NCBI GenBank assembly: GCA_020719045.1
Contig: DYQY01000004.1
Coordinates: 268-64,267 of the forward strand
DNA length: 64,000 bases
Reading direction: 5' to 3'
From: Candidatus Termititenax sp.
Lineage (GTDB): Bacteria; Margulisbacteria; Riflemargulisbacteria; GWF2-35-9; DYQY01
Shown here: positions 1 through 64,000 of the stretch, piece by piece
Position numbering within the stretch: the stretch's first letter is position 1
Layout: every line of letters starts with the position of its first letter
Notes under the pieces: model-generated
What the model was told of the DNA's origin: nothing
The model's input: only the letters and a program-made list of their open reading frames with translations
The model's database searches: none
Translations under genes and position numbers: made by a program

Positions 1-251
1 ATATATTTAACTATATAGCTTATGATTCAACATTTTACGCAAAAAAAGTAACAAGTGATATTGTGGAAAAAACTGAATACCTAACAGATAACCCATTCTT
101 AGGAACAATGGTTCAAGAATTAAAAAATAAGTCAATAAGACAGCTAATTAGCTATGATTATAGGATTATTTATAAAAATATTGATAATAATGCTTATATC
201 TTAACGATTATTCGCTCTAAACAAAATTTAAAAACCAAACTCACAAAATAA
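1..251 (+). CDS. RelE/ParE-family toxin, 5'-truncated by the window edge
   Basis: Frame is open from position 3 (IFNYIAYDSTFYAKKVTSDIVEKTEYLTDNPFLGTMVQELKNKSIRQLISYDYRIIY...). The pattern IA.DS..YA / P..G..V.E / YRIIY is typical of RelE/ParE toxins. Confidence 0.65.
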   Translation, partial: IFNYIAYDSTFYAKKVTSDIVEKTEYLTDNPFLGTMVQELKNKSIRQLISYDYRIIYKNIDNNAYILTIIRSKQNLKTKLTK

Positions 252-375
252 CCTGGTCATTCTCGCTTACACTTTGGCAAGCTCAGTGACCGCTCGACTC
301 AATATCTTTTAACCAGCCTCGTTAGTCTCACTAACAAAAAAATTGTAATTAAAAATAATTTCTTTATTAATAATT

Positions 376-428
376 AATCCTTCCCTTTTTAAGGGAAGGT
401 GTCTCAGCAATGCTGAGACGGAAGGGTT
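376..428. repeat. REP-like tandem hairpins
   Basis: CCTTCCCTT-TTT-AAGGGAAGG (379-399) is followed by GTCTCAGC-AAT-GCTGAGAC (401-419). This is a GC-rich patch in an AT-rich intergenic region. Confidence 0.6.
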
Positions 429-492
429 GTCGGTTGCAAATCCACTCATTTCATCAGATAATATATAAACAAACACATTGGGAGGAAATCAG

Positions 493-1047
493 ATGCAAAT
501 AATTGTTTCAGGACATAATATATCAATGACTAGTGCTTTACAGGATTATTCACAAAAGAAGATAGGAAAGCTAGACACTTTTTTTCACGAAGCGCTTGAA
601 AAAGGAAAAGTAGAACTTGAGCATCACGAAACCAAATCACCAGACAAACAAAATGAGGCTAAAGTAACAGTTCATGTACATGGCGCTATTCTTTCTGCTA
701 AAGAAGAACACTCAGACATGTATGCTGCTATTGACTTAATATTCGAAAAACTTGAAAAACAATTAAAAAAATACAAAAATAAAATGAAGGATAAAAGACG
801 TGATAAGACATCAGTACTTATTAATGAAATTATTCAACAAACAGAAAACCCTACAGATGAAGACCACGCTAATCCTGTTGTATACAGAATGACTACACCT
901 CTAAAGCCAATGTTTGAAGAAGAGGCTGTACTTCAATTACAAATTAGCAATATGGAATTCCTAGCATATTTGAATGCAGAAACTAACAAAATGAATGTAA
1001 TCTACAAAAGGAACGACGGTGACTTTGGATTAATTCAACCTGTATAG
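493..1047 (+). CDS. hpf: Ribosome hibernation promoting factor (long HPF)
   Basis: MQIIVSGHNI..T.AL..Y..KKI.KL, DMYAAIDL..EKLEKQL.KYK, and a C-terminal KPM..EEAVLQL...YKRNDG.FGLI domain. GGAGG SD precedes ATG 493. Confidence 0.92.
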   Translation: MQIIVSGHNISMTSALQDYSQKKIGKLDTFFHEALEKGKVELEHHETKSPDKQNEAKVTVHVHGAILSAKEEHSDMYAAIDLIFEKLEKQLKKYKNKMKDKRRDKTSVLINEIIQQTENPTDEDHANPVVYRMTTPLKPMFEEEAVLQLQISNMEFLAYLNAETNKMNVIYKRNDGDFGLIQPV

Positions 1048-1067
1048 TTCAAAGGGAAAAAGTATAA

Positions 1068-3599
1068 ATGCTTAATCTGTTTAGAAGGTTATTTTTTGGT
1101 AAAACACTGAATGATCAACTTAAAAAATATGATAGTGTAGTAGCACATATCAACGAGCTTGAGCCTAAATTTCAAGCTATGTCTGATGAGGAACTAAAGA
1201 ACCAAACCAATCTATTCATTGCTAGACTAAATAAGGGTGAAACACTAGAAAGTATTCTTCCAGAAGCATTTGCTGTAGTTAGAGAGGCATCTGTAAGAAC
1301 CCTAAATATGAGACACTTCAATGTTCAGCTTATTGGTGGACTTACTCTGCATGAAGGCAAAATAGCAGAAATGAAAACTGGAGAAGGTAAAACATTAGTA
1401 TCTACTTTACCTGCTTACCTTAACGCGCTCACTAAAAAAGGTGTATTTGTTGTTACAGTTAACGATTATCTAGCTAAAAGAGACAGCGAATGGATGGGAG
1501 CTATTCATAAATTCTTAGGATTAACGGTTGGACTTATTCAAGCTGGAATGAATCCTGACCAAAAGAAGCTTGCTTACGAAGCAGATATTGTATATGGAAC
1601 TAACAATGAATTTGGCTTTGATTACCTCAGGGATAATATGGCAACCGAGCTTTCTCATTGCGTACAAAGAAACCTACATTATGCAATAATCGACGAAGTT
1701 GATAGCATCCTTATTGATGAAGCTAGAACTCCACTGATAATTTCTGGTGTAATAGAAGAAGATACTGAAAAGTATCGAAAAACAGCTCAAATTGCCAAAA
1801 AGCTTAAGCCTGATGTACATTTTACAATAGAAGAAAAACATAAAAACATTATTCTTAACGAAGAAGGTATTGCAGAGACAGAAAAACTACTTAATATTGA
1901 ATACCTCTATGATATTGAAAATATGGACAAAGCACATATGCTTATTCAATCACTAAAAGCATTACATTTATTCAAAAGAGATACAGATTATGTTATTCAA
2001 AACGATGAAATTATTATCGTTGATGAATTCACTGGTCGACTTATGATAGGAAGAAGATATAGCGATGGTCTTCACCAAGCCATAGAAGCTGTTGAAGGGT
2101 TGCCTATCCAACAAGAAAGCCAAACCTTAGCTTCAATTACTTTCCAGAACTACTTTCGTATGTTTACAAAACTATCTGGTATGACAGGTACTGCTTTGAC
2201 AGAGGCTACAGAGTTTGAAAAAATCTATGGCTTAGAAACATTAGAGATCCCTACAAATAGATCTCTAACCAGAAAAGATGCTCCTGACGCTGTATATAAA
2301 TCTAGAAACGGTAAATTTAATGCAGTTGTTAAAGAAATTATCGAGCATCATGAAAACAAAAGACCTGTGCTTGTTGGTACTATCTCTATTTCCACTTCAG
2401 AACTAATCAGTTCACTTCTTAAGGAAAAAGGAATAAAGCATAGTGTACTTAACGCAAAGTTCCATGAACAAGAAGCAGAAATCATAGCAAATGCTGGCCA
2501 ACCAGGAAGCATAACTATTGCCACCAACATGGCAGGACGAGGAACTGACATCGTTTTAGGTGAAGGAATAAAGGAAAAGGGTGGACTAGTAGTATACGGA
2601 ACTGAAAGACATGAAAGCAGAAGAATAGACAACCAGTTAAGGGGCCGTTGCGGTAGACAAGGAGACCCTGGTTACACTAAATTCTTTGTTAGTATGGAAG
2701 ATGACTTAATGAGGCTATTTGGCTCAGATAAGATTATTGGCATTATGGAAAAGCTAGGCTTTGATGATGAAACATCTATTGAACACAGCATGATTTCTGG
2801 CTCAATAGAAAGAGCACAGAAGAAGGTTGAGCTCTACCATTTTAATATCAGAAAACAACTACTCGAGTACGATGATGTAATGAATAAACAGAGAGAAATC
2901 ATCTATAAACAAAGAAGGTTAATACTTGAGCAAACTAAGCTTATTAGCAAATGCTTTGAAATTATTGAATATCACATTAAAGCTATAGTTAGCAATTTCT
3001 TCCCTGAAAACTCAAGCATGAAAGATGTACAATGGGATGAACTTAAGAAAGAACTATCTATCCTTCTGCCATTTACATTTAGTAACTTAGAACAAAAGAA
3101 CCAACAAGAAACAATCAGCAATTTAATAAACCAATCTAAAAAATATTATGATGATTTTGTTTCACAAATTAACAAAGACGATCTTTTATCAATCATGAAG
3201 ATTATCTACATTCATGCACTTGACCTTAAATGGATAGAACATCTCAAAAACATGGACTACCTTCGTGAAGGTATTGGGCTTAGAGCTTATGCTCAAAAAG
3301 ATCCTTTACTTGAATACAAAAAAGAAGGCTATGAAATGTTTCAACTTATGATGGACAGCATTGAACAAGAAGTAATTACAAATCTGTTCAAAGTTAAAAT
3401 CATTTCAGAAGAAGAAATGGAACACTTAATGGAAGAAGAACAGAAGAAAATAAAAATAACTTCCTACGATAGAGATACAACCAACCAAAAGAAGATTAAT
3501 AAACCTGTAACAAATAAAGAAAACAAAACTGGCAGAAACGAAGCTTGTCCTTGTGGATCAGGTAAAAAATACAAGGTGTGCTGCGGAAAACAAATTTAG
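1068..3599 (+). CDS. secA: Preprotein translocase ATPase SecA
   Basis: MKTGEGKT Walker A, DEVDSILIDEARTPLIISG, ATNMAGRGTDI, and C-terminal CPCGSGKKYK.CC. Confidence 0.98.
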   Translation: MLNLFRRLFFGKTLNDQLKKYDSVVAHINELEPKFQAMSDEELKNQTNLFIARLNKGETLESILPEAFAVVREASVRTLNMRHFNVQLIGGLTLHEGKIAEMKTGEGKTLVSTLPAYLNALTKKGVFVVTVNDYLAKRDSEWMGAIHKFLGLTVGLIQAGMNPDQKKLAYEADIVYGTNNEFGFDYLRDNMATELSHCVQRNLHYAIIDEVDSILIDEARTPLIISGVIEEDTEKYRKTAQIAKKLKPDVHFTIEEKHKNIILNEEGIAETEKLLNIEYLYDIENMDKAHMLIQSLKALHLFKRDTDYVIQNDEIIIVDEFTGRLMIGRRYSDGLHQAIEAVEGLPIQQESQTLASITFQNYFRMFTKLSGMTGTALTEATEFEKIYGLETLEIPTNRSLTRKDAPDAVYKSRNGKFNAVVKEIIEHHENKRPVLVGTISISTSELISSLLKEKGIKHSVLNAKFHEQEAEIIANAGQPGSITIATNMAGRGTDIVLGEGIKEKGGLVVYGTERHESRRIDNQLRGRCGRQGDPGYTKFFVSMEDDLMRLFGSDKIIGIMEKLGFDDETSIEHSMISGSIERAQKKVELYHFNIRKQLLEYDDVMNKQREIIYKQRRLILEQTKLISKCFEIIEYHIKAIVSNFFPENSSMKDVQWDELKKELSILLPFTFSNLEQKNQQETISNLINQSKKYYDDFVSQINKDDLLSIMKIIYIHALDLKWIEHLKNMDYLREGIGLRAYAQKDPLLEYKKEGYEMFQLMMDSIEQEVITNLFKVKIISEEEMEHLMEEEQKKIKITSYDRDTTNQKKINKPVTNKENKTGRNEACPCGSGKKYKVCCGKQI

Positions 3600-3601
3600 T
3601 C

Positions 3602-4687
3602 ATGATAGAAGACTATGTATCCCGAATCGAAGAATTTAAGAATAAAGAAACATTACTCGAAGGTTACCTTCAGATAAATAAGCTATTAAACGATAAAGCC
3701 CTTTTAGAACGACAGCTTCAAGAAAAAGATATCTGGAACGACCATGACAAAGCCAGCAACATCTCCAAAGAAATTAAAATAATTGAAAACAAACTCAAAG
3801 AATTCTATGAGTTTAAAGAAAACCTTAGCTACATCAAAGACTTAATTACTTTAAACGACCAATCCCTTGAAGAAGAAATAAAGTCATTCCTTAATGAGAT
3901 TACAATAAAATATAACAAACTTGAGCTAAAAACACTTTTGAATAGTCCTTATGACCAGAACAATGTCATCTTCACTATAAATGCTGGTGTTGGCGGAACT
4001 GATGCGCAAGACTGGGCAGAAATGCTTCTAAGAATGTATAAACGATGGATTGAAAATAAAAATTTTAGTTACGAAATAATAGACATCTCAGAAGGTGACG
4101 AAGCAGGCATTAAAAGCGCAACGCTTACTATTGAAGGTGAGTATGCTTATGGAATGATGAAATCAGAGCATGGTATCCATCGTCTAGTAAGGTTATCGCC
4201 ATTTAATGCAAACAATAAGAGACAAACCTCGTTTGCTTCTGTTGATGTTCTTCCACAGTTAGACCTATCAAAAGAAATTAACATTAGACCTGAAGACATC
4301 AGGGTAGACACTTATCGTTCAAGTGGGGCAGGTGGTCAACATATTAACAAAACAGACTCAGCAGTCAGAATAACGCACTTAAGTTCTGGGATTGTTGTTC
4401 AGTGCCAAAGTGGCAGATCTCAAACACAAAACAAAGAAAAAGCCATGCAGGTTCTTATTTCAAAACTAAAAACCTACAACCAACAAATCGAGGATAAAGA
4501 AAAAAAGAACATTGCTGATACTAACAAAGAAATAAGCTGGGGAAACCAAATTCGTTCATACGTTTTTCATCCATATACAATGGTAAAAGACCTACGTACT
4601 GACCATGAAACAGGAAATGTTCAGGCCGTGATGGACGGAGAAATAGATTGCTTCATAGAGGCTTATTTACATTTAAGAAAAGACTAG
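3602..4687 (+). CDS. prfB: Peptide chain release factor 2 (no programmed frameshift)
   Basis: SPF tripeptide (RLSPF) and GGQ motif. Continuous ORF from ATG 3602. Confidence 0.96.
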   Translation: MIEDYVSRIEEFKNKETLLEGYLQINKLLNDKALLERQLQEKDIWNDHDKASNISKEIKIIENKLKEFYEFKENLSYIKDLITLNDQSLEEEIKSFLNEITIKYNKLELKTLLNSPYDQNNVIFTINAGVGGTDAQDWAEMLLRMYKRWIENKNFSYEIIDISEGDEAGIKSATLTIEGEYAYGMMKSEHGIHRLVRLSPFNANNKRQTSFASVDVLPQLDLSKEINIRPEDIRVDTYRSSGAGGQHINKTDSAVRITHLSSGIVVQCQSGRSQTQNKEKAMQVLISKLKTYNQQIEDKEKKNIADTNKEISWGNQIRSYVFHPYTMVKDLRTDHETGNVQAVMDGEIDCFIEAYLHLRKD

Positions 4688-4708
4688 TTAAGATAGGACG
4701 TATTAATA

Positions 4709-6709
4709 ATGGAAATACTTAAACGACTTGCAAAAAATAAACTATCCATTCTTCTTATTATTTGTGTTATAGCTTGCTTATACCCAATATATAATAAAAT
4801 AATATACGAACAAAAAAACACCAATATAGAAATAGCTGTAGATTTCGATACTATTAAAAACATTTACTTAAGTTCAGGTATTCACTACAACAACAGTCTT
4901 ACTAGCTATAAAGAAGCGGGTGTTACTTCAATAATCTTAAAAGAAGATAGTATTCGTAACCTAGTAAATGATGGAAAAGCAACACTTATCACTGGAAAAG
5001 AAATTATTAACATTAATAGAATTAGTAAAGGACAATACAGTTCTATATACTCCAGACTTCCAAGTGGATATTCGATTCAACCAGAACTTAACTACCTTAT
5101 AATTGATGAAACAAACCTTTATGAATACGCTAGAGCTAATTTAGAGATCAAACTTGGTAGCAATAGAGTTAAGAACTTAGGAAGCATTATTGAAGTTGTT
5201 GCAGACACTGAAGATTTACTAAATACTTCCATAGACATTAATCCAAACACTGTTTCTCTAATCTATAAACATGGACTATCTGTAATCCCAGAAATCAGCA
5301 ACTTTGAAGGATTTAATGAAGAACAAATATCTTCTAAAATTTCCAACCTTGCAGAAGGTGAGATAAAGATTCTTAAGTTCAAAGACAATGAAGCTCTTGG
5401 TTACAAAAAATTTATTCATACTACAGCACTAAAGATAAACACCTACGACAACTTCTTTGCTTTTACTGAGTTTATTCAACCTAAAGGACTAGGAAACCTT
5501 GCTCTAAGTGCACAGAATAAAGCTTTAAAGATTCATTATATTCCTGTTGGTAAAGATAACGAAAACTACGTTAACCGAGCATTAAGAGCAATTAAAGAAA
5601 GAAATGCATCAATTATTCAAATTGATATTGAAACAGATAAAAACAACTTCTCAGAAAATAAAGAAAAAATATATATAGAAACACTTTCTTTAATTAAGAA
5701 CCTGAAAAATCAGATAAATAATAGTGGTTATAAAACAAGTGTAATTGACTTCATTAAAAAACCACAAACAACTAATATCTTCATATTTCAGATAATTGCC
5801 TACATTACAGTCATTGTTCTAATGTTAATGTTTATTAGGATTTTTGCTTCTACTTTAACAACTATACATTCGCTATCAGTTATTTCAATTACCTCTATAC
5901 TTGGAATAGCAGCATATTTTACAGATAACATTAAGTTTTTTAATGAAATCATGGCATTAATAGCAAGCTGCGTTACGCCTGTGATGGTTTTCATAATAAT
6001 TAAGGAAATATTAGATAAAGATCCAACAAAAACAAGAAAATACATACCAATACTTTTATTAATATTTATTTCTACAGTTTTTACAGGAGTAATTATTAAC
6101 GTACTATTGTTCCACTACAATTACTTTGTAGCTATCTGGACCTTTAGAGGCGTAAAACTAGCAAGCACAATACCTATACTTCTTTTGGCTATCTATTTCT
6201 TCGTAAGACCAAAAAGAGTCAAATACCTGTATTATGTTCTTCGCAGGTACATTTCAGGTGTTGTCACGTTTAAATACCTTTTTGTTGCATTACTAGTTGC
6301 AGTATTTCTAATCTTTTATGTTATGAGAACTGGTAACTACGGAATACTAATTTTGGGAAAAGTAGAAATTATTTTCAGAGAGCTATTAGAAACTATTTTC
6401 ATTGTAAGACCAAGATCAAAGGAAATATTATTTGCTGTACCTCTTCTTATGATTGCAATTCATTACTGGAACAACCCTAAAATAGATAAAACGCTTAAGT
6501 CTCTTTTATTATTATTTTCTTCAATAGTTTCAATATCTCAGATTAACACTTTTTGTCACCTACACGCCCCATTCATCACTAGTTTATATAGATCCTTCCT
6601 TGGTCTAATAATTGGATATATCGTTGGCCGAATTATTATTTTTGCTTTTGATAAATTTGCCAGTATTGCTAACAAAATAGCTCTTAAGTTTGATTCATGG
6701 GAAAATTAA
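4709..6709 (+). CDS. DUF5693-like polytopic membrane protein
   Basis: N-terminal TM, large soluble domain, then multiple TMs with FRGVKL, RTGN, RPRSKE and NTFCHLHAP..SLYR motifs. Confidence 0.7.
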   Translation: MEILKRLAKNKLSILLIICVIACLYPIYNKIIYEQKNTNIEIAVDFDTIKNIYLSSGIHYNNSLTSYKEAGVTSIILKEDSIRNLVNDGKATLITGKEIININRISKGQYSSIYSRLPSGYSIQPELNYLIIDETNLYEYARANLEIKLGSNRVKNLGSIIEVVADTEDLLNTSIDINPNTVSLIYKHGLSVIPEISNFEGFNEEQISSKISNLAEGEIKILKFKDNEALGYKKFIHTTALKINTYDNFFAFTEFIQPKGLGNLALSAQNKALKIHYIPVGKDNENYVNRALRAIKERNASIIQIDIETDKNNFSENKEKIYIETLSLIKNLKNQINNSGYKTSVIDFIKKPQTTNIFIFQIIAYITVIVLMLMFIRIFASTLTTIHSLSVISITSILGIAAYFTDNIKFFNEIMALIASCVTPVMVFIIIKEILDKDPTKTRKYIPILLLIFISTVFTGVIINVLLFHYNYFVAIWTFRGVKLASTIPILLLAIYFFVRPKRVKYLYYVLRRYISGVVTFKYLFVALLVAVFLIFYVMRTGNYGILILGKVEIIFRELLETIFIVRPRSKEILFAVPLLMIAIHYWNNPKIDKTLKSLLLLFSSIVSISQINTFCHLHAPFITSLYRSFLGLIIGYIVGRIIIFAFDKFASIANKIALKFDSWEN

Positions 6710-7959
6710 AAGTAACAGGACCTACAAAACTATCAGGAGAAGTTATAATTAGTGGCTCAAAAAACGCTGCACTTCCAATACTTGTTTCAACTGTTTTATT
6801 TAAAAAAGATGTTACACTAACAAACGTACCTGAACTTACTGATATCATTACTGGTATTAGGTTACTAAATAGCCTTGGTATGCGGGCGGAATTTTCAAAT
6901 AACGAAGTAAGAATACAAGGAACTGATGACTTAAGACACATAGCTCCTTATGAGCTAATTACAAAAATGAGAGCATCTTTTTTTGTTTCAGGAGCTATTG
7001 TTGCCAGAGTGGGGATGGCTAAAATTCCGTATCCAGGAGGGTGTCTAATTGGTTCAAGACCAGTAAATATCCATTTAAGAGGACTTGAAGCATTTGGAAT
7101 TGAAACAAGTGTTGAGCATGGGTTCGTTATCTTGAAGACAAAAGGTCCATTAACTCCAGCCAATTTTAGGCTAGATTTCCCAAGTGTTGGTGCTACTGAA
7201 AATCTTATGATGACAGCTAGCTTAGTGGAAGGAAAAACTGTGCTTAAAAATGTAGCTAGAGAACCAGAGATTATTGCATTAGCAGATTTTCTTAACAAAG
7301 GTGGTGCCAAAATTAAAGGAGCTGGTTCTCCAACAATCACAATTACAGGAGTAAAAGAACTTAACTCTGTAAAATACAGTATTATTCCTGACAGAATTGA
7401 AACAGCTACTTTTGTAATGGCTGCAGCAACTACAAGAAGCGATATCACACTTAAAAACATAGATAAGACACAAATTCCTGACTTAATCGAAGTTATGGAA
7501 AAAACTAAGATTAAGCATGAGTTTCCACAGAACGATATTCTTAAGATTTATGCTAGCAAATCTCAACCAGTACCAATAACTATAAAAACTGGTCCGTATC
7601 CAGCTTTCTCAACTGACATGCAACCTTTACTTATGAGTTTTCTAACAACCGTACCAGTAAAAAGCGTAATTACTGAAACAATCTTTGAAAACCGCTTCAT
7701 GCATGTAATGGAATTAAATAGAATGGATGCAAATATTGATATTGAGGGTAATAAGGCTATTGTAAATGGATCGAACAAAAAACTATCAGGTGCTGAAGTA
7801 AAATCAACAGACCTCCGAGGCGGTGCTGCTCTTATCATTGCAGCCTTGTCAGCTGAAGGAACTTCTGTAATAGCTGGTATGCAACATGTAAATAGAGGAT
7901 ACGAGAATATTGTTAAGAAGTTCAAGAAGCTTGGAGCAAAAATTGAACATCACGAGTAA
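6697..7959 (+). CDS. murA: UDP-N-acetylglucosamine 1-carboxyvinyltransferase
   Basis: SGSKNAALP, MRASF, PGGC.IG.RP (catalytic Cys), DRIE, ETIFENRF, DLRGGAAL. Confidence 0.97.
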   Translation: MGKLKVTGPTKLSGEVIISGSKNAALPILVSTVLFKKDVTLTNVPELTDIITGIRLLNSLGMRAEFSNNEVRIQGTDDLRHIAPYELITKMRASFFVSGAIVARVGMAKIPYPGGCLIGSRPVNIHLRGLEAFGIETSVEHGFVILKTKGPLTPANFRLDFPSVGATENLMMTASLVEGKTVLKNVAREPEIIALADFLNKGGAKIKGAGSPTITITGVKELNSVKYSIIPDRIETATFVMAAATTRSDITLKNIDKTQIPDLIEVMEKTKIKHEFPQNDILKIYASKSQPVPITIKTGPYPAFSTDMQPLLMSFLTTVPVKSVITETIFENRFMHVMELNRMDANIDIEGNKAIVNGSNKKLSGAEVKSTDLRGGAALIIAALSAEGTSVIAGMQHVNRGYENIVKKFKKLGAKIEHHE

Positions 7960-9985
7960 TAACAATTACTTAAAAAGCATAGTTTACATCTCTCTTGGCC
8001 TATTAATGGTTATTCTTATCTCGATAGCTTACTTGCCAAAGAATCAGCACCTTATTGTAGGAACAACCAGCCCAGAGAATATAGTTAGTCCAAAACAGTT
8101 CATTATTGAAACATCTTCAGACCTAGAATTATCCAAAAAATTGTTAGAAAATAAAATTAAGGAAAATGAACCAATCTATAAAAGAGATTTTGAAAAAGAG
8201 AACCAAACAAAAAAAGATATTATTACCATTTTTTTTACACTAAATGATATAAAAGAAAAAAAATATAGTACTAACTCTATTGCATCTAGTAACCCAATAC
8301 TTAAACTTTCACCTAGGACGGTATCTCAGATGTCTAGGATGGATTATGATTCCCTTCGTTTTCTAGAGCTACTATCACAACAAATAGCAACCAATATCTA
8401 TTCTGAAGGAATTAAATCAGATGAAAACATGCAAGAAAAACTAAGTAAACACTTAAACCCATACAACAGCGTTCAAACCAGAAACAACTATGGCCCACTG
8501 ATAAATAGCATCCTCGGTTCACTTGTTTCTGTTAACATGGTCTATAACGAAAAAGCAACTTCTGAAAAAATTCAGGAAATTAAAAGGAATTTTATCCCAC
8601 AAACTACAACCATCAAAAAGGGACAACCTATTATTTATAAAGGAGATATTTTACAACCAATTAATTTGGAGATATTAAAGAAAACTGGTCTATACCGTAA
8701 CGGCATTAACTTCAAAGAATTATTACCACTTCTTCTTGGGGTAATTGCTCTTATTTTCATGCTTGAAAAAATGATTACTAGACATGTTAAACCAACAACC
8801 AAGCAACTACTGCTACTTATTTCATTACAATCTCTGTACTTTACTTCAATCTATTTTGTTAACAGTTTTGAAAAGTTTCCACAATTCTTTGAGCCAGGGC
8901 TACTTCTTCCCGTAAGCTTATTTTCTATCCTTATTTGTATGCTAATTTCCGAAAAGGTGGCCTATATAATTACCTATTTTAATATACTTACAATTCTGCT
9001 CCTGTTTGATTTTAATACCCTATCAATACTATACATTATGGTATCCAACACACTTACCACTGTACTTGTAAGAAACTTCAAAAATAGACGTTCAATTCCA
9101 CTTACAGGGCTTATTGTTGGAGCTATGTCCTTAGTAGTCATGTCAGTTGTTCTTCTAAATAGTTCTCATTCATCTCTGCAATTTACATTAATTCATTTAA
9201 CAATAATTTTTATCAACCCAATCTTCTGTTACATTATTGCAATCGGAACAATACCTTATATCGAAGAAATCTTTGGAATTACGACTAACCTCAAACTACT
9301 AGACTATAGTGATATGAACAATGATCTAATGAAAAGATTACTAAATGAAGCTCCTGGAACCTACTATCACAGCCTAATGGTTGCAAACCTTGCAGAATCA
9401 GCAGCAGAAAACATTAATGCTAATAGTATTCTAGCTAGAGTTGCTGCTTATTATCATGATATTGGTAAACTCAAAAAACCAGAATACTTCATCGAGAATC
9501 AAAACCAAGCTCAAAATCCACACGAATACACCATGCCATCTTTAAGTGCACTAACTATTCTTGGTCATCCAAAAGACGGTGTAGAAATTGCGAAGAAATA
9601 TGGTCTGCCAGTAGAAATACAAACCATTATTCATGAACACCATGGTAGCAGCTTACTTGTATATTTTTACTATAAAATGCTTAAATCCAGCATAAACGAA
9701 ATAGTTGAAGAAGAACAATTTAGATACACAACACCTAAACCATCTACCAAGGAAAGTGCTGTAATAATGCTAGCAGATGGTGTAGAAGCTGCCATCAGAT
9801 CACTTGACAACCCTACGCCTGTTAAGATTCAATCAATCGTTAATAAAATCATTAAAGATAAACTAGATGATAACCAATTAAGCGATTCAGACATAACACT
9901 CGTTGACCTAGAAAAAATCAAAAAAACTTTTATTAATGTAATAACAAACCAGTATCACTCCAGAATTAAATATCCTGATAAATAA
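7910..9985 (+). CDS. 7TM-HDIG phosphohydrolase (PgpH-like cyclic dinucleotide phosphodiesterase); start uncertain
   Basis: Extracellular domain, about 7 TMs, then APGTYYHS, YHDIGK, HHG and MLAD. Located upstream of ybeY, as in Firmicutes. Confidence 0.85.
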   Translation: MLRSSRSLEQKLNITSNNNYLKSIVYISLGLLMVILISIAYLPKNQHLIVGTTSPENIVSPKQFIIETSSDLELSKKLLENKIKENEPIYKRDFEKENQTKKDIITIFFTLNDIKEKKYSTNSIASSNPILKLSPRTVSQMSRMDYDSLRFLELLSQQIATNIYSEGIKSDENMQEKLSKHLNPYNSVQTRNNYGPLINSILGSLVSVNMVYNEKATSEKIQEIKRNFIPQTTTIKKGQPIIYKGDILQPINLEILKKTGLYRNGINFKELLPLLLGVIALIFMLEKMITRHVKPTTKQLLLLISLQSLYFTSIYFVNSFEKFPQFFEPGLLLPVSLFSILICMLISEKVAYIITYFNILTILLLFDFNTLSILYIMVSNTLTTVLVRNFKNRRSIPLTGLIVGAMSLVVMSVVLLNSSHSSLQFTLIHLTIIFINPIFCYIIAIGTIPYIEEIFGITTNLKLLDYSDMNNDLMKRLLNEAPGTYYHSLMVANLAESAAENINANSILARVAAYYHDIGKLKKPEYFIENQNQAQNPHEYTMPSLSALTILGHPKDGVEIAKKYGLPVEIQTIIHEHHGSSLLVYFYYKMLKSSINEIVEEEQFRYTTPKPSTKESAVIMLADGVEAAIRSLDNPTPVKIQSIVNKIIKDKLDDNQLSDSDITLVDLEKIKKTFINVITNQYHSRIKYPDK

Positions 9986-9987
9986 GC

Positions 9988-10404
9988 ATGAATTTACAGA
10001 TAAACCTTAACGACCCTGAAAGTATTCAGTATGAAGAACTTATTAAAAGTCTTACTGAGCACATTCAAAATAGAGTATTATTTCCAGATGGTGAGCTTTC
10101 AATTAGCTTTATCGACTCAAAAGAAATGAAAGAACTCAATAATCAATATCGAAGCAAGGATAAAGCAACTGATGTGCTAACTTTTCCTATTTTTGATGAT
10201 GATATTCTTGGCGATATCTATATTTGCCTTGAAGAAGTATACAAAAAAGCTACTGACTATAATTTAGAGAAGAAAGATCAATTAATAATGACCATCGCTC
10301 ATTCTTACGCTCATCTAACTGGATATGATCATAATGATGATAATGAAAGAGAGATAATGGAAGACTATGAGGACTTCCTACTTAAGAAGTATAAGCAATT
10401 TTAA
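9988..10404 (+). CDS. ybeY: rRNA maturation endoribonuclease YbeY
   Basis: LN.QYR.KDKATDVLTF, LGDIYIC, HSYAHLTGYDH (H3xH5xH). Confidence 0.93.
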   Translation: MNLQINLNDPESIQYEELIKSLTEHIQNRVLFPDGELSISFIDSKEMKELNNQYRSKDKATDVLTFPIFDDDILGDIYICLEEVYKKATDYNLEKKDQLIMTIAHSYAHLTGYDHNDDNEREIMEDYEDFLLKKYKQF

Positions 10405-10483
10405 CATGCATCTGACAATTGTATTTGATTTGTTCCTATCTTATAATAAAGTAATAAAAAAGGCTAAGAGGATAAAATAATTA

Positions 10484-13394
<2,911 letters not shown>

Positions 13395-13395
13395 A

Positions 13396-15132
13396 ATGGG
13401 TAAAATTAGGCTACTTGATGAAAATACAATCAACAAAATAGCCGCCGGTGAAGTAGTAAACAGGCCAGCTTCTGTAGTTAAAGAACTAGTAGAAAACTCC
13501 ATAGACGCTGGTGCTACAAATATTCGAATTGAAATACAAAACGGCGGGAAATCTCTCATCAAGATTACAGATAATGGCTCTGGCATGGATAAAGAAGATG
13601 CCAAGATGTCTCTTGTAAGACACGCTACTTCTAAATTATCCTCCGTAGAAGACCTGTTATTTTTAGACACCATGGGATTTCGTGGAGAAGCTATCCCAAG
13701 TATTGCTTCTGTTTCTAGATTTACAATTCAAACAAACACGTCAGATACTGAAAAAGGAACAGAGCTAATTACAGAGTCAGGCAAAATCATCTCTGAGACA
13801 TCTGTTCATCTACCCAAAGGGACTACTATAATCGCCAAAGACCTATTTTTCAATATACCTGCAAGACAAAAGTACTTAAAATCCGAAAACACAGAATTTG
13901 GACACATGCTAAAGATTACACAAGGTCTTGCAATAGTTCATCCAGAAATCGCATTTACTCTGCTTCATGATAATAAAAAAATATTCTCTACCACTGGCAA
14001 CAATCAAATAGAAGAAGTTATTTCTGATATTCATTCCTTTAAGGTATTTAAAAACATGATTGAGATTAACTATGCAGACTTAGGCATTAAAATTAACGGA
14101 TTTATCTCAACACCTCAAGAAACTAGAGCAAATAAAGAAAAGCAACTTTTTGTGGTGAATAAGCGTCTTGTAAACAACAATACTTTTCATGCTGCGGTTA
14201 CTCAATCAACAAAATTTATTTTTCCTGCAAATATGCACCCATACTTATATTTAAATATTGAAACAGACCCTTCAGAAATAGATGTTAATGTCCATCCTTC
14301 TAAAACTGAGGTTAAACTCTATAAAGAAACCTTTATTTTTGATTCAATATTTAAAGCAATAAAAAAAACTTTTGAAACAAGACAAAGTACTTCAATTAAT
14401 AATCATGATTCTATTAATGTGGCAGAAACAATTGATTACCATAAACCAGCTGTTTCTTTTCAAAATAAGATTACATATAAACCAAACGAGCTATTTGAAA
14501 GTAAACAACAGGTTGCAGCATATAAAGAGATTATACAGACACCAATAAAAGCTTCATCAGTAGTTCAAAATAATGATTTAGTACAAAATATTTTCCAATT
14601 TAATAATATGTACTTAGTTTTTTACTTTGAAGACAAACTAAGAATTATAGACCAACACGCAGCTCATGAAAGAATCCTTTTTGAGAAGCTAAAAAATCAA
14701 TCAATTAATAGAAACAGCCAAGAACTTCTGTTTCCTGAAAACATTTTTTTAGATAAGCAAGATGTTCTTATCTACGAAGAAATTATGAATATTCTCAGTA
14801 ACTTAGGCTATGTTATAGATAATTTTGGTGATGATAGTTTGATTCTAAGATCAGTACCAACAGACTTACCAGCAAAAACAGACCATAAAGAGCTTATTAA
14901 GGAAATTATTTCAGACAACAAAAAAGACGGCAAGGATAAAATTACTAAAACTTATACGACTATTGCTTGTAAGGCAGCAATTAAAGCTGGTGATACACTT
15001 CAAGAAAGAGAAAAAATAGCCTTAGTAAATGATTGGATAAACTGCAATAATAACCTTAGTTGCCCTCACGGAAGACCGATAGAGAAGAGCTTTGATGAAA
15101 AAGAAATTGATAAATGGTTCCATAGAGGTTAA
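13396..15132 (+). CDS. mutL: DNA mismatch repair endonuclease MutL
   Basis: IAAGEVV.RPASVVKELVENSIDAG, GFRGEA, DQHAAHER, CPHGRP. Confidence 0.96.
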   Translation: MGKIRLLDENTINKIAAGEVVNRPASVVKELVENSIDAGATNIRIEIQNGGKSLIKITDNGSGMDKEDAKMSLVRHATSKLSSVEDLLFLDTMGFRGEAIPSIASVSRFTIQTNTSDTEKGTELITESGKIISETSVHLPKGTTIIAKDLFFNIPARQKYLKSENTEFGHMLKITQGLAIVHPEIAFTLLHDNKKIFSTTGNNQIEEVISDIHSFKVFKNMIEINYADLGIKINGFISTPQETRANKEKQLFVVNKRLVNNNTFHAAVTQSTKFIFPANMHPYLYLNIETDPSEIDVNVHPSKTEVKLYKETFIFDSIFKAIKKTFETRQSTSINNHDSINVAETIDYHKPAVSFQNKITYKPNELFESKQQVAAYKEIIQTPIKASSVVQNNDLVQNIFQFNNMYLVFYFEDKLRIIDQHAAHERILFEKLKNQSINRNSQELLFPENIFLDKQDVLIYEEIMNILSNLGYVIDNFGDDSLILRSVPTDLPAKTDHKELIKEIISDNKKDGKDKITKTYTTIACKAAIKAGDTLQEREKIALVNDWINCNNNLSCPHGRPIEKSFDEKEIDKWFHRG

Positions 15133-15166
15133 AATCTTTCCGATGTTACTAAGGAGTAAATTATAA

Positions 15167-17383
15167 ATGGTTAAAAATCTTGTAATAGTTGAGTCACCAG
15201 CAAAAGCTAAAACAATCACAAAATATTTGGGCAAAGACTATATTGTCAAAGCATCAATGGGTCATGTAATTGATTTACCAACCAAAGAACTTGGAGTAGA
15301 TATTGAAAATAACTTTACTCCTACTTATCAGGTCTCTAAAGAGAAGAAAAAAGTAGTTACTGAACTTAAAGAGTTAGCAAAAAATGCTGAAAAGATTTGG
15401 CTAGCAACCGACGAAGATAGAGAAGGGGAAGCTATTTCATGGCACATTCAAACTGCGCTTAAAATTAAAGATGAAGACTATCAACGAATCGTTTTTCACG
15501 AGATTACTAAGACAGCTATCCTTAAAGCCATTGATAATCCAAGGAAAATTGACCTAAACCTAGTAAATGCTCAGCAAGCAAGAAGAGTTATCGACAGATT
15601 AGTAGGATACAAGCTATCACCTTTATTATGGAAAAAGATTAGAAAAGGTCTAAGTGCAGGGCGTGTTCAATCCGTTGCTGTTAGATTTGTTGTGGAAAGA
15701 GAAGAAGAAATCCAAAAATTTAGCTCTAAAGAACAATGGAAAGTTAAAGGAATAGGGGAGCATTCAAAAAAGAACATCCCTATTACACTCAGTACTATTA
15801 ACAATAAAAAAGCTGAAATAACTGATTTAGATCAAGTTAAATCTATTATTTCAGAAGCGTTCAATAACCCTCAGATACAAGAAAAAGTTAATGAGAAAAC
15901 CAATAATAAAGAAATAGAAATAACAATACCAAAAGACTATTTACTTAAAGTTTTAGATGTTAAGAAAACAATTAGTAAAAGAAGTCCATCAGTTCCATTT
16001 ACAACTTCAACACTTCAACAAGAAGCACATAGAAAGTTTGGACTACCTGTTGCTATCACGATGAAACTAGCACAACAGCTATATGAAGGTATTGACATGG
16101 ATAACGATAGAATAGCTTTAATAACCTATATGAGAACAGATTCATTAAACATCTCTAAAGAATCTCTTGATCAGATTAGTGGCTACATTAGAAAGAATAT
16201 GGGTGATGATTACGCCTTATCAAAACACAGAGAATTTAAAACTAAATCAAAAGGCGCACAAGAAGCTCACGAAGCAATAAGACCTATTAATATTGAGCTA
16301 ACACCAGATTCATTAGCAGATAAACTTGATCCTCAGCTCCTTAAGCTGTATACGCTTATCTGGAAACGAACAGTTGCAACACAGATGCCAGAAGCTATAA
16401 TCGAGAATACTGTTATTAGTCTTTCACCTGAGAACAACAATAAATATGGTTTTGAAACTATTGGTAAAATAATTAAGTTTGATGGTTTTATGAAGCTATA
16501 TATTGAAGATACAGACGAAGAGACTGAGGAAGATGATGATAGCATACTTCCAGATATTAAAGTAAATGATATGGTACCTATAAAATCTATGGATGCGCTA
16601 CAATCGTTTACTAAGCCTCCAGCCAGATACACAGAAGCATCACTTGTTAAAAAGCTAGAAAGCGAAGGAATAGGCCGTCCATCAACTTATGCACCAACAA
16701 TATCAACGATTATTACAAGAGGATATATTGAAAAAGAAAAAAAATACCTTTTGCCAACTGAAATAGCCTTTACTGTAACTAACTTTTTAAAAGAATACTT
16801 TCAAGAAATTATTAGTTATCAATTTACAGCTAATATTGAAGAATCTTTTGACGATATTGCAATTGGTAAAACCGAATGGGTCTCAATGATTAAAGATTTC
16901 TATCTTCCATTTGAAAAACAATTAGATCATACCTATAAGACTGCAAAAAAGCATGTAGAAGAAACAGATAAAATCTGTCCAGAGTGCTCTAATCCACTGG
17001 TTATTAGAATAAGTAAATATGGAAAATTTCTTTCTTGCTCTAACTTTCCGGAATGTAAGTATACAGAACCTATCGAAGGCGAACAAGCACCTGAGATTCC
17101 AAAGGACGAAAACGAAAAAGTTTCTGAGGAAAAGTGCCCTAAATGTGGCAAAAACATGGTATACAAAAAAGGAAGATTTGGAGAATTCTTAGCTTGTTCT
17201 GATTATCCAGCTTGTAAATCAACAAAATCTGAAAAAAAAATAATCAGAGAAAAAGGTTGTCCAGATTGTAAAGGCGATATAGTTGAAAAGAAAACTAAAA
17301 AAGGTAAAATATTTTACGGCTGTGATTGTTTTCCGAAATGCAAATATGCTGTATGGAACTTAGAGGACCTAGATAAAAAATGA
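15167..17383 (+). CDS. topA: DNA topoisomerase I with C-terminal Zn ribbons
   Basis: LVIVESPAKAKTI, ATDEDREGE, SAGRVQS, ITYMRTD, GIGRPSTYA, and three C4 repeats. Confidence 0.97.
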   Translation: MVKNLVIVESPAKAKTITKYLGKDYIVKASMGHVIDLPTKELGVDIENNFTPTYQVSKEKKKVVTELKELAKNAEKIWLATDEDREGEAISWHIQTALKIKDEDYQRIVFHEITKTAILKAIDNPRKIDLNLVNAQQARRVIDRLVGYKLSPLLWKKIRKGLSAGRVQSVAVRFVVEREEEIQKFSSKEQWKVKGIGEHSKKNIPITLSTINNKKAEITDLDQVKSIISEAFNNPQIQEKVNEKTNNKEIEITIPKDYLLKVLDVKKTISKRSPSVPFTTSTLQQEAHRKFGLPVAITMKLAQQLYEGIDMDNDRIALITYMRTDSLNISKESLDQISGYIRKNMGDDYALSKHREFKTKSKGAQEAHEAIRPINIELTPDSLADKLDPQLLKLYTLIWKRTVATQMPEAIIENTVISLSPENNNKYGFETIGKIIKFDGFMKLYIEDTDEETEEDDDSILPDIKVNDMVPIKSMDALQSFTKPPARYTEASLVKKLESEGIGRPSTYAPTISTIITRGYIEKEKKYLLPTEIAFTVTNFLKEYFQEIISYQFTANIEESFDDIAIGKTEWVSMIKDFYLPFEKQLDHTYKTAKKHVEETDKICPECSNPLVIRISKYGKFLSCSNFPECKYTEPIEGEQAPEIPKDENEKVSEEKCPKCGKNMVYKKGRFGEFLACSDYPACKSTKSEKKIIREKGCPDCKGDIVEKKTKKGKIFYGCDCFPKCKYAVWNLEDLDKK

Positions 17384-17487
17384 ACTTCTTAAAAAAAGTT
17401 AAATTTCTCATAACCAACAACATTAAACTTAAAATATTTGCTATTATTCTTGCTATCCTACTTTGGATAGTAGCTAGGACAAACTAG
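17380..17487 (+). CDS. 35-aa single-TM micro-protein resembling the CdaR/YbbR N-terminal anchor (not in the ORF track)
   Basis: MNFLKKVKFLITNNIKLKIFAIILAILLWIVARTN*. The ATG overlaps the topA stop (ATGA), GAGG lies upstream, and the ORF fills the topA-panC gap. Confidence 0.65.
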   Translation: MNFLKKVKFLITNNIKLKIFAIILAILLWIVARTN

Positions 17488-17491
17488 CCCA

Positions 17492-18343
17492 ATGATTATA
17501 ATCAAGAGTACTCTTGATTACCTAAATACCTATAACAAGCAATTAAACAGCAAAAAAATAGGCTTTGTGCCTACAATGGGATATCTTCACGAAGGTCATC
17601 TTAGCTTAGTTAAAGAATCTATCAAGAATAATGAAGTTACTATTGTAAGTATCTTTGTTAATCCAACTCAATTTGGAAAAGGTGAAGACTTTAATTCATA
17701 CCCAAGAAATACCGAACGTGACCTTGCTTTACTTAAAGAAACAGGAACAGATATAGTGTTTATTCCAGAAGTAGAAGACATTTACCCTAACAACCACAAA
17801 TCACTAGTAGAAATTGGCATTGATTCAGATTTCACAAACAAGCTTTGTGGTAAATATAGACCAGGTCACTTTAATGGAGTTGCTCAGATAATAATTAAAC
17901 TATTCTCCATCGTAAAAGCAAATAATACCTATTTTGGTCTTAAGGATTACCAGCAGTACATTCTTATTAAGAATCTAGCATCTACATTTTTCCCATATAC
18001 CAAGGTAATAGGAGTCCCAACAATTAGAGAGAACAGTGGTCTTGCAATGAGCTCTAGAAACACCTACTTAACTGAAGATGAACAATTACTAGCTTCTTCT
18101 ATATATAAGAACCTAATAATGATAAGCAATATCATCAAGGAAAATGTTACGATTAATCATTTATCACTAGCAAAACTCTTTAACGACACACTTCTTAAAA
18201 AATCATCACTTTTTACTCCACAGTATTTAGAGGTTTACGATACTAATCTAAACCAAATTAACACCTATATCCAGAACCAAACATTCATAGGAACTGCAGT
18301 ATATTTAAATAAAGTAAGACTAATTGATAATATAACTTTTTAA
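17492..18343 (+). CDS. panC: Pantoate-beta-alanine ligase
   Basis: GFVPTMGYLHEGHLSL, SIFVNPTQF, RPGHFNGV, FG.KDYQQ, GLAMSSRN, RLIDN. Confidence 0.96.
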   Translation: MIIIKSTLDYLNTYNKQLNSKKIGFVPTMGYLHEGHLSLVKESIKNNEVTIVSIFVNPTQFGKGEDFNSYPRNTERDLALLKETGTDIVFIPEVEDIYPNNHKSLVEIGIDSDFTNKLCGKYRPGHFNGVAQIIIKLFSIVKANNTYFGLKDYQQYILIKNLASTFFPYTKVIGVPTIRENSGLAMSSRNTYLTEDEQLLASSIYKNLIMISNIIKENVTINHLSLAKLFNDTLLKKSSLFTPQYLEVYDTNLNQINTYIQNQTFIGTAVYLNKVRLIDNITF

Positions 18344-19596
18344 TGAAAATATACGACCTAGTTATTATCGGAGGTGGGGCAGCAGGCATGATGGCCTCTA
18401 TTGCAGCTAAGACCTTTCACCCATCTGCCAAGGTAGTTATCCTTGAAAAAAACGATGCTTGTGGTAAAAAGCTGTTAATTACAGGCAAAGGAAGATGCAA
18501 CATAACGACATCCAACACTAATATTCAAGAATTTATCGAGATTATAGGAAGAAACGGTCGATGGCTCAGAGATGCACTAAATATTCTGCCAATAGACAAA
18601 ACCCTTGAATTCTTTACTTCTATTGGCGTTGCGATACAAGAAGAAAGAGGTAACAGAATATTCCCTGACTCAGAAAACGCCTCATATGTAAGAGATAAAA
18701 TAGTAAAAAAAATATCAGACCTTGGAATCGAGGTTGCGTATCAATCAAATGTAGCCGAAATACAGTATATTTGCGGTACCTTTGAGGTAAACACTAAAAA
18801 TAACAAGCATTACCATAGCGCTAATCTAATTATTGCTACCGGTGGATTATCCTATCCAAGCACAGGATCAACTGGTGATGGCTACGTCTTTGCAGAAAAA
18901 CTAGGGCACACAATCATAAAACCTATCCCATCTCTTGTTGGATTAAAGAGCAAAGATAATTGGCCGAAGAAATTAGCAGGACTGACACTAAAGAATGTAA
19001 AAATAGAGGTATATCAAAATAATAAAAAGCATTATGAGAAATTCGGAGATGCACTCTTTACGCATATCGGAATAAGCGGACCTATCATACTTGATTCAAG
19101 TAAGCATATTCATCACCTAATGAATTCATGTTTAGAAACAGTGTATCTTCACATGGATTTAAAACCAGCAGTAACTCATGAACAATTAGACCTAAGGCTT
19201 CAACGAATATGCCAGGAAGAAGGAAAGAAAAACCTTAAAGGCCTTATAACTCAACTGCTTCCAGGTAAGCTAGTGGATATATTCATAGAAATTAATCACC
19301 TAAGTAGTGATAAAAAATTATCTGAAATCAAGAAAGAGGAACGATTAAGGATAATTAATTCTCTAAAGAAACTAATCATCACCCTAAGTGACGTTGAGGG
19401 TTTTGATAGGGCAATCATAACCGCCGGAGGAATTACCTTAAAAGACGTTAATCCACAAAACATGCAATCAAAGAAAATAGAGAATCTATATTTTGCTGGC
19501 GAAGTCTTAGACTTAGATGGACCAACAGGTGGATTTAACTTACAAATTGCCTGGTCAACAGGATATTTAGCTGGAAAAAGTATTACCTGTAGTTAG
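18343..19596 (+). CDS. HI0933/YhiN-family flavoprotein
   Basis: GGGAAG, GKKLLITGKGRCN.T, ATGG.SYP.TGSTGDG, GGFNLQ.AWSTG. Confidence 0.92.
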   Translation: MKIYDLVIIGGGAAGMMASIAAKTFHPSAKVVILEKNDACGKKLLITGKGRCNITTSNTNIQEFIEIIGRNGRWLRDALNILPIDKTLEFFTSIGVAIQEERGNRIFPDSENASYVRDKIVKKISDLGIEVAYQSNVAEIQYICGTFEVNTKNNKHYHSANLIIATGGLSYPSTGSTGDGYVFAEKLGHTIIKPIPSLVGLKSKDNWPKKLAGLTLKNVKIEVYQNNKKHYEKFGDALFTHIGISGPIILDSSKHIHHLMNSCLETVYLHMDLKPAVTHEQLDLRLQRICQEEGKKNLKGLITQLLPGKLVDIFIEINHLSSDKKLSEIKKEERLRIINSLKKLIITLSDVEGFDRAIITAGGITLKDVNPQNMQSKKIENLYFAGEVLDLDGPTGGFNLQIAWSTGYLAGKSITCS

Positions 19597-20074
19597 TAAA
19601 CTGTAGAACAACTCCAAAATCTTCATTTTTTAGAGATTGAATGACTTCTTGAAGCTCATCCTTCTTAGCAGCTGTAACTTTCAATTTATCGCCATTAATT
19701 TGAGACTTTACCTTAAACTTAGCATCTCGAATAAACTTACTAATTTCTTTTGATTTTTCAGTAGGTAGACCTTGCTTAATAAGAATAGTCTGCTTAACTT
19801 TTCCACCCAAAGACTCTACTATTCCTTGAGGATCTAAAAATTTAATATGAATTTCTCTTTTAATCATCTTGTTTTCTAAGATATCTACTAAATTCTTCAT
19901 TCTTGTTTCATCATCAGAAGAAAGTTCAAGTGTTGTATCTTTTCTTACAATGTCTGAACTACTGCCTTTAAAGTCAAAACGAGTAGCAACTTCTTTCATA
20001 GCCATATTAATAGCATTATCCATTTCGCTTAAATCGACTTCAGAAACAATATCAAATGAAGAATCTTTACTCAT
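19583..20074 (-). CDS. yajQ: YajQ-family nucleotide-binding protein
   Basis: SFDIVSEVD, RFDFKGS, KKDELQ.VI, LQFTNYR. Confidence 0.95.
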   Translation of the reverse strand: MSKDSSFDIVSEVDLSEMDNAINMAMKEVATRFDFKGSSSDIVRKDTTLELSSDDETRMKNLVDILENKMIKREIHIKFLDPQGIVESLGGKVKQTILIKQGLPTEKSKEISKFIRDAKFKVKSQINGDKLKVTAAKKDELQEVIQSLKNEDFGVVLQFTNYR

Positions 20075-20165
20075 GCTTACTATTATAATAAGTGATTATA
20101 AAATTGCAATGCGCTATTCTTAGTGATTTTACAAATTACTGTATACATAATACAATTCGATAGCT

Positions 20166-21761
20166 ATGACAAAACTAGAAGAAGAAATTAAACGCAGAAG
20201 AACTTTTGCGATTATCAGCCACCCAGATGCTGGTAAAACTACAATTACAGAAAAACTTCTACTGTTTGGTGGAGCTATTCAACAGGCAGGGGCAGTAAAA
20301 GCAAAAAAAACTGCCAAATATACAACATCTGACTGGATGGAGCTTGAAAAGGAAAGAGGAGTATCTGTTTCAACCTCTGTTATGTGTTTTGAATATAATA
20401 ACCACATTATCAATCTACTTGATACTCCAGGACATGCAGACTTTAGTGAAGACACATATAGAACATTATCAGCAGTTGACTCTGTTTTAATGATGATTGA
20501 CTCTGTAAAAGGAGTTGAATCCAGAACTAGAAAGCTAATGGAAGTTTGTAAACAAAGAGATATTCCGGTTATCACCTTTATCAATAAACTTGACAGAGAA
20601 GGAATGAACCCATTTGACCTAATTGACAACATTGAAAAAGAACTTGATATACAAGCAACTCCTATGACTTGGCCAATAAGTATGGGCAAAACATTTAAGG
20701 GCATATACAACATTTATAATAAGCAATATTTGAGATTCAACACAACCGACAAATCCTTTACACCTATTGATGTAAACAACATTAACTCACCAGAATTCAT
20801 TAATTTAATAAGCGAAAATGATCATAAAAAACTTATAGAAGATTTGGACATGATTAATGGTGCAGTAGACAAGTTCTATTATCCACTATACAAAGATGGA
20901 CTTCAAACTCCTGTATACTTTGGTAGTGCCATTAATAATTTTGGAGTATTAGATTTACTTGATGCAATGATTAAGATTGCACCAGAGCCACAACCAGCTC
21001 CAGCAATCGAGAGAATTGTTGCTCCAGATGAAAACAAAGTAACAGGGTTGGTATTTAAAATACATGCCAACATGGACCCTAAACATAGAGACAGAATAGC
21101 CTTCATGCGAATTAACTCAGGAGTGTTTACACGAGGAATGAAGCTGTTTAGCCATAGGTTAAACAGAGAAATAAAAATAGCAAATCCGCTTACTTTTATG
21201 GCTCAAGACAGAAGCATTACCGAGGAGGCCTACCCAGGCGATATTGTTGGTATACACGATACAGGACTTATTAAAATTGGCGACTCGTTTACCGAGGGAG
21301 AACTACTAAACTTCACGGGTATACCAAACTTTTCCCCTGAACTATTTAAAAAAGTAATTGTTAAAAATGCACTTAAAAGCAAGCAACTTACAAAAGGGCT
21401 AAATCAGTTATTGGAAGAGGGCGCCATTCAGCTTTTTAAACAAGTGTTAGATAATCAGCTCGTTTTAGGAGCAGTTGGTGAGCTCCAATTTGATGTTGTA
21501 AAGTTTAGACTGCAAAACGAATATGGCGCAGATTGTAACTATCTACCGTATAGCATTGCTTTTGCCTATTGGATAAAAGCAGATGAACAAGCCACAATTG
21601 ATAAATTTATCTATGAAAATAAACAATATTTAGCAATGGATCATATGGATAACCCTGTTTACTTCTTTAGAGGTAACTGGGAAGTAGAGCACTTGAAAGA
21701 ACTTTATCCAAAAATCAATTTTTATAAAACATCTGAATGCAAAGAAAAAGATAGAATTTAA
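20166..21761 (+). CDS. prfC: Peptide chain release factor 3
   Basis: RRTFAIISHPDAGKTT, DTPGHADFSEDTYR, NMDP.HRDRIAF. Confidence 0.97.
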   Translation: MTKLEEEIKRRRTFAIISHPDAGKTTITEKLLLFGGAIQQAGAVKAKKTAKYTTSDWMELEKERGVSVSTSVMCFEYNNHIINLLDTPGHADFSEDTYRTLSAVDSVLMMIDSVKGVESRTRKLMEVCKQRDIPVITFINKLDREGMNPFDLIDNIEKELDIQATPMTWPISMGKTFKGIYNIYNKQYLRFNTTDKSFTPIDVNNINSPEFINLISENDHKKLIEDLDMINGAVDKFYYPLYKDGLQTPVYFGSAINNFGVLDLLDAMIKIAPEPQPAPAIERIVAPDENKVTGLVFKIHANMDPKHRDRIAFMRINSGVFTRGMKLFSHRLNREIKIANPLTFMAQDRSITEEAYPGDIVGIHDTGLIKIGDSFTEGELLNFTGIPNFSPELFKKVIVKNALKSKQLTKGLNQLLEEGAIQLFKQVLDNQLVLGAVGELQFDVVKFRLQNEYGADCNYLPYSIAFAYWIKADEQATIDKFIYENKQYLAMDHMDNPVYFFRGNWEVEHLKELYPKINFYKTSECKEKDRI

Positions 21762-21799
21762 TTTTGACTTTAATAAGAATCTAACTATATTATATAAAC

Positions 21800-22273
21800 A
21801 TGCAAATAATTGATTTCAAAGAACTCATCTCATTTATTGAAAACTCGCCAGAAAAAAGTATTCCAAAATCTGTATTAATTACAGAAATTAATAACATGAA
21901 AAGGGATGCGGAGAGTCATGTTCATAAAGCTGGTAAAAGAATCAATATTGCAATAATTGCAACCATTCTTTACATTATTACAAAACTATCATTTATTCTT
22001 TTTGGATATTTTCTTAACTCTAAACCTGTTCTTCTTAATTTGTATATTATTGATGTAATAGTTCCCTCACTACTATGTATAGGACTTATATACAAAAACA
22101 AACATGCATCCTTAGCAATACTAATTTACTTTTTAATATCAAGTTATTTACATTTAGATGTGCAAGGAATAAACATTTTTAGATTCATAATTCTCTTTGT
22201 ATACTCATACGTATACATTCAATCTTATATAGCGACAATTGCTTACCAAAAACATAAAATTCTTGGAAACTAA
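21800..22273 (+). CDS. Hypothetical membrane protein (about 4 TM)
   Basis: 157-aa ORF with hydrophobic segments. No motif recognised. Confidence 0.6.
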   Translation: MQIIDFKELISFIENSPEKSIPKSVLITEINNMKRDAESHVHKAGKRINIAIIATILYIITKLSFILFGYFLNSKPVLLNLYIIDVIVPSLLCIGLIYKNKHASLAILIYFLISSYLHLDVQGINIFRFIILFVYSYVYIQSYIATIAYQKHKILGN

Positions 22274-23238
22274 ACTCTTCCTACAGAACCACCGATTAAT
22301 AATGAGCTAGGTATTTTTATATATTGTTGATTACCAAGCAAGTCTAGATATCTATCTTTTAATAGTTCCAAAGACTTCCTACCTAGTAGTTGCGTATCAC
22401 CAAAGGCAGTAGTTAGCTTTGGAGTTGGAACAGTCACAAAATTTGGAAATCTTACTGAGTCAAATCCAGTGATTGAAATATCAGCCGGTATATTCAAATT
22501 ATACCTTTCAGCAAACTTATAAAAATAGTATGCCAACAAATCATTACCACAAATAACCGCAGAAATATGCGGAGAATGAGACATTATTTGATTTACTACA
22601 ATCTCAACAGTGTCATAGTTATCACAATTTGCTACGTATACCATATCATCTTTAAAGTAAGGATTATTTCTAATTATTCCTCGCAAAAATTCAGTATTCA
22701 TATATTCATTGGGATGATCACCTAACAAGACAGCAATGTTCTTGTGTCCACAACTAACTAAATAATTTGCTAACATTCCTGAAACTTCTTCTCTTTCAAT
22801 GTATACAGAGGTTACAGGAATATCTTCGCTTGGTGGAGCTCCGCAAGAAACTAATGGAACTCGATACTTAATTAACTTTTCATAATACTCATCAGGCTGT
22901 TTGCCTAATAATATAAAACCTTGCAAATTGTGTATACTGTAATAGTCCATATCTAAATTCGTAACAAATCTAGCTTGCAATCCAGAGTCAGATGCAGATG
23001 ACATTATCCCTTGTACCACCTCACCATAATATTCATTTGAAAACACATGAGACATATCAGATACGAGTATTCCAAAATTCTGGATTTTATTGGTAAGTTT
23101 AGAGTAACCTTCTTTTTGAATAATTGTATATATCTTGGATCTAACATTTTCAGAAATTTTATATGGTTTATTTAAAGCTAAGGAAACAGTACTTTCAGAC
23201 ACATCGCACATATTTGCAATCTCTTTTAGAGTTCTCAT
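22270..23238 (-). CDS. LacI-family transcriptional regulator
   Basis: N-terminal HTH TLKEIA..CDVSESTVSLALN. C-terminal periplasmic-binding fold with NDLLA, DISITGFD and LTT. Confidence 0.9.
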   Translation of the reverse strand: MRTLKEIANMCDVSESTVSLALNKPYKISENVRSKIYTIIQKEGYSKLTNKIQNFGILVSDMSHVFSNEYYGEVVQGIMSSASDSGLQARFVTNLDMDYYSIHNLQGFILLGKQPDEYYEKLIKYRVPLVSCGAPPSEDIPVTSVYIEREEVSGMLANYLVSCGHKNIAVLLGDHPNEYMNTEFLRGIIRNNPYFKDDMVYVANCDNYDTVEIVVNQIMSHSPHISAVICGNDLLAYYFYKFAERYNLNIPADISITGFDSVRFPNFVTVPTPKLTTAFGDTQLLGRKSLELLKDRYLDLLGNQQYIKIPSSLLIGGSVGRV

Positions 23239-23268
23239 AGGTTCTCCTTAGTATTATTTATATTAATA

Positions 23269-23295
23269 TATCGTAAACAACTCCTGTCTATCCCA
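23269..23295 (-). promoter_or_regulatory. Candidate alternative-sigma promoter TGGGAT-N16-CGATA
   Basis: Minus strand reads TGGGAT agacaggagttgttta CGATA, ending 31 nt before the LacI start. Confidence 0.6.
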
Positions 23296-23391
23296 GCTAT
23301 TTTAAAAAACAATTCAATTTTTGAATAAACTTGAATGATATAATTGAACAAATACGGGAAAAATATTATATAATAAAATAAAGGTGGAAAA

Positions 23392-23715
23392 ATGGAAAAC
23401 GTACTAATTAATAAACTAGACCAACACACAACAGTTCTTCCATATAAATATGCTAAATTAATTGAGCCATTTAATCAATTTATGTTTTTTGATGAAAACT
23501 TACAAAAAATATTAGCTAAATCCATGCTACTTGAAGATAAGAAGCATAGAATTAATATTGCATTAAATATGGCACCAAAAAAAACACTTAGTAATAATAA
23601 AATAAGCTTTAAAATTATAGAATCACCAATTATTAATAGTGATGTCAACGTAAATATATCATTAAACGATGAAAGCTCTCTGAAATTTTATATTGAAGAG
23701 GGAATCAGCGTATAA
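23392..23715 (+). CDS. Hypothetical protein divergent from the LacI gene
   Basis: 107-aa ORF with AAGGTGG SD. Confidence 0.55.
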   Translation: MENVLINKLDQHTTVLPYKYAKLIEPFNQFMFFDENLQKILAKSMLLEDKKHRINIALNMAPKKTLSNNKISFKIIESPIINSDVNVNISLNDESSLKFYIEEGISV

Positions 23716-23783
23716 CAAAAACCTTTAACCAATAATCATACCGTTATATGATATTAATATTCAAAACTTTGAAAGGATTACAC

Positions 23784-24359
23784 ATGAACAATATTATTCT
23801 TAAATCGTTTAAAGATTCAATTGCACTTAAAGAAAGCGTACTAAATAATAAAACTATTCTTAACGCAATAAGTGATACAACGAAGATTTGCATTAACGCA
23901 CTTAAAAATGGAAACAAAATACTAATTGCAGGAAACGGCGGAAGTGCAGCTGACGCTCAGCATTTTGCAGCTGAGCTTGTCGGTAGATTCTATTTAAACA
24001 GAAAAGGACTAGCAGCAATAGCATTAACAACCGACACCTCAATCATCACCGCAATAGGTAACGATTTCGGTTACGAACAAATATTCAAGAAGCAAGTAGA
24101 AGGTCTAGGAAAAGAAGGAGACATATTTTTTGGCATATCAACCAGCGGAAACTCAAACAACATAATGGAAGCAATTCATGAATGTAAGGATAAAAACATA
24201 AAGGTTATTGGGCTTACAGGCAAAGACGGAGGCAAAATGGCACCTCTATGCGATATTAATATCTGTATCCCAGGAATCATAACCCCACGAATACAAGAAT
24301 GCCATAGTTTAATTATTCATATCATTTGCGAGATTATTGAGAAAGAAATTTTCAGCTAA
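23784..24359 (+). CDS. gmhA: Phosphoheptose isomerase
   Basis: GNGGSAADAQHFAAE, ISTSGNS, TPRIQECH. SD GAAAGGA precedes ATG 23784. Confidence 0.95.
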   Translation: MNNIILKSFKDSIALKESVLNNKTILNAISDTTKICINALKNGNKILIAGNGGSAADAQHFAAELVGRFYLNRKGLAAIALTTDTSIITAIGNDFGYEQIFKKQVEGLGKEGDIFFGISTSGNSNNIMEAIHECKDKNIKVIGLTGKDGGKMAPLCDINICIPGIITPRIQECHSLIIHIICEIIEKEIFS

Positions 24360-24807
24360 TATTTTTTCTTTTTGTTTCAAAAAATGAAGTTAAAATACTA
24401 GAACATTTTTCAGTTGGATAGTAATCATATTTTACTTTGTGAATTAATTTATTATCATCAAAAAAACTATACTTACTTACAACACATCCTGCCTTAGGAT
24501 CTATTGCCCCAAAAACCACTTTAGCAATTCTAGATTGGATTATTGCACCAACACACATGATACAGGGTTCAAGTGTAACATATAGCTCACAACCATCTAA
24601 TCTCCAGTTGTTTAGTGCCTTGCAAGCAGATTGAATAGCATCTACTTCTGCGTGAAGCAACGCATTATTATCTAAAACTCTTTTATTTCTACCTTTTGAT
24701 ATAATACAGCCATCTTTAACGATAATAGCTCCAACTGGAACATCATCATGTTCTAAGCAGAGTAGGGCTTGTTCATAAGCAATATCCATATAGCATAGAT
24801 TTTCCAT
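24352..24807 (-). CDS. tadA: tRNA adenosine deaminase
   Basis: VPVGA, HAE, LYVTLEPC..C, DPKAG. Confidence 0.9.
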   Translation of the reverse strand: MENLCYMDIAYEQALLCLEHDDVPVGAIIVKDGCIISKGRNKRVLDNNALLHAEVDAIQSACKALNNWRLDGCELYVTLEPCIMCVGAIIQSRIAKVVFGAIDPKAGCVVSKYSFFDDNKLIHKVKYDYYPTEKCSSILTSFFETKRKNIS

Positions 24808-24830
24808 ATAAGTTCTCCTATTATACACCG

Positions 24831-24859
24831 TTGACAGTGATTTTTTAGCATGGTATATT
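24831..24859 (+). promoter_or_regulatory. Sigma70 promoter for the tRNA pair
   Basis: TTGACA-17 nt-TATATT with an extended -10 TG, 35 nt before tRNA-Val. Confidence 0.8.
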
Positions 24860-24893
24860 TTCTAAGCCTTTTAAAAAGGTGGTATTTTGTTTA

Positions 24894-24969
24894 GGGCGGT
24901 TAGCTCAGATGGGAGAGCATCTGGTTTACACCCAGAGGGTCGGCAGTTCGATCCTGTCACCGCCCACCA
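24894..24969 (+). tRNA. tRNA-Val(TAC)
   Basis: Acceptor GGGCGGT/ACCGCCC, anticodon arm TCTGG-TT TAC AC-CCAGA, TTCGATC T-loop, encoded CCA. Confidence 0.97.
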
Positions 24970-24980
24970 TAAATATTAGT

Positions 24981-25055
24981 GGCCCCTTCGTCTAGTGGTT
25001 AGGACACCAGGTTTTCATCCTGTAAGCAGGAGTTCGATCCTCCTAGGGGCTGCCA
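24981..25055 (+). tRNA. tRNA-Glu(TTC)
   Basis: Acceptor GGCCCCT/AGGGGCT, anticodon loop TT TTC AT, TTCGATC, encoded CCA. One mismatch at the top of the anticodon stem. Confidence 0.93.
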
Positions 25056-25075
25056 TTTAAATATTCTTTTAAAGA

Positions 25076-26485
25076 TTAACGAGTAGGGCTCATTTTGCTA
25101 ATAACATTAGTTGTTGAATAACCATCTACGAATTGAATAATTTCTACTTTCCCAGAAAACTCTCTTCCAACCACATCTTCTGCCTTATAGTCTCCACCTT
25201 TAACTAAAATATCAGGCGAAATACTCTTAATTAGCTCATAAGGAGTATCCTCATCGAAGATAGTTATATAATCTATAAAATCCAAAAAAGATAGTACTTC
25301 TGCACGATCCTGCTCATTATTAATAGGCCTATCGAAACCTTTAAGTCGCTTCACTGACGCATCGCTATTTAGACCTAAAACTAGAATGTCACCTAATTTA
25401 CTTGCTTCACGCAAATACGACAAATGACCTTTATGCAAAATATCAAAACATCCATTAGTAAATACAATTTTTTTTGATTTTTTCTTTTCATTATCAATAA
25501 TTCTTATTAATTCTTTTCTATTTAGTAGTTTTGTAGAAATATCATTCATTGCGGTAAGCAATTCATCTTTATATACTGGGGTAGTACCAAACTTGCTAAC
25601 AACAATTCCTGCTGCAATATTAGCCATTTTAACAGCATCTTCAATTTTCATACCTAACGCAATACCCAAAGAAACAGTTGCTATTACAGTATCACCAGCA
25701 CCAGAAACATCATAAACTTCTTTTGCCTCTGTTGGAAAATTAATTGTATGTTCTCTGGATATTAAAATCATACCTTTTTCAGACCGCGTAACAAGTAAAT
25801 ACTCAATATTAAATTTATTAAGTAAAGGTAGGGCGTATTTTTTGATTTCTTCGTCAGAATTAATGATAGTGGTACCAGAAACCTGTTCTAACTCCTTTAA
25901 ATTAGGGGTTATCATGTATGAACCATTATATTTATTCCAGTCATTTCCTTTTGGGTCAACTATCACTGGAATGCTATTTTCTTTGCACTTTTTAATAATT
26001 AATTGGCAACTTTCAGTAGTACAAGATCCCTTTAAGTAATCCGATATAATAAAAACAGAAATATCGTTATTAACTAACTTGCTTAATTTTTCTTCCAATA
26101 AACCAAACAATGAAGTATCAATCTTTAATGATTCCTCAAAATCTAGCCTTGTTATTTGTTGATGACCACCTATAACCCTAATTTTAGTGATTGTAGGATT
26201 CGTCATAGTTAAACTCTCTAATTTAACTCCTTCATTTTCCGTTAAAGATACTAAGTCCTTACCGTTCTTATCCTTTCCTATAAAACCAAGCAAAATCGGA
26301 GAATTTCCAAGCTTAGCTATATTATTAGCAACATTTGCCGAGCCACCAAGTGTCATATGCTCATTATTAACTTTTACAATTGGAACAGGAGCTTCAGGCG
26401 ATATACGGCTTACATTGCCAGTAAAATACTTATCAAGCATAATATCGCCATAAATTAAAATCTTCTTATTAGCTTTTAAATCCAT
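25076..26485 (-). CDS. hldE: Bifunctional heptose-7-P kinase / heptose-1-P adenylyltransferase
   Basis: GDIMLDKY, RISPEAPVP, DVSGAGDTV, FTNGCFDILH.GH, KGGDY. Confidence 0.96.
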   Translation of the reverse strand: MDLKANKKILIYGDIMLDKYFTGNVSRISPEAPVPIVKVNNEHMTLGGSANVANNIAKLGNSPILLGFIGKDKNGKDLVSLTENEGVKLESLTMTNPTITKIRVIGGHQQITRLDFEESLKIDTSLFGLLEEKLSKLVNNDISVFIISDYLKGSCTTESCQLIIKKCKENSIPVIVDPKGNDWNKYNGSYMITPNLKELEQVSGTTIINSDEEIKKYALPLLNKFNIEYLLVTRSEKGMILISREHTINFPTEAKEVYDVSGAGDTVIATVSLGIALGMKIEDAVKMANIAAGIVVSKFGTTPVYKDELLTAMNDISTKLLNRKELIRIIDNEKKKSKKIVFTNGCFDILHKGHLSYLREASKLGDILVLGLNSDASVKRLKGFDRPINNEQDRAEVLSFLDFIDYITIFDEDTPYELIKSISPDILVKGGDYKAEDVVGREFSGKVEIIQFVDGYSTTNVISKMSPTR

Positions 26486-26600
26486 TAACTAACTCCTTAT
26501 TCATTTAAAGATATTATGCTTATTCTACTAATATTTTGCAAGCGATGAGAGAGGCTCAATATCAACCAACCAAAAAGACAAGTAATTTACTAAATATTCA

Positions 26601-26628
26601 ATGTCGCATAATATATATTATGTAAAAT
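26601..26628 (+). other. dif-like XerC/XerD recombination site
   Basis: ATGTCGCATAA-TATATA-TTATGTAAAAT compared with E. coli dif GGTGCGCATAA-TGTATA-TTATGTTAAAT. The 11-6-11 architecture is intact. Confidence 0.8.
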
Positions 26629-26682
26629 ATCAATATTATTCTTTTATAGCCAAAACCCTTCTTGTTATTGATTAGCATAAAC

Positions 26683-26710
26683 TTATTCACAAAATTTTGC
26701 GTTATCCACA
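26683..26710 (+). promoter_or_regulatory. Two direct DnaA boxes
   Basis: TTATTCACA (26683-26691) and TTATCCACA (26702-26710) both match TTWTNCACA and are separated by 10 bp. Confidence 0.55.
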
Positions 26711-26822
26711 TTCACTCCTCAGTATCGACATTGTTTTATAATGAGAAATTTTGCCTTTTCATCCACCCAGCGATAATCTACAATTACCAAAGATAAAAAA
26801 CTTAAAATACAAGGGAGCTAAA

Positions 26823-28370
26823 ATGACAAAGTATCGTCCAGCACTTATTGCAATATTAGATGGTTGGGGAATCGGGAGAAAAGATAACAGCAATGCCATC
26901 TATCTTGCTAAGACTCCAAATTTAACAAGTTTCTTAGAAAAGTATCCTATGGCATCCTTAAAGACCAATGGACTCGATGTTGGACTTCCTGATGGAGTAA
27001 TGGGAAACTCGGAAGTTGGTCATCAAAATATTGGAGCAGGAAGAATTGTTTATCAATCATTAGCTAAAATTAATGTCGAAATAATGAATGGCAATTTTTT
27101 TAAAAATAAGGCAATTGATGACGCCTTTCAAAATGCGATAAAAAATAATTCAGCAATTCACTTTATGGGACTATTATCAGATGGTGGCGTACACAGTGAT
27201 ATTTCCCACTTATTTACCCTACTCCTAAAATCAAAAATAATGAATATGTCTAAGGTTTACATTCACGCCCTAATGGACGGAAGAGACACCTCCCCTACCT
27301 CAGGTATTAATTACATGGAAAAACTTGAAAATAAGATAAATGAACTTGGTGTAGGTGCAATAGCAACAGTTACAGGAAGATACTACGCAATGGATAGAGA
27401 CAATAATTACGATAGAAACATTTTGGCATACAATGCAATTGTTAATGGAACTGGAGAAACCCATACTAATCCAGTCGCCTTACTTAAGGAAAAATATAGT
27501 GAGGGAAGAACCGATGAATTTATTATGCCTACAAACATACTAGATACAAACGGTAAGATTGTTAAAATTGAGAATAATGATTCTTTTGTATTTTTTAATT
27601 TTAGACCAGACAGAGCTAGACAAATTACAAAAACTTTATTAAACAAGGTAAATGACGACCCAAAAAACTTATTCACTAATATTAAAACACCTAATATTTT
27701 CTTTGCAAGTTTCACGGAATATCAATCAGGATTAAATGAGAATGTTGCTTATCCTCCAGACTCTTTTAACAACACACTTGGGGAATTTCTCTCAAACAAT
27801 AACATGACTCAACTTAGAATTGCTGAAACAGAAAAGTATGCTCATGTTACATTTTTCTTTAACGGTGGTTCTGAAAAAGTATTTCCTGGTGAGGACAGGA
27901 TTCTAGTTCCTTCTCCAAAAGAAGTTGATGGCTACTACGACAGAAAGCCTGAGATGTCAGCTCCTGAAGTAACAGAGAAACTACTTGAAGCTATAAAAAG
28001 CGATAAATACGATGTAATCATCCTTAACTATGCGAACATGGACATGGTTGGACACACAGGTGTTATTCCTGCCGCGATTAAGGCAGTTGAAACAGTTGAT
28101 GATTGCATTGGAAAAGTAATTCAAGCCATACAAGCAAAAAATGGCATAGCTATTGTCACTGCTGACCATGGAAATGCTGACCACATGGCTGAAGCAGATG
28201 GTTCACCAATGACAGCTCATTCCATGAATCTTGTCCCAATGGTAATAATAACCAATGATAAGATTGAACTTAAAAAAGAAGGAAAACTGGCAGACATTGC
28301 TCCTACGCTATTAGACCTACTAGAAATCAAAAAACCAGAAGAAATGACTGGCGAGTCACTGTTAATTTAA
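26823..28370 (+). CDS. gpmI: 2,3-BPG-independent phosphoglycerate mutase
   Basis: ILDGWG, MGNSEVGH, DGRD, GRYYAMDRD, AETEKYAHVTFF, NMDMVGHTG, TADHGN. Confidence 0.97.
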   Translation: MTKYRPALIAILDGWGIGRKDNSNAIYLAKTPNLTSFLEKYPMASLKTNGLDVGLPDGVMGNSEVGHQNIGAGRIVYQSLAKINVEIMNGNFFKNKAIDDAFQNAIKNNSAIHFMGLLSDGGVHSDISHLFTLLLKSKIMNMSKVYIHALMDGRDTSPTSGINYMEKLENKINELGVGAIATVTGRYYAMDRDNNYDRNILAYNAIVNGTGETHTNPVALLKEKYSEGRTDEFIMPTNILDTNGKIVKIENNDSFVFFNFRPDRARQITKTLLNKVNDDPKNLFTNIKTPNIFFASFTEYQSGLNENVAYPPDSFNNTLGEFLSNNNMTQLRIAETEKYAHVTFFFNGGSEKVFPGEDRILVPSPKEVDGYYDRKPEMSAPEVTEKLLEAIKSDKYDVIILNYANMDMVGHTGVIPAAIKAVETVDDCIGKVIQAIQAKNGIAIVTADHGNADHMAEADGSPMTAHSMNLVPMVIITNDKIELKKEGKLADIAPTLLDLLEIKKPEEMTGESLLI

Positions 28371-29045
28371 TAGTAACTTATCTAGCAATTTAAACATAAT
28401 CTCATTAGCAGAAGAAACATAATCTTTTGCTAATGTTTTCATTGTTTGTGCATCCTGAATATACTTAGCCTCAACTAGCTCACTAGCACACGAATCGCAA
28501 AGAGAATTCACCGCGGCTTCATCGGTTTCAAGATGAAACTGCAGCCCCACAACTTTTAAGTTGAATACAAAACCTTGGTTCTCGCATGCCTCACTTGTAT
28601 ACAATTTAGTAGCTCCTTCAGGTATACTAAACGTATCTCCATGCCAGTGAAAAACATTAGGACCTTCTTCAATAGGAAAAAATTTCTGAGAACCAAAATT
28701 ACTAATAGGATACCAACCTATCTCTGTATACTTATTTCTTGTAACGACTCCACCAAGAACGCAGGACAACAACTGTGCTCCCAAACAAATACCAAGGACA
28801 GCGATACCCTGATCAATTACGTTCTTTATAAACACTTTTTCCTCGACCAACCAAGAATACTTATCTTCCTCGTATACATTCATTGAACCACCAAGAATAA
28901 TTAATAAATCAAAATCGATTATAACTGGCAGTCTTTGCCCGGAATACAACTCAGTACAAGTCACCTCAATATCATTTGAGTCTGTCCATTTACGTATACA
29001 AGCCAAGTCTTCAAATTTTTCGTGCTTCAAGTAATGTATTTTCAT
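28362..29045 (-). CDS. Class I glutamine amidotransferase-like protein
   Basis: GG.M.VYE, LGICLGAQL, WHGDTF, LQFHLE. Confidence 0.88.
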   Translation of the reverse strand: MKIHYLKHEKFEDLACIRKWTDSNDIEVTCTELYSGQRLPVIIDFDLLIILGGSMNVYEEDKYSWLVEEKVFIKNVIDQGIAVLGICLGAQLLSCVLGGVVTRNKYTEIGWYPISNFGSQKFFPIEEGPNVFHWHGDTFSIPEGATKLYTSEACENQGFVFNLKVVGLQFHLETDEAAVNSLCDSCASELVEAKYIQDAQTMKTLAKDYVSSANEIMFKLLDKLLLN

Positions 29046-30175
29046 TATATCTTCCAGTTCCTCAAGTGGCTTGGAACAGAGTCATTTGGTTTGTCCTTAA
29101 CGCGTTGCATGATATCCTTAATCTTAGTATACGACTCCCTGCTCTTCCCTGCCCTACTCAAATAACAACATGCATGAGCAAGATTAATCTCTACCTCTGG
29201 CATTCCGATTACTTCAGTCGCTGAGTATACAGCATTAGCAACAAGCAAGGCAGAGTGGTCTGATAGACCAACATCTTCTGAAGCGAAAATAACCATTCTT
29301 CTAGCTACAAACCTAGGGTCTTCACCTGAAAGAAGCATTCTAGCCATATAATACAACGCATCATCTTCTTTTCCAGCACGCATTGATTTGATGAAGGCAG
29401 AAATAAGGTCGTAGTGTTCATTTTCATCATAGTGGACCATTTTGTGCAAAATAACTTGCTCAATATCTTCATTTGTAAGAATAATTTCCGAACCAAAGTC
29501 AGCCTTTTTTGCAAGAACCATTAGCTCTAAATTATTCAATACCTGCCTAAGATCCCCATCAAAACTATAAATATACTTCTTCAAAACATCCTTATCTATT
29601 GTTATTGTCCAGTTCTTCAACAAAACATCCTTCTTAATTGCATTCTCAACAGCTTGTTTAATATCAAAAAAAGTTAGAGGCTTAAATTCAAACAGCTTAC
29701 TTCTTGAAACCAATGCAGAATTCAAACTATACAAAGGGTTAGCAGTAGTAGCTCCAATAAACTGAATAATGCCACTCTCAAGATCCTTCAACAAAACATC
29801 TTGTTGGCTTTTATTGAAACGATGTATCTCATCAACAAATAAAATAGTTTTCTTTCTATAATAAGAAAAATCTTTCTTTGCCTCTTCAATAACGACTCGG
29901 ACATCGGAGACTTTACTTTCTACTGCGTTTAAATCAATAAACTTTGACTCAGTCCTGTTTGCAATAATTCTGGCTAAACTTGTTTTCCCAGTACCAGGAG
30001 GACCAAAAAATATTAATGAACCTATTCTATCAGCATCAATTAATTTTCTTAGCAACTTGCCCTCACCAACAATTTCACCTTGCCCAACAAAATCACTAAA
30101 AGATGTAGGAGCCATTCGATAAGCTAGTGGCTTTCTTGTGTCATTATCAATAGAAGAGGTAAAAAGGTCAGACAT
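29045..30175 (-). CDS. rarA: Replication-associated recombination protein A (MgsA)
   Basis: PLA.RM.P, GPPGTGKT, DEIHRFNK.QQD, YDLISAFIKSMR, ASEDVG. Confidence 0.93.
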   Translation of the reverse strand: MSDLFTSSIDNDTRKPLAYRMAPTSFSDFVGQGEIVGEGKLLRKLIDADRIGSLIFFGPPGTGKTSLARIIANRTESKFIDLNAVESKVSDVRVVIEEAKKDFSYYRKKTILFVDEIHRFNKSQQDVLLKDLESGIIQFIGATTANPLYSLNSALVSRSKLFEFKPLTFFDIKQAVENAIKKDVLLKNWTITIDKDVLKKYIYSFDGDLRQVLNNLELMVLAKKADFGSEIILTNEDIEQVILHKMVHYDENEHYDLISAFIKSMRAGKEDDALYYMARMLLSGEDPRFVARRMVIFASEDVGLSDHSALLVANAVYSATEVIGMPEVEINLAHACCYLSRAGKSRESYTKIKDIMQRVKDKPNDSVPSHLRNWKI

Positions 30176-30937
30176 TTATATTATTACTAACTCTACTGGA
30201 CAATGATCAGAGCCATAGACATTCTTATGTATACAGACATCAGTCACGCGATTAAACATTTGTTTACTTACTAAAAAATGATCAATTCTCCACCCTATAT
30301 TCCTAGCTCTTGCGTTTGCCATGTAGCTCCACCAAGTATACTCTTTTGACTCAGGGTACAAACTCCTGTATGCATCAACAAAGCCTGAACTTAAATAATT
30401 TCTAAACCCATCCCTTTCCTCATCCGTAAAACCTGCATTCATTCTATTAGTTTTGGGATTAGTTAAATCAATCTCTTCAGGAGCAACATTTAAATCACCA
30501 CAAACTATTACTGGCTTAATTTTATTTAAGCCTAAAAGAAAGCTCAAAAAATCTTTGTCCCATTCATTGTGACGATAATCTAAACGCAACAATTCTCTCT
30601 TAGAGTTTGGAGTGTATACATCCACCAAATAGAAATCAGGCAAGTCCAAGGTAATCACTCTACCCTCGTTATCATGCTTTTGTATACCAATGCCATAAAT
30701 AACTTCATATGGTTCTATTTTAGATGCAATACATGTACCAGAATAACCCTTTTTCTCAGCACTATTCCAGTATATAAACGGATACCCTAGCTCCGAAAAA
30801 TCTATTTCTACCTGATCTTCAGTAGCTTTAGTTTCTTGTATACATAAGATATCGGGATTATACGTGCTTACATATTGAGAAAATCCTTTATTAAGTACAG
30901 CCCTTATACCATTAACATTCCAGGTGTGTATACGCAT
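30176..30937 (-). CDS. xth: Exodeoxyribonuclease III / AP endonuclease
   Basis: [36 protein letters not shown]. Confidence 0.95.
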
Positions 30938-31620
30938 TATAAATAGTACTTTCTAGTAGGATTTAAAAATTCATCTAGCTCGTATACTAAAGGCACACCA
31001 GTAGGAATATTTAAATCCATAACCTCATCGTTCGTCATATTATCAAGAATCATAACAAGCGCTCTCAAGCTATTACCATGACCAGAAATTATGACTCTTT
31101 TACCATTTTTAATCATTGGACAAATTTCATTTTGATAATACGGAACTACCCTATTAATAGTCATCTCTAAATTTTCACAAACAGGCAACTCTTTTTTTGA
31201 AATACCTGCATACAAAGAATCATTACCAGGATATCTGTCATCATCTAACGTTACAGCTGGTGGTAATTCAGAGATACTTCTTCTCCACTTATGGACTTGT
31301 TCTTCACCATATTTCTCAGCAGTTTGCTTTTTATTTAAACCTTGCAAAGCTCCATAATGTCTTTCATTGAGCTTATAGCTTTTAATAACTTCAAGTGAAT
31401 CCAAATTAAGCTCTGAAAGTATAATTTCAAGAGTTTTCTGAGCTCTTAAAAGATAGGAAGTATAAGCAATATCAAAGCTGTAACCATTACTTAATAGCTT
31501 CTTGCCAGCTTCATGAGCTTCCTGTATACCTTTATCCGACAAATCAACATCGGTCCAGCCAGTGAATCTATTTTCTAGATTCCAAATGCTCTCACCATGT
31601 CTAACTAAAACAAGCTTCAT
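30937..31620 (-). CDS. gpmA: 2,3-BPG-dependent phosphoglycerate mutase
   Basis: [46 protein letters not shown]. Confidence 0.96.
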
Positions 31621-31622
31621 GT

Positions 31623-32606
31623 TTATGAGCTTAATTTATTAAACATATCAATGGTTGTATCAGATATTGTTTTTTTCTTTTCCCATGTTTCAGCTAGTGG
31701 CACATAATTAACACACTCATTCATGCATGTATACCCTACCATAATACCAGACATCCCTCTATCCATTGCCATAACAGCTTCGTAACCAAGCCTGCTAGCT
31801 ACAACTCTATCCATAGCGCTTGGAGCACCACCACGTTGAAGGTGACCTAAAATGGACACTCGAATATCCCAACTTTCACCCAAGTCTCTTTGCAGTAAGT
31901 CTTTAATAGCAAATCCACCACCAAGCTCGTCCCCCTCAGCTACGATAACAATAAAGCTTTTTTTGCCTTTTTTCTTACCTTCTTGTAACTTTTGAAGAAT
32001 ATAAGGATACTCATCTTTACTCTCTGGTATAAAAACACCTTCTGCACCTGAAGATATTCCTGTATACATAGCCAGATAGCCAGAATGTCTTCCCATTACT
32101 TCAATAATAAACAATCTATCATGTGAAGTTGCTGTATCTCTTATTTTATCTATACATTCTACTGCTGTATTAAGTGCTGTATCGTATCCAATTGTATACT
32201 CTGTCCCATACAAATCATTATCGATTGTTCCTGGCACCCCAATTCCTTGTATGCCATTCTCAAGAATAATATCATTCAGTCCTCTAAAAGACCCGTCTCC
32301 ACCTATAACAATTAGCTTATTAATTCCTCTTGAAGCCATGTGCTCATAAGCAACTCTTCTGCCTTCTTCTGTTTTAAAACGTTTACTTCTTGCAGTTTGA
32401 ATAAATGTACCACCTCTATTAAGAGTGTTTCCTACTGAACGAATATCCAGCTCCTCAAACCAGCCATTAATTAAACCTTCATATCCTCTTCTTACCCCAA
32501 TAATATCATACCCAATACCAATTGCTGTTCTTACTACTGCTCTAACAGCCGCATTCATCCCAGGACCATCTCCTCCGCTCGTTAAAACTGCAATCGTATC
32601 TTTCAT
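31623..32606 (-). CDS. pfkA: ATP-dependent 6-phosphofructokinase
   Basis: [36 protein letters not shown]. Confidence 0.96.
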
Positions 32607-32615
32607 GATATCCCC

Positions 32616-33695
32616 CTATTTGTTATTATTTTCAAATTTTTGCATAAAATCAACTAATTTCTGAACACCAGCAGTTGGCATAGCATTATAAATACTTGCT
32701 CTCATACCACCTACGCTTCTATGCCCTTTAAGATTAACTAACCCTAAGATATCAGCTTCTGCCAAAAACTTACTATCCAACTCATCGCTACCAGTTAAAA
32801 ATGGCACATTCATTAATGATCGATCACTTTTGTTTACTGGTGATTTAAATAACTTTGAGTTATCAATGAAGTCATACAAAATTTTTGCTTTTTCTTCATT
32901 TCTTTTCTGTGCAGCTTTAACTCCACCTTTAGCTAGTAAATCCTCAAAAACTAACCCTGCTAGATACACACCATAAGTTGGAGGTGTATTTAACATTGAT
33001 TCTTCTTTATCCGTTGCACTATAACTATACAATTTCGGGGTAATACTCATTTCCTTACCCATTAAAGATCTCTTAACAATTACTATACATAAACCGGCTG
33101 GACCTATATTTTTTTGAGCACCAGCAAAAATACATGCATAATCATTTACGTTAATTTCCTCAGATAGAATAGATGATGACATATCAGAAACTATTGGCAC
33201 GTTTGTTTTAGGTAATTTATTATATTTTGTTCCATAAATTGTATTGTTAGAAACAATATGTAAATAATCTACATTACTAGGTATTTGAAGTTTATCAACA
33301 TCAGGGATAAAAGTGAAATTCTGTTCCTTTGAAGAAGCGATAACATCTACTTCCACAAATCTCTTTCCCTCTTCAATTGCCTTATCAGACCAAGCACCAG
33401 TATTAACGACAGCAATACGTTTATGATTGACTGCTAAATTCATTGGTACTGCAGCAAACTGTGCACTTGCTCCACCTTGCATAAACAGAACGGCATAGTC
33501 ATCAGAAATATTCATTAGTTTCCTCAAATTTGCTTCTGTTGTTTTAATAATCTTATCATAAACTTTTGATCTATGAGACATCTCCATTACAGACATTCCA
33601 GTCCCTTTGTAATCAAGCATTTCTTTTTGGGCTATTTCTAAAACCTCTTGTGGTAATATTGCTGGACCTGCGCTGAAATTATATACTCTTGTCAT
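32616..33695 (-). CDS. serC: Phosphoserine aminotransferase
   Basis: NFSAGPA.LP, MEMSHRS, AGAQKNIGPAG, GHRSVGGMRASIYNA. Confidence 0.97.
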   Translation of the reverse strand: MTRVYNFSAGPAILPQEVLEIAQKEMLDYKGTGMSVMEMSHRSKVYDKIIKTTEANLRKLMNISDDYAVLFMQGGASAQFAAVPMNLAVNHKRIAVVNTGAWSDKAIEEGKRFVEVDVIASSKEQNFTFIPDVDKLQIPSNVDYLHIVSNNTIYGTKYNKLPKTNVPIVSDMSSSILSEEINVNDYACIFAGAQKNIGPAGLCIVIVKRSLMGKEMSITPKLYSYSATDKEESMLNTPPTYGVYLAGLVFEDLLAKGGVKAAQKRNEEKAKILYDFIDNSKLFKSPVNKSDRSLMNVPFLTGSDELDSKFLAEADILGLVNLKGHRSVGGMRASIYNAMPTAGVQKLVDFMQKFENNNK

Positions 33696-33773
33696 CTTAA
33701 ACAACTCCTTAATTAATTATAATTAGATTATAGGACTTTTTAAAAAAACAATAAATGGGAAATAATAAAAAAA

Positions 33774-33850
33774 TGGCGTCCTCGGCGCGAATTGAACGCA
33801 CGACCTTTCGCTTAGGAGGCGAACGCTCTATCCAACTGAGCTACGAGGAC
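33774..33850 (-). tRNA. tRNA-Arg(CCT)
   Basis: Minus strand reads GTCCTCG TA GCTC AGTTGGATA GAGC G TTCGC CT CCT AA GCGAA AGGTC GTGCG TTCAATT CGCGC CGAGGAC G CCA. Confidence 0.96.
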
Positions 33851-35238
33851 TTAATATTGTCTAGACTAATCTTTGATCTCTGAATTGTATCAGGAACTTT
33901 TACAGGATAATCACCATTAAAACAAGCTAAACACAAATGATCTTTCGGCAAATGAATAGCATTAACTAATCCTTTCATCGACAAATACCCTATAGAATCA
34001 ACATCTAATATTCTCCCAATCTCATCGACTGAATGATTAGCCGCTATAAGTTCTTTCTGTGACTCTGTATCTATCCCATAAAAACACGGCCATTTAACCT
34101 CTGGAGCGCTAATCCTCATATGAATTTCCTTTGCTCCAACCGATCTTAATAATTTAACAATCTTTTTGCTAGTTGTGCCTCTTACAATAGAATCATCTAC
34201 AAGAACAATTCGTTTATTCTTAATGGCTGAAATAATAGGATTAAGCTTGAGCCTTACACCAACCTCTCTAAGTAACTGATCAGGTTGAATAAACGTTCGT
34301 CCAATATATCTATTCTTAATTAGTCCTTCAGCAAAAGGTATACCACTTTCCCTTGAAAAACCAATTGCTGCGGGAGTTCCTGAATCCGGAACACTTATAA
34401 CAGAATCAGCATCGACTGGATGCTCTCTATATAAATTTCTGCCCATTCTAACTCTTGCTTCATATAAATTTTTACCACTTATGGAAGAATCTGGTCTTGC
34501 GAAATATAAAAACTCAAAAGCACAATTTGCAAGTCTATCCTGATGTTCAAAACCTCTATTTGTAGTTGTACCATTTTTTGTTATAACAACCATCTCTCCT
34601 GGCATTATTTCTCTCATATATTGAGCACCAACAACACCTAAAGCACAATCTTCACTTGCTATAGCATAACCGCCAGGTATCTCACCAAGAACCATCGGCC
34701 TAATCCCAAAAGGGTCTCGTAATCCAACAATCTTATCAGGCGCCAATACAATAAAACTATAAGCACCATGTAGTCTCTTTGCTACCTCACCAATAGCCTC
34801 TTCGATAGTATCTTTTTCTGACAATGTAATCATTGCAGTTATAAGTTCAGTGTCAGATGAACTATTAAAACGAAAACCTTTAGATAAACACCAGTCTCTT
34901 AATTCTTGAATATTAACTAGGTTACCGTTATGAGCCAAAGACATATACGTTCCTTTAAACATAAAAGCAAACGGATGTGCATTTTCAACTGTACATGAAC
35001 CAGTTGTAGAGTATCTTACATGACCGATAGCCATCTCACCTTTTGGCAAGGAATCCATATCTTCTTTAGTGAATGCCTGAGAAATAAGTCCTAGTTTTTT
35101 TACAGTATGAACCTGTTCCCCATTGGAAACAGAAATACCAGCACTCTCTTGGCCCCGATGTTGTAAAGCAAATAAACTAAAATACGTAGACTCAATAACG
35201 TTTAACTTATTAGAGTATATACCAAAGATTCCACACAT
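33841..35238 (-). CDS. purF: Amidophosphoribosyltransferase
   Basis: N-terminal MCGIFG, QHRGQE, GHVRYST, LVDDSIVRGTT, CFYGID, CLACF.G.YP. Confidence 0.97.
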   Translation of the reverse strand: MCGIFGIYSNKLNVIESTYFSLFALQHRGQESAGISVSNGEQVHTVKKLGLISQAFTKEDMDSLPKGEMAIGHVRYSTTGSCTVENAHPFAFMFKGTYMSLAHNGNLVNIQELRDWCLSKGFRFNSSSDTELITAMITLSEKDTIEEAIGEVAKRLHGAYSFIVLAPDKIVGLRDPFGIRPMVLGEIPGGYAIASEDCALGVVGAQYMREIMPGEMVVITKNGTTTNRGFEHQDRLANCAFEFLYFARPDSSISGKNLYEARVRMGRNLYREHPVDADSVISVPDSGTPAAIGFSRESGIPFAEGLIKNRYIGRTFIQPDQLLREVGVRLKLNPIISAIKNKRIVLVDDSIVRGTTSKKIVKLLRSVGAKEIHMRISAPEVKWPCFYGIDTESQKELIAANHSVDEIGRILDVDSIGYLSMKGLVNAIHLPKDHLCLACFNGDYPVKVPDTIQRSKISLDNIKSS

Positions 35239-37484
35239 TATTCTATTGTCATCACTTTTGAAATAGAATTATCATAAATATCTTTATACTCTTTTCCATC
35301 TATATCAATAAAAGTTTTACCATCAATTTTAATACTCAGAGAATCATTCTTCTGTGTTTTACCAACTAGTTCACAATCTTTCTCAAATATACCCTCAAAA
35401 GCATCTTTATTATTACCTGAAACAGTAACAACATATCTGCTTTGAGTTTCCCCAAAAAGAATACTATCATTTCTAAGTCCATTAGATTTAAAGTTAACAT
35501 CTGCACCAAGATTGTTCCCTTTCATACATTCAAGCATCGCAACAGCAATACCTCCATCAGAAACATCGTGAACTGAATTAACTAACTTTAACTTAATAGC
35601 TTTTAGAATTTTCGATTGCATTGCTACTTCATAATCTAAATCCATACCAGGACAATCTCCAGTAATTAAATCATGAGCAACCTTTAAATACTCCGAACCA
35701 CCTATTTCATCCTTGTTCTGTCCGACTAAGTATACAAGGTCAGAATCGTTTTTAAATGATATTGTCATTGGTTCAACATCTTTATCAAAAAGGCCTACAA
35801 TCCCAACAACTGGAGTTGGATAAACCCTTCTACTCTCTGATTCGTTATACAAAGACACATTACCGCTTATAACAGGTGTAGATAATTTTCTACATGCTTC
35901 TGCCATACCTTCAACTGACATATCTAGCTGAAAAAAAGAATCCTGCTTTTCAGGATTACCAAAATTTAAACAATTAGTCATCGCTAATGGTTTTGCTCCA
36001 GTACAAGCTACATTTCTTGCTGCCTCTGCTACTGCAATCTTGCCACCTACTAATGGATTCAAATAACAATATCGTCCATTTCCATCAGTTTTTACTGCTA
36101 TTCTCTTATCGGTACCTTTGATATATATAACTGCAGCATCAGCTTCTCCAGGATTAACGAAAGTATTTGTTTGAACCATATGGTCATACTGCTCATATAC
36201 CCATCTTTTAGAAGCGATGTTAGGAGCAGCTACAAGCTTTTTGAGGATAATATTGCTATTAGCTTCTGTTACATCCGCAACATCAGTGTTCTTAAACTCT
36301 CTAGTTTTAAGCAAATAGTCTGGAACTTTTCCTTTTCTTTCATAAACAGGAGCATCATCAGCTAGTGACCTAGCCGGAACTTCAGCAACTACTTTTCCTT
36401 TTTCTAATATTCTGAACATTCCATCTTTAGTTACTTTCCCAATAATAACGCCATGTAAGTCCCATTTTTTAATAATATTAAAAGCCTTCTCTTCTTTACC
36501 TTTTTCAACTATAACAACCATTCTTTCTTGGCTTTCTGAAAGCAATATCTCATAAGGAGTCATACCTGTTTCTCTTTGAGGAACCAGCGCTACATCAATC
36601 TCGATACCATGATTTCCTCTAGATGCCATTTCACTTAGAGAGCTTGTTATCCCAGCAGCTCCCATGTCACCCATGCCGACCACGCAGTCAGTCTTAAGTA
36701 ACTCCAAACATGCCTCAATTAACAACTTCTCTTGAAATGGATCACCTACTTGAACGGAACTCTTGTTCTCAGTACTCTCCTCAGTAAGCTCGACAGAAGC
36801 AAACGTAGCACCATGTATGCCATCTCTACCAGTAGAAGAACCAACATATAAAACATGATTTCCTTCGCCTTTTGCAACACCTTTAATCATTCTTCCGTAT
36901 AAAGAATCTATCTCTTTATCACCTGACTGTACTACTCCAACACACATAGCGTTAACTAAACAGTTATCAGAATATGCATCTTCAAAGCAAACTTCACCAG
37001 CAACAGTTGGCACACCCACACAATTACCATAATTACCAATACCTTTTACAACATACTCAAAAAGGTGTCTACTATTACTATCTTTGGTAATATCACCAAA
37101 TCTTAAAGAATCTAAGGCAGCGATTGGTCTAGCTCCCATAGCAAAAATATCTCTTATAATTCCACCAATACCTGTGGCAGCTCCTTGATAAGGCTCAATG
37201 GCACTAGGATGATTATGTGATTCAATTTTAAAAGAAAGACCTACGTCATCACCTAAATCAATTACACCAGAGTTCTCTCCAGGACCTAATAAGACATATT
37301 CACTTTTAGTTGGAAATTTTTTTAATACAAGTTTTGAGTTCTTATAACTGCAATGCTCTGACCAAAGTACTGAGTACATACCCAACTCATTAATATTTGG
37401 CTTTCTTCCTAATATTTCATTGATTCTTTCGTATTCTTGCATGGAAAGACCATGCTCTTTCACAATTTCCGGTGTAATTTCCAA
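35238..37484 (-). CDS. purL: FGAM synthase subunit PurL (small type)
   Basis: [50 protein letters not shown]. Confidence 0.97.
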
Positions 37485-37509
37485 AGCAATCTCCTCCTGA
37501 TAAAATCTA

Positions 37510-38181
37510 CTATTTATTCTTCTGGAGTATTATTCTACCATTTAATTGTGGATTGCATAATAGCGTATCATCAGGAATATCAGAAAAAGTTTTCTGTTTT
37601 AAATAAATCTGATTGTTATCCATGTATTCAAGCACCTGCCCAGGAACAAAAGAACCTATTTCCTCATTCATATACCTATAAATTTTAACCATTGTAGAAG
37701 AAATATTCATACCTTTCTGTTCAAGTTCAACAATTTTAGCTTTTTTTAAAAAAGTTGTATTAATTTCTTTATAAACAACATCTTTAGGGAAATCTGGTCT
37801 ATTAAAAATATAAAAAGTAACTAACTCCATAAGTTCTTCTATTTTGTGCCAATTCTTAAGGTCAAGAATAACATCATAACCAACCAACAATCCTACATCT
37901 TTATTACCATTTTGAATAAAATGTTTAACAGTATCTATAGTATAAGAAATCCCTTTCTTAGCTATTTCAAAATCAGAAATCTCATACCGATTATTATCAG
38001 CAATTGCAAGTTTAACCATTTCTAACCTTTGTTCAGCACTTGCTTTAATGTTTTTTGCAAAAGCACTCTCGTAGCAAGGAATGAAAACTACTCTATCAGC
38101 AAACTCCAGTGCGTGCTTTGCTATATACAAATGTGCATTATGGATAGGGTCAAAGCTTCCACCAAATAATATTTTTTTCAC
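37510..38181 (-). CDS. nadD: Nicotinate-nucleotide adenylyltransferase
   Basis: [23 protein letters not shown]. The GTG start overlaps the rfbB stop (GTGA). Confidence 0.9.
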
Positions 38182-39254
38182 ACACCATCTCCATATTGCT
38201 TTGCATAATAGTCTGTATATGCACCAGAAGTAACATTTTCTAGCCAAGCTTTATTCTCTAAATACCAAGCAACTGTTTCCCTTATGCCATCTTCAAATAC
38301 ATATTTTGGTGACCAGCCAAGTTCATTCTTTATCTTTGAAGCATCAATAGCATATCTCATATCATGACCTAATCTGTCTTGAACAAATTTAATCAAACGC
38401 TTACTATTCTTTTCTCTGCCTAATGCATCATCAACTAAATCACATAAAAGATTAACGATATCTATATTCTTCCACTCATTATTACCACCAATATTATAAA
38501 CATCACCTAATTTACCATTCTCAAGCACTACATCAATTGCCTCACAATGGTCCATCACATATAGCCAGTCCCTAACATTAATTCCTTTTCCATAAACTGG
38601 TAAATTTTCTTGCTTAACAATATTATTGATAACTAAAGGAATAAGCTTCTCTGGAAACTGATAAGCCCCATAGTTATTAGAACAACGAGTAATAAGTAAA
38701 GGCATCTTGAAAGTTTCGTAATAGGCTCTAACTAGCAAATCACTAGAGGCCTTTGAAGCGGAATAAGGAGAATTAGGATTAATAGGTGTATCCTCTGTAA
38801 AATACCCTGTCTCACCTAAAGAACCATACACTTCATCTGTTGAAACATGTAAAAATCTCATATCAGAATCTTCTTTATTCCAGCTTTCCCTTAAAGCATC
38901 TAGCAGTATCTGAGTACCAACAATGTTTGTTTGAACAAATGGTGATGAATCTTTAATGCTTCTATCAACATGAGACTCAGCTGCAAAATGAACAATTCTA
39001 TTAACTTTTTGACCGTTTGGAGAATAATCACCACCTAATATTCTAAGAACTAAATCTTTATCTAGAATATCACCTTTAACAAAAACATATCTATTATCAC
39101 TAACTACTTCATCAAGATTAGACAGATTTCCAGAATAAGTTAATTTATCTAAATTAATAACTACACATTCCTGATTTTTATTCAGATAATACCTTATAAA
39201 ATTTGAACCAATAAACCCAGCACCACCAGTAACCAATACAACCTTCAAAATCAT
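38178..39254 (-). CDS. rfbB: dTDP-glucose 4,6-dehydratase
   Basis: TGGAGFIGSN, HFAAESHVDRSI, STDEVYG, YSASK, NNYG.YQFPEKLIP. Confidence 0.96.
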   Translation of the reverse strand: MILKVVLVTGGAGFIGSNFIRYYLNKNQECVVINLDKLTYSGNLSNLDEVVSDNRYVFVKGDILDKDLVLRILGGDYSPNGQKVNRIVHFAAESHVDRSIKDSSPFVQTNIVGTQILLDALRESWNKEDSDMRFLHVSTDEVYGSLGETGYFTEDTPINPNSPYSASKASSDLLVRAYYETFKMPLLITRCSNNYGAYQFPEKLIPLVINNIVKQENLPVYGKGINVRDWLYVMDHCEAIDVVLENGKLGDVYNIGGNNEWKNIDIVNLLCDLVDDALGREKNSKRLIKFVQDRLGHDMRYAIDASKIKNELGWSPKYVFEDGIRETVAWYLENKAWLENVTSGAYTDYYAKQYGDGV

Positions 39255-39296
39255 GACCTCCTAGATAAATTAAAAGACTATACCATTATATATATA

Positions 39297-40208
39297 TTAT
39301 TCAGGTTTTAATATCTTTTTTAGTTTTTCTACTGAAGAACGATAAATCCTAGATACCTGAGACTCAGACAAATGCACCTTTTCTCCAATATCAACCAACG
39401 TTAAATCATTAACTGTCTTAAGAGTAACAATCCTTCGTTCAACATCAGTTAACTGCTCCATTGCGTGTTTTAAAGTTACCTTGCTTTCAATCCTACCTGA
39501 AAACTCTTCATAATGCTTGTTTATGCCAATATACATATAAGCAGCATCGGATATCCATGTGTACAACCTGCTTGGATCAGCCTTAGTTAAGTACCTAATG
39601 TAGTCCCTCATAGCTCCATTGATTCTTGAGTAAGCAAAAGGCCACACTGCTGGATTATCAATTGGCTCCCAAACTCGAAGTGTCTGAAGAAACTCGACTC
39701 TTGCTATATTCATTAAATCATCTTTATCACTTGTTTTCATAAACCCAGGTAATTTTCGCAAATAGTTATTTACTAAGCTTCCAATTTTATAATCAAACTT
39801 CTCAAATAACATCTCGCTAAACCTACAAATAAGATACTCTTTCAAGTCTATACCTAACTCTCTCAACATTTCTCTTGGTAACTCATCGGGGCAATCGCCT
39901 GACATCAAATCTGTAAGCTTCTTTAATGCTCTTTTCTCAAGTAGCTCATCAACCCTTACATCTTTAAGCACAGTATCTTCACGATACTGGTCATACTTCT
40001 TTTGAAGCAAAACCGCATCTTCAAGGTGTAGTCCTGTAAGAATAACGTTGATTATTTCTAATGCAGAATTCTTGTATAGTTTTTCAACTTTTGCATCAAT
40101 TGTATTAGGTAGGTGTTTGAACTCAAATTTAGTACTTGTTGTATCAGAACTGTCGCCCCACCCAGACATTTCTTTACGAGAAAATTCTGTTTTTTTTGAC
40201 ATAGTCAA
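39297..40208 (-). CDS. Alternative sigma70-family factor, FliA/SigD-like, with N-terminal extension
   Basis: Region 2 (DDLMNIA...FAYSRINGAMRDYIR) and region 4 HTH (LTDVERRIV.L....DLTLVDIGEKVHLSESQVSRI). Confidence 0.8.
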   Translation of the reverse strand: MTMSKKTEFSRKEMSGWGDSSDTTSTKFEFKHLPNTIDAKVEKLYKNSALEIINVILTGLHLEDAVLLQKKYDQYREDTVLKDVRVDELLEKRALKKLTDLMSGDCPDELPREMLRELGIDLKEYLICRFSEMLFEKFDYKIGSLVNNYLRKLPGFMKTSDKDDLMNIARVEFLQTLRVWEPIDNPAVWPFAYSRINGAMRDYIRYLTKADPSRLYTWISDAAYMYIGINKHYEEFSGRIESKVTLKHAMEQLTDVERRIVTLKTVNDLTLVDIGEKVHLSESQVSRIYRSSVEKLKKILKPE

Positions 40209-40226
40209 ATAATAACAAAAATACGG

Positions 40227-40592
40227 TTAATTTATAAGTGTTTTGTCTAACTCTTTTTGTTTACAATGCCTATTAGCAAAAGACATCACTCTACTATTTA
40301 GATAATCGTCTGCCATAATAGCCTCACGAATGACATCAACAACATGAGCTTCCTTAAGTAAATCTTCTCCGAATTCAACTAATAAAGCATTTTTTATAAT
40401 ATTTTCGGCAAGTTCTTCGTTAGACATGTTTTTTGCTGGAATAATTCCACACAACTTAACAAAATCTTCTACATGATGAGTTTTTTCCTCAACATTCTTA
40501 GATAAGAACTCATTATTTGCTACTAAAATTGATAAAGGGCCCTCATTACTGTAATCCTTAACTTGATGAACTGTTTCATTAACGCTTAACAT
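40227..40592 (-). CDS. Hypothetical helical protein (about 121 aa) between the flhA-like gene and the sigma factor
   Basis: SD AGGAG immediately before ATG 40592. Same strand as, and tightly spaced with, the sigma gene. Confidence 0.7.
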   Translation of the reverse strand: MLSVNETVHQVKDYSNEGPLSILVANNEFLSKNVEEKTHHVEDFVKLCGIIPAKNMSNEELAENIIKNALLVEFGEDLLKEAHVVDVIREAIMADDYLNSRVMSFANRHCKQKELDKTLIN

Positions 40593-40623
40593 ATTTTCTC
40601 CTATTGTATTCAAATCATAAAAC

Positions 40624-40650
40624 TATCGTAAATGTAATGTAACAATTTCA
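40624..40650 (-). promoter_or_regulatory. Candidate alternative-sigma promoter TGAAAT-N16-CGATA
   Basis: Minus strand reads TGAAAT tgttacattacattta CGATA, ending 32 nt before ATG 40592. Confidence 0.5.
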
Positions 40651-40679
40651 CTATAATTCTATCGATATTTCTTAATCCA

Positions 40680-42779
40680 TTAATTATTAATAATCCCAAT
40701 AGACTGAACCTTAATCTGCGGAACAATTTCATTATACGAAAGCACTGCAAACATTGGGAAGTTTCTCTCAATGAATCTCTTGAAATGTGGTCTAAGTCTT
40801 GGCGAACATAATATAATTGAAGGCTTCTTAAGCTTATTAAAGTTCTTCAAGTGTTCCTTTATTTGTCCTAAGACACTTTCACCAAGCCCAGGATCCAATG
40901 CTAGGAACGAACCATACTCGCTTTGATGAATAGCACTTATCATGCTTTCTTCAAGTCTAGGATCAATAGTAACAACTGTTACAGTGTCTTCCTTATCTGC
41001 ATATTGCCCACAAATCTGCCTTGCTAGTGACTGCCTAACATACTCAGCCAATAAGTTTGTATCTCTAGAAACATGAGCATAGTCAGCAAGACGTTCAAGG
41101 ATTGTTGATAAGTCTCTTATGCTCACTCGTTCTCTTACCAAATTTTGTAATACTTTATGAACTTGTCCTAAAGAAAGCATGTCTGGAACCAACTCTCGAA
41201 CAATGGCTGCATTTGTATTCTTAACTAGCTCTAACAATGCTTGAACATTCTGCCTTGTCATTATCTCATCAGCATAACGCTTAATCGTTTCCGCAAAATG
41301 TTCAGAAACATAATCAACAATAGTTTTAGCAGGGACTCCAAGCTGTTGAAGCTTATCACCAAACTCTGCATTAACCCAAACAGACCGACTTCCATTAACT
41401 GGATCTGTTACTTCTTCACCATCAATACCTTTTTCTTTAAGTTCAGCCAAAGTCATACGCACATAGTAAGCATTGGTATAACCTTCACCCAATGCAACCT
41501 TTGTACCTCTAATCTCAACCTTATATTGATTAGGTGGTAAACTCAAATCATCCATAACTCGAACCCCAGGTATAACAAATCCAAGTTCTTGACCTATCTG
41601 ATATCTAACAAGTGTTATTCTTTCTAATAGCGGTCCATTTTGTGAAGGGTCAATAAGTGGAACCAAGTTTCTACCAGTTTTAACAGAAATTGGATCCAAT
41701 GCAAGTGTTCCAAGTAAGTTCTCTGGCTTCTTCATAGCTTCTTTTGCGGCTTGCTCTTCCTGCGCAGAAACTGAATCTTCTTCAACAGCACTTGCTTTAT
41801 TTAGTGTGTATCCTAATAAGCCTGACCCAATAGCAAGTGTTAAAAAAGGTATTGTAGGTAATCCAGGTACTATTCCAAAAAGAGCAAGAATTACACCAGT
41901 AAATAAAAAAACATCAGGCTTTTTAAAAAGTTGACGAACAATATCTGTACCTAAACTATCTTCAGAAGCAGCTTTAGTAATAACTAGACCTGTTGATATT
42001 GACATAAGAAGCGCTGGAATCTGTCCAACTAAACCATCACCAATGGTTAATGTAGCAAATGTTTCCAATGATAAAGCTAAATCCATATCTTGTTGAAAAA
42101 TACCAATGATAATACCACCTATTAAATTAACCAAAACAATGATTATACCAGCAACAGAGTCTCCTCTAACAAATTTATTAGCACCGTCCATAGACCCAAA
42201 GAAAGTAGCTTCTTTTTGAATGTCTGATCGTTTAGCTTTTGCTTCATTTGCATCTATCAGACCAGAATTAAGGTCAGCATCAATCGACATCTGTTTACCA
42301 GGCATAGCGTCTAAAGTAAACCTGGCAGCAACTTCAGCCACACGCTCAGAACCTTTTGTAATTACCATAAACTGAACAATTGTTATAATTCCAAAAGCAA
42401 CAGCTCCTACAACCATATTTCCAGACGTAACGAACTTAGCAAACGCTAAAACGACTTTCCCATCAAAATCAGAACCTAAACTTAATATCATTCTTGTTGA
42501 AGATATGTTTAAGGCTAAACGAAATAATGTTGTTACCAACAATATAGAAGGGAAAGAAGCAAAATCCAAAGGTTTATGCAAAAAAATTGCTACTAATAAT
42601 ATTACTATTCCAATAGAAATATTTAATACCATAAGTAAGTCCAACATAAAAGTTGGCATTGGAATAATCATTATGGCAAGAACCATAACAAGTAATATTG
42701 CAACGCCTAAATCATTAATAGGGAATCTTTTAAAAAATTCTTGAAAGTTAAAATCGCTCGCAAATGGAATTGATACCAA
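40680..42779 (-). CDS. flhA: FHIPEP-family type III export gate (FlhA/SctV)
   Basis: FPSILLVTTLFRLALNISSTR, RVAEVAARFTLDAMPGKQMSIDADL, GSMDGANKFVRGD, TIGDGLV.QIPAL, VLSYNEI. Confidence 0.9.
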   Translation of the reverse strand: MVSIPFASDFNFQEFFKRFPINDLGVAILLVMVLAIMIIPMPTFMLDLLMVLNISIGIVILLVAIFLHKPLDFASFPSILLVTTLFRLALNISSTRMILSLGSDFDGKVVLAFAKFVTSGNMVVGAVAFGIITIVQFMVITKGSERVAEVAARFTLDAMPGKQMSIDADLNSGLIDANEAKAKRSDIQKEATFFGSMDGANKFVRGDSVAGIIIVLVNLIGGIIIGIFQQDMDLALSLETFATLTIGDGLVGQIPALLMSISTGLVITKAASEDSLGTDIVRQLFKKPDVFLFTGVILALFGIVPGLPTIPFLTLAIGSGLLGYTLNKASAVEEDSVSAQEEQAAKEAMKKPENLLGTLALDPISVKTGRNLVPLIDPSQNGPLLERITLVRYQIGQELGFVIPGVRVMDDLSLPPNQYKVEIRGTKVALGEGYTNAYYVRMTLAELKEKGIDGEEVTDPVNGSRSVWVNAEFGDKLQQLGVPAKTIVDYVSEHFAETIKRYADEIMTRQNVQALLELVKNTNAAIVRELVPDMLSLGQVHKVLQNLVRERVSIRDLSTILERLADYAHVSRDTNLLAEYVRQSLARQICGQYADKEDTVTVVTIDPRLEESMISAIHQSEYGSFLALDPGLGESVLGQIKEHLKNFNKLKKPSIILCSPRLRPHFKRFIERNFPMFAVLSYNEIVPQIKVQSIGIINN

Positions 42780-42844
42780 AATACCCCCCTAATACATGGT
42801 TACTTATTGAATTATAGCCTGCAAGTTAAGCTTTTTTAAGATGT

Positions 42845-43102
42845 TTAGGAAAAAACTTCTATAATATCTTTATCAACAGAGGCAATTGCATTATTTACAC
42901 TTATCTTTTCTAGTCTTGTCTCAACACCAGACTCTGACTCTTCAGATATAAATAACTCAACTTCTCCATCTACATGAGCTATCAAAGACATATGCTCAGG
43001 CAAAATCGTAGCATCACCTATAGTGGAAGGCAGAAATACTTTCTCCACCTTCTCATATACTTTTTGACTAAATAAACTATTTATACTTACTTTAAGCGAC
43101 AT
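42845..43102 (-). CDS. atpC: F1 epsilon subunit, N-terminal domain only
   Basis: Last gene of the atp operon. LPS..GD.TILPEH motif. 85 aa, with no C-terminal helices. Confidence 0.8.
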   Translation of the reverse strand: MSLKVSINSLFSQKVYEKVEKVFLPSTIGDATILPEHMSLIAHVDGEVELFISEESESGVETRLEKISVNNAIASVDKDIIEVFS

Positions 43103-43104
43103 AA

Positions 43105-44511
<1,407 letters not shown>

Positions 44512-45369
44512 TTATGACTTCATTCCTTCGGCACCTGCGACTATTTCTGTTAATTCAGTAGTAATAGCGCTCTGACGTGCTCTGTTAAATAACAATGTTA
44601 ATCTATAGATAAGGTCTCCAGCATTATCAGTAGCACTCTCCATCGCAGTCATTCTAGAACCTTGCTCAGCAGTACCACTTTCTAATAAATACCTTTGCAC
44701 TTTTGAATATATATATTTTTTTGTAAGCTCATCAATAAGAGAGCTTTCAGATGGCTCAAATACAAACTCATCAACTTCCGTGACTTCAATGTGCTTAAAA
44801 TCACTCATTTCAATAGGCAATAATTCCTCAGACTTAATATTCTGAACTATAGCAGATTTAAACTCGTTATAAATAACAACAACCTTAGCATATCCACCTG
44901 TTACATAAAATTCTATAAGCTTATCAACTAATGGTTGAATTTCTTCTACTGATAATGCCTCTGAAACGCCTGTAAACGAACCGACTAAATTATACTTACT
45001 CTTCTTGAAATAATTTGCAGCCTTATTACCAACAGCAAAAACATCTTCTCCAGCAGGAACAGTATCCATTACATTTCGAAATATGTTCTGATTAAAACCA
45101 CCGCATAAACCTCTATCAGATGAAATTACAACATAAATTAATTTACCATCTTTTGCATTAAAGAAATCACTGCTGATATCAAGAGTTCTTGCAATAATGT
45201 TAGCCATTAATATGCTCAAGCCTTCTGAATACTTTCTTAATTTGTAGATAAGTGCCTGATTCTTTTTAAACTTAGCAGCAGCTACAAGCTTAAGAGCAGC
45301 AGTAATCTTCTGTGTTTTCTTAACACTTACGATTCTTCTTTTAATATCTCTGATGTTTCCTCCAGCCAT
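44512..45369 (-). CDS. atpG: F1 gamma subunit
   Basis: IKRRI.SVK.TQKIT.A, SDRGLCGGFN, RMTAM..ATDNA, RQ.AIT.EL.EIV.GA. Confidence 0.97.
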   Translation of the reverse strand: MAGGNIRDIKRRIVSVKKTQKITAALKLVAAAKFKKNQALIYKLRKYSEGLSILMANIIARTLDISSDFFNAKDGKLIYVVISSDRGLCGGFNQNIFRNVMDTVPAGEDVFAVGNKAANYFKKSKYNLVGSFTGVSEALSVEEIQPLVDKLIEFYVTGGYAKVVVIYNEFKSAIVQNIKSEELLPIEMSDFKHIEVTEVDEFVFEPSESSLIDELTKKYIYSKVQRYLLESGTAEQGSRMTAMESATDNAGDLIYRLTLLFNRARQSAITTELTEIVAGAEGMKS

Positions 45370-45372
45370 AAA

Positions 45373-46881
45373 TTACCCCAAAAACTCCTGTTTAAATTTT
45401 TCTGTTATTTCTTTAATCTGAGCTTTCATCTCGTCATTCATCTCTTGCTTATTAGCGATATCCTCTAATATTTGTTTTGCATGAATTTCAATGTAAGAAA
45501 ATAATTCCTTCTCAAAAACCTTCAATTTATCAACACTCACGTCATCAAGTAATCCAGAAGAAGCTACCTGAAGAATAAGAACTTGTTTCTCAACAGACAT
45601 AGGCACATATTGATCTTGCTTAAGTACTTCTACTAGTCTTTTACCTCTTTCAAGCTGAGACATTGTAGCTTTATCTAAATCCGTACCAAACTGAGCAAAA
45701 GATTCCATTTCTCGATATTGAGCAAGGTCTAATCTAAGTGAGCCAGTTACACTCTTCATGGCCTTGGTTTGAGCTGATCCTCCTACTCTGGATACAGAAA
45801 TACCGACATTAACAGCTGGCCTTACTCCAGAATTAAAAAGGTCTGACTCTAAATATATCTGTCCATCTGTAATTGAAATTACATTAGTTGGAATGTATGC
45901 AGAAACGTCACCTGCTTGAGTTTCTACAATTGGAAGAGCTGTTAAAGAACCAGCGCCCTTCTCGTTGCTGTATTTTAGTGCTCTTTCTAATAATCTTGAA
46001 TGACAATAGAAAACATCACCAGGATATGCTTCACGTCCTGGTGGTCTTCTTAATAATAGTGATAATTGTCGATACGCTTGTGCGTGCTTACTTAAGTCAT
46101 CATATACAACCAAAACATGCTTTCCTTGGTCCATAAAATACTCACCAATAGAGCATCCAGCATATGGAGCAATATATTGAAGCGTAGCAGAATCACTAGC
46201 TGTTGCAGATACTACTACTGTATATTCAGTTGCACCAAAGTCTTGTAATTTCTGGTAAATCTGAGCAACTGTTGATCTCTTTTGACCAATCGCAACATAA
46301 ATACAAATAACGTCTTTACCTTTTTGGTTAATGATAGTATCAATTGCAATAGCAGTCTTTCCAGTTTTTCTATCGCCAATTATAAGCTCTCTTTGTCCTC
46401 TGCCAACTGGAATCATACTATCAATTGCTTTAATGCCAGTCTGAAGTGGTTCTTTAACTGGTTGTCTATCACAAATACCTGGAGCAATTCTTTCTAGTGA
46501 ACGCTGTTCTTCAAATTGAACATCACCTTTTCCATCAAGTGGTTCACCTAATGGTGAAACAACACGTCCCATTAGTCCATAACCAACAGGAAGATTAACG
46601 ATACGGTTAGTTCTTCTAACAATTTCGCCCTCTTTAACAAGTCTATCAGAACCTAAAATAACACAACCAATATTGTCTTCTTCTAAGTTAAGAGCCATAC
46701 CATAAACACCACTTTGAAAATGTAACAGTTCATTAGACATAACATTTTCTAAACCATATATTCTAGCTATATTGTCTCCAACTTGTATTACGTAGCCAAC
46801 TTCCTTTACGTCAATTGAGTTTACATAACCCTGTAATTCTTCATTTAGTATTCTTCTTATTTCATCAGATTTAATATTCAA
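45373..46881 (-). CDS. atpA: F1 alpha subunit
   Basis: [30 protein letters not shown]. Confidence 0.98.
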
Positions 46882-46895
46882 CTCTATCCCCCCCT

Positions 46896-47438
46896 TTAGT
46901 TACTAACTTTTTCTAATAATGTAGACCTAATTTTACTTAATCTACCATTAACACTTAAATCAATCACAAAATCATCTTTCTTAATTATCACCCCTGCAAT
47001 TAGTTCAGGGTTTAATTTCTCATTAATAGCAATTTCTTGCTTAAATCTTTTTTTTAATGCTTGCTTTATCTCTGTTAATACAGAATCAGACAAAGGATAT
47101 CTTGTTTCAACAGTTACATACCCTTTGTTGTATGAGCGATTCATAAGTCTAATATATTCAAAATAAATACCATGGATTAAGTCAATTCTATTTCTTCTAA
47201 CTAACACAACTAATAAATTCTTAATTTCTTTAGGAAAATTAACTTTAGAATCAACACTTTCAAGATACGCAATCTTTCTTTCTTCATCAACGATATCACT
47301 TATTAAAAACTTAGTAACATGGTCTTCAAAAGCATCAGCTGCTAACTTTAAATCTTCAGCGACTTCAGAATATCTGTCTTTAGGTATATTCTGAATAAAA
47401 GCATCTGCATATCTCTCAATTAATTTAATACTTTTCAT
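46896..47438 (-). CDS. atpH: F1 delta subunit
   Basis: RYA.A, operon position, LIAGVII...D.VIDLSV.GRL. Confidence 0.88.
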
Positions 47439-47926
47439 TACTTAATCTCACTCAACTCATAAATATGATCTTTAATAATTCTTTCGTTATCATCCTGACT
47501 TATTTCTTTTTGAATTATTTTAGAAGCAATATCAACTGAAATATCAGCTATCTGATTTTTCAGCTCTTTTTTGGCTACTTTTATTTCATTTTCTAACGCT
47601 TGTTTACCAACCAATAACATATTTTTAACTTTGTTTTCAGTATCAGCCAACATTTTCTGCTTCTCATTTTGAGCACTAACAATAGTGTTCTCAATAAAAA
47701 TTTTAGCTTCAACTTTAGCTTTCTCCATCTCAGCTTTTGCCAACTTTAACGCTTCTTCAGAGTCAGTCTTTAGTTTCTCAGCATTATCATATTCAGTCTG
47801 AATATCTTCAGCTCTTTTCTCTAAAAAATTCTTCAGTGGTTTATATAAGAACTTCTTCATAACAAAAAGCAATAAAGCAAAATTTGTAATCTGCATTAAA
47901 AGTTCCCATGGATTAATCTCAACCAT
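47438..47926 (-). CDS. atpF: Fo b subunit
   Basis: N-terminal TM Q..NF.LL.F.MKKFLYKP followed by a coiled coil. Confidence 0.92.
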   Translation of the reverse strand: MVEINPWELLMQITNFALLLFVMKKFLYKPLKNFLEKRAEDIQTEYDNAEKLKTDSEEALKLAKAEMEKAKVEAKIFIENTIVSAQNEKQKMLADTENKVKNMLLVGKQALENEIKVAKKELKNQIADISVDIASKIIQKEISQDDNERIIKDHIYELSEIK

Positions 47927-47951
47927 TTAAATTCCCCTTCTTTGCTTTTTA

Positions 47952-48209
<258 letters not shown>

Positions 48210-48229
48210 CTATTTATTTTTTTACTTCT

Positions 48230-48940
48230 TCAAAATATAAACATCAAAATCATTGCTACTACTAAAGAGTAAATAGCAGTTGATTGCGCTACTGATTGAC
48301 CCAAAAGCATAGTGGTTGTTACCGCTTTGCTTGACTTGGCATTAAATCCTATCGAACTTGTTGCCATCTCCGCAGTTAAACCACAACCAAGACCAGGACC
48401 TATTGCTCCAAACCCCATAGATAGTCCAGCACCCAAAATAGCTGCATTATGAAGTAAAGACTGAGTATGTGTTTGAAAAATCAATAACAACGTAACAACC
48501 AAAGCAAAAATAACAGAAGTCTGCGTAACCGCCTGCCCAATTAACATACAAATCATTAAACCTCCAGAATTCTCAGGTTTACGACCAATACCTTCACAAG
48601 TTGCCCCGACTGCTAACCCAGCACCTACTCCAGGCCCAAGAGCACCAACACCAATACATAACCCAGCAGAAACATAAGCAAACATAGCTGTCATAGAAGT
48701 ATCTCCACCTTTAAATAATAAAATTAAAGATACTAACAAAGCGAAGATACCTGAAGTTTCTGTAACCGCTTGTCCAATAAGCATTGTTCTTAACAAAGTA
48801 CCGCTTTGGTCAGGTTGTCTATTCATGGCCTTAATTGCCTTACCAGCGGCATATCCAACTCCAGCAGCTGTCCCAAGTGCACCTATTCCAACAGCAAGAC
48901 CAGAACCAACATAAGCACCAATTAACCCATAACTTAACAT
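48230..48940 (-). CDS. atpE: Triplicated Fo c subunit (3 hairpins, 6 TM)
   Basis: Three c repeats ending GQAVTETSGIF, GQAVTQTSVIF and GQSVAQSTAIY. Confidence 0.9.
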   Translation of the reverse strand: MLSYGLIGAYVGSGLAVGIGALGTAAGVGYAAGKAIKAMNRQPDQSGTLLRTMLIGQAVTETSGIFALLVSLILLFKGGDTSMTAMFAYVSAGLCIGVGALGPGVGAGLAVGATCEGIGRKPENSGGLMICMLIGQAVTQTSVIFALVVTLLLIFQTHTQSLLHNAAILGAGLSMGFGAIGPGLGCGLTAEMATSSIGFNAKSSKAVTTTMLLGQSVAQSTAIYSLVVAMILMFIF

Positions 48941-48945
48941 ATCAA

Positions 48946-49839
48946 CTACTCCTTAACCGCAACAGCAATATATGTTACTGCAAGCATTGTAAATACAAAG
49001 GCCTGAATCGTTCCAGCAAATAAACCAAAGAAAGCACCTAGAAAAGTAGTCATTACAATATAAATTAAAATAAAAATTCCAATTAAAATAGACATAAATG
49101 TACCAGAAATAATACCTACTGTTGAATAGTCGACCACAGGAATCAGCGAATACAATAAATAACTTAATATAGTAATAATAATAGAACCACCTAATAAATT
49201 ACCGAACAAACGAAAGGAATGTGAAACAACCTTAGCTAGCTCTCCAATAATATTTAAATAAAAGAATGGATTAAGCCAAAATAAAAACAACCAAATACCA
49301 TCAGCTGGTAATGGATCCATGTAACCTTTAAAATAAGAAACAATTCCTTTTATTCTAATAGCAGAAATATGAACAACAGCAGCACTAAGTAAACCTAACC
49401 CAAGCGTTGTACTTAAAAACTTTGTTGGTTCTTGAAAAACCGGCATATATAACATCCATTGATAAGCAACGTTTGGAATATAGGTATATTTATCAAGTAT
49501 ACTTAAAATTAAATAAAAGAAATGTAAAATTGGAGGTATTACTCCTAAGTAGTTGCAAAATAAAATAAAAATAAATAAAGTACAAATATAAGGAACATAA
49601 GGTTCACCAAGTTCTTTACCTAAAGTTGAATAAGTTAAATCTCTAAAGGTTTTGTAATACAATTCAAGAGCCATTTGAAGCTTTCTAGGTTTTTTTTGGA
49701 GCTTTCTTGTGCCAACAATGGCAATAGTTATAATTAATACCATAACTATCCATGTCATAAGCAACATAACAGGACTATAAGAAATGGTTTGTCCGAATAA
49801 TTCTATCTGCCATTTGAGTATTTTACCAATACTATCCAT
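48946..49839 (-). CDS. atpB: Fo a subunit
   Basis: SHSFRLFGN (essential Arg) and IQAFVFTMLA.TYI. Confidence 0.93.
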   Translation of the reverse strand: MDSIGKILKWQIELFGQTISYSPVMLLMTWIVMVLIITIAIVGTRKLQKKPRKLQMALELYYKTFRDLTYSTLGKELGEPYVPYICTLFIFILFCNYLGVIPPILHFFYLILSILDKYTYIPNVAYQWMLYMPVFQEPTKFLSTTLGLGLLSAAVVHISAIRIKGIVSYFKGYMDPLPADGIWLFLFWLNPFFYLNIIGELAKVVSHSFRLFGNLLGGSIIITILSYLLYSLIPVVDYSTVGIISGTFMSILIGIFILIYIVMTTFLGAFFGLFAGTIQAFVFTMLAVTYIAVAVKE

Positions 49840-50011
49840 TTTGACCCCCAGCTCTAGTACTGATTAAATTAACACAAAATAATTGCTTTGTTAAGGTTTT
49901 AAGAAAAAACTATTATTAAATAATTATTACGATCAAATCTTCTATTCGTCCATTCCTCTATACCTCCAATACATATTGTTATTCAAGGCTTTCTTTGCTA
50001 ATATTTATAAC

Positions 50012-50458
50012 ATGAACAAGAAGAAAGCATTTACCCTAATTGAGCTATTAATAGTTATGACCGTTATTGCTATATTAGCTGGCATATTGATACCTTCTTT
50101 TCGCGGTTATCAATCTGAAGCATGGATTATTAAGGCAGAAGGAGACGTAGGATCACTTCAGCTTGGTGTTGAATCTTTCTTTAGAAAGCATGCAAATGAA
50201 TACCCAGACTCACTTGAAGATTTACTTGAGGAGAATCCAAGGTTCATAACTACAATGCCACAAGACCCATTCAAAACAGATGGTAAACTATATGGATATG
50301 AAATAGTTTACAAAAAACCTGGGAATGAACCATTTTATATAATTTATTCTCATGGTCCAAATAGATACAAAAACTGGAACTGGAATGAAACAAGAGGATT
50401 TGTAGTAATGGAATCTAACAGTGACGACATTATCTTCACTAATGCAAGACTTCAATAA
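50012..50458 (+). CDS. Type IV pilin / GspG-like prepilin
   Basis: MNKKKA|FTLIELLIVMTVIAILAGILIP class III signal, YP..L..L, and P.DPF. Confidence 0.85.
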   Translation: MNKKKAFTLIELLIVMTVIAILAGILIPSFRGYQSEAWIIKAEGDVGSLQLGVESFFRKHANEYPDSLEDLLEENPRFITTMPQDPFKTDGKLYGYEIVYKKPGNEPFYIIYSHGPNRYKNWNWNETRGFVVMESNSDDIIFTNARLQ

Positions 50459-50531
50459 TTAAACTACCAACTTTAAAATATAAATCTTTTATGCAATAAT
50501 ACTTTAGTCAATATAAAATACGGAGGTCAAA

Positions 50532-50768
50532 ATGGCGGAAATACTTGAATGCAAGCACGGAATATTTAAACAAACATGTGTGCTTTGTCATGAACTATCT
50601 GATGAAGTTGTAATTAAAGAGAAACAAGAAGCATTAACAATGAAGAATTGGCAGACATCTTCTTTTATGGGCAACTCTGCACATAACTCTGCGTTTATTG
50701 AACAAGAATATGACATAGACAATGCTTATGATATTGAACCAATAGAAATCGATTCTGACGACGAATAA
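50532..50768 (+). CDS. Small acidic protein with a putative Zn-binding motif
   Basis: GGAGG SD, CKHG.....C.LC motif, D/E-rich tail, followed by a terminator. Confidence 0.7.
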   Translation: MAEILECKHGIFKQTCVLCHELSDEVVIKEKQEALTMKNWQTSSFMGNSAHNSAFIEQEYDIDNAYDIEPIEIDSDDE

Positions 50769-50794
50769 TAAGACTTCACATTTAATTTAGAAAC

Positions 50795-50823
50795 AAAAAA
50801 ACCCTCATTACTGAGGGTTTTTT
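50795..50823. terminator. Bidirectional intrinsic terminator
   Basis: AAAAAACCCTCA-TTAC-TGAGGGTTTTTT between convergent genes. Confidence 0.85.
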
Positions 50824-50848
50824 ATTATCATTAGTTACTAAATACTTT

Positions 50849-52639
50849 TTAGAAAGAATCCCAGTCAAATAAATCTTTAACTAATTTCTGTCCCATAGTT
50901 GTATTATAAATAATCTTTGCAAATTCTGCTCTAGTAATTGTTCTCTTTGGCTGGAATGTTCCGTCATTATAACCATTGATTAGACCATTATCTACAGCAA
51001 CTTCAATATACTTAGTAGACCATCTACTAACAGAAACATCTTTAAATCTACTCTTTAATGCTTTATCAGGAATAGTTAATCCTTCTAAAATAACTAAAGC
51101 TGATACTAACTGTTCTCTAGTTAAACTCTCTTCAGGTGAAAACTCTGTCGCAGAAGTACCAAGCATCAGTCCTGTCTGTCCTACAAGCTGAATATAATCA
51201 ACATATGGATGTTGTGCAATATCAGTAAACTTGTAGCCAGAAGATAAATTAATATCCTGAGTATTTAAGTTCTTTAAAGAACACAATACTTTAGCGTACT
51301 CTGCTCTAGTAACATTACCTTCAGGATTAAAGGTATCAGCTGTCTTTGGTCTTAATAACCCAAGAGTAGTTAATTCTTCAATATATTTTCTAGCCCAGTT
51401 ATGCATATCAACATCAGCAAAAGACATTAAGTAAATGTTTCTTAACTTAAGCTTTTGAAGAACTTTACTATCTTTATCTAAAACCTCAATGGTTATAGCT
51501 TGCTTTCCATAGTCCTGGAACTTAATAGTAGACATGATTCTGCTATTCTTAATCTCTACATCTGTTCCATTAATCTTTACCTTAGCTACTTTTGGAACTA
51601 CAGAACCAAGAACCTTGTGCATATTCTCATATGTTACAACTTTATCCTCTGGACTCTTTATCTGCATATACTCATCAGTATATACTTCCTCAGGTTTCAT
51701 AAGGTCAAAAGCAATAGAAAAATAATGAGTGTTATTTGCAGAAAAATCATTTGGATCTAGAGAATATGCATAATCAAATTTGATACCATCAAAATTGATT
51801 CCAACACCTAATGAAAAAATATTAACTGCTGATACATTATTAGTACCTGATGCCCACTTCTCATTACCATAACCAGCTCTAAAAGCTAGCATAGAGTTAG
51901 GTTGATACTCTGCACCAACTTTAATCATTGATTGTTGATCAACAATTCCATAATCCATAGAAAAGTCTAGTTTTTGATTCTTAGAGTATAAGAATGTACC
52001 AGCTTCTCTACCAATAAACCTGTAAGCGCCACCAAAGGTTAGCTTCTGTTGTAAATTATCTTCTCCACCACCATTTACTTTAATTTTTATAGGAAAAAAG
52101 TTTTGGTAAACTGCTGATAGTTTTAAAGCAGGAAACGCCTGATAAAGAATACCTAAATCAGCATTATAAACTGAATTATTAAAGCCATCTGCATTAGCGT
52201 ATCTATACTTACCAGTTAATCCAAGAAATAATTTATCATCAACCTTAGCAGAAACACTACCTAAAAGTGAAATATCATTGTAACCAAGCATATTACTAAA
52301 CACATATCTATCAGTATCCCAGGATGCTTGAGGTATATTAGTTCCAATATAGTAGAACCCTAACCCATAACTAATATCACCAGGGAAAACGACTGCACCA
52401 TTAATAAGATTAACATCAGAAAATAAATTGCTTTGCATTAAGCCTACTTGAGCAATACTGTTTTGTCCCATTGCTGCAGGATTAACAAACACAGCAGAAT
52501 AATCATCAACTAATGCTGAGTATGCATTACCTACTCCAATACCTCTTGCGCTTGTATAACGATAAGATGGGTCAACAGAACCAGTCGCTAACAACAATCC
52601 AAACAAACTTACTACAAAACCAACCCTTAATGCTTTCAT
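50849..52639 (-). CDS. PorV/FadL-like outer-membrane beta-barrel fused to three C-terminal SLH domains
   Basis: Signal peptide, SARGIGVGNAYSALVDDYSAVFVNPAAMG N-terminal motif, barrel strands ending THYFSIAF, and SLH repeats (F.DV...W, TRAE, TREQ, ITRAEF). Confidence 0.8.
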   Translation of the reverse strand: MKALRVGFVVSLFGLLLATGSVDPSYRYTSARGIGVGNAYSALVDDYSAVFVNPAAMGQNSIAQVGLMQSNLFSDVNLINGAVVFPGDISYGLGFYYIGTNIPQASWDTDRYVFSNMLGYNDISLLGSVSAKVDDKLFLGLTGKYRYANADGFNNSVYNADLGILYQAFPALKLSAVYQNFFPIKIKVNGGGEDNLQQKLTFGGAYRFIGREAGTFLYSKNQKLDFSMDYGIVDQQSMIKVGAEYQPNSMLAFRAGYGNEKWASGTNNVSAVNIFSLGVGINFDGIKFDYAYSLDPNDFSANNTHYFSIAFDLMKPEEVYTDEYMQIKSPEDKVVTYENMHKVLGSVVPKVAKVKINGTDVEIKNSRIMSTIKFQDYGKQAITIEVLDKDSKVLQKLKLRNIYLMSFADVDMHNWARKYIEELTTLGLLRPKTADTFNPEGNVTRAEYAKVLCSLKNLNTQDINLSSGYKFTDIAQHPYVDYIQLVGQTGLMLGTSATEFSPEESLTREQLVSALVILEGLTIPDKALKSRFKDVSVSRWSTKYIEVAVDNGLINGYNDGTFQPKRTITRAEFAKIIYNTTMGQKLVKDLFDWDSF

Positions 52640-52648
52640 GACTCCTCC

Positions 52649-55528
52649 TTATCTGGTTACCAGGAACTTGCTGGTACCTAACACAGACTTGCCGTGTACT
52701 ATCTGAACAAAATATAAACCAATTGCTAACTTATCATTGAAAGCATCAACACCATTGAAACTTATCTGATTATATCCAGTACTTCCACCAGTAAATCCTC
52801 TTGAATAGATGTTTCTCCATACTACTTGACCTAATAGGTTGTAAACATAAACCTCAACATCACCTTGAGCAGTTAGCTCGTATGCAATATCCATATTACC
52901 GTTATTTGGGTTATATGGCATTGGGTAGCATAGTACCTTTGATCCTGGTTTTAAAGTTACGGTACCAGAGCTATCAGCTACCACCATTTTTTCAACTACA
53001 TTTGACTTCATATCTGTAAAATCATCTCTTACAACAAAAATATCTAACTCATTAATTCCTGAATCTAAAGTAACTGGAATTACAACCCTCTTAGAATAGT
53101 TAGTATTATCAGCTGGTACAGATATTGAGTTCTTTGTAACACCATTAGATTTAATATATAAAGTTACATTCCAAGTATTTGCATAACAATCAACAGAAAC
53201 AGCTAAATCAACATTACCCTGTAAATAATCACCATCTCTAACACTTCTTGTTACAGAACCTGCTTGGGAATATTGAACTGTGTTGTTAACTGTTAAGTAT
53301 CCATTAATACTAAATAGTCCACCAAGTTGATACAATGGTTTATCTGCAGCAGTTGCACTAGAATACATTCCTAAATTGTTTTCATTATAAGCAAACACTG
53401 AGTAGTAATAAACAGTACCATCAATCATAGGTTCTTGGAATGTTGTTCCAGAAGTAACTACGAAGCTTGTTCCTTCAGTTATACTTACTGGGAAGGTGCT
53501 TGTATTTGGATAACTTGTGACGTTTCTTACAACCAAGTATGATGTTGCACCAATCGATTCTTCCCATGTTAATTTAGCAAATGGACCAAACACGGTTGCT
53601 TTTAAGTTCTGTACGTTTGCAGGTGTTCCATAGAAGAACTCTACATCATCAATATTAATCTGAGATTTGTCATTAGAACCATCTATCTTCAACTGAACAG
53701 CAACTGCATTCTTAAGTACATCGATTAAAGATACCTTTGTTCCCCATGCACTATTCTGTGACATACTATTGAAATATATATAATAAGTATTCCATGTTGC
53801 AGTATTAGCGACTGAAACCATATTAGTATGTCTATTGTAGTCAACATATACTGGAGAATCTATCTCTAAACCAATGTTAGCTGAACCATATGCTCTAAAC
53901 TTAACACCACTGAAGCCAGAAATATTTTGAAGATTAGTTGATACAGCATCTAATCCAAAGCCGATACCAACGAATGGTTTACTAAAAGCTGTATTCACAT
54001 CATACGATACGAAAGCAACTTTATTAGAACCATCAATAACAATACTCATTGTAACTTCAGAATTTCCATAGTTTGGAGAAGCCTTATCATTATAAACATA
54101 GTTATAGCCACCCCACTTATTCTGGTTACCGTTTTCGAAGTTTGTAATTACTCTTCCTTTTTCAAAAACTATTGAATTACCAGTACTTCCTGTACCCATA
54201 TCACCAGAAACTAAGTATATCTCATCAACTTGGAACCATCCATTAGTGCCAGATACTTGAGGATAAGCCTTAAACTTAAGTGATAACATTCTTTGTAATG
54301 CTGTCTGTAGGCTAACCTGTGTTCCCCAGCTATCCTGAGTAAAATGTGACAATGATATTACATATTCTTTCCAGTCATTAGTTAGTGTAACAACATTATA
54401 AAAATGATTGTAATCTGATATTACATCTGTTGTTGTTTCTAGCTCAACTGCAATACTTCCAGCACCTTTAGCAATAAATCTTATCGCACCAAAGGAAGCT
54501 ATATTTCTTTCTGCTTTATTAGCTTTAAGATCAAGACCATATCCAGAGTAAATAGCACCTGCACCTTGAAGCACATAGTTTTGTCTATATGACTTTAAAG
54601 TACCAACTGCACCCTCTGACATAATCGAGTCCCCATATAAAGATTCATCATTTTTATATGAATAGTTATATCCACCAAGTTTATTAATTCTAAAAATTGA
54701 GCTACCTGCTTCAAAATCCTCAATTAACAATCCATCAATAGTAGTTATATTTATTGTTGGATTAACTGTTGGAACAATTGGTCCTGTTGGAACAACTGGA
54801 GTAGTTGTAGGTGTACCCTCAAAAATAGTCAAATTAGCTGTATTTAAATAAAGATCAATTACAGCAGGAACATAGTCTACCGTTAGTCTACTATCAAAAC
54901 CAAATCCTTCTGACGAAGTCCAAGCCACTAACTCATAGCCATTTGGATTAGGAAAAACATTTCCTGATTCATCTCTAAATGAGTTCATATTGAAATATTG
55001 TCTGTAACCTAAAGAATAATCCCTACTAGTAGTATAATCGTTTCTATAAAGAACAACCTGTGGAATGCTATATTCAAAAAGGTCATTAATAGCTCTAACA
55101 AAAACAAAAACATCATTACTTACTAGAATAGTATTTGAGTCTAACATGTATACTTTATTAAGAACTAATTGACCACCTTGATCAATTGGATTCTCCGCGG
55201 TTCTTAAACTAAAATTTTGACCATTATTTAAATACTTACTTCCACCGCTATTAATCTGAAAAGTATAGTTTGTGCTTGCATCAAGAAACTTAACAACAAT
55301 TATATGTATCTTATCAGAAACACTAGATCCTCTTAAATCATATGCTATGGTATTAGGTACTGTATTACCCCACTCAATGTATCCTTCTTCTGCTTGGTCT
55401 GTATACCAAACGACTGTGAAGCTTTTATCTGTTACGTCAACTATCTGGATATTTTTTGGTGTTGATGCAAAGCTAAGTCCACTTATTACTAGAAGGAAAA
55501 AACTTAGTACTATTAATTTTAACTTCAT
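52649..55528 (-). CDS. Secreted multidomain protein: FN3-like + two CBM11/CIA30-like + FN3 + T9SS-type-A/FlgD-like C-terminal domain
   Basis: Signal peptide, LIEDFE and ITNFE..IDDVEF beta-sandwiches, P/T linker, C-terminus CYPMPYNP...VYVYNLLGQVV...GLYFVQI...KFLVTR. Confidence 0.75.
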   Translation of the reverse strand: MKLKLIVLSFFLLVISGLSFASTPKNIQIVDVTDKSFTVVWYTDQAEEGYIEWGNTVPNTIAYDLRGSSVSDKIHIIVVKFLDASTNYTFQINSGGSKYLNNGQNFSLRTAENPIDQGGQLVLNKVYMLDSNTILVSNDVFVFVRAINDLFEYSIPQVVLYRNDYTTSRDYSLGYRQYFNMNSFRDESGNVFPNPNGYELVAWTSSEGFGFDSRLTVDYVPAVIDLYLNTANLTIFEGTPTTTPVVPTGPIVPTVNPTINITTIDGLLIEDFEAGSSIFRINKLGGYNYSYKNDESLYGDSIMSEGAVGTLKSYRQNYVLQGAGAIYSGYGLDLKANKAERNIASFGAIRFIAKGAGSIAVELETTTDVISDYNHFYNVVTLTNDWKEYVISLSHFTQDSWGTQVSLQTALQRMLSLKFKAYPQVSGTNGWFQVDEIYLVSGDMGTGSTGNSIVFEKGRVITNFENGNQNKWGGYNYVYNDKASPNYGNSEVTMSIVIDGSNKVAFVSYDVNTAFSKPFVGIGFGLDAVSTNLQNISGFSGVKFRAYGSANIGLEIDSPVYVDYNRHTNMVSVANTATWNTYYIYFNSMSQNSAWGTKVSLIDVLKNAVAVQLKIDGSNDKSQINIDDVEFFYGTPANVQNLKATVFGPFAKLTWEESIGATSYLVVRNVTSYPNTSTFPVSITEGTSFVVTSGTTFQEPMIDGTVYYYSVFAYNENNLGMYSSATAADKPLYQLGGLFSINGYLTVNNTVQYSQAGSVTRSVRDGDYLQGNVDLAVSVDCYANTWNVTLYIKSNGVTKNSISVPADNTNYSKRVVIPVTLDSGINELDIFVVRDDFTDMKSNVVEKMVVADSSGTVTLKPGSKVLCYPMPYNPNNGNMDIAYELTAQGDVEVYVYNLLGQVVWRNIYSRGFTGGSTGYNQISFNGVDAFNDKLAIGLYFVQIVHGKSVLGTSKFLVTR

Positions 55529-55562
55529 TATTACACTCTCCTAAAGAATTCTTTCAATAATC

Positions 55563-55589
55563 TATCGAAAGAAAAAATCATAATTCCCA
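55563..55589 (-). promoter_or_regulatory. Candidate alternative-sigma promoter TGGGAA-N16-CGATA
   Basis: Minus strand reads TGGGAA ttatgattttttcttt CGATA, ending 35 nt before ATG 55528 and lying downstream of a terminator. Confidence 0.65.
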
Positions 55590-55660
55590 TTTAATTATAT
55601 TTATTTTTATGAATATATTTTCTATATAGATAGTATAAAGGATTGAATCAAAAAATCAAC

Positions 55661-55692
55661 AACAAAAGGGGGCACCAGATGGTGCCCCCTTT
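55661..55692 (-). terminator. Intrinsic terminator after the 2024-aa gene
   Basis: Hairpin AAAGGGGGCACCA-GA-TGGTGCCCCCTTT, with TTTTGTT on the minus strand. Confidence 0.85.
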
Positions 55693-55718
55693 AATTCTTA
55701 AAAATTAAAAAACTTAAA

Positions 55719-58700
55719 CTACATGTCTTTCTTTGGAGTCCAATTAAGATCTTCCTTTACCTTAATCATAAAACCATAAGACTTGTATGTAGCACCAACT
55801 GTAAAATCAGTACCAGTATTATCATATCTGTAACGTAACCAACCAGTATAATAATAATTGTCATAAACCCTAATTTCTTCAGCTCTCAAAGGCAAATCTA
55901 AATCATCTATCTCTCCATCGAGATTACGATCATTTAGCTCCTTTAATAGTTCACTAGCTTTGTAAGCCTTACCTGCTGGTTTTCCTAACAAATTCCAACC
56001 ATTTTTAAAAAAATATGATTGAGGCATACTTGCAGTAACAGAAGCACTTATTGCTTTTCTAACAGAACTATCAATATAATAAGATTCACCATAAGCAACT
56101 GTGAAATCGTCACTCATATAAATAAACTTTCCATCATCTCTATTCCAAATGGCTGCATTCTTAATGGTTCCGGCACCAAGCTTAGTTTCAAGATATGCTA
56201 CAATCTGACTTATTTTCTGACCACCTTCATTTACAACAGAAAAGAAGTTCCATCCCTTAAGAACATTTCTCAAATATCCCTGGTTTGGATTAGTTCCGGT
56301 CAAATACTCTTCTAGATCATTCATTCCATCTTGGTCTGTATCAGCAATATCGCCACTTGGATTAATGTTTGCAACATTTGAATCTAAGTCGTAGAAAATT
56401 TCCCACCAATCAGGTAATCCGTCACCATCTGTATCATCAGATGTTGGTACTGCGGATAATGATATCTCATCTAACTTAACACTGATATTTCCAGTACTAA
56501 ATGCAGAGATAAATGAATATCCTACAAATGTTAAGTTATTTAAATCTAACACACTGTTTCCACTAGAAATAGTATTCTTCTTTTTAAAGTTACTTAATAC
56601 TAATGTGTACCATTTCTTATTAGAAGTTACTAATACTTGAGTAAAGCTGAAGACATCTCCATCTTTATCTTGTAACTGCATCTCAATCTTATCTCCAACT
56701 TTTCCGTTGCTGTTATCTATATACATTGCTACTGACATCATTCCTGCTGGCATTGTGTTTAGTGGATTATAGATATATGAACCTAAAGATCCTCCAAAAT
56801 AATTTACAGCAAGTCCATTAATTAATAATGAGGTTGTTGGATATCCAGCTTGTGTAGATCTTGTTGCTGTTATTCCTTCAGCTGTCCATGTGTATCCAAC
56901 TCTTTCAAAATTATCAATTAGTGGGAACCTTGGTGTCCACTGGTTTGGATTTGTTCTTGCAACATACTCTGATAGATCACTCCATCCGTCACCATCTACA
57001 TCTCCGGTGTTAACAACATTTGGATTGATTCCATACATTGTCTCATACCAGTTTGGTAGTCCGTCTCCATCTGTATCATCAGATGTTGGTGTCTTTGCAA
57101 CACTTAAGCTGTCGATGTACATGCTAACATTTCCTGTCGCTTTTACTGAAATAACTTCCAATCTAATAAAATTAGTCTTATTAAATTCTTTTATTCCATT
57201 TCCAGTTGAACCAGAAACTAACTCGAATCTATCTAACATCATTGTTAAATATGTCCATTTGTTAAGATCGCTTATGTATTGATTAAACGCCCATACATCT
57301 CCATCAGTTTCAACTATTTTCACAGCCACTTTGTCTCCAACTTGACCCGAAGATAGTAGTAACATCTTTAATGATAAGTAGTCAGAAGTCCAACCTGAAA
57401 CATCAGATAATACATCCTTCTGTACTCCACTTATATAATAACTTCCTGTAGCTGTTCCACTTAGCAACATCGACTTCTGATAATTCCAAGATACTGTTGT
57501 ATCTGTAGATGCAGATGTTTTTACTAATGTTGTTCCAGCATCAACTACCCATAATGTTAATCCATCTTCAAAATTATCTATCTCTGGGAATAGATTCTTA
57601 ATTGTTGGATTTAATCCTCTTAAATACTCATCCAAATCAGTTATATTATCACCATCAGTATCCTTAAGTGACTGATCAGGATTAATATTAGCTACATTTG
57701 GATTTAATCCATACTGTGTTTCCCACCAGTTTGGTAAACCGTCTCCATCTGTATCATCAGACGTTGGTACCATAGATAATGATATCTCATCTAACTTAAC
57801 TTTGATTGTTCCATTCTGTGTTGCAGAAATAAATGAGTATCCTACAAATGTTAAGTTATTTAAGTCTAATGCACTATTTCCACTTGCAACTGAATTCTTC
57901 TTGGTAAAATTACTTAATACAAACGTATACCATTTCCAATCAGAAGTTACCAATACTTGCGTAAAGCTGTATGCATCTCCGTCTTTGTCTTGGAATTGCA
58001 TTTCAATTTTGTCTCCAACCTTTCCTTCTTTGTTGTTAATTAGCATTGCTACTGACTTATATGCTGCAGGCATAGTGTTTAGTGGATTATAGATATATGA
58101 ACCTACAAATCCTCCAAAATAATTCACTGCAAGTCCATTAACTAATAATGATGTTGTTGGATATCCAGCTTGTGTAGATCTTGTTGCAGTTATACCTTCA
58201 GCCGTCCATGTGTATCCAGCTCTTTCAAAATTATCAATTAGTGGGAACCTTGGTGTCCACTGATTTGGATTTGTTCTAGCAACATACTCTGATAGATCAC
58301 TCCATCCATCTCCATCTACATCTCCTGTGTTAACAACATTTGGATCAATTCCATACATTGTCTCATACCAGTTTGGTAGTCCGTCTCCATCTGTATCATC
58401 AGATGTTGGCACAGTAGATATTGAAATGTTATCTAATCTAAAATACACATCGCCTGTTGGTGTAGAACTTAAAATATTAATAGCAAGCTTTGTAACACCA
58501 TTATCAAAATCCATAACTCCATTATTGTTATAAAGTTTTATCTTAAATTTATCTAACAACAATGTGTAATATGTCCAAACACTCTTATCTCCAAATGTCT
58601 GTGTAAATGAAAACTCATCACCATCAGCATCAGTAATAACAAACTCTACTTTATCACCAATACTACCTAAATTTTTAGCAACATACTTAAGAGATTTATA

Positions 58701-61700
58701 GTCACTTGTCCAATAACCAGCAGGAATATTTATATTCTTATAAATAGTTCCTCCATAGTAATTAACTGCTGGAGATTCTTCCTTTGTTTCAACATATATT
58801 GAATACAAAAGATTCCAACTTACACTACTCTCAGTCACTTTCTCATAAAAAATATCTACACTAGTTGTCTTGCCCCAAGAACCATTTACAGGCACACCAG
58901 CAACTAGTTCGAAATTATCTATTTCTGGAAAAAATACTTTTTTAGTTGGATCAGAACCATTAATGAACTCTTGTAAATCAGTTAAACCATCACCATCTGT
59001 ATCCTTAAGTGACTGATCAGGATTAATATTAGCAACATTTGAAGATAATCCATACTGAATTTCCCACCAGTTTGGTAGTCCATCACCATCCGTATCATCA
59101 GATGTTGGCACTGTAGATAATGATATTTCATCCAACTTAGCCTTAATAACTCCATTCTGTGTTGCAGATATAAATGAATATCCTACATATGTTAAGTTAT
59201 TTAAATCTAATAAGCCATTTCCACTAGCAACTGTGTTCTTCTTAGTAAAATTACTTAATACAAACGTATACCATTTCCAATCAGCAGTTACTAATATTTG
59301 AGTAAAACTGTATGCATCTCCGTCTTTGTCTTGGAATTGCATTTCAATTTTGTCGCCAATTTTTCCTTCTTTGTTGTTAATTAGCATTGCGACTGACTTA
59401 TATGCTGCTGGCATTGTATTTAGTGGATTATAGATATATGAACCTACAAATCCTCCAAAGTAATTTACTGCAAGACCATTAACTAATAATGATGTTGTTG
59501 GATATCCAGCTTGAGTTGGTCTTGTAGCAGAAATCCCTTCAGCAACCCATGTGTATCCCATTCTTTCAAAATTATCAATAAGAGGAAAATGTGGAGTCCA
59601 TTGTGTAGGATTGGTTCTAGCAGAATACTCTTCTAAATCACTCCATCCGTCACCATCAGTATCTCCAAGATTTGCAACTAGTACATTCAAATTATTAGAA
59701 ACTTCATACCAATTAGGAATCCCGTCTCCATCAGTATCTCCTGATATATTAGAAGTAGATACATTAATATTATCAACATATACGCTTACATTTCCTGTAG
59801 CAGTAGCTGATAACAACTCAACTCTAATATATGCTGTTTGATTAAATTGTTTAATACCATTGCCTGTTGATCCAGGTTTAATAGTAAATCTATCAAGCAA
59901 CATGCCTAAATATGTCCATGCTTGAATATCGCCAATATATTGTTCGAATTGCCATACATCACCATCTGTTTCAATAAGTTTTACTGCAACTCTATCACCA
60001 ACATTTGAATTTGCTTTAATAAGCATATTCAATGTTTTATAATCAGTTGTCCAATCAGAAACATCAGATAAAATATCTTTTTGAATACCACCAACATAAT
60101 AGTCAGTAGCTTTTCCGCTAATTAACATAGAATTCTGATAATTCCATGAAACTTTTGTATCAGTTGTATTTGCAACTGATGTTGTAATAGTAGTTCCAGC
60201 ATCTGCTATCCACTTTGTTATGCCTTTTTCGAAATTATCAATCTCAGGAAAAGAACTCATTCCATCAGCTACAAAAGGATTTGTACCATTTAATATTTCA
60301 TTATAATTATCAATACCATCGCCATCAGGATCTGCTTTAGCATCTGATGCTAAGTTAGGATTTAATCCATTTGCTGTTTCATCTGCATTTGGAATACCAT
60401 CCATATCAGTATCTGATTCAATAGCTGGAGAATAAGGATTATTTCTTGTTGTTACTAGTTCAATATTCTCAATTATAATTTTACCAGAACGACCTGCTTT
60501 ACCAGTAGAAACTGCAAAACCAATCATAGGAGAACCAGGATAAATAAGATTATATCCTGCAAAAACATCAATCATTTGCAATGGATTAAATACACTATCG
60601 CCTCCAACGTTATTCTTACTTAATAAAACCTGACTAAGAGGAATATAAATATCTCTCCATTGACCATCGTTTTTCATAAGTTTTAAGTTATATACCCACT
60701 CATTATCATCAGAAGAATTAAAAGAAAAATCTTTATTATCATTATCTTTAATGTCTAACTTAAGATCTACTGGACCATCTCCAACATTCTTAACTGAGAA
60801 CTTAATATATCTGTATCTTCCCCAGTCATATGCCTTGTTTGTTTTAATATTGCTACCACCGTAAAGTGCTGGCTCATAAAAAGTTGTTGAAAAATCATAA
60901 AGAAAGTAACCATTATATCCATCTTGGTCAGCATTATATGCTGTTACTTCAAGTGCTTTTTGATATTGAGCATTTGTTGTAAGAGCTAATGAAAGGTTTC
61001 CAGACTTTTGCCATCCCAAGGTATCAACACCATCAAAGCTATCAATAACAGGTATTGGATTCTCAAACATAGTCACATCTGCTCTTGAAACATTTAATGG
61101 AATCCTAAGTTCGGCTACTCTTTTACTTCCAATATTATTATACCCACCAGTATAACCTCTAGAGAAGTTCATAAAACTTACAACAAGAACATCTTCATTA
61201 TCATTTTTACTAAAAAGGTTGGTATTTGCTTGATTAAGGAAAGGAGCATTTACTGTTTCCCATTCATGAATAAATCCAGTAGCATCTGTTGTTATTCCAG
61301 ATAATCCACTTCTAACAGCAGACCTTGTACCGTTAGGCTTCTCAATATACATCTCATAATAAACATTTTGAATATTTTCAGCTTGATAATATCCTACCTT
61401 TTCTATATAAGTAGTATTATTAACCTTTCCAGCAATATTTAAACCGCTTCCTGCAGTACCAGTATAGGAAGCTGACTTTACTGAATAATTACCAGATACA
61501 GTTGTTCCAGATTTAATTTGAAAACTATAGGTAGTATTTGGGTCACAGTTTACGTCTACATAATGCAATTTGAATTTTTTATCAATAATACTTGGATAGT
61601 ACTGTACTCTTTTGTCTATAAATGTACCCTCACCTGGTACAATTACGCTCCCCTCCTCCGCTATATCGCTTATCCAACTTATTGAAAAACTGTCTCCCCT

Positions 61701-61793
61701 TACATTAGTTATCCTAACGTCAGAGATTGCTGATGCAAAACCCATTGTCATTAATACTAAAAAAACTGCTCCTCTTACTAATATGTTCCTCAT
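55719..61793 (-). CDS. 2024-aa secreted repeat protein: CBM-like beta-sandwiches alternating with DTDGDG Ca-binding (TSP3-like) linkers
   Basis: Signal peptide, FN3-like N-domain, seven IDxF(D/E)-initiated modules, repeated DTDGDGLPNW.E...G..P motifs, and C-terminal GWN repeats. Confidence 0.8.
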   Translation of the reverse strand: MRNILVRGAVFLVLMTMGFASAISDVRITNVRGDSFSISWISDIAEEGSVIVPGEGTFIDKRVQYYPSIIDKKFKLHYVDVNCDPNTTYSFQIKSGTTVSGNYSVKSASYTGTAGSGLNIAGKVNNTTYIEKVGYYQAENIQNVYYEMYIEKPNGTRSAVRSGLSGITTDATGFIHEWETVNAPFLNQANTNLFSKNDNEDVLVVSFMNFSRGYTGGYNNIGSKRVAELRIPLNVSRADVTMFENPIPVIDSFDGVDTLGWQKSGNLSLALTTNAQYQKALEVTAYNADQDGYNGYFLYDFSTTFYEPALYGGSNIKTNKAYDWGRYRYIKFSVKNVGDGPVDLKLDIKDNDNKDFSFNSSDDNEWVYNLKLMKNDGQWRDIYIPLSQVLLSKNNVGGDSVFNPLQMIDVFAGYNLIYPGSPMIGFAVSTGKAGRSGKIIIENIELVTTRNNPYSPAIESDTDMDGIPNADETANGLNPNLASDAKADPDGDGIDNYNEILNGTNPFVADGMSSFPEIDNFEKGITKWIADAGTTITTSVANTTDTKVSWNYQNSMLISGKATDYYVGGIQKDILSDVSDWTTDYKTLNMLIKANSNVGDRVAVKLIETDGDVWQFEQYIGDIQAWTYLGMLLDRFTIKPGSTGNGIKQFNQTAYIRVELLSATATGNVSVYVDNINVSTSNISGDTDGDGIPNWYEVSNNLNVLVANLGDTDGDGWSDLEEYSARTNPTQWTPHFPLIDNFERMGYTWVAEGISATRPTQAGYPTTSLLVNGLAVNYFGGFVGSYIYNPLNTMPAAYKSVAMLINNKEGKIGDKIEMQFQDKDGDAYSFTQILVTADWKWYTFVLSNFTKKNTVASGNGLLDLNNLTYVGYSFISATQNGVIKAKLDEISLSTVPTSDDTDGDGLPNWWEIQYGLSSNVANINPDQSLKDTDGDGLTDLQEFINGSDPTKKVFFPEIDNFELVAGVPVNGSWGKTTSVDIFYEKVTESSVSWNLLYSIYVETKEESPAVNYYGGTIYKNINIPAGYWTSDYKSLKYVAKNLGSIGDKVEFVITDADGDEFSFTQTFGDKSVWTYYTLLLDKFKIKLYNNNGVMDFDNGVTKLAINILSSTPTGDVYFRLDNISISTVPTSDDTDGDGLPNWYETMYGIDPNVVNTGDVDGDGWSDLSEYVARTNPNQWTPRFPLIDNFERAGYTWTAEGITATRSTQAGYPTTSLLVNGLAVNYFGGFVGSYIYNPLNTMPAAYKSVAMLINNKEGKVGDKIEMQFQDKDGDAYSFTQVLVTSDWKWYTFVLSNFTKKNSVASGNSALDLNNLTFVGYSFISATQNGTIKVKLDEISLSMVPTSDDTDGDGLPNWWETQYGLNPNVANINPDQSLKDTDGDNITDLDEYLRGLNPTIKNLFPEIDNFEDGLTLWVVDAGTTLVKTSASTDTTVSWNYQKSMLLSGTATGSYYISGVQKDVLSDVSGWTSDYLSLKMLLLSSGQVGDKVAVKIVETDGDVWAFNQYISDLNKWTYLTMMLDRFELVSGSTGNGIKEFNKTNFIRLEVISVKATGNVSMYIDSLSVAKTPTSDDTDGDGLPNWYETMYGINPNVVNTGDVDGDGWSDLSEYVARTNPNQWTPRFPLIDNFERVGYTWTAEGITATRSTQAGYPTTSLLINGLAVNYFGGSLGSYIYNPLNTMPAGMMSVAMYIDNSNGKVGDKIEMQLQDKDGDVFSFTQVLVTSNKKWYTLVLSNFKKKNTISSGNSVLDLNNLTFVGYSFISAFSTGNISVKLDEISLSAVPTSDDTDGDGLPDWWEIFYDLDSNVANINPSGDIADTDQDGMNDLEEYLTGTNPNQGYLRNVLKGWNFFSVVNEGGQKISQIVAYLETKLGAGTIKNAAIWNRDDGKFIYMSDDFTVAYGESYYIDSSVRKAISASVTASMPQSYFFKNGWNLLGKPAGKAYKASELLKELNDRNLDGEIDDLDLPLRAEEIRVYDNYYYTGWLRYRYDNTGTDFTVGATYKSYGFMIKVKEDLNWTPKKDM
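56401..59750 (-). repeat. Three near-identical intragenic direct repeats of about 690 bp
   Basis: Copies at about 56401-57089, 57721-58409 and 59062-59750 (offsets 1320 and 1341 bp). For example, agtggattatagatatatgaacct occurs at 56761, 58081 and 59422. Confidence 0.9.
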
Positions 61794-61895
61794 CCCTTAA
61801 CTCCCTTCGTTTATTAAAAATCCACTAATCAAATCATATATACCACAACCACAACAAAATAATTCATCCAAATATATTAATGCATCCTAGCAAAA

Positions 61896-62702
61896 TTATG
61901 TATCATCACGCTTCTCTAATTTTGCATCCAATCCAAGATCTACAGATGCTCTAAAGAACATACTAGGTCCAACTGCAGGAACTTCAGCCTTATAAACTTT
62001 ATTAGTTCCATCTTCTTCTTTTAGCATAGCACCAGCTGGAGTCCAAGTTTTTAAGTCAAAAGAACTCTGAATGCTAACACTATTCGAAGAATCCTGAGTT
62101 GCAGGCATCATTAAATTTACATTCAGGGGTGATTTTGTAATTTGTATATTACCATTAATTACAGGCAATAAAGCATCAGTAAAATAATTATAATACTCTG
62201 CATCTGTCACAATCAATGCTTGCTGTTCAGCAGAAGGATTTATGCCGTATTTTGAATAATCAGCAGGATTAACCGTCTTTGTATCAGTAATATTAATTTT
62301 TGTGCCATTAAAGTCCCAAACAAACATTGCATTCCTAACAGAAGCAACAGGATTATCAACTATAAATAAAGGATCCTCATCAGTACTTTTAACATACTTC
62401 ATGGCTGTATTCGTATATGGCTTAGAAGTATCGTCGGCAACTTCCATTTGTTGAAGTAAAGCAATATTGGCAGGTGTTATATCAAAACTATTAAATGGAG
62501 TAATAAAAGAGCTTAAAGCAGTTGCTAATACTTGTGTTCCTGGATCACTTAAATTTAAATTACTTAATTCAGTTTGCTCTATTTTTCCATTTTTAGCTAC
62601 GACAGTGTTACTACCATCTAACAACGAAAGAGTAGAACTAATTCCTTCTGTCTGATACTTTCCGATTCTTGGGACTCCATTTATTAGTGTTATTCCTGCC
62701 AT
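61896..62702 (-). CDS. Hypothetical protein, no Sec signal
   Basis: 268 aa, SD AAGGAG, C-terminal QSSFDLKTW...MFFRASV motif. Confidence 0.7.
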   Translation of the reverse strand: MAGITLINGVPRIGKYQTEGISSTLSLLDGSNTVVAKNGKIEQTELSNLNLSDPGTQVLATALSSFITPFNSFDITPANIALLQQMEVADDTSKPYTNTAMKYVKSTDEDPLFIVDNPVASVRNAMFVWDFNGTKINITDTKTVNPADYSKYGINPSAEQQALIVTDAEYYNYFTDALLPVINGNIQITKSPLNVNLMMPATQDSSNSVSIQSSFDLKTWTPAGAMLKEEDGTNKVYKAEVPAVGPSMFFRASVDLGLDAKLEKRDDT

Positions 62703-62738
62703 AATTTATCACTCCTTTTATAAGATTACTCGTCAAAT

Positions 62739-62765
62739 TATCGTTATGACTTTCACATATTCCCA
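62739..62765 (-). promoter_or_regulatory. Candidate alternative-sigma promoter TGGGAA-N16-CGATA
   Basis: Minus strand reads TGGGAA tatgtgaaagtcataa CGATA, ending 37 nt before ATG 62702. Confidence 0.65.
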
Positions 62766-62801
62766 TCAGAATTCAAAAAAAGCATCGAAAGATATTAATA
62801 T

Positions 62802-63911
62802 TTAAACAATAGTTGCTTCTCTATTACCATCTATATAGCTTAAAATAATATTATCTCCTGAAGCTAGCTGACTAGCTGAGGATACAACTCTTCCAGATTT
62901 ACGAACTATAGCAAACCCACGTTTAGAATAAGCTGAAGGATCAAGTGACTTAAGTTTAGTCGCTAAAAGCTCAACCTGTTGCTTTCTGAAAACAAAAATA
63001 TTCTTAATCCTTTGTTCTATGGAAAAACTTAAGTCTGCTAAGTCCATCTTCTTATCCTGCACCTTATTTAAAAGTAACTGCTTATAACGTTCTTTAATAT
63101 TAATAAGGCTCTGAAGGTACTCTTCTCTAGGCAAAGAAACCATAACCCCAGCAGCTGTTGGGGTTGCAGCCCTTGCATCAGCGACAAAGTCAGAGATAGT
63201 ATAATCCACCTCATGTCCTATTGCACTGATAATTGGTGTCTTACACGCAAAAATTGCTCTTGCAACTACTTCTTCATTAAATCCCCATAGTTCCTCAATA
63301 CTTCCGCCACCTCTGGCAAGAATAATTACATCAGCATTACAAGAATCGTCAGTAATTCGTATATTCTTCGCGATACTTTCTCCGGCCTTCTCGCCTTGAA
63401 CCACTGTCGGGACAATAACTATCTCGACTGCACGATTCCTAGACCTAATCGTTGAGATAACATCATGAAGCGCCGCTCCACTAGGTGACGATAATACTGC
63501 AACTCTCTTAGGAAACCTGGGGATAGATTTCTTATACTCAACCTGAAATAATCCTTCAGCTTCTAACTTGCGCTTAAGCTGTTCAAATGCGATAGCTAAA
63601 GCACCAATACCAGAAGGTTCAAGATATTTTATATGTAAAGAATAAGTGCCTCTTTTATCATAAATTGCTACTTTTCCACGAGCAAGTACTTGCATATTCT
63701 CTTCAAGATTAAAATTGAGTATTGAAGTCTGAAACATCACGCAACTTATCTGCGCATCTTCGTCTTTGAGCGTAAAATATATTTGTTTGCCTATTTTGTA
63801 TTCTTTTAAGTTAGAAACTTCACCTTTAACCCAAACATCATCCAGTATTGGATCTACCTTGATTAATTCTTTAAGATATCTAGTAAGCTCAGCTACTGTA
63901 AGAAACTTCAC
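62802..63911 (-). CDS. xseA: Exodeoxyribonuclease VII large subunit
   Basis: VWVKGEVSN, YFTLKD, ARGGGSIEELWGFN.E, SAIGHEVD.TISDFVAD.RAATPTAA. Confidence 0.96.
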   Translation of the reverse strand: MKFLTVAELTRYLKELIKVDPILDDVWVKGEVSNLKEYKIGKQIYFTLKDEDAQISCVMFQTSILNFNLEENMQVLARGKVAIYDKRGTYSLHIKYLEPSGIGALAIAFEQLKRKLEAEGLFQVEYKKSIPRFPKRVAVLSSPSGAALHDVISTIRSRNRAVEIVIVPTVVQGEKAGESIAKNIRITDDSCNADVIILARGGGSIEELWGFNEEVVARAIFACKTPIISAIGHEVDYTISDFVADARAATPTAAGVMVSLPREEYLQSLINIKERYKQLLLNKVQDKKMDLADLSFSIEQRIKNIFVFRKQQVELLATKLKSLDPSAYSKRGFAIVRKSGRVVSSASQLASGDNIILSYIDGNREATIV

Positions 63912-64000
63912 TACTTTCTCATTGACTGAATAAACTCATCAAACAAATAATCACTATCGTGAGGTCCTGGTGACGCTTCTGGGTGATACTGGACAGAAAA
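63911..64000 (-). CDS. carA: Carbamoyl-phosphate synthase small subunit, 3' end only
   Basis: Minus strand reads FSVQYHPEASPGPHDSDYLFDEFIQSMRK*. Confidence 0.9.
   Translation of the reverse strand, partial: FSVQYHPEASPGPHDSDYLFDEFIQSMRK

Follow-up and report, generated by a model that had tools for sequence, protein, structure and literature searches.

A probable sigma-28-type promoter class with TGGGAW in the CTAAAG position in a Margulisbacteria genome

RESULTS

Four copies of a bipartite motif precede genes in the window. The motif TGGGAW-N16-CGATA is probably a sigma-28 (FliA)-type promoter class in which TGGGAW takes the CTAAAG position, and its copies appear, from their sequence and placement, to be real promoters that form a family of gene-start switches. 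Four copies of this motif or a related one were found in the window (the whole 64,000-nt stretch of DNA analysed here), where they accompany the following features.

23269..23295, minus strand: putative class-A promoter TGGGAT-N16-CGATA, upstream of a LacI-family regulator gene (22270-23238)
40624..40650, minus strand: putative class-C promoter TGAAAT-N16-CGATA, upstream of orf121 (40227-40592) and an atypical sigma gene (39297-40208)
55563..55589, minus strand: putative class-A promoter TGGGAA-N16-CGATA, upstream of the gene for a 959-aa CTD protein (52649-55528) and a PorV-family/SLH gene (50849-52639)
62739..62765, minus strand: putative class-A promoter TGGGAA-N16-CGATA, upstream of the gene for a 268-aa protein (61896-62702)
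55665..55692, minus strand: terminator-like hairpin (12 pairs, 8 of them G-C) that ends the upstream 2024-aa gene

A preliminary description of this DNA had reported four minus-strand copies; all were confirmed at these positions, each with a 16-nt spacer and CGATA, and the 55563 copy indeed lies just after a terminator-like hairpin (55692-55665). The same description treated the four as one motif, which did not hold, as the -35 class of the 40624 copy (TGAAAT) is distinct from that of the three TGGGAW copies. The distance to a start codon preceded by a ribosome-binding site is 30, 31, 34, and 36 nt in order of position, the first of these leading to the ATG of the LacI gene (profile matches LacI and Peripla_BP_3), whose transcription start is predicted to lie near 23261. 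The 959-aa protein carries a T9SS-type C-terminal sorting domain (Por_Secre_tail, 24.9 bits; cut-off, 23), and the gene at 50849-52639 matches PorV_fam (92.8 bits; cut-off, 90) and, three times, SLH; profile searches gave no known family for the 268-aa protein. Shuffling the window 100 times gave a mean of 0.19 copies compared to the observed 4, a count for a pattern fitted after the fact, and the genome-wide tests are the independent ones.

The motif is enriched genome-wide at a single spacing. The whole genome (1.75 Mb; G000) was scanned for TGGGAW-Nk-CGATA. Seventeen copies were found at N16, versus 0 to 3 at each of thirteen other spacings (0, 2, 1, 1, 0, 1, 2, 2, 0, 3, 2, 0, and 0 for k = 10-15 and 17-23). 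One-mismatch variants were at background (42 at N16 versus 33 to 50 at the six spacings 13-15 and 17-19), and the spacers of the TGGGAW-N16-CGATA sites are mutually unrelated. A start-codon context followed directly downstream in 17/17 of these sites (class A) and in 12/14 and 7/9 sites of classes B and C (see below), compared to 7/27 when these boxes were spaced differently. Enrichment before genes, which had been named earlier as a check on the motif, was borne out. It is hardly credible that the boxes are no promoter at all and represent the binding site of a dimeric regulator or the remnant of a repeat element: exact boxes lacking a one-mismatch excess are commoner in some operators than in promoters, but the boxes are neither palindromic nor directly repeated, the spacers are unrelated, the orientation is strict and the start-codon distance fixed (including ATG at +7 nt), and the -10 element and register are those of sigma-28 promoters.

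The boxes share the register and -10 core of sigma-28 promoters. According to PMC12784957, the Pseudomonas aeruginosa fliC promoter reads (-36)TCTAAAG(-30) and (-15)GCCGATAA(-8), with Q228 and S224 of sigma4.2 contacting -36 to -34. The register between the boxes is identical in our sites, where TGGGAW, TGCAAY, or TGAAAT occupies the register of CTAAAG. The -10 element agrees with the sigma-28 consensus as given there (GCCGATAA, with a CGATA core whose A-11 is flipped out), and A or T comes directly after CGATA; CGATA itself is invariant among the sites because the search pattern requires it. The sites have no conserved GC extended -10 element, since CGATA is mostly preceded by A or T, and the sigma-28 -35 element ((T)CTAAAG or TAAA) is replaced by one of the three hexamers. 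CTAAAG was found at only 4 CGATA sites in the genome, or 6 if CGAAA is allowed, and canonical copies of this type (CTAAAG-N16-CGATA/CGAAA) coexist with the new ones, preceding a flagellin gene and a neighbouring gene. The earlier proposal, a two-box promoter that combines a -10 of sigma-28 type with an altered -35, was supported. In a sister-genus genome (G004), 6/20 sites have an ATG precisely 7 nt beyond CGATA that opens an ORF of 91 to 275 aa, which would put the -10 element CGATA at positions of about -12 to -8; similar ATGs stand 7 to 13 nt after CGATA in G000. From these ATG positions we infer a transcription start some 7 to 8 nt downstream, and short-leader and apparently leaderless mRNAs would be common among the targets of the three classes.

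Three -35 classes share the -10 element and spacing. Besides TGGGAW (class A, 17 sites), TGCAAY (class B, 14 sites) and TGAAAT (class C, 9 sites, where eight other spacings averaged 0.875) were found in combination with CGATA at 16 nt. TGCAAY had been missed in the preliminary description. Position 6 of the box differs by class (A over T in class A, C over T in class B, and T only in class C), and some combinations are unused at N16 (TGGAAW, 0; TGCGAW, 1), so that a single reader for all classes would have an unusual, non-additive specificity. The classes look interchangeable, since the orthologous sigma-operon promoter varies among genomes, TGCAAC and TGGGAA boxes both occur among small paralogous genes arranged in tandem, and 5 to 6 intergenic TGGGATTTT sites in a one-contig genome (G030) have the same context as its ~68 TGAAATTT sites. 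Sites apparently orthologous within a genus mostly keep their class, as judged by eye from site lists.

Together, the three classes precede about 40 transcription units in G000. Among them are a PTS EI-HPr fusion with RelA/SpoT, an HD protein with polyphosphate kinase, UDPGP with a sugar ABC transporter, small proteins, and many unknowns. Of the first genes of class-A units and the further targets scanned, none was recognisably flagellar. The proposed non-flagellar programme was thus supported, whereas its description as mainly surface glycan binders proved too narrow for so broad a regulon.

Class A is common in about half of the genomes, and classes B and C recur across the phylum. Counted against a reversed-pattern control, which can understate chance in higher-G+C genomes, class A reached 20 versus 0 (G001), 34 versus 1 (G003), 20 versus 2 (G004), 15 versus 0 (G005), and 19 versus 0 (G028). 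It is common in only about half of the 31 genomes; sites are few in G008 (5), G017 (6), and G020 (2), and 8/10 matches in G026 fall inside long ORFs. Enrichment of classes B and C extends across the phylum (class B, 44 versus 0 in G022; class C, 67 versus 1 in G024 and 88 versus 0 in G028), with 8 class-B sites in G016 and 29 in G020. G003 has a site matching the CTD-cargo promoter of the window (C14:38615) and another, TGGGAA..CGATA at C14:31333, matching the 62739 site with identical boxes and, by eye, 7/16 spacer positions. These two sites are 7.28 kb apart, compared to 7.18 kb in G000. A related site before the small ORF and sigma gene, also claimed earlier, was found as the TGAAAT copy, and an orthologue of this promoter is present in 12/30 genomes with a -35 of TGAAAT, TGCAAT, TGAGAT, TGGGAT, or TGAAAC; TGAATT variants in G005 and G015, recognised by eye, come on top of these.

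Two non-canonical FliA-family sigmas are candidate readers. Three FliA-family sigmas are encoded in G000 (the first three entries below).

C31:133955-134689: canonical FliA (TIGR02479, 214.2 bits; helix SESRISQVH)
C22:90266-91045: FliA-like2, inside a flagellar rod operon (TIGR02479, 120.5 bits)
39297..40208 of the window, minus strand: atypical sigma, 303 aa, with sigma2 and sigma4 profile matches
40227..40592 of the window, minus strand: orf121, a small protein (12 orthologues aligned)
40680..42779 of the window, minus strand: flhA2, the second FHIPEP export-gate paralogue (822.9 bits) of two FHIPEP genes in G000, directly upstream of the sigma operon
C1:696-1460: order-specific RpoS-like sigma with an RpoD-type 4.2 helix (SRERVRQI)

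We infer that these promoters are read by a holoenzyme containing one of the two non-canonical FliA-family sigmas. At the position of the Gln with which canonical FliA contacts the -35 (Gln228), both have Arg, which fits a switch from CT to TG at the start of the -35 box. In the atypical sigma, an extra domain at the N terminus (about residues 1-105) precedes a sigma2 domain, whose region 2.4 has the FliA-like motif RINGAMRD, and a sigma4 domain whose recognition helix, SESQVSRIY, differs from the canonical SESRISQVH at base-contacting positions. It scored 37.6 bits for Sigma70_r4, 23.1 bits for r2 (cut-off, 24), and 58.2 bits for TIGR02937 (cut-off, 42.9), but only 54.7 bits for the FliA/WhiG family TIGR02479 (cut-off, 189.6), and the profile search gave no recognisable sigma3. 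Its best PDB sequence matches are FliA chains, and its AF2 model had a mean pLDDT of 80.0 and a pTM of 0.60. Orthologues, about 195 to 215 aa long in relatives, are present in 30/31 genomes.

The co-encoded orf121 has no Pfam match, known family, or anti-sigma family signature. A predicted complex with the atypical sigma scored 0.76 compared to 0.01 for the best of 3 controls, a mark attained by 116/157 solved complexes and 2/215 mismatched pairs; contact agreement between runs was at least 46%, the partner pLDDT was at least 62, and the predicted contact is the invariant LTKADPSRLY-WITDAAYMY segment of the sigma. On this model, orf121 is a predicted sigma binder and a candidate anti-sigma or co-factor.

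Comparative data on the two candidates. It had been claimed that the sigma at 39297 reads TGGGAW and autoregulates. It stands as one candidate, but nothing ties TGGGAW specifically to it. That this sigma, encoded near flhA2, recognises CGATA together with TGGGAW (and TGAAAT), controls its own operon, and is restrained by orf121 as an anti-sigma is possible and only a little less likely than a reading by FliA-like2, though we regard it with some doubt. The family promoter before its own operon in 12 genomes and two variants, the predicted binding of orf121, the FliA-like region 2.4 with its altered recognition helix, and the fact that class A peaks in the family with the N-terminal domain fused to this sigma all speak for it. 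However, G023 and G026 keep its helix and region 2.4 unchanged and yet have no TGNNAN-N16-CGATA class, G016 and G020 share its helix but differ in class-B sites, its own operon promoter is usually TGAAAT rather than TGGGAW, and it is far more widespread than common class A.

FliA-like2 fits the comparative data equally or slightly better. Its SKSK/SNSK-type helices accompany both class B and class C, whose members stand alone, as class C only, beside S[RK]PKVCR or SRSKVNR helices, and S[EP]ATVSR helices (G023 and G026) go with no visible class; this correlation spans about three clades of non-independent kin, and the two sigmas can be told apart in only one family (f13, comprising G023 and G026). 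There is a nearly even chance, the highest of any single mechanism considered, that FliA-like2 reads all three classes, in which case the orf121/atypical-sigma operon would be one of its targets in a cascade. The conserved site before the sigma operon would then reflect not autoregulation, as proposed earlier, but this cascade. Class-A abundance fits neither helix, as G008, G017, and G020 share the helices of class-A-rich genomes.

A division of labour, with FliA-like2 reading TGCAAY and TGAAAT (and thus controlling the sigma operon), the atypical sigma reading only TGGGAW, and the window mixing two regulons, seems unlikely. It would suit the discrete, non-additive classes with their different position-6 preferences, the class retention seen by eye within genera, and the Arg shared by both sigmas at the Gln228 position, but not the changes of class at the promoter of the sigma operon, the G030 TGGGATTTT sites in the context of its TGAAATTT majority, or the rarity of class A in many genomes with the same atypical helix.

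It is very improbable that class A is read by canonical FliA, the RpoS-like sigma, or either of two ECF sigmas. The ranges of canonical FliA (14/31 genomes) and flagellin (13/31) overlap the class-A-rich lineages, RpoS-like orthologues were found only within the order, and the class boxes are similar to those of TGAAAC...CGTA-type ECF promoters. On the other hand, the canonical helix matches those of CTAAAG readers, and CTAAAG sites precede flagellar genes here; class A occurs in G028 and G030, where neither canonical FliA nor flagellin nor the RpoS-like sigma was found; the RpoS-like sigma has an RpoD-type 4.2 helix; and no such site precedes either ECF gene, ECF2 having a GGAAC-type upstream box.

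DISCUSSION

The promoters described here share the -10 core CGATA(A/T) and the -35 hexamer register with sigma-28 (FliA/SigD) promoters (TCTAAAG...GCCGATAA) of Escherichia coli, P. aeruginosa, and Bacillus subtilis, and a FliA-family sigma is the likely reader. They differ in the -35 itself (TGGGAW/TGCAAY/TGAAAT, not CTAAAG), in the lack of a GC extended -10, and in their targets, which were non-flagellar where examined and which number 40 to 100 sites per genome, also in genomes where no flagellin was found.

ECF sigma/anti-sigma operons have TGAAAC-N16-CGTA-type promoters, as for B. subtilis SigW. The operon described here would be similar in that an atypical sigma of two-domain size (in relatives) would be co-transcribed with a predicted binding partner from a putative promoter with a TGnAAn -35 and a CG-initial -10 at 16 nt. 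Unlike in ECF systems, the -10 is CGATA and not CGT(A/C), and the promoter departs from the AAC/CGT type; FliA is the closer likeness for region 2.4 and for the 4.2 helix, and the best PDB matches are FliA chains; and the partner lacks an anti-sigma signature. WhiG and the Chlamydia sigma-28 keep a TAAA...GCCGATAA-type promoter, whereas the -35 code is changed here and up to three FliA-family sigmas coexist. In Streptomyces (WhiG) and Chlamydia, a FliA-family sigma likewise serves a non-motility programme, according to the abstracts of PMC12871210 and 10.1101/322701.

More speculatively, and with rather low probability, Margulisbacteria may have re-coded the sigma-28 promoter (CT to TG via the sigma4.2 Gln-to-Arg exchange), with FliA-derived sigmas, encoded next to flhB-flhA and within the rod operon, running 40 to 100 non-flagellar promoters. 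The retained flagellar export core would then act as a checkpoint or secretion device that frees the sigma from an orf121-like small partner, much as FlgM is exported in flagellated bacteria, and the TGGGAW, TGCAAY, and TGAAAT boxes would split the output between the two sigma paralogues. The regulon would operate even in lineages that retain basal-body genes and in which no flagellin was found.

The host phylum is uncultured and sister to Cyanobacteria, and among the matches listed in a full-text search (titles and abstract starts) there was no paper on Margulisbacteria promoters or sigma factors. The promoter code appears exact enough to predict a regulon across the phylum from sequence alone, and it may represent a natural case in which sigma-28 specificity has changed at residues whose contact with the -35 element is now established. 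The code further highlights the flagellar basal-body genes and the two FliA-derived sigmas, which are retained in genomes where no flagellin was found.

A promoter motif with fixed spacing

The preliminary description had proposed a new sigma regulon marked by a promoter-like signal, TG(G/A)(G/A)AW-N16-CGATA. The features of the window needed here are as follows.

23269-23295, minus strand: motif copy
39297-40208, minus strand: atypical sigma factor, 303 aa
40227-40592, minus strand: orf121, a small ORF in the same operon
40624-40650, minus strand: motif copy before the sigma operon
55563-55589, minus strand: motif copy
62739-62765, minus strand: motif copy

All four copies were found exactly where they had been placed. 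They end 30 to 36 nt before RBS-preceded start codons, and the hairpin ahead of the copy at 55563 is indeed terminator-like. Because the window statistic (4 copies compared to 0.19 expected) is post hoc, the test was extended to the whole genome (G000; 1.75 Mb, 34% G+C, 31 contigs, with the window at C28:268-64267). TGGGAW-Nk-CGATA occurred 17 times at k = 16 and 0 to 3 times at each of 13 other spacings (k 10-23), while one-mismatch variants showed no excess genome-wide. Every hexamer lying 16 nt ahead of the 2375 CGATA copies in G000 was ranked blindly, with the mean at eight other spacings as background, and TGGGAA ranked first (12 versus a mean of 0.625). A start-codon context was present downstream of 17/17 N16 sites versus 7/27 for the same boxes at other spacings. 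An RBS and start were recognized at 13/17 sites (11 of these 13 at 23-41 nt), and an ATG lay 7-13 nt downstream at 4/17. Genome-wide, the predicted enrichment before genes was thus confirmed.

TGGGAW-N16-CGATA qualifies as a promoter whose -10 element is CGATA. In G004, from a sister genus, an ATG stands exactly 7 nt past CGATA at 6/20 sites and begins an ORF of 91-275 aa without an RBS; comparable cases are found in G000 at 7-13 nt. If the mRNAs with the ATG at 7 nt are leaderless, +1 would fall 8 nt after the final A, which would place CGATA at -12 to -8. The Pseudomonas aeruginosa fliC promoter, as given in an excerpt of PMC12784957, consists of (-36)TCTAAAG(-30) and (-15)GCCGATAA(-8); with CGATA aligned to it, the -35 hexamer described here coincides exactly with CTAAAG. 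The motif works like sigma-28 promoters but lacks both their characteristic -35 and the GC extended -10 element; it is a sigma-28-like promoter with a changed -35. A few canonical sigma-28-type copies also occur in G000.

C4:56531: CTAAAGTTT..CCGATAA
C4:41738: CTAAAGG..CCGAAAAT, before a flagellin gene

Among the TAAA- and CTAAAG-type canonical patterns tried, a spacing peak was seen for CTAAAG only, and TAAA-Nk-CCGAWA gave none in this AT-rich genome. An Rfam search of five loci downstream of the sites returned a single tRNA only, so these are not promoters of known RNAs.

Three -35 classes in the genome and in relatives

The same blind ranking also brought up TGAAAT (9 versus 0.875), TGCAAC (9 versus 0.875), and TGCAAT (5 versus 0.375). 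There are therefore three -35 classes in G000 with one -10 element and one spacing: class A (TGGGAW, 17 sites), class B (TGCAAY, 14 sites), and class C (TGAAAT, 9 sites). Mixed -35 forms are unused (TGGAAW, 0; TGAGAW, 2; TGCGAA, 1). The copy before the sigma operon had been grouped with the TGGGAW copies and has to be reassigned to class C.

G000 is a Margulisbacteria MAG, with Riflemargulisbacteria and Marinamargulisbacteria as the nearest named records. Counts in 30 related genomes were compared to those of the reversed pattern, an imperfect control: in G026 (pieces at 45% G+C), 8 of the 10 class A matches lie within long ORFs, and this seemingly class A-rich genome (10 versus 1) was dropped as support for class A. 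Class A is high within the order (G001, 20 versus 0; G002, 21 versus 4; G003, 34 versus 1; G004, 20 versus 2; G005, 15 versus 0; family f3, 5-18) and raised also in G028 (19 versus 0) and G030 (11 versus 0, of which 5-6 are intergenic and promoter-like); most other families are near background. Class B is widespread (G014, G019, and G020, 29 each; G022, 44; G028, 48; controls, 0-1) and low in G005, G018, G021, G023, G024, and G026. Class C (as TGAAAY) is found phylum-wide, peaking in genomes that are poor in class B (G018, 44; G021, 62; G024, 67; G027, 44; G030, 70; controls, 0-2).

Small genes of one family (39-92 aa; C22:134180, C22:134590, C24:7514, and C27:60870 in G000) share promoter and leader almost completely (CGTTCGATAACTTAATAT) and differ in -35 class, and tandem paralogous small genes carry TGCAAC and TGGGAA. 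At C25:5409 and C25:8144, identical class B promoters 2.7 kb apart precede paralogues of 481 and 482 aa without a known family. A long consensus (TGAAATTT..TTTGACGATATATATACAGAGGGGA) is common to the class C promoters of G030, at many sites on C1, and many of them precede paralogues of ~477-490 aa, one with an SLH domain. Class switching at the sigma-operon promoter, the TGCAAC/TGGGAA tandem paralogues, and the common context in G030 suggest one reader for all classes, whereas the discrete, nonadditive -35 boxes point away from a single reader.

Candidate sigma factors

Nine sigma-70-family genes were found in G000.

Two RpoD-like, one short RpoS-like, one SigB/F/G-type, two ECF
Canonical FliA: C31:133955-134689, after flhA1-flhF-flhG; TIGR02479, 214 bits
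FliA-like2: C22:90266-91045, inside the rod-protein operon; TIGR02479, 120 bits
Atypical sigma: in the window; TIGR02479, 55 bits

The ~200-aa core of the atypical sigma was detected in 30/31 genomes, usually in the order flhB-flhA-small ORF-sigma; its absence from G029 is probably due to an assembly break, because flhA lies 437 nt from the contig end there. FliA-like2 was likewise found in 30/31 genomes (its absence from G019, which has weak FliA-family matches, is unreliable), and phyletic profiles are confounded by this near-universal co-occurrence. A word-based search matched the atypical family in Margulisbacteria only, and Foldseek with the sigma model returned generic sigma matches only (e.g., WhiG, SigA, sigmaE). 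The N-terminal 100 aa are fused in family f1 and form a separate ORF in family f3. In the window, this domain of no known family spans 105 aa (39894-40208) and is modeled as helix, beta-hairpin, helix; the separate ORF is ~101 aa in f3 and G005, and fused-length ORFs occur also in G023 and G026. Neither it nor orf121 had a match in Pfam (E up to 5) or the protein atlas.

The recognition helices are SESRISQVH in canonical FliA, as in FliA proteins reading CTAAAG, SKSKISRLH in FliA-like2, and SESQVSRIY in the atypical sigma. According to the excerpt of PMC12784957, P. aeruginosa Q228 contacts -36/-35. Both noncanonical sigmas have Arg at this position, which fits the CT-to-TG change but does not separate the two.

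FliA-like2 is our tentative first choice as the reader of class A. Its helix type parallels class usage across relatives, in contrasts that are few and nonindependent: SKSK/SNSK helices accompany classes B and C, S[RK]PKVCR or SRSKVNR (G013, G021, G024, G027, and G030) class C only, and SEATVSR/SPATVSR (G023 and G026) no visible TGNNAN class. G023 and G026 nevertheless keep the atypical sigma unchanged. Likewise, class B has 8 sites in G016 (FliA-like2 SRSRVCRIH) versus 29 in G020 (SNSKVCRLH), with an identical atypical helix in both. Upstream of the FliA-like2 operon, no promoter of the TGNNAN-N16-CGATA family was found; by eye, a sigma-70-like TTGATT-N17-TATACT is present.

The atypical sigma, originally proposed as an autoregulated reader, is a candidate of only slightly lower probability. 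A promoter of the TGNNAN-N16-CGATA family precedes orf121 and the atypical sigma in 12/30 genomes. The -35 of this operon is TGAAAT in G000, G003, G006, G008, G010, G011, and G030, TGCAAT in G001 and G002, TGAGAT in G004, TGGGAT in G007, and TGAAAC in G009; by eye, it is TGAATT in G005 and G015. In addition, complex modeling predicts binding of orf121 to an invariant stretch of the atypical sigma that follows region 2.4 (score, 0.76; best of 3 controls, 0.01), at a mark reached by 116/157 solved complexes and 2/215 mismatched pairs. The contact segment in this model comprises residues 205-225 of the 301-aa form. Runs agreed in at least 46% of contacts, with a partner pLDDT of at least 62, and the complex model supports a putative orf121-sigma interaction. 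Reading of class A by some other sigma is unlikely: G028 and G030, which both have class A sites, lack canonical FliA, flagellin, and the RpoS-like sigma. RpoS-like, canonical FliA, and ECF sigmas were ranked low.

Flagellar gene context

Two FHIPEP (FlhA) paralogues are present in G000. One (C31:129439-131571) belongs to flhA-flhF-flhG-orf84-fliA; the other (window 40680-42779) follows the ATP synthase operon and precedes orf121 and the sigma gene. At 47952-48940, the ATP synthase operon encodes a protein of 236 aa in which three ATP-synt_C stretches were recognized, beside a c subunit of ordinary type (81 aa). Among the 31 genomes, flagellin (PF00669) was detected in just 13 (G000-G012) and rod proteins in G018, G021, G024, G027, and G030. 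ORFs judged FlhA-like by size alone lie ahead of the sigma gene in several of these relatives, and an FlhB-like C terminus was seen by eye upstream of flhA in G013, G016, G018, G020, G023, G024, and G027. These findings in G013-G030 may reflect a relic of the flagellar basal body that lacks a filament.

Genes downstream of the promoters

Class A targets in G000

LacI regulator
CTD-sorted 959-aa protein and PorV-SLH gene
268-aa protein, no known family
PTS EI-HPr fusion, then RelA/SpoT
HD protein and polyphosphate kinase
UDPGP-like enzyme with sugar ABC transporter
Protein of no assigned function, then AI-2E transporter
Giant proteins: one of 2343 aa, another of 5569 aa carrying a GH8 domain
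Small proteins of 39-92 aa and other unknowns

The PorV/PorQ-family barrel (window 50849-52639) carries three SLH domains as a fusion and lies downstream of the T9SS-type CTD cargo, in a phylum outside Bacteroidota. The 5569-aa ORF (C20:11847-28556) has a GH8-like start, a run of N, and a very long, near-exact internal duplication, which may be a true tandem duplication or stem from misassembly.

Class B and C targets in G000 are chiefly unknowns, along with LOG, DHH, deaminase, and a small MgtE_N protein. In G004 and G005, class A sites again precede PTS EI or HPr, and RelA_SpoT-domain targets recur under class A in G005 and under class C in G030; for RelA_SpoT, the agreement with G000 is at the family level only. 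In G000, neither the first genes at the 17 class A sites nor the 20 class B/C genes scanned included a recognizable flagellar gene. The proposed regulon therefore stands as nonflagellar among the targets scanned, and describing it as surface glycan binders with a sugar regulator understates its breadth, as it extends to PTS, RelA/SpoT, polyphosphate kinase, and other functions.
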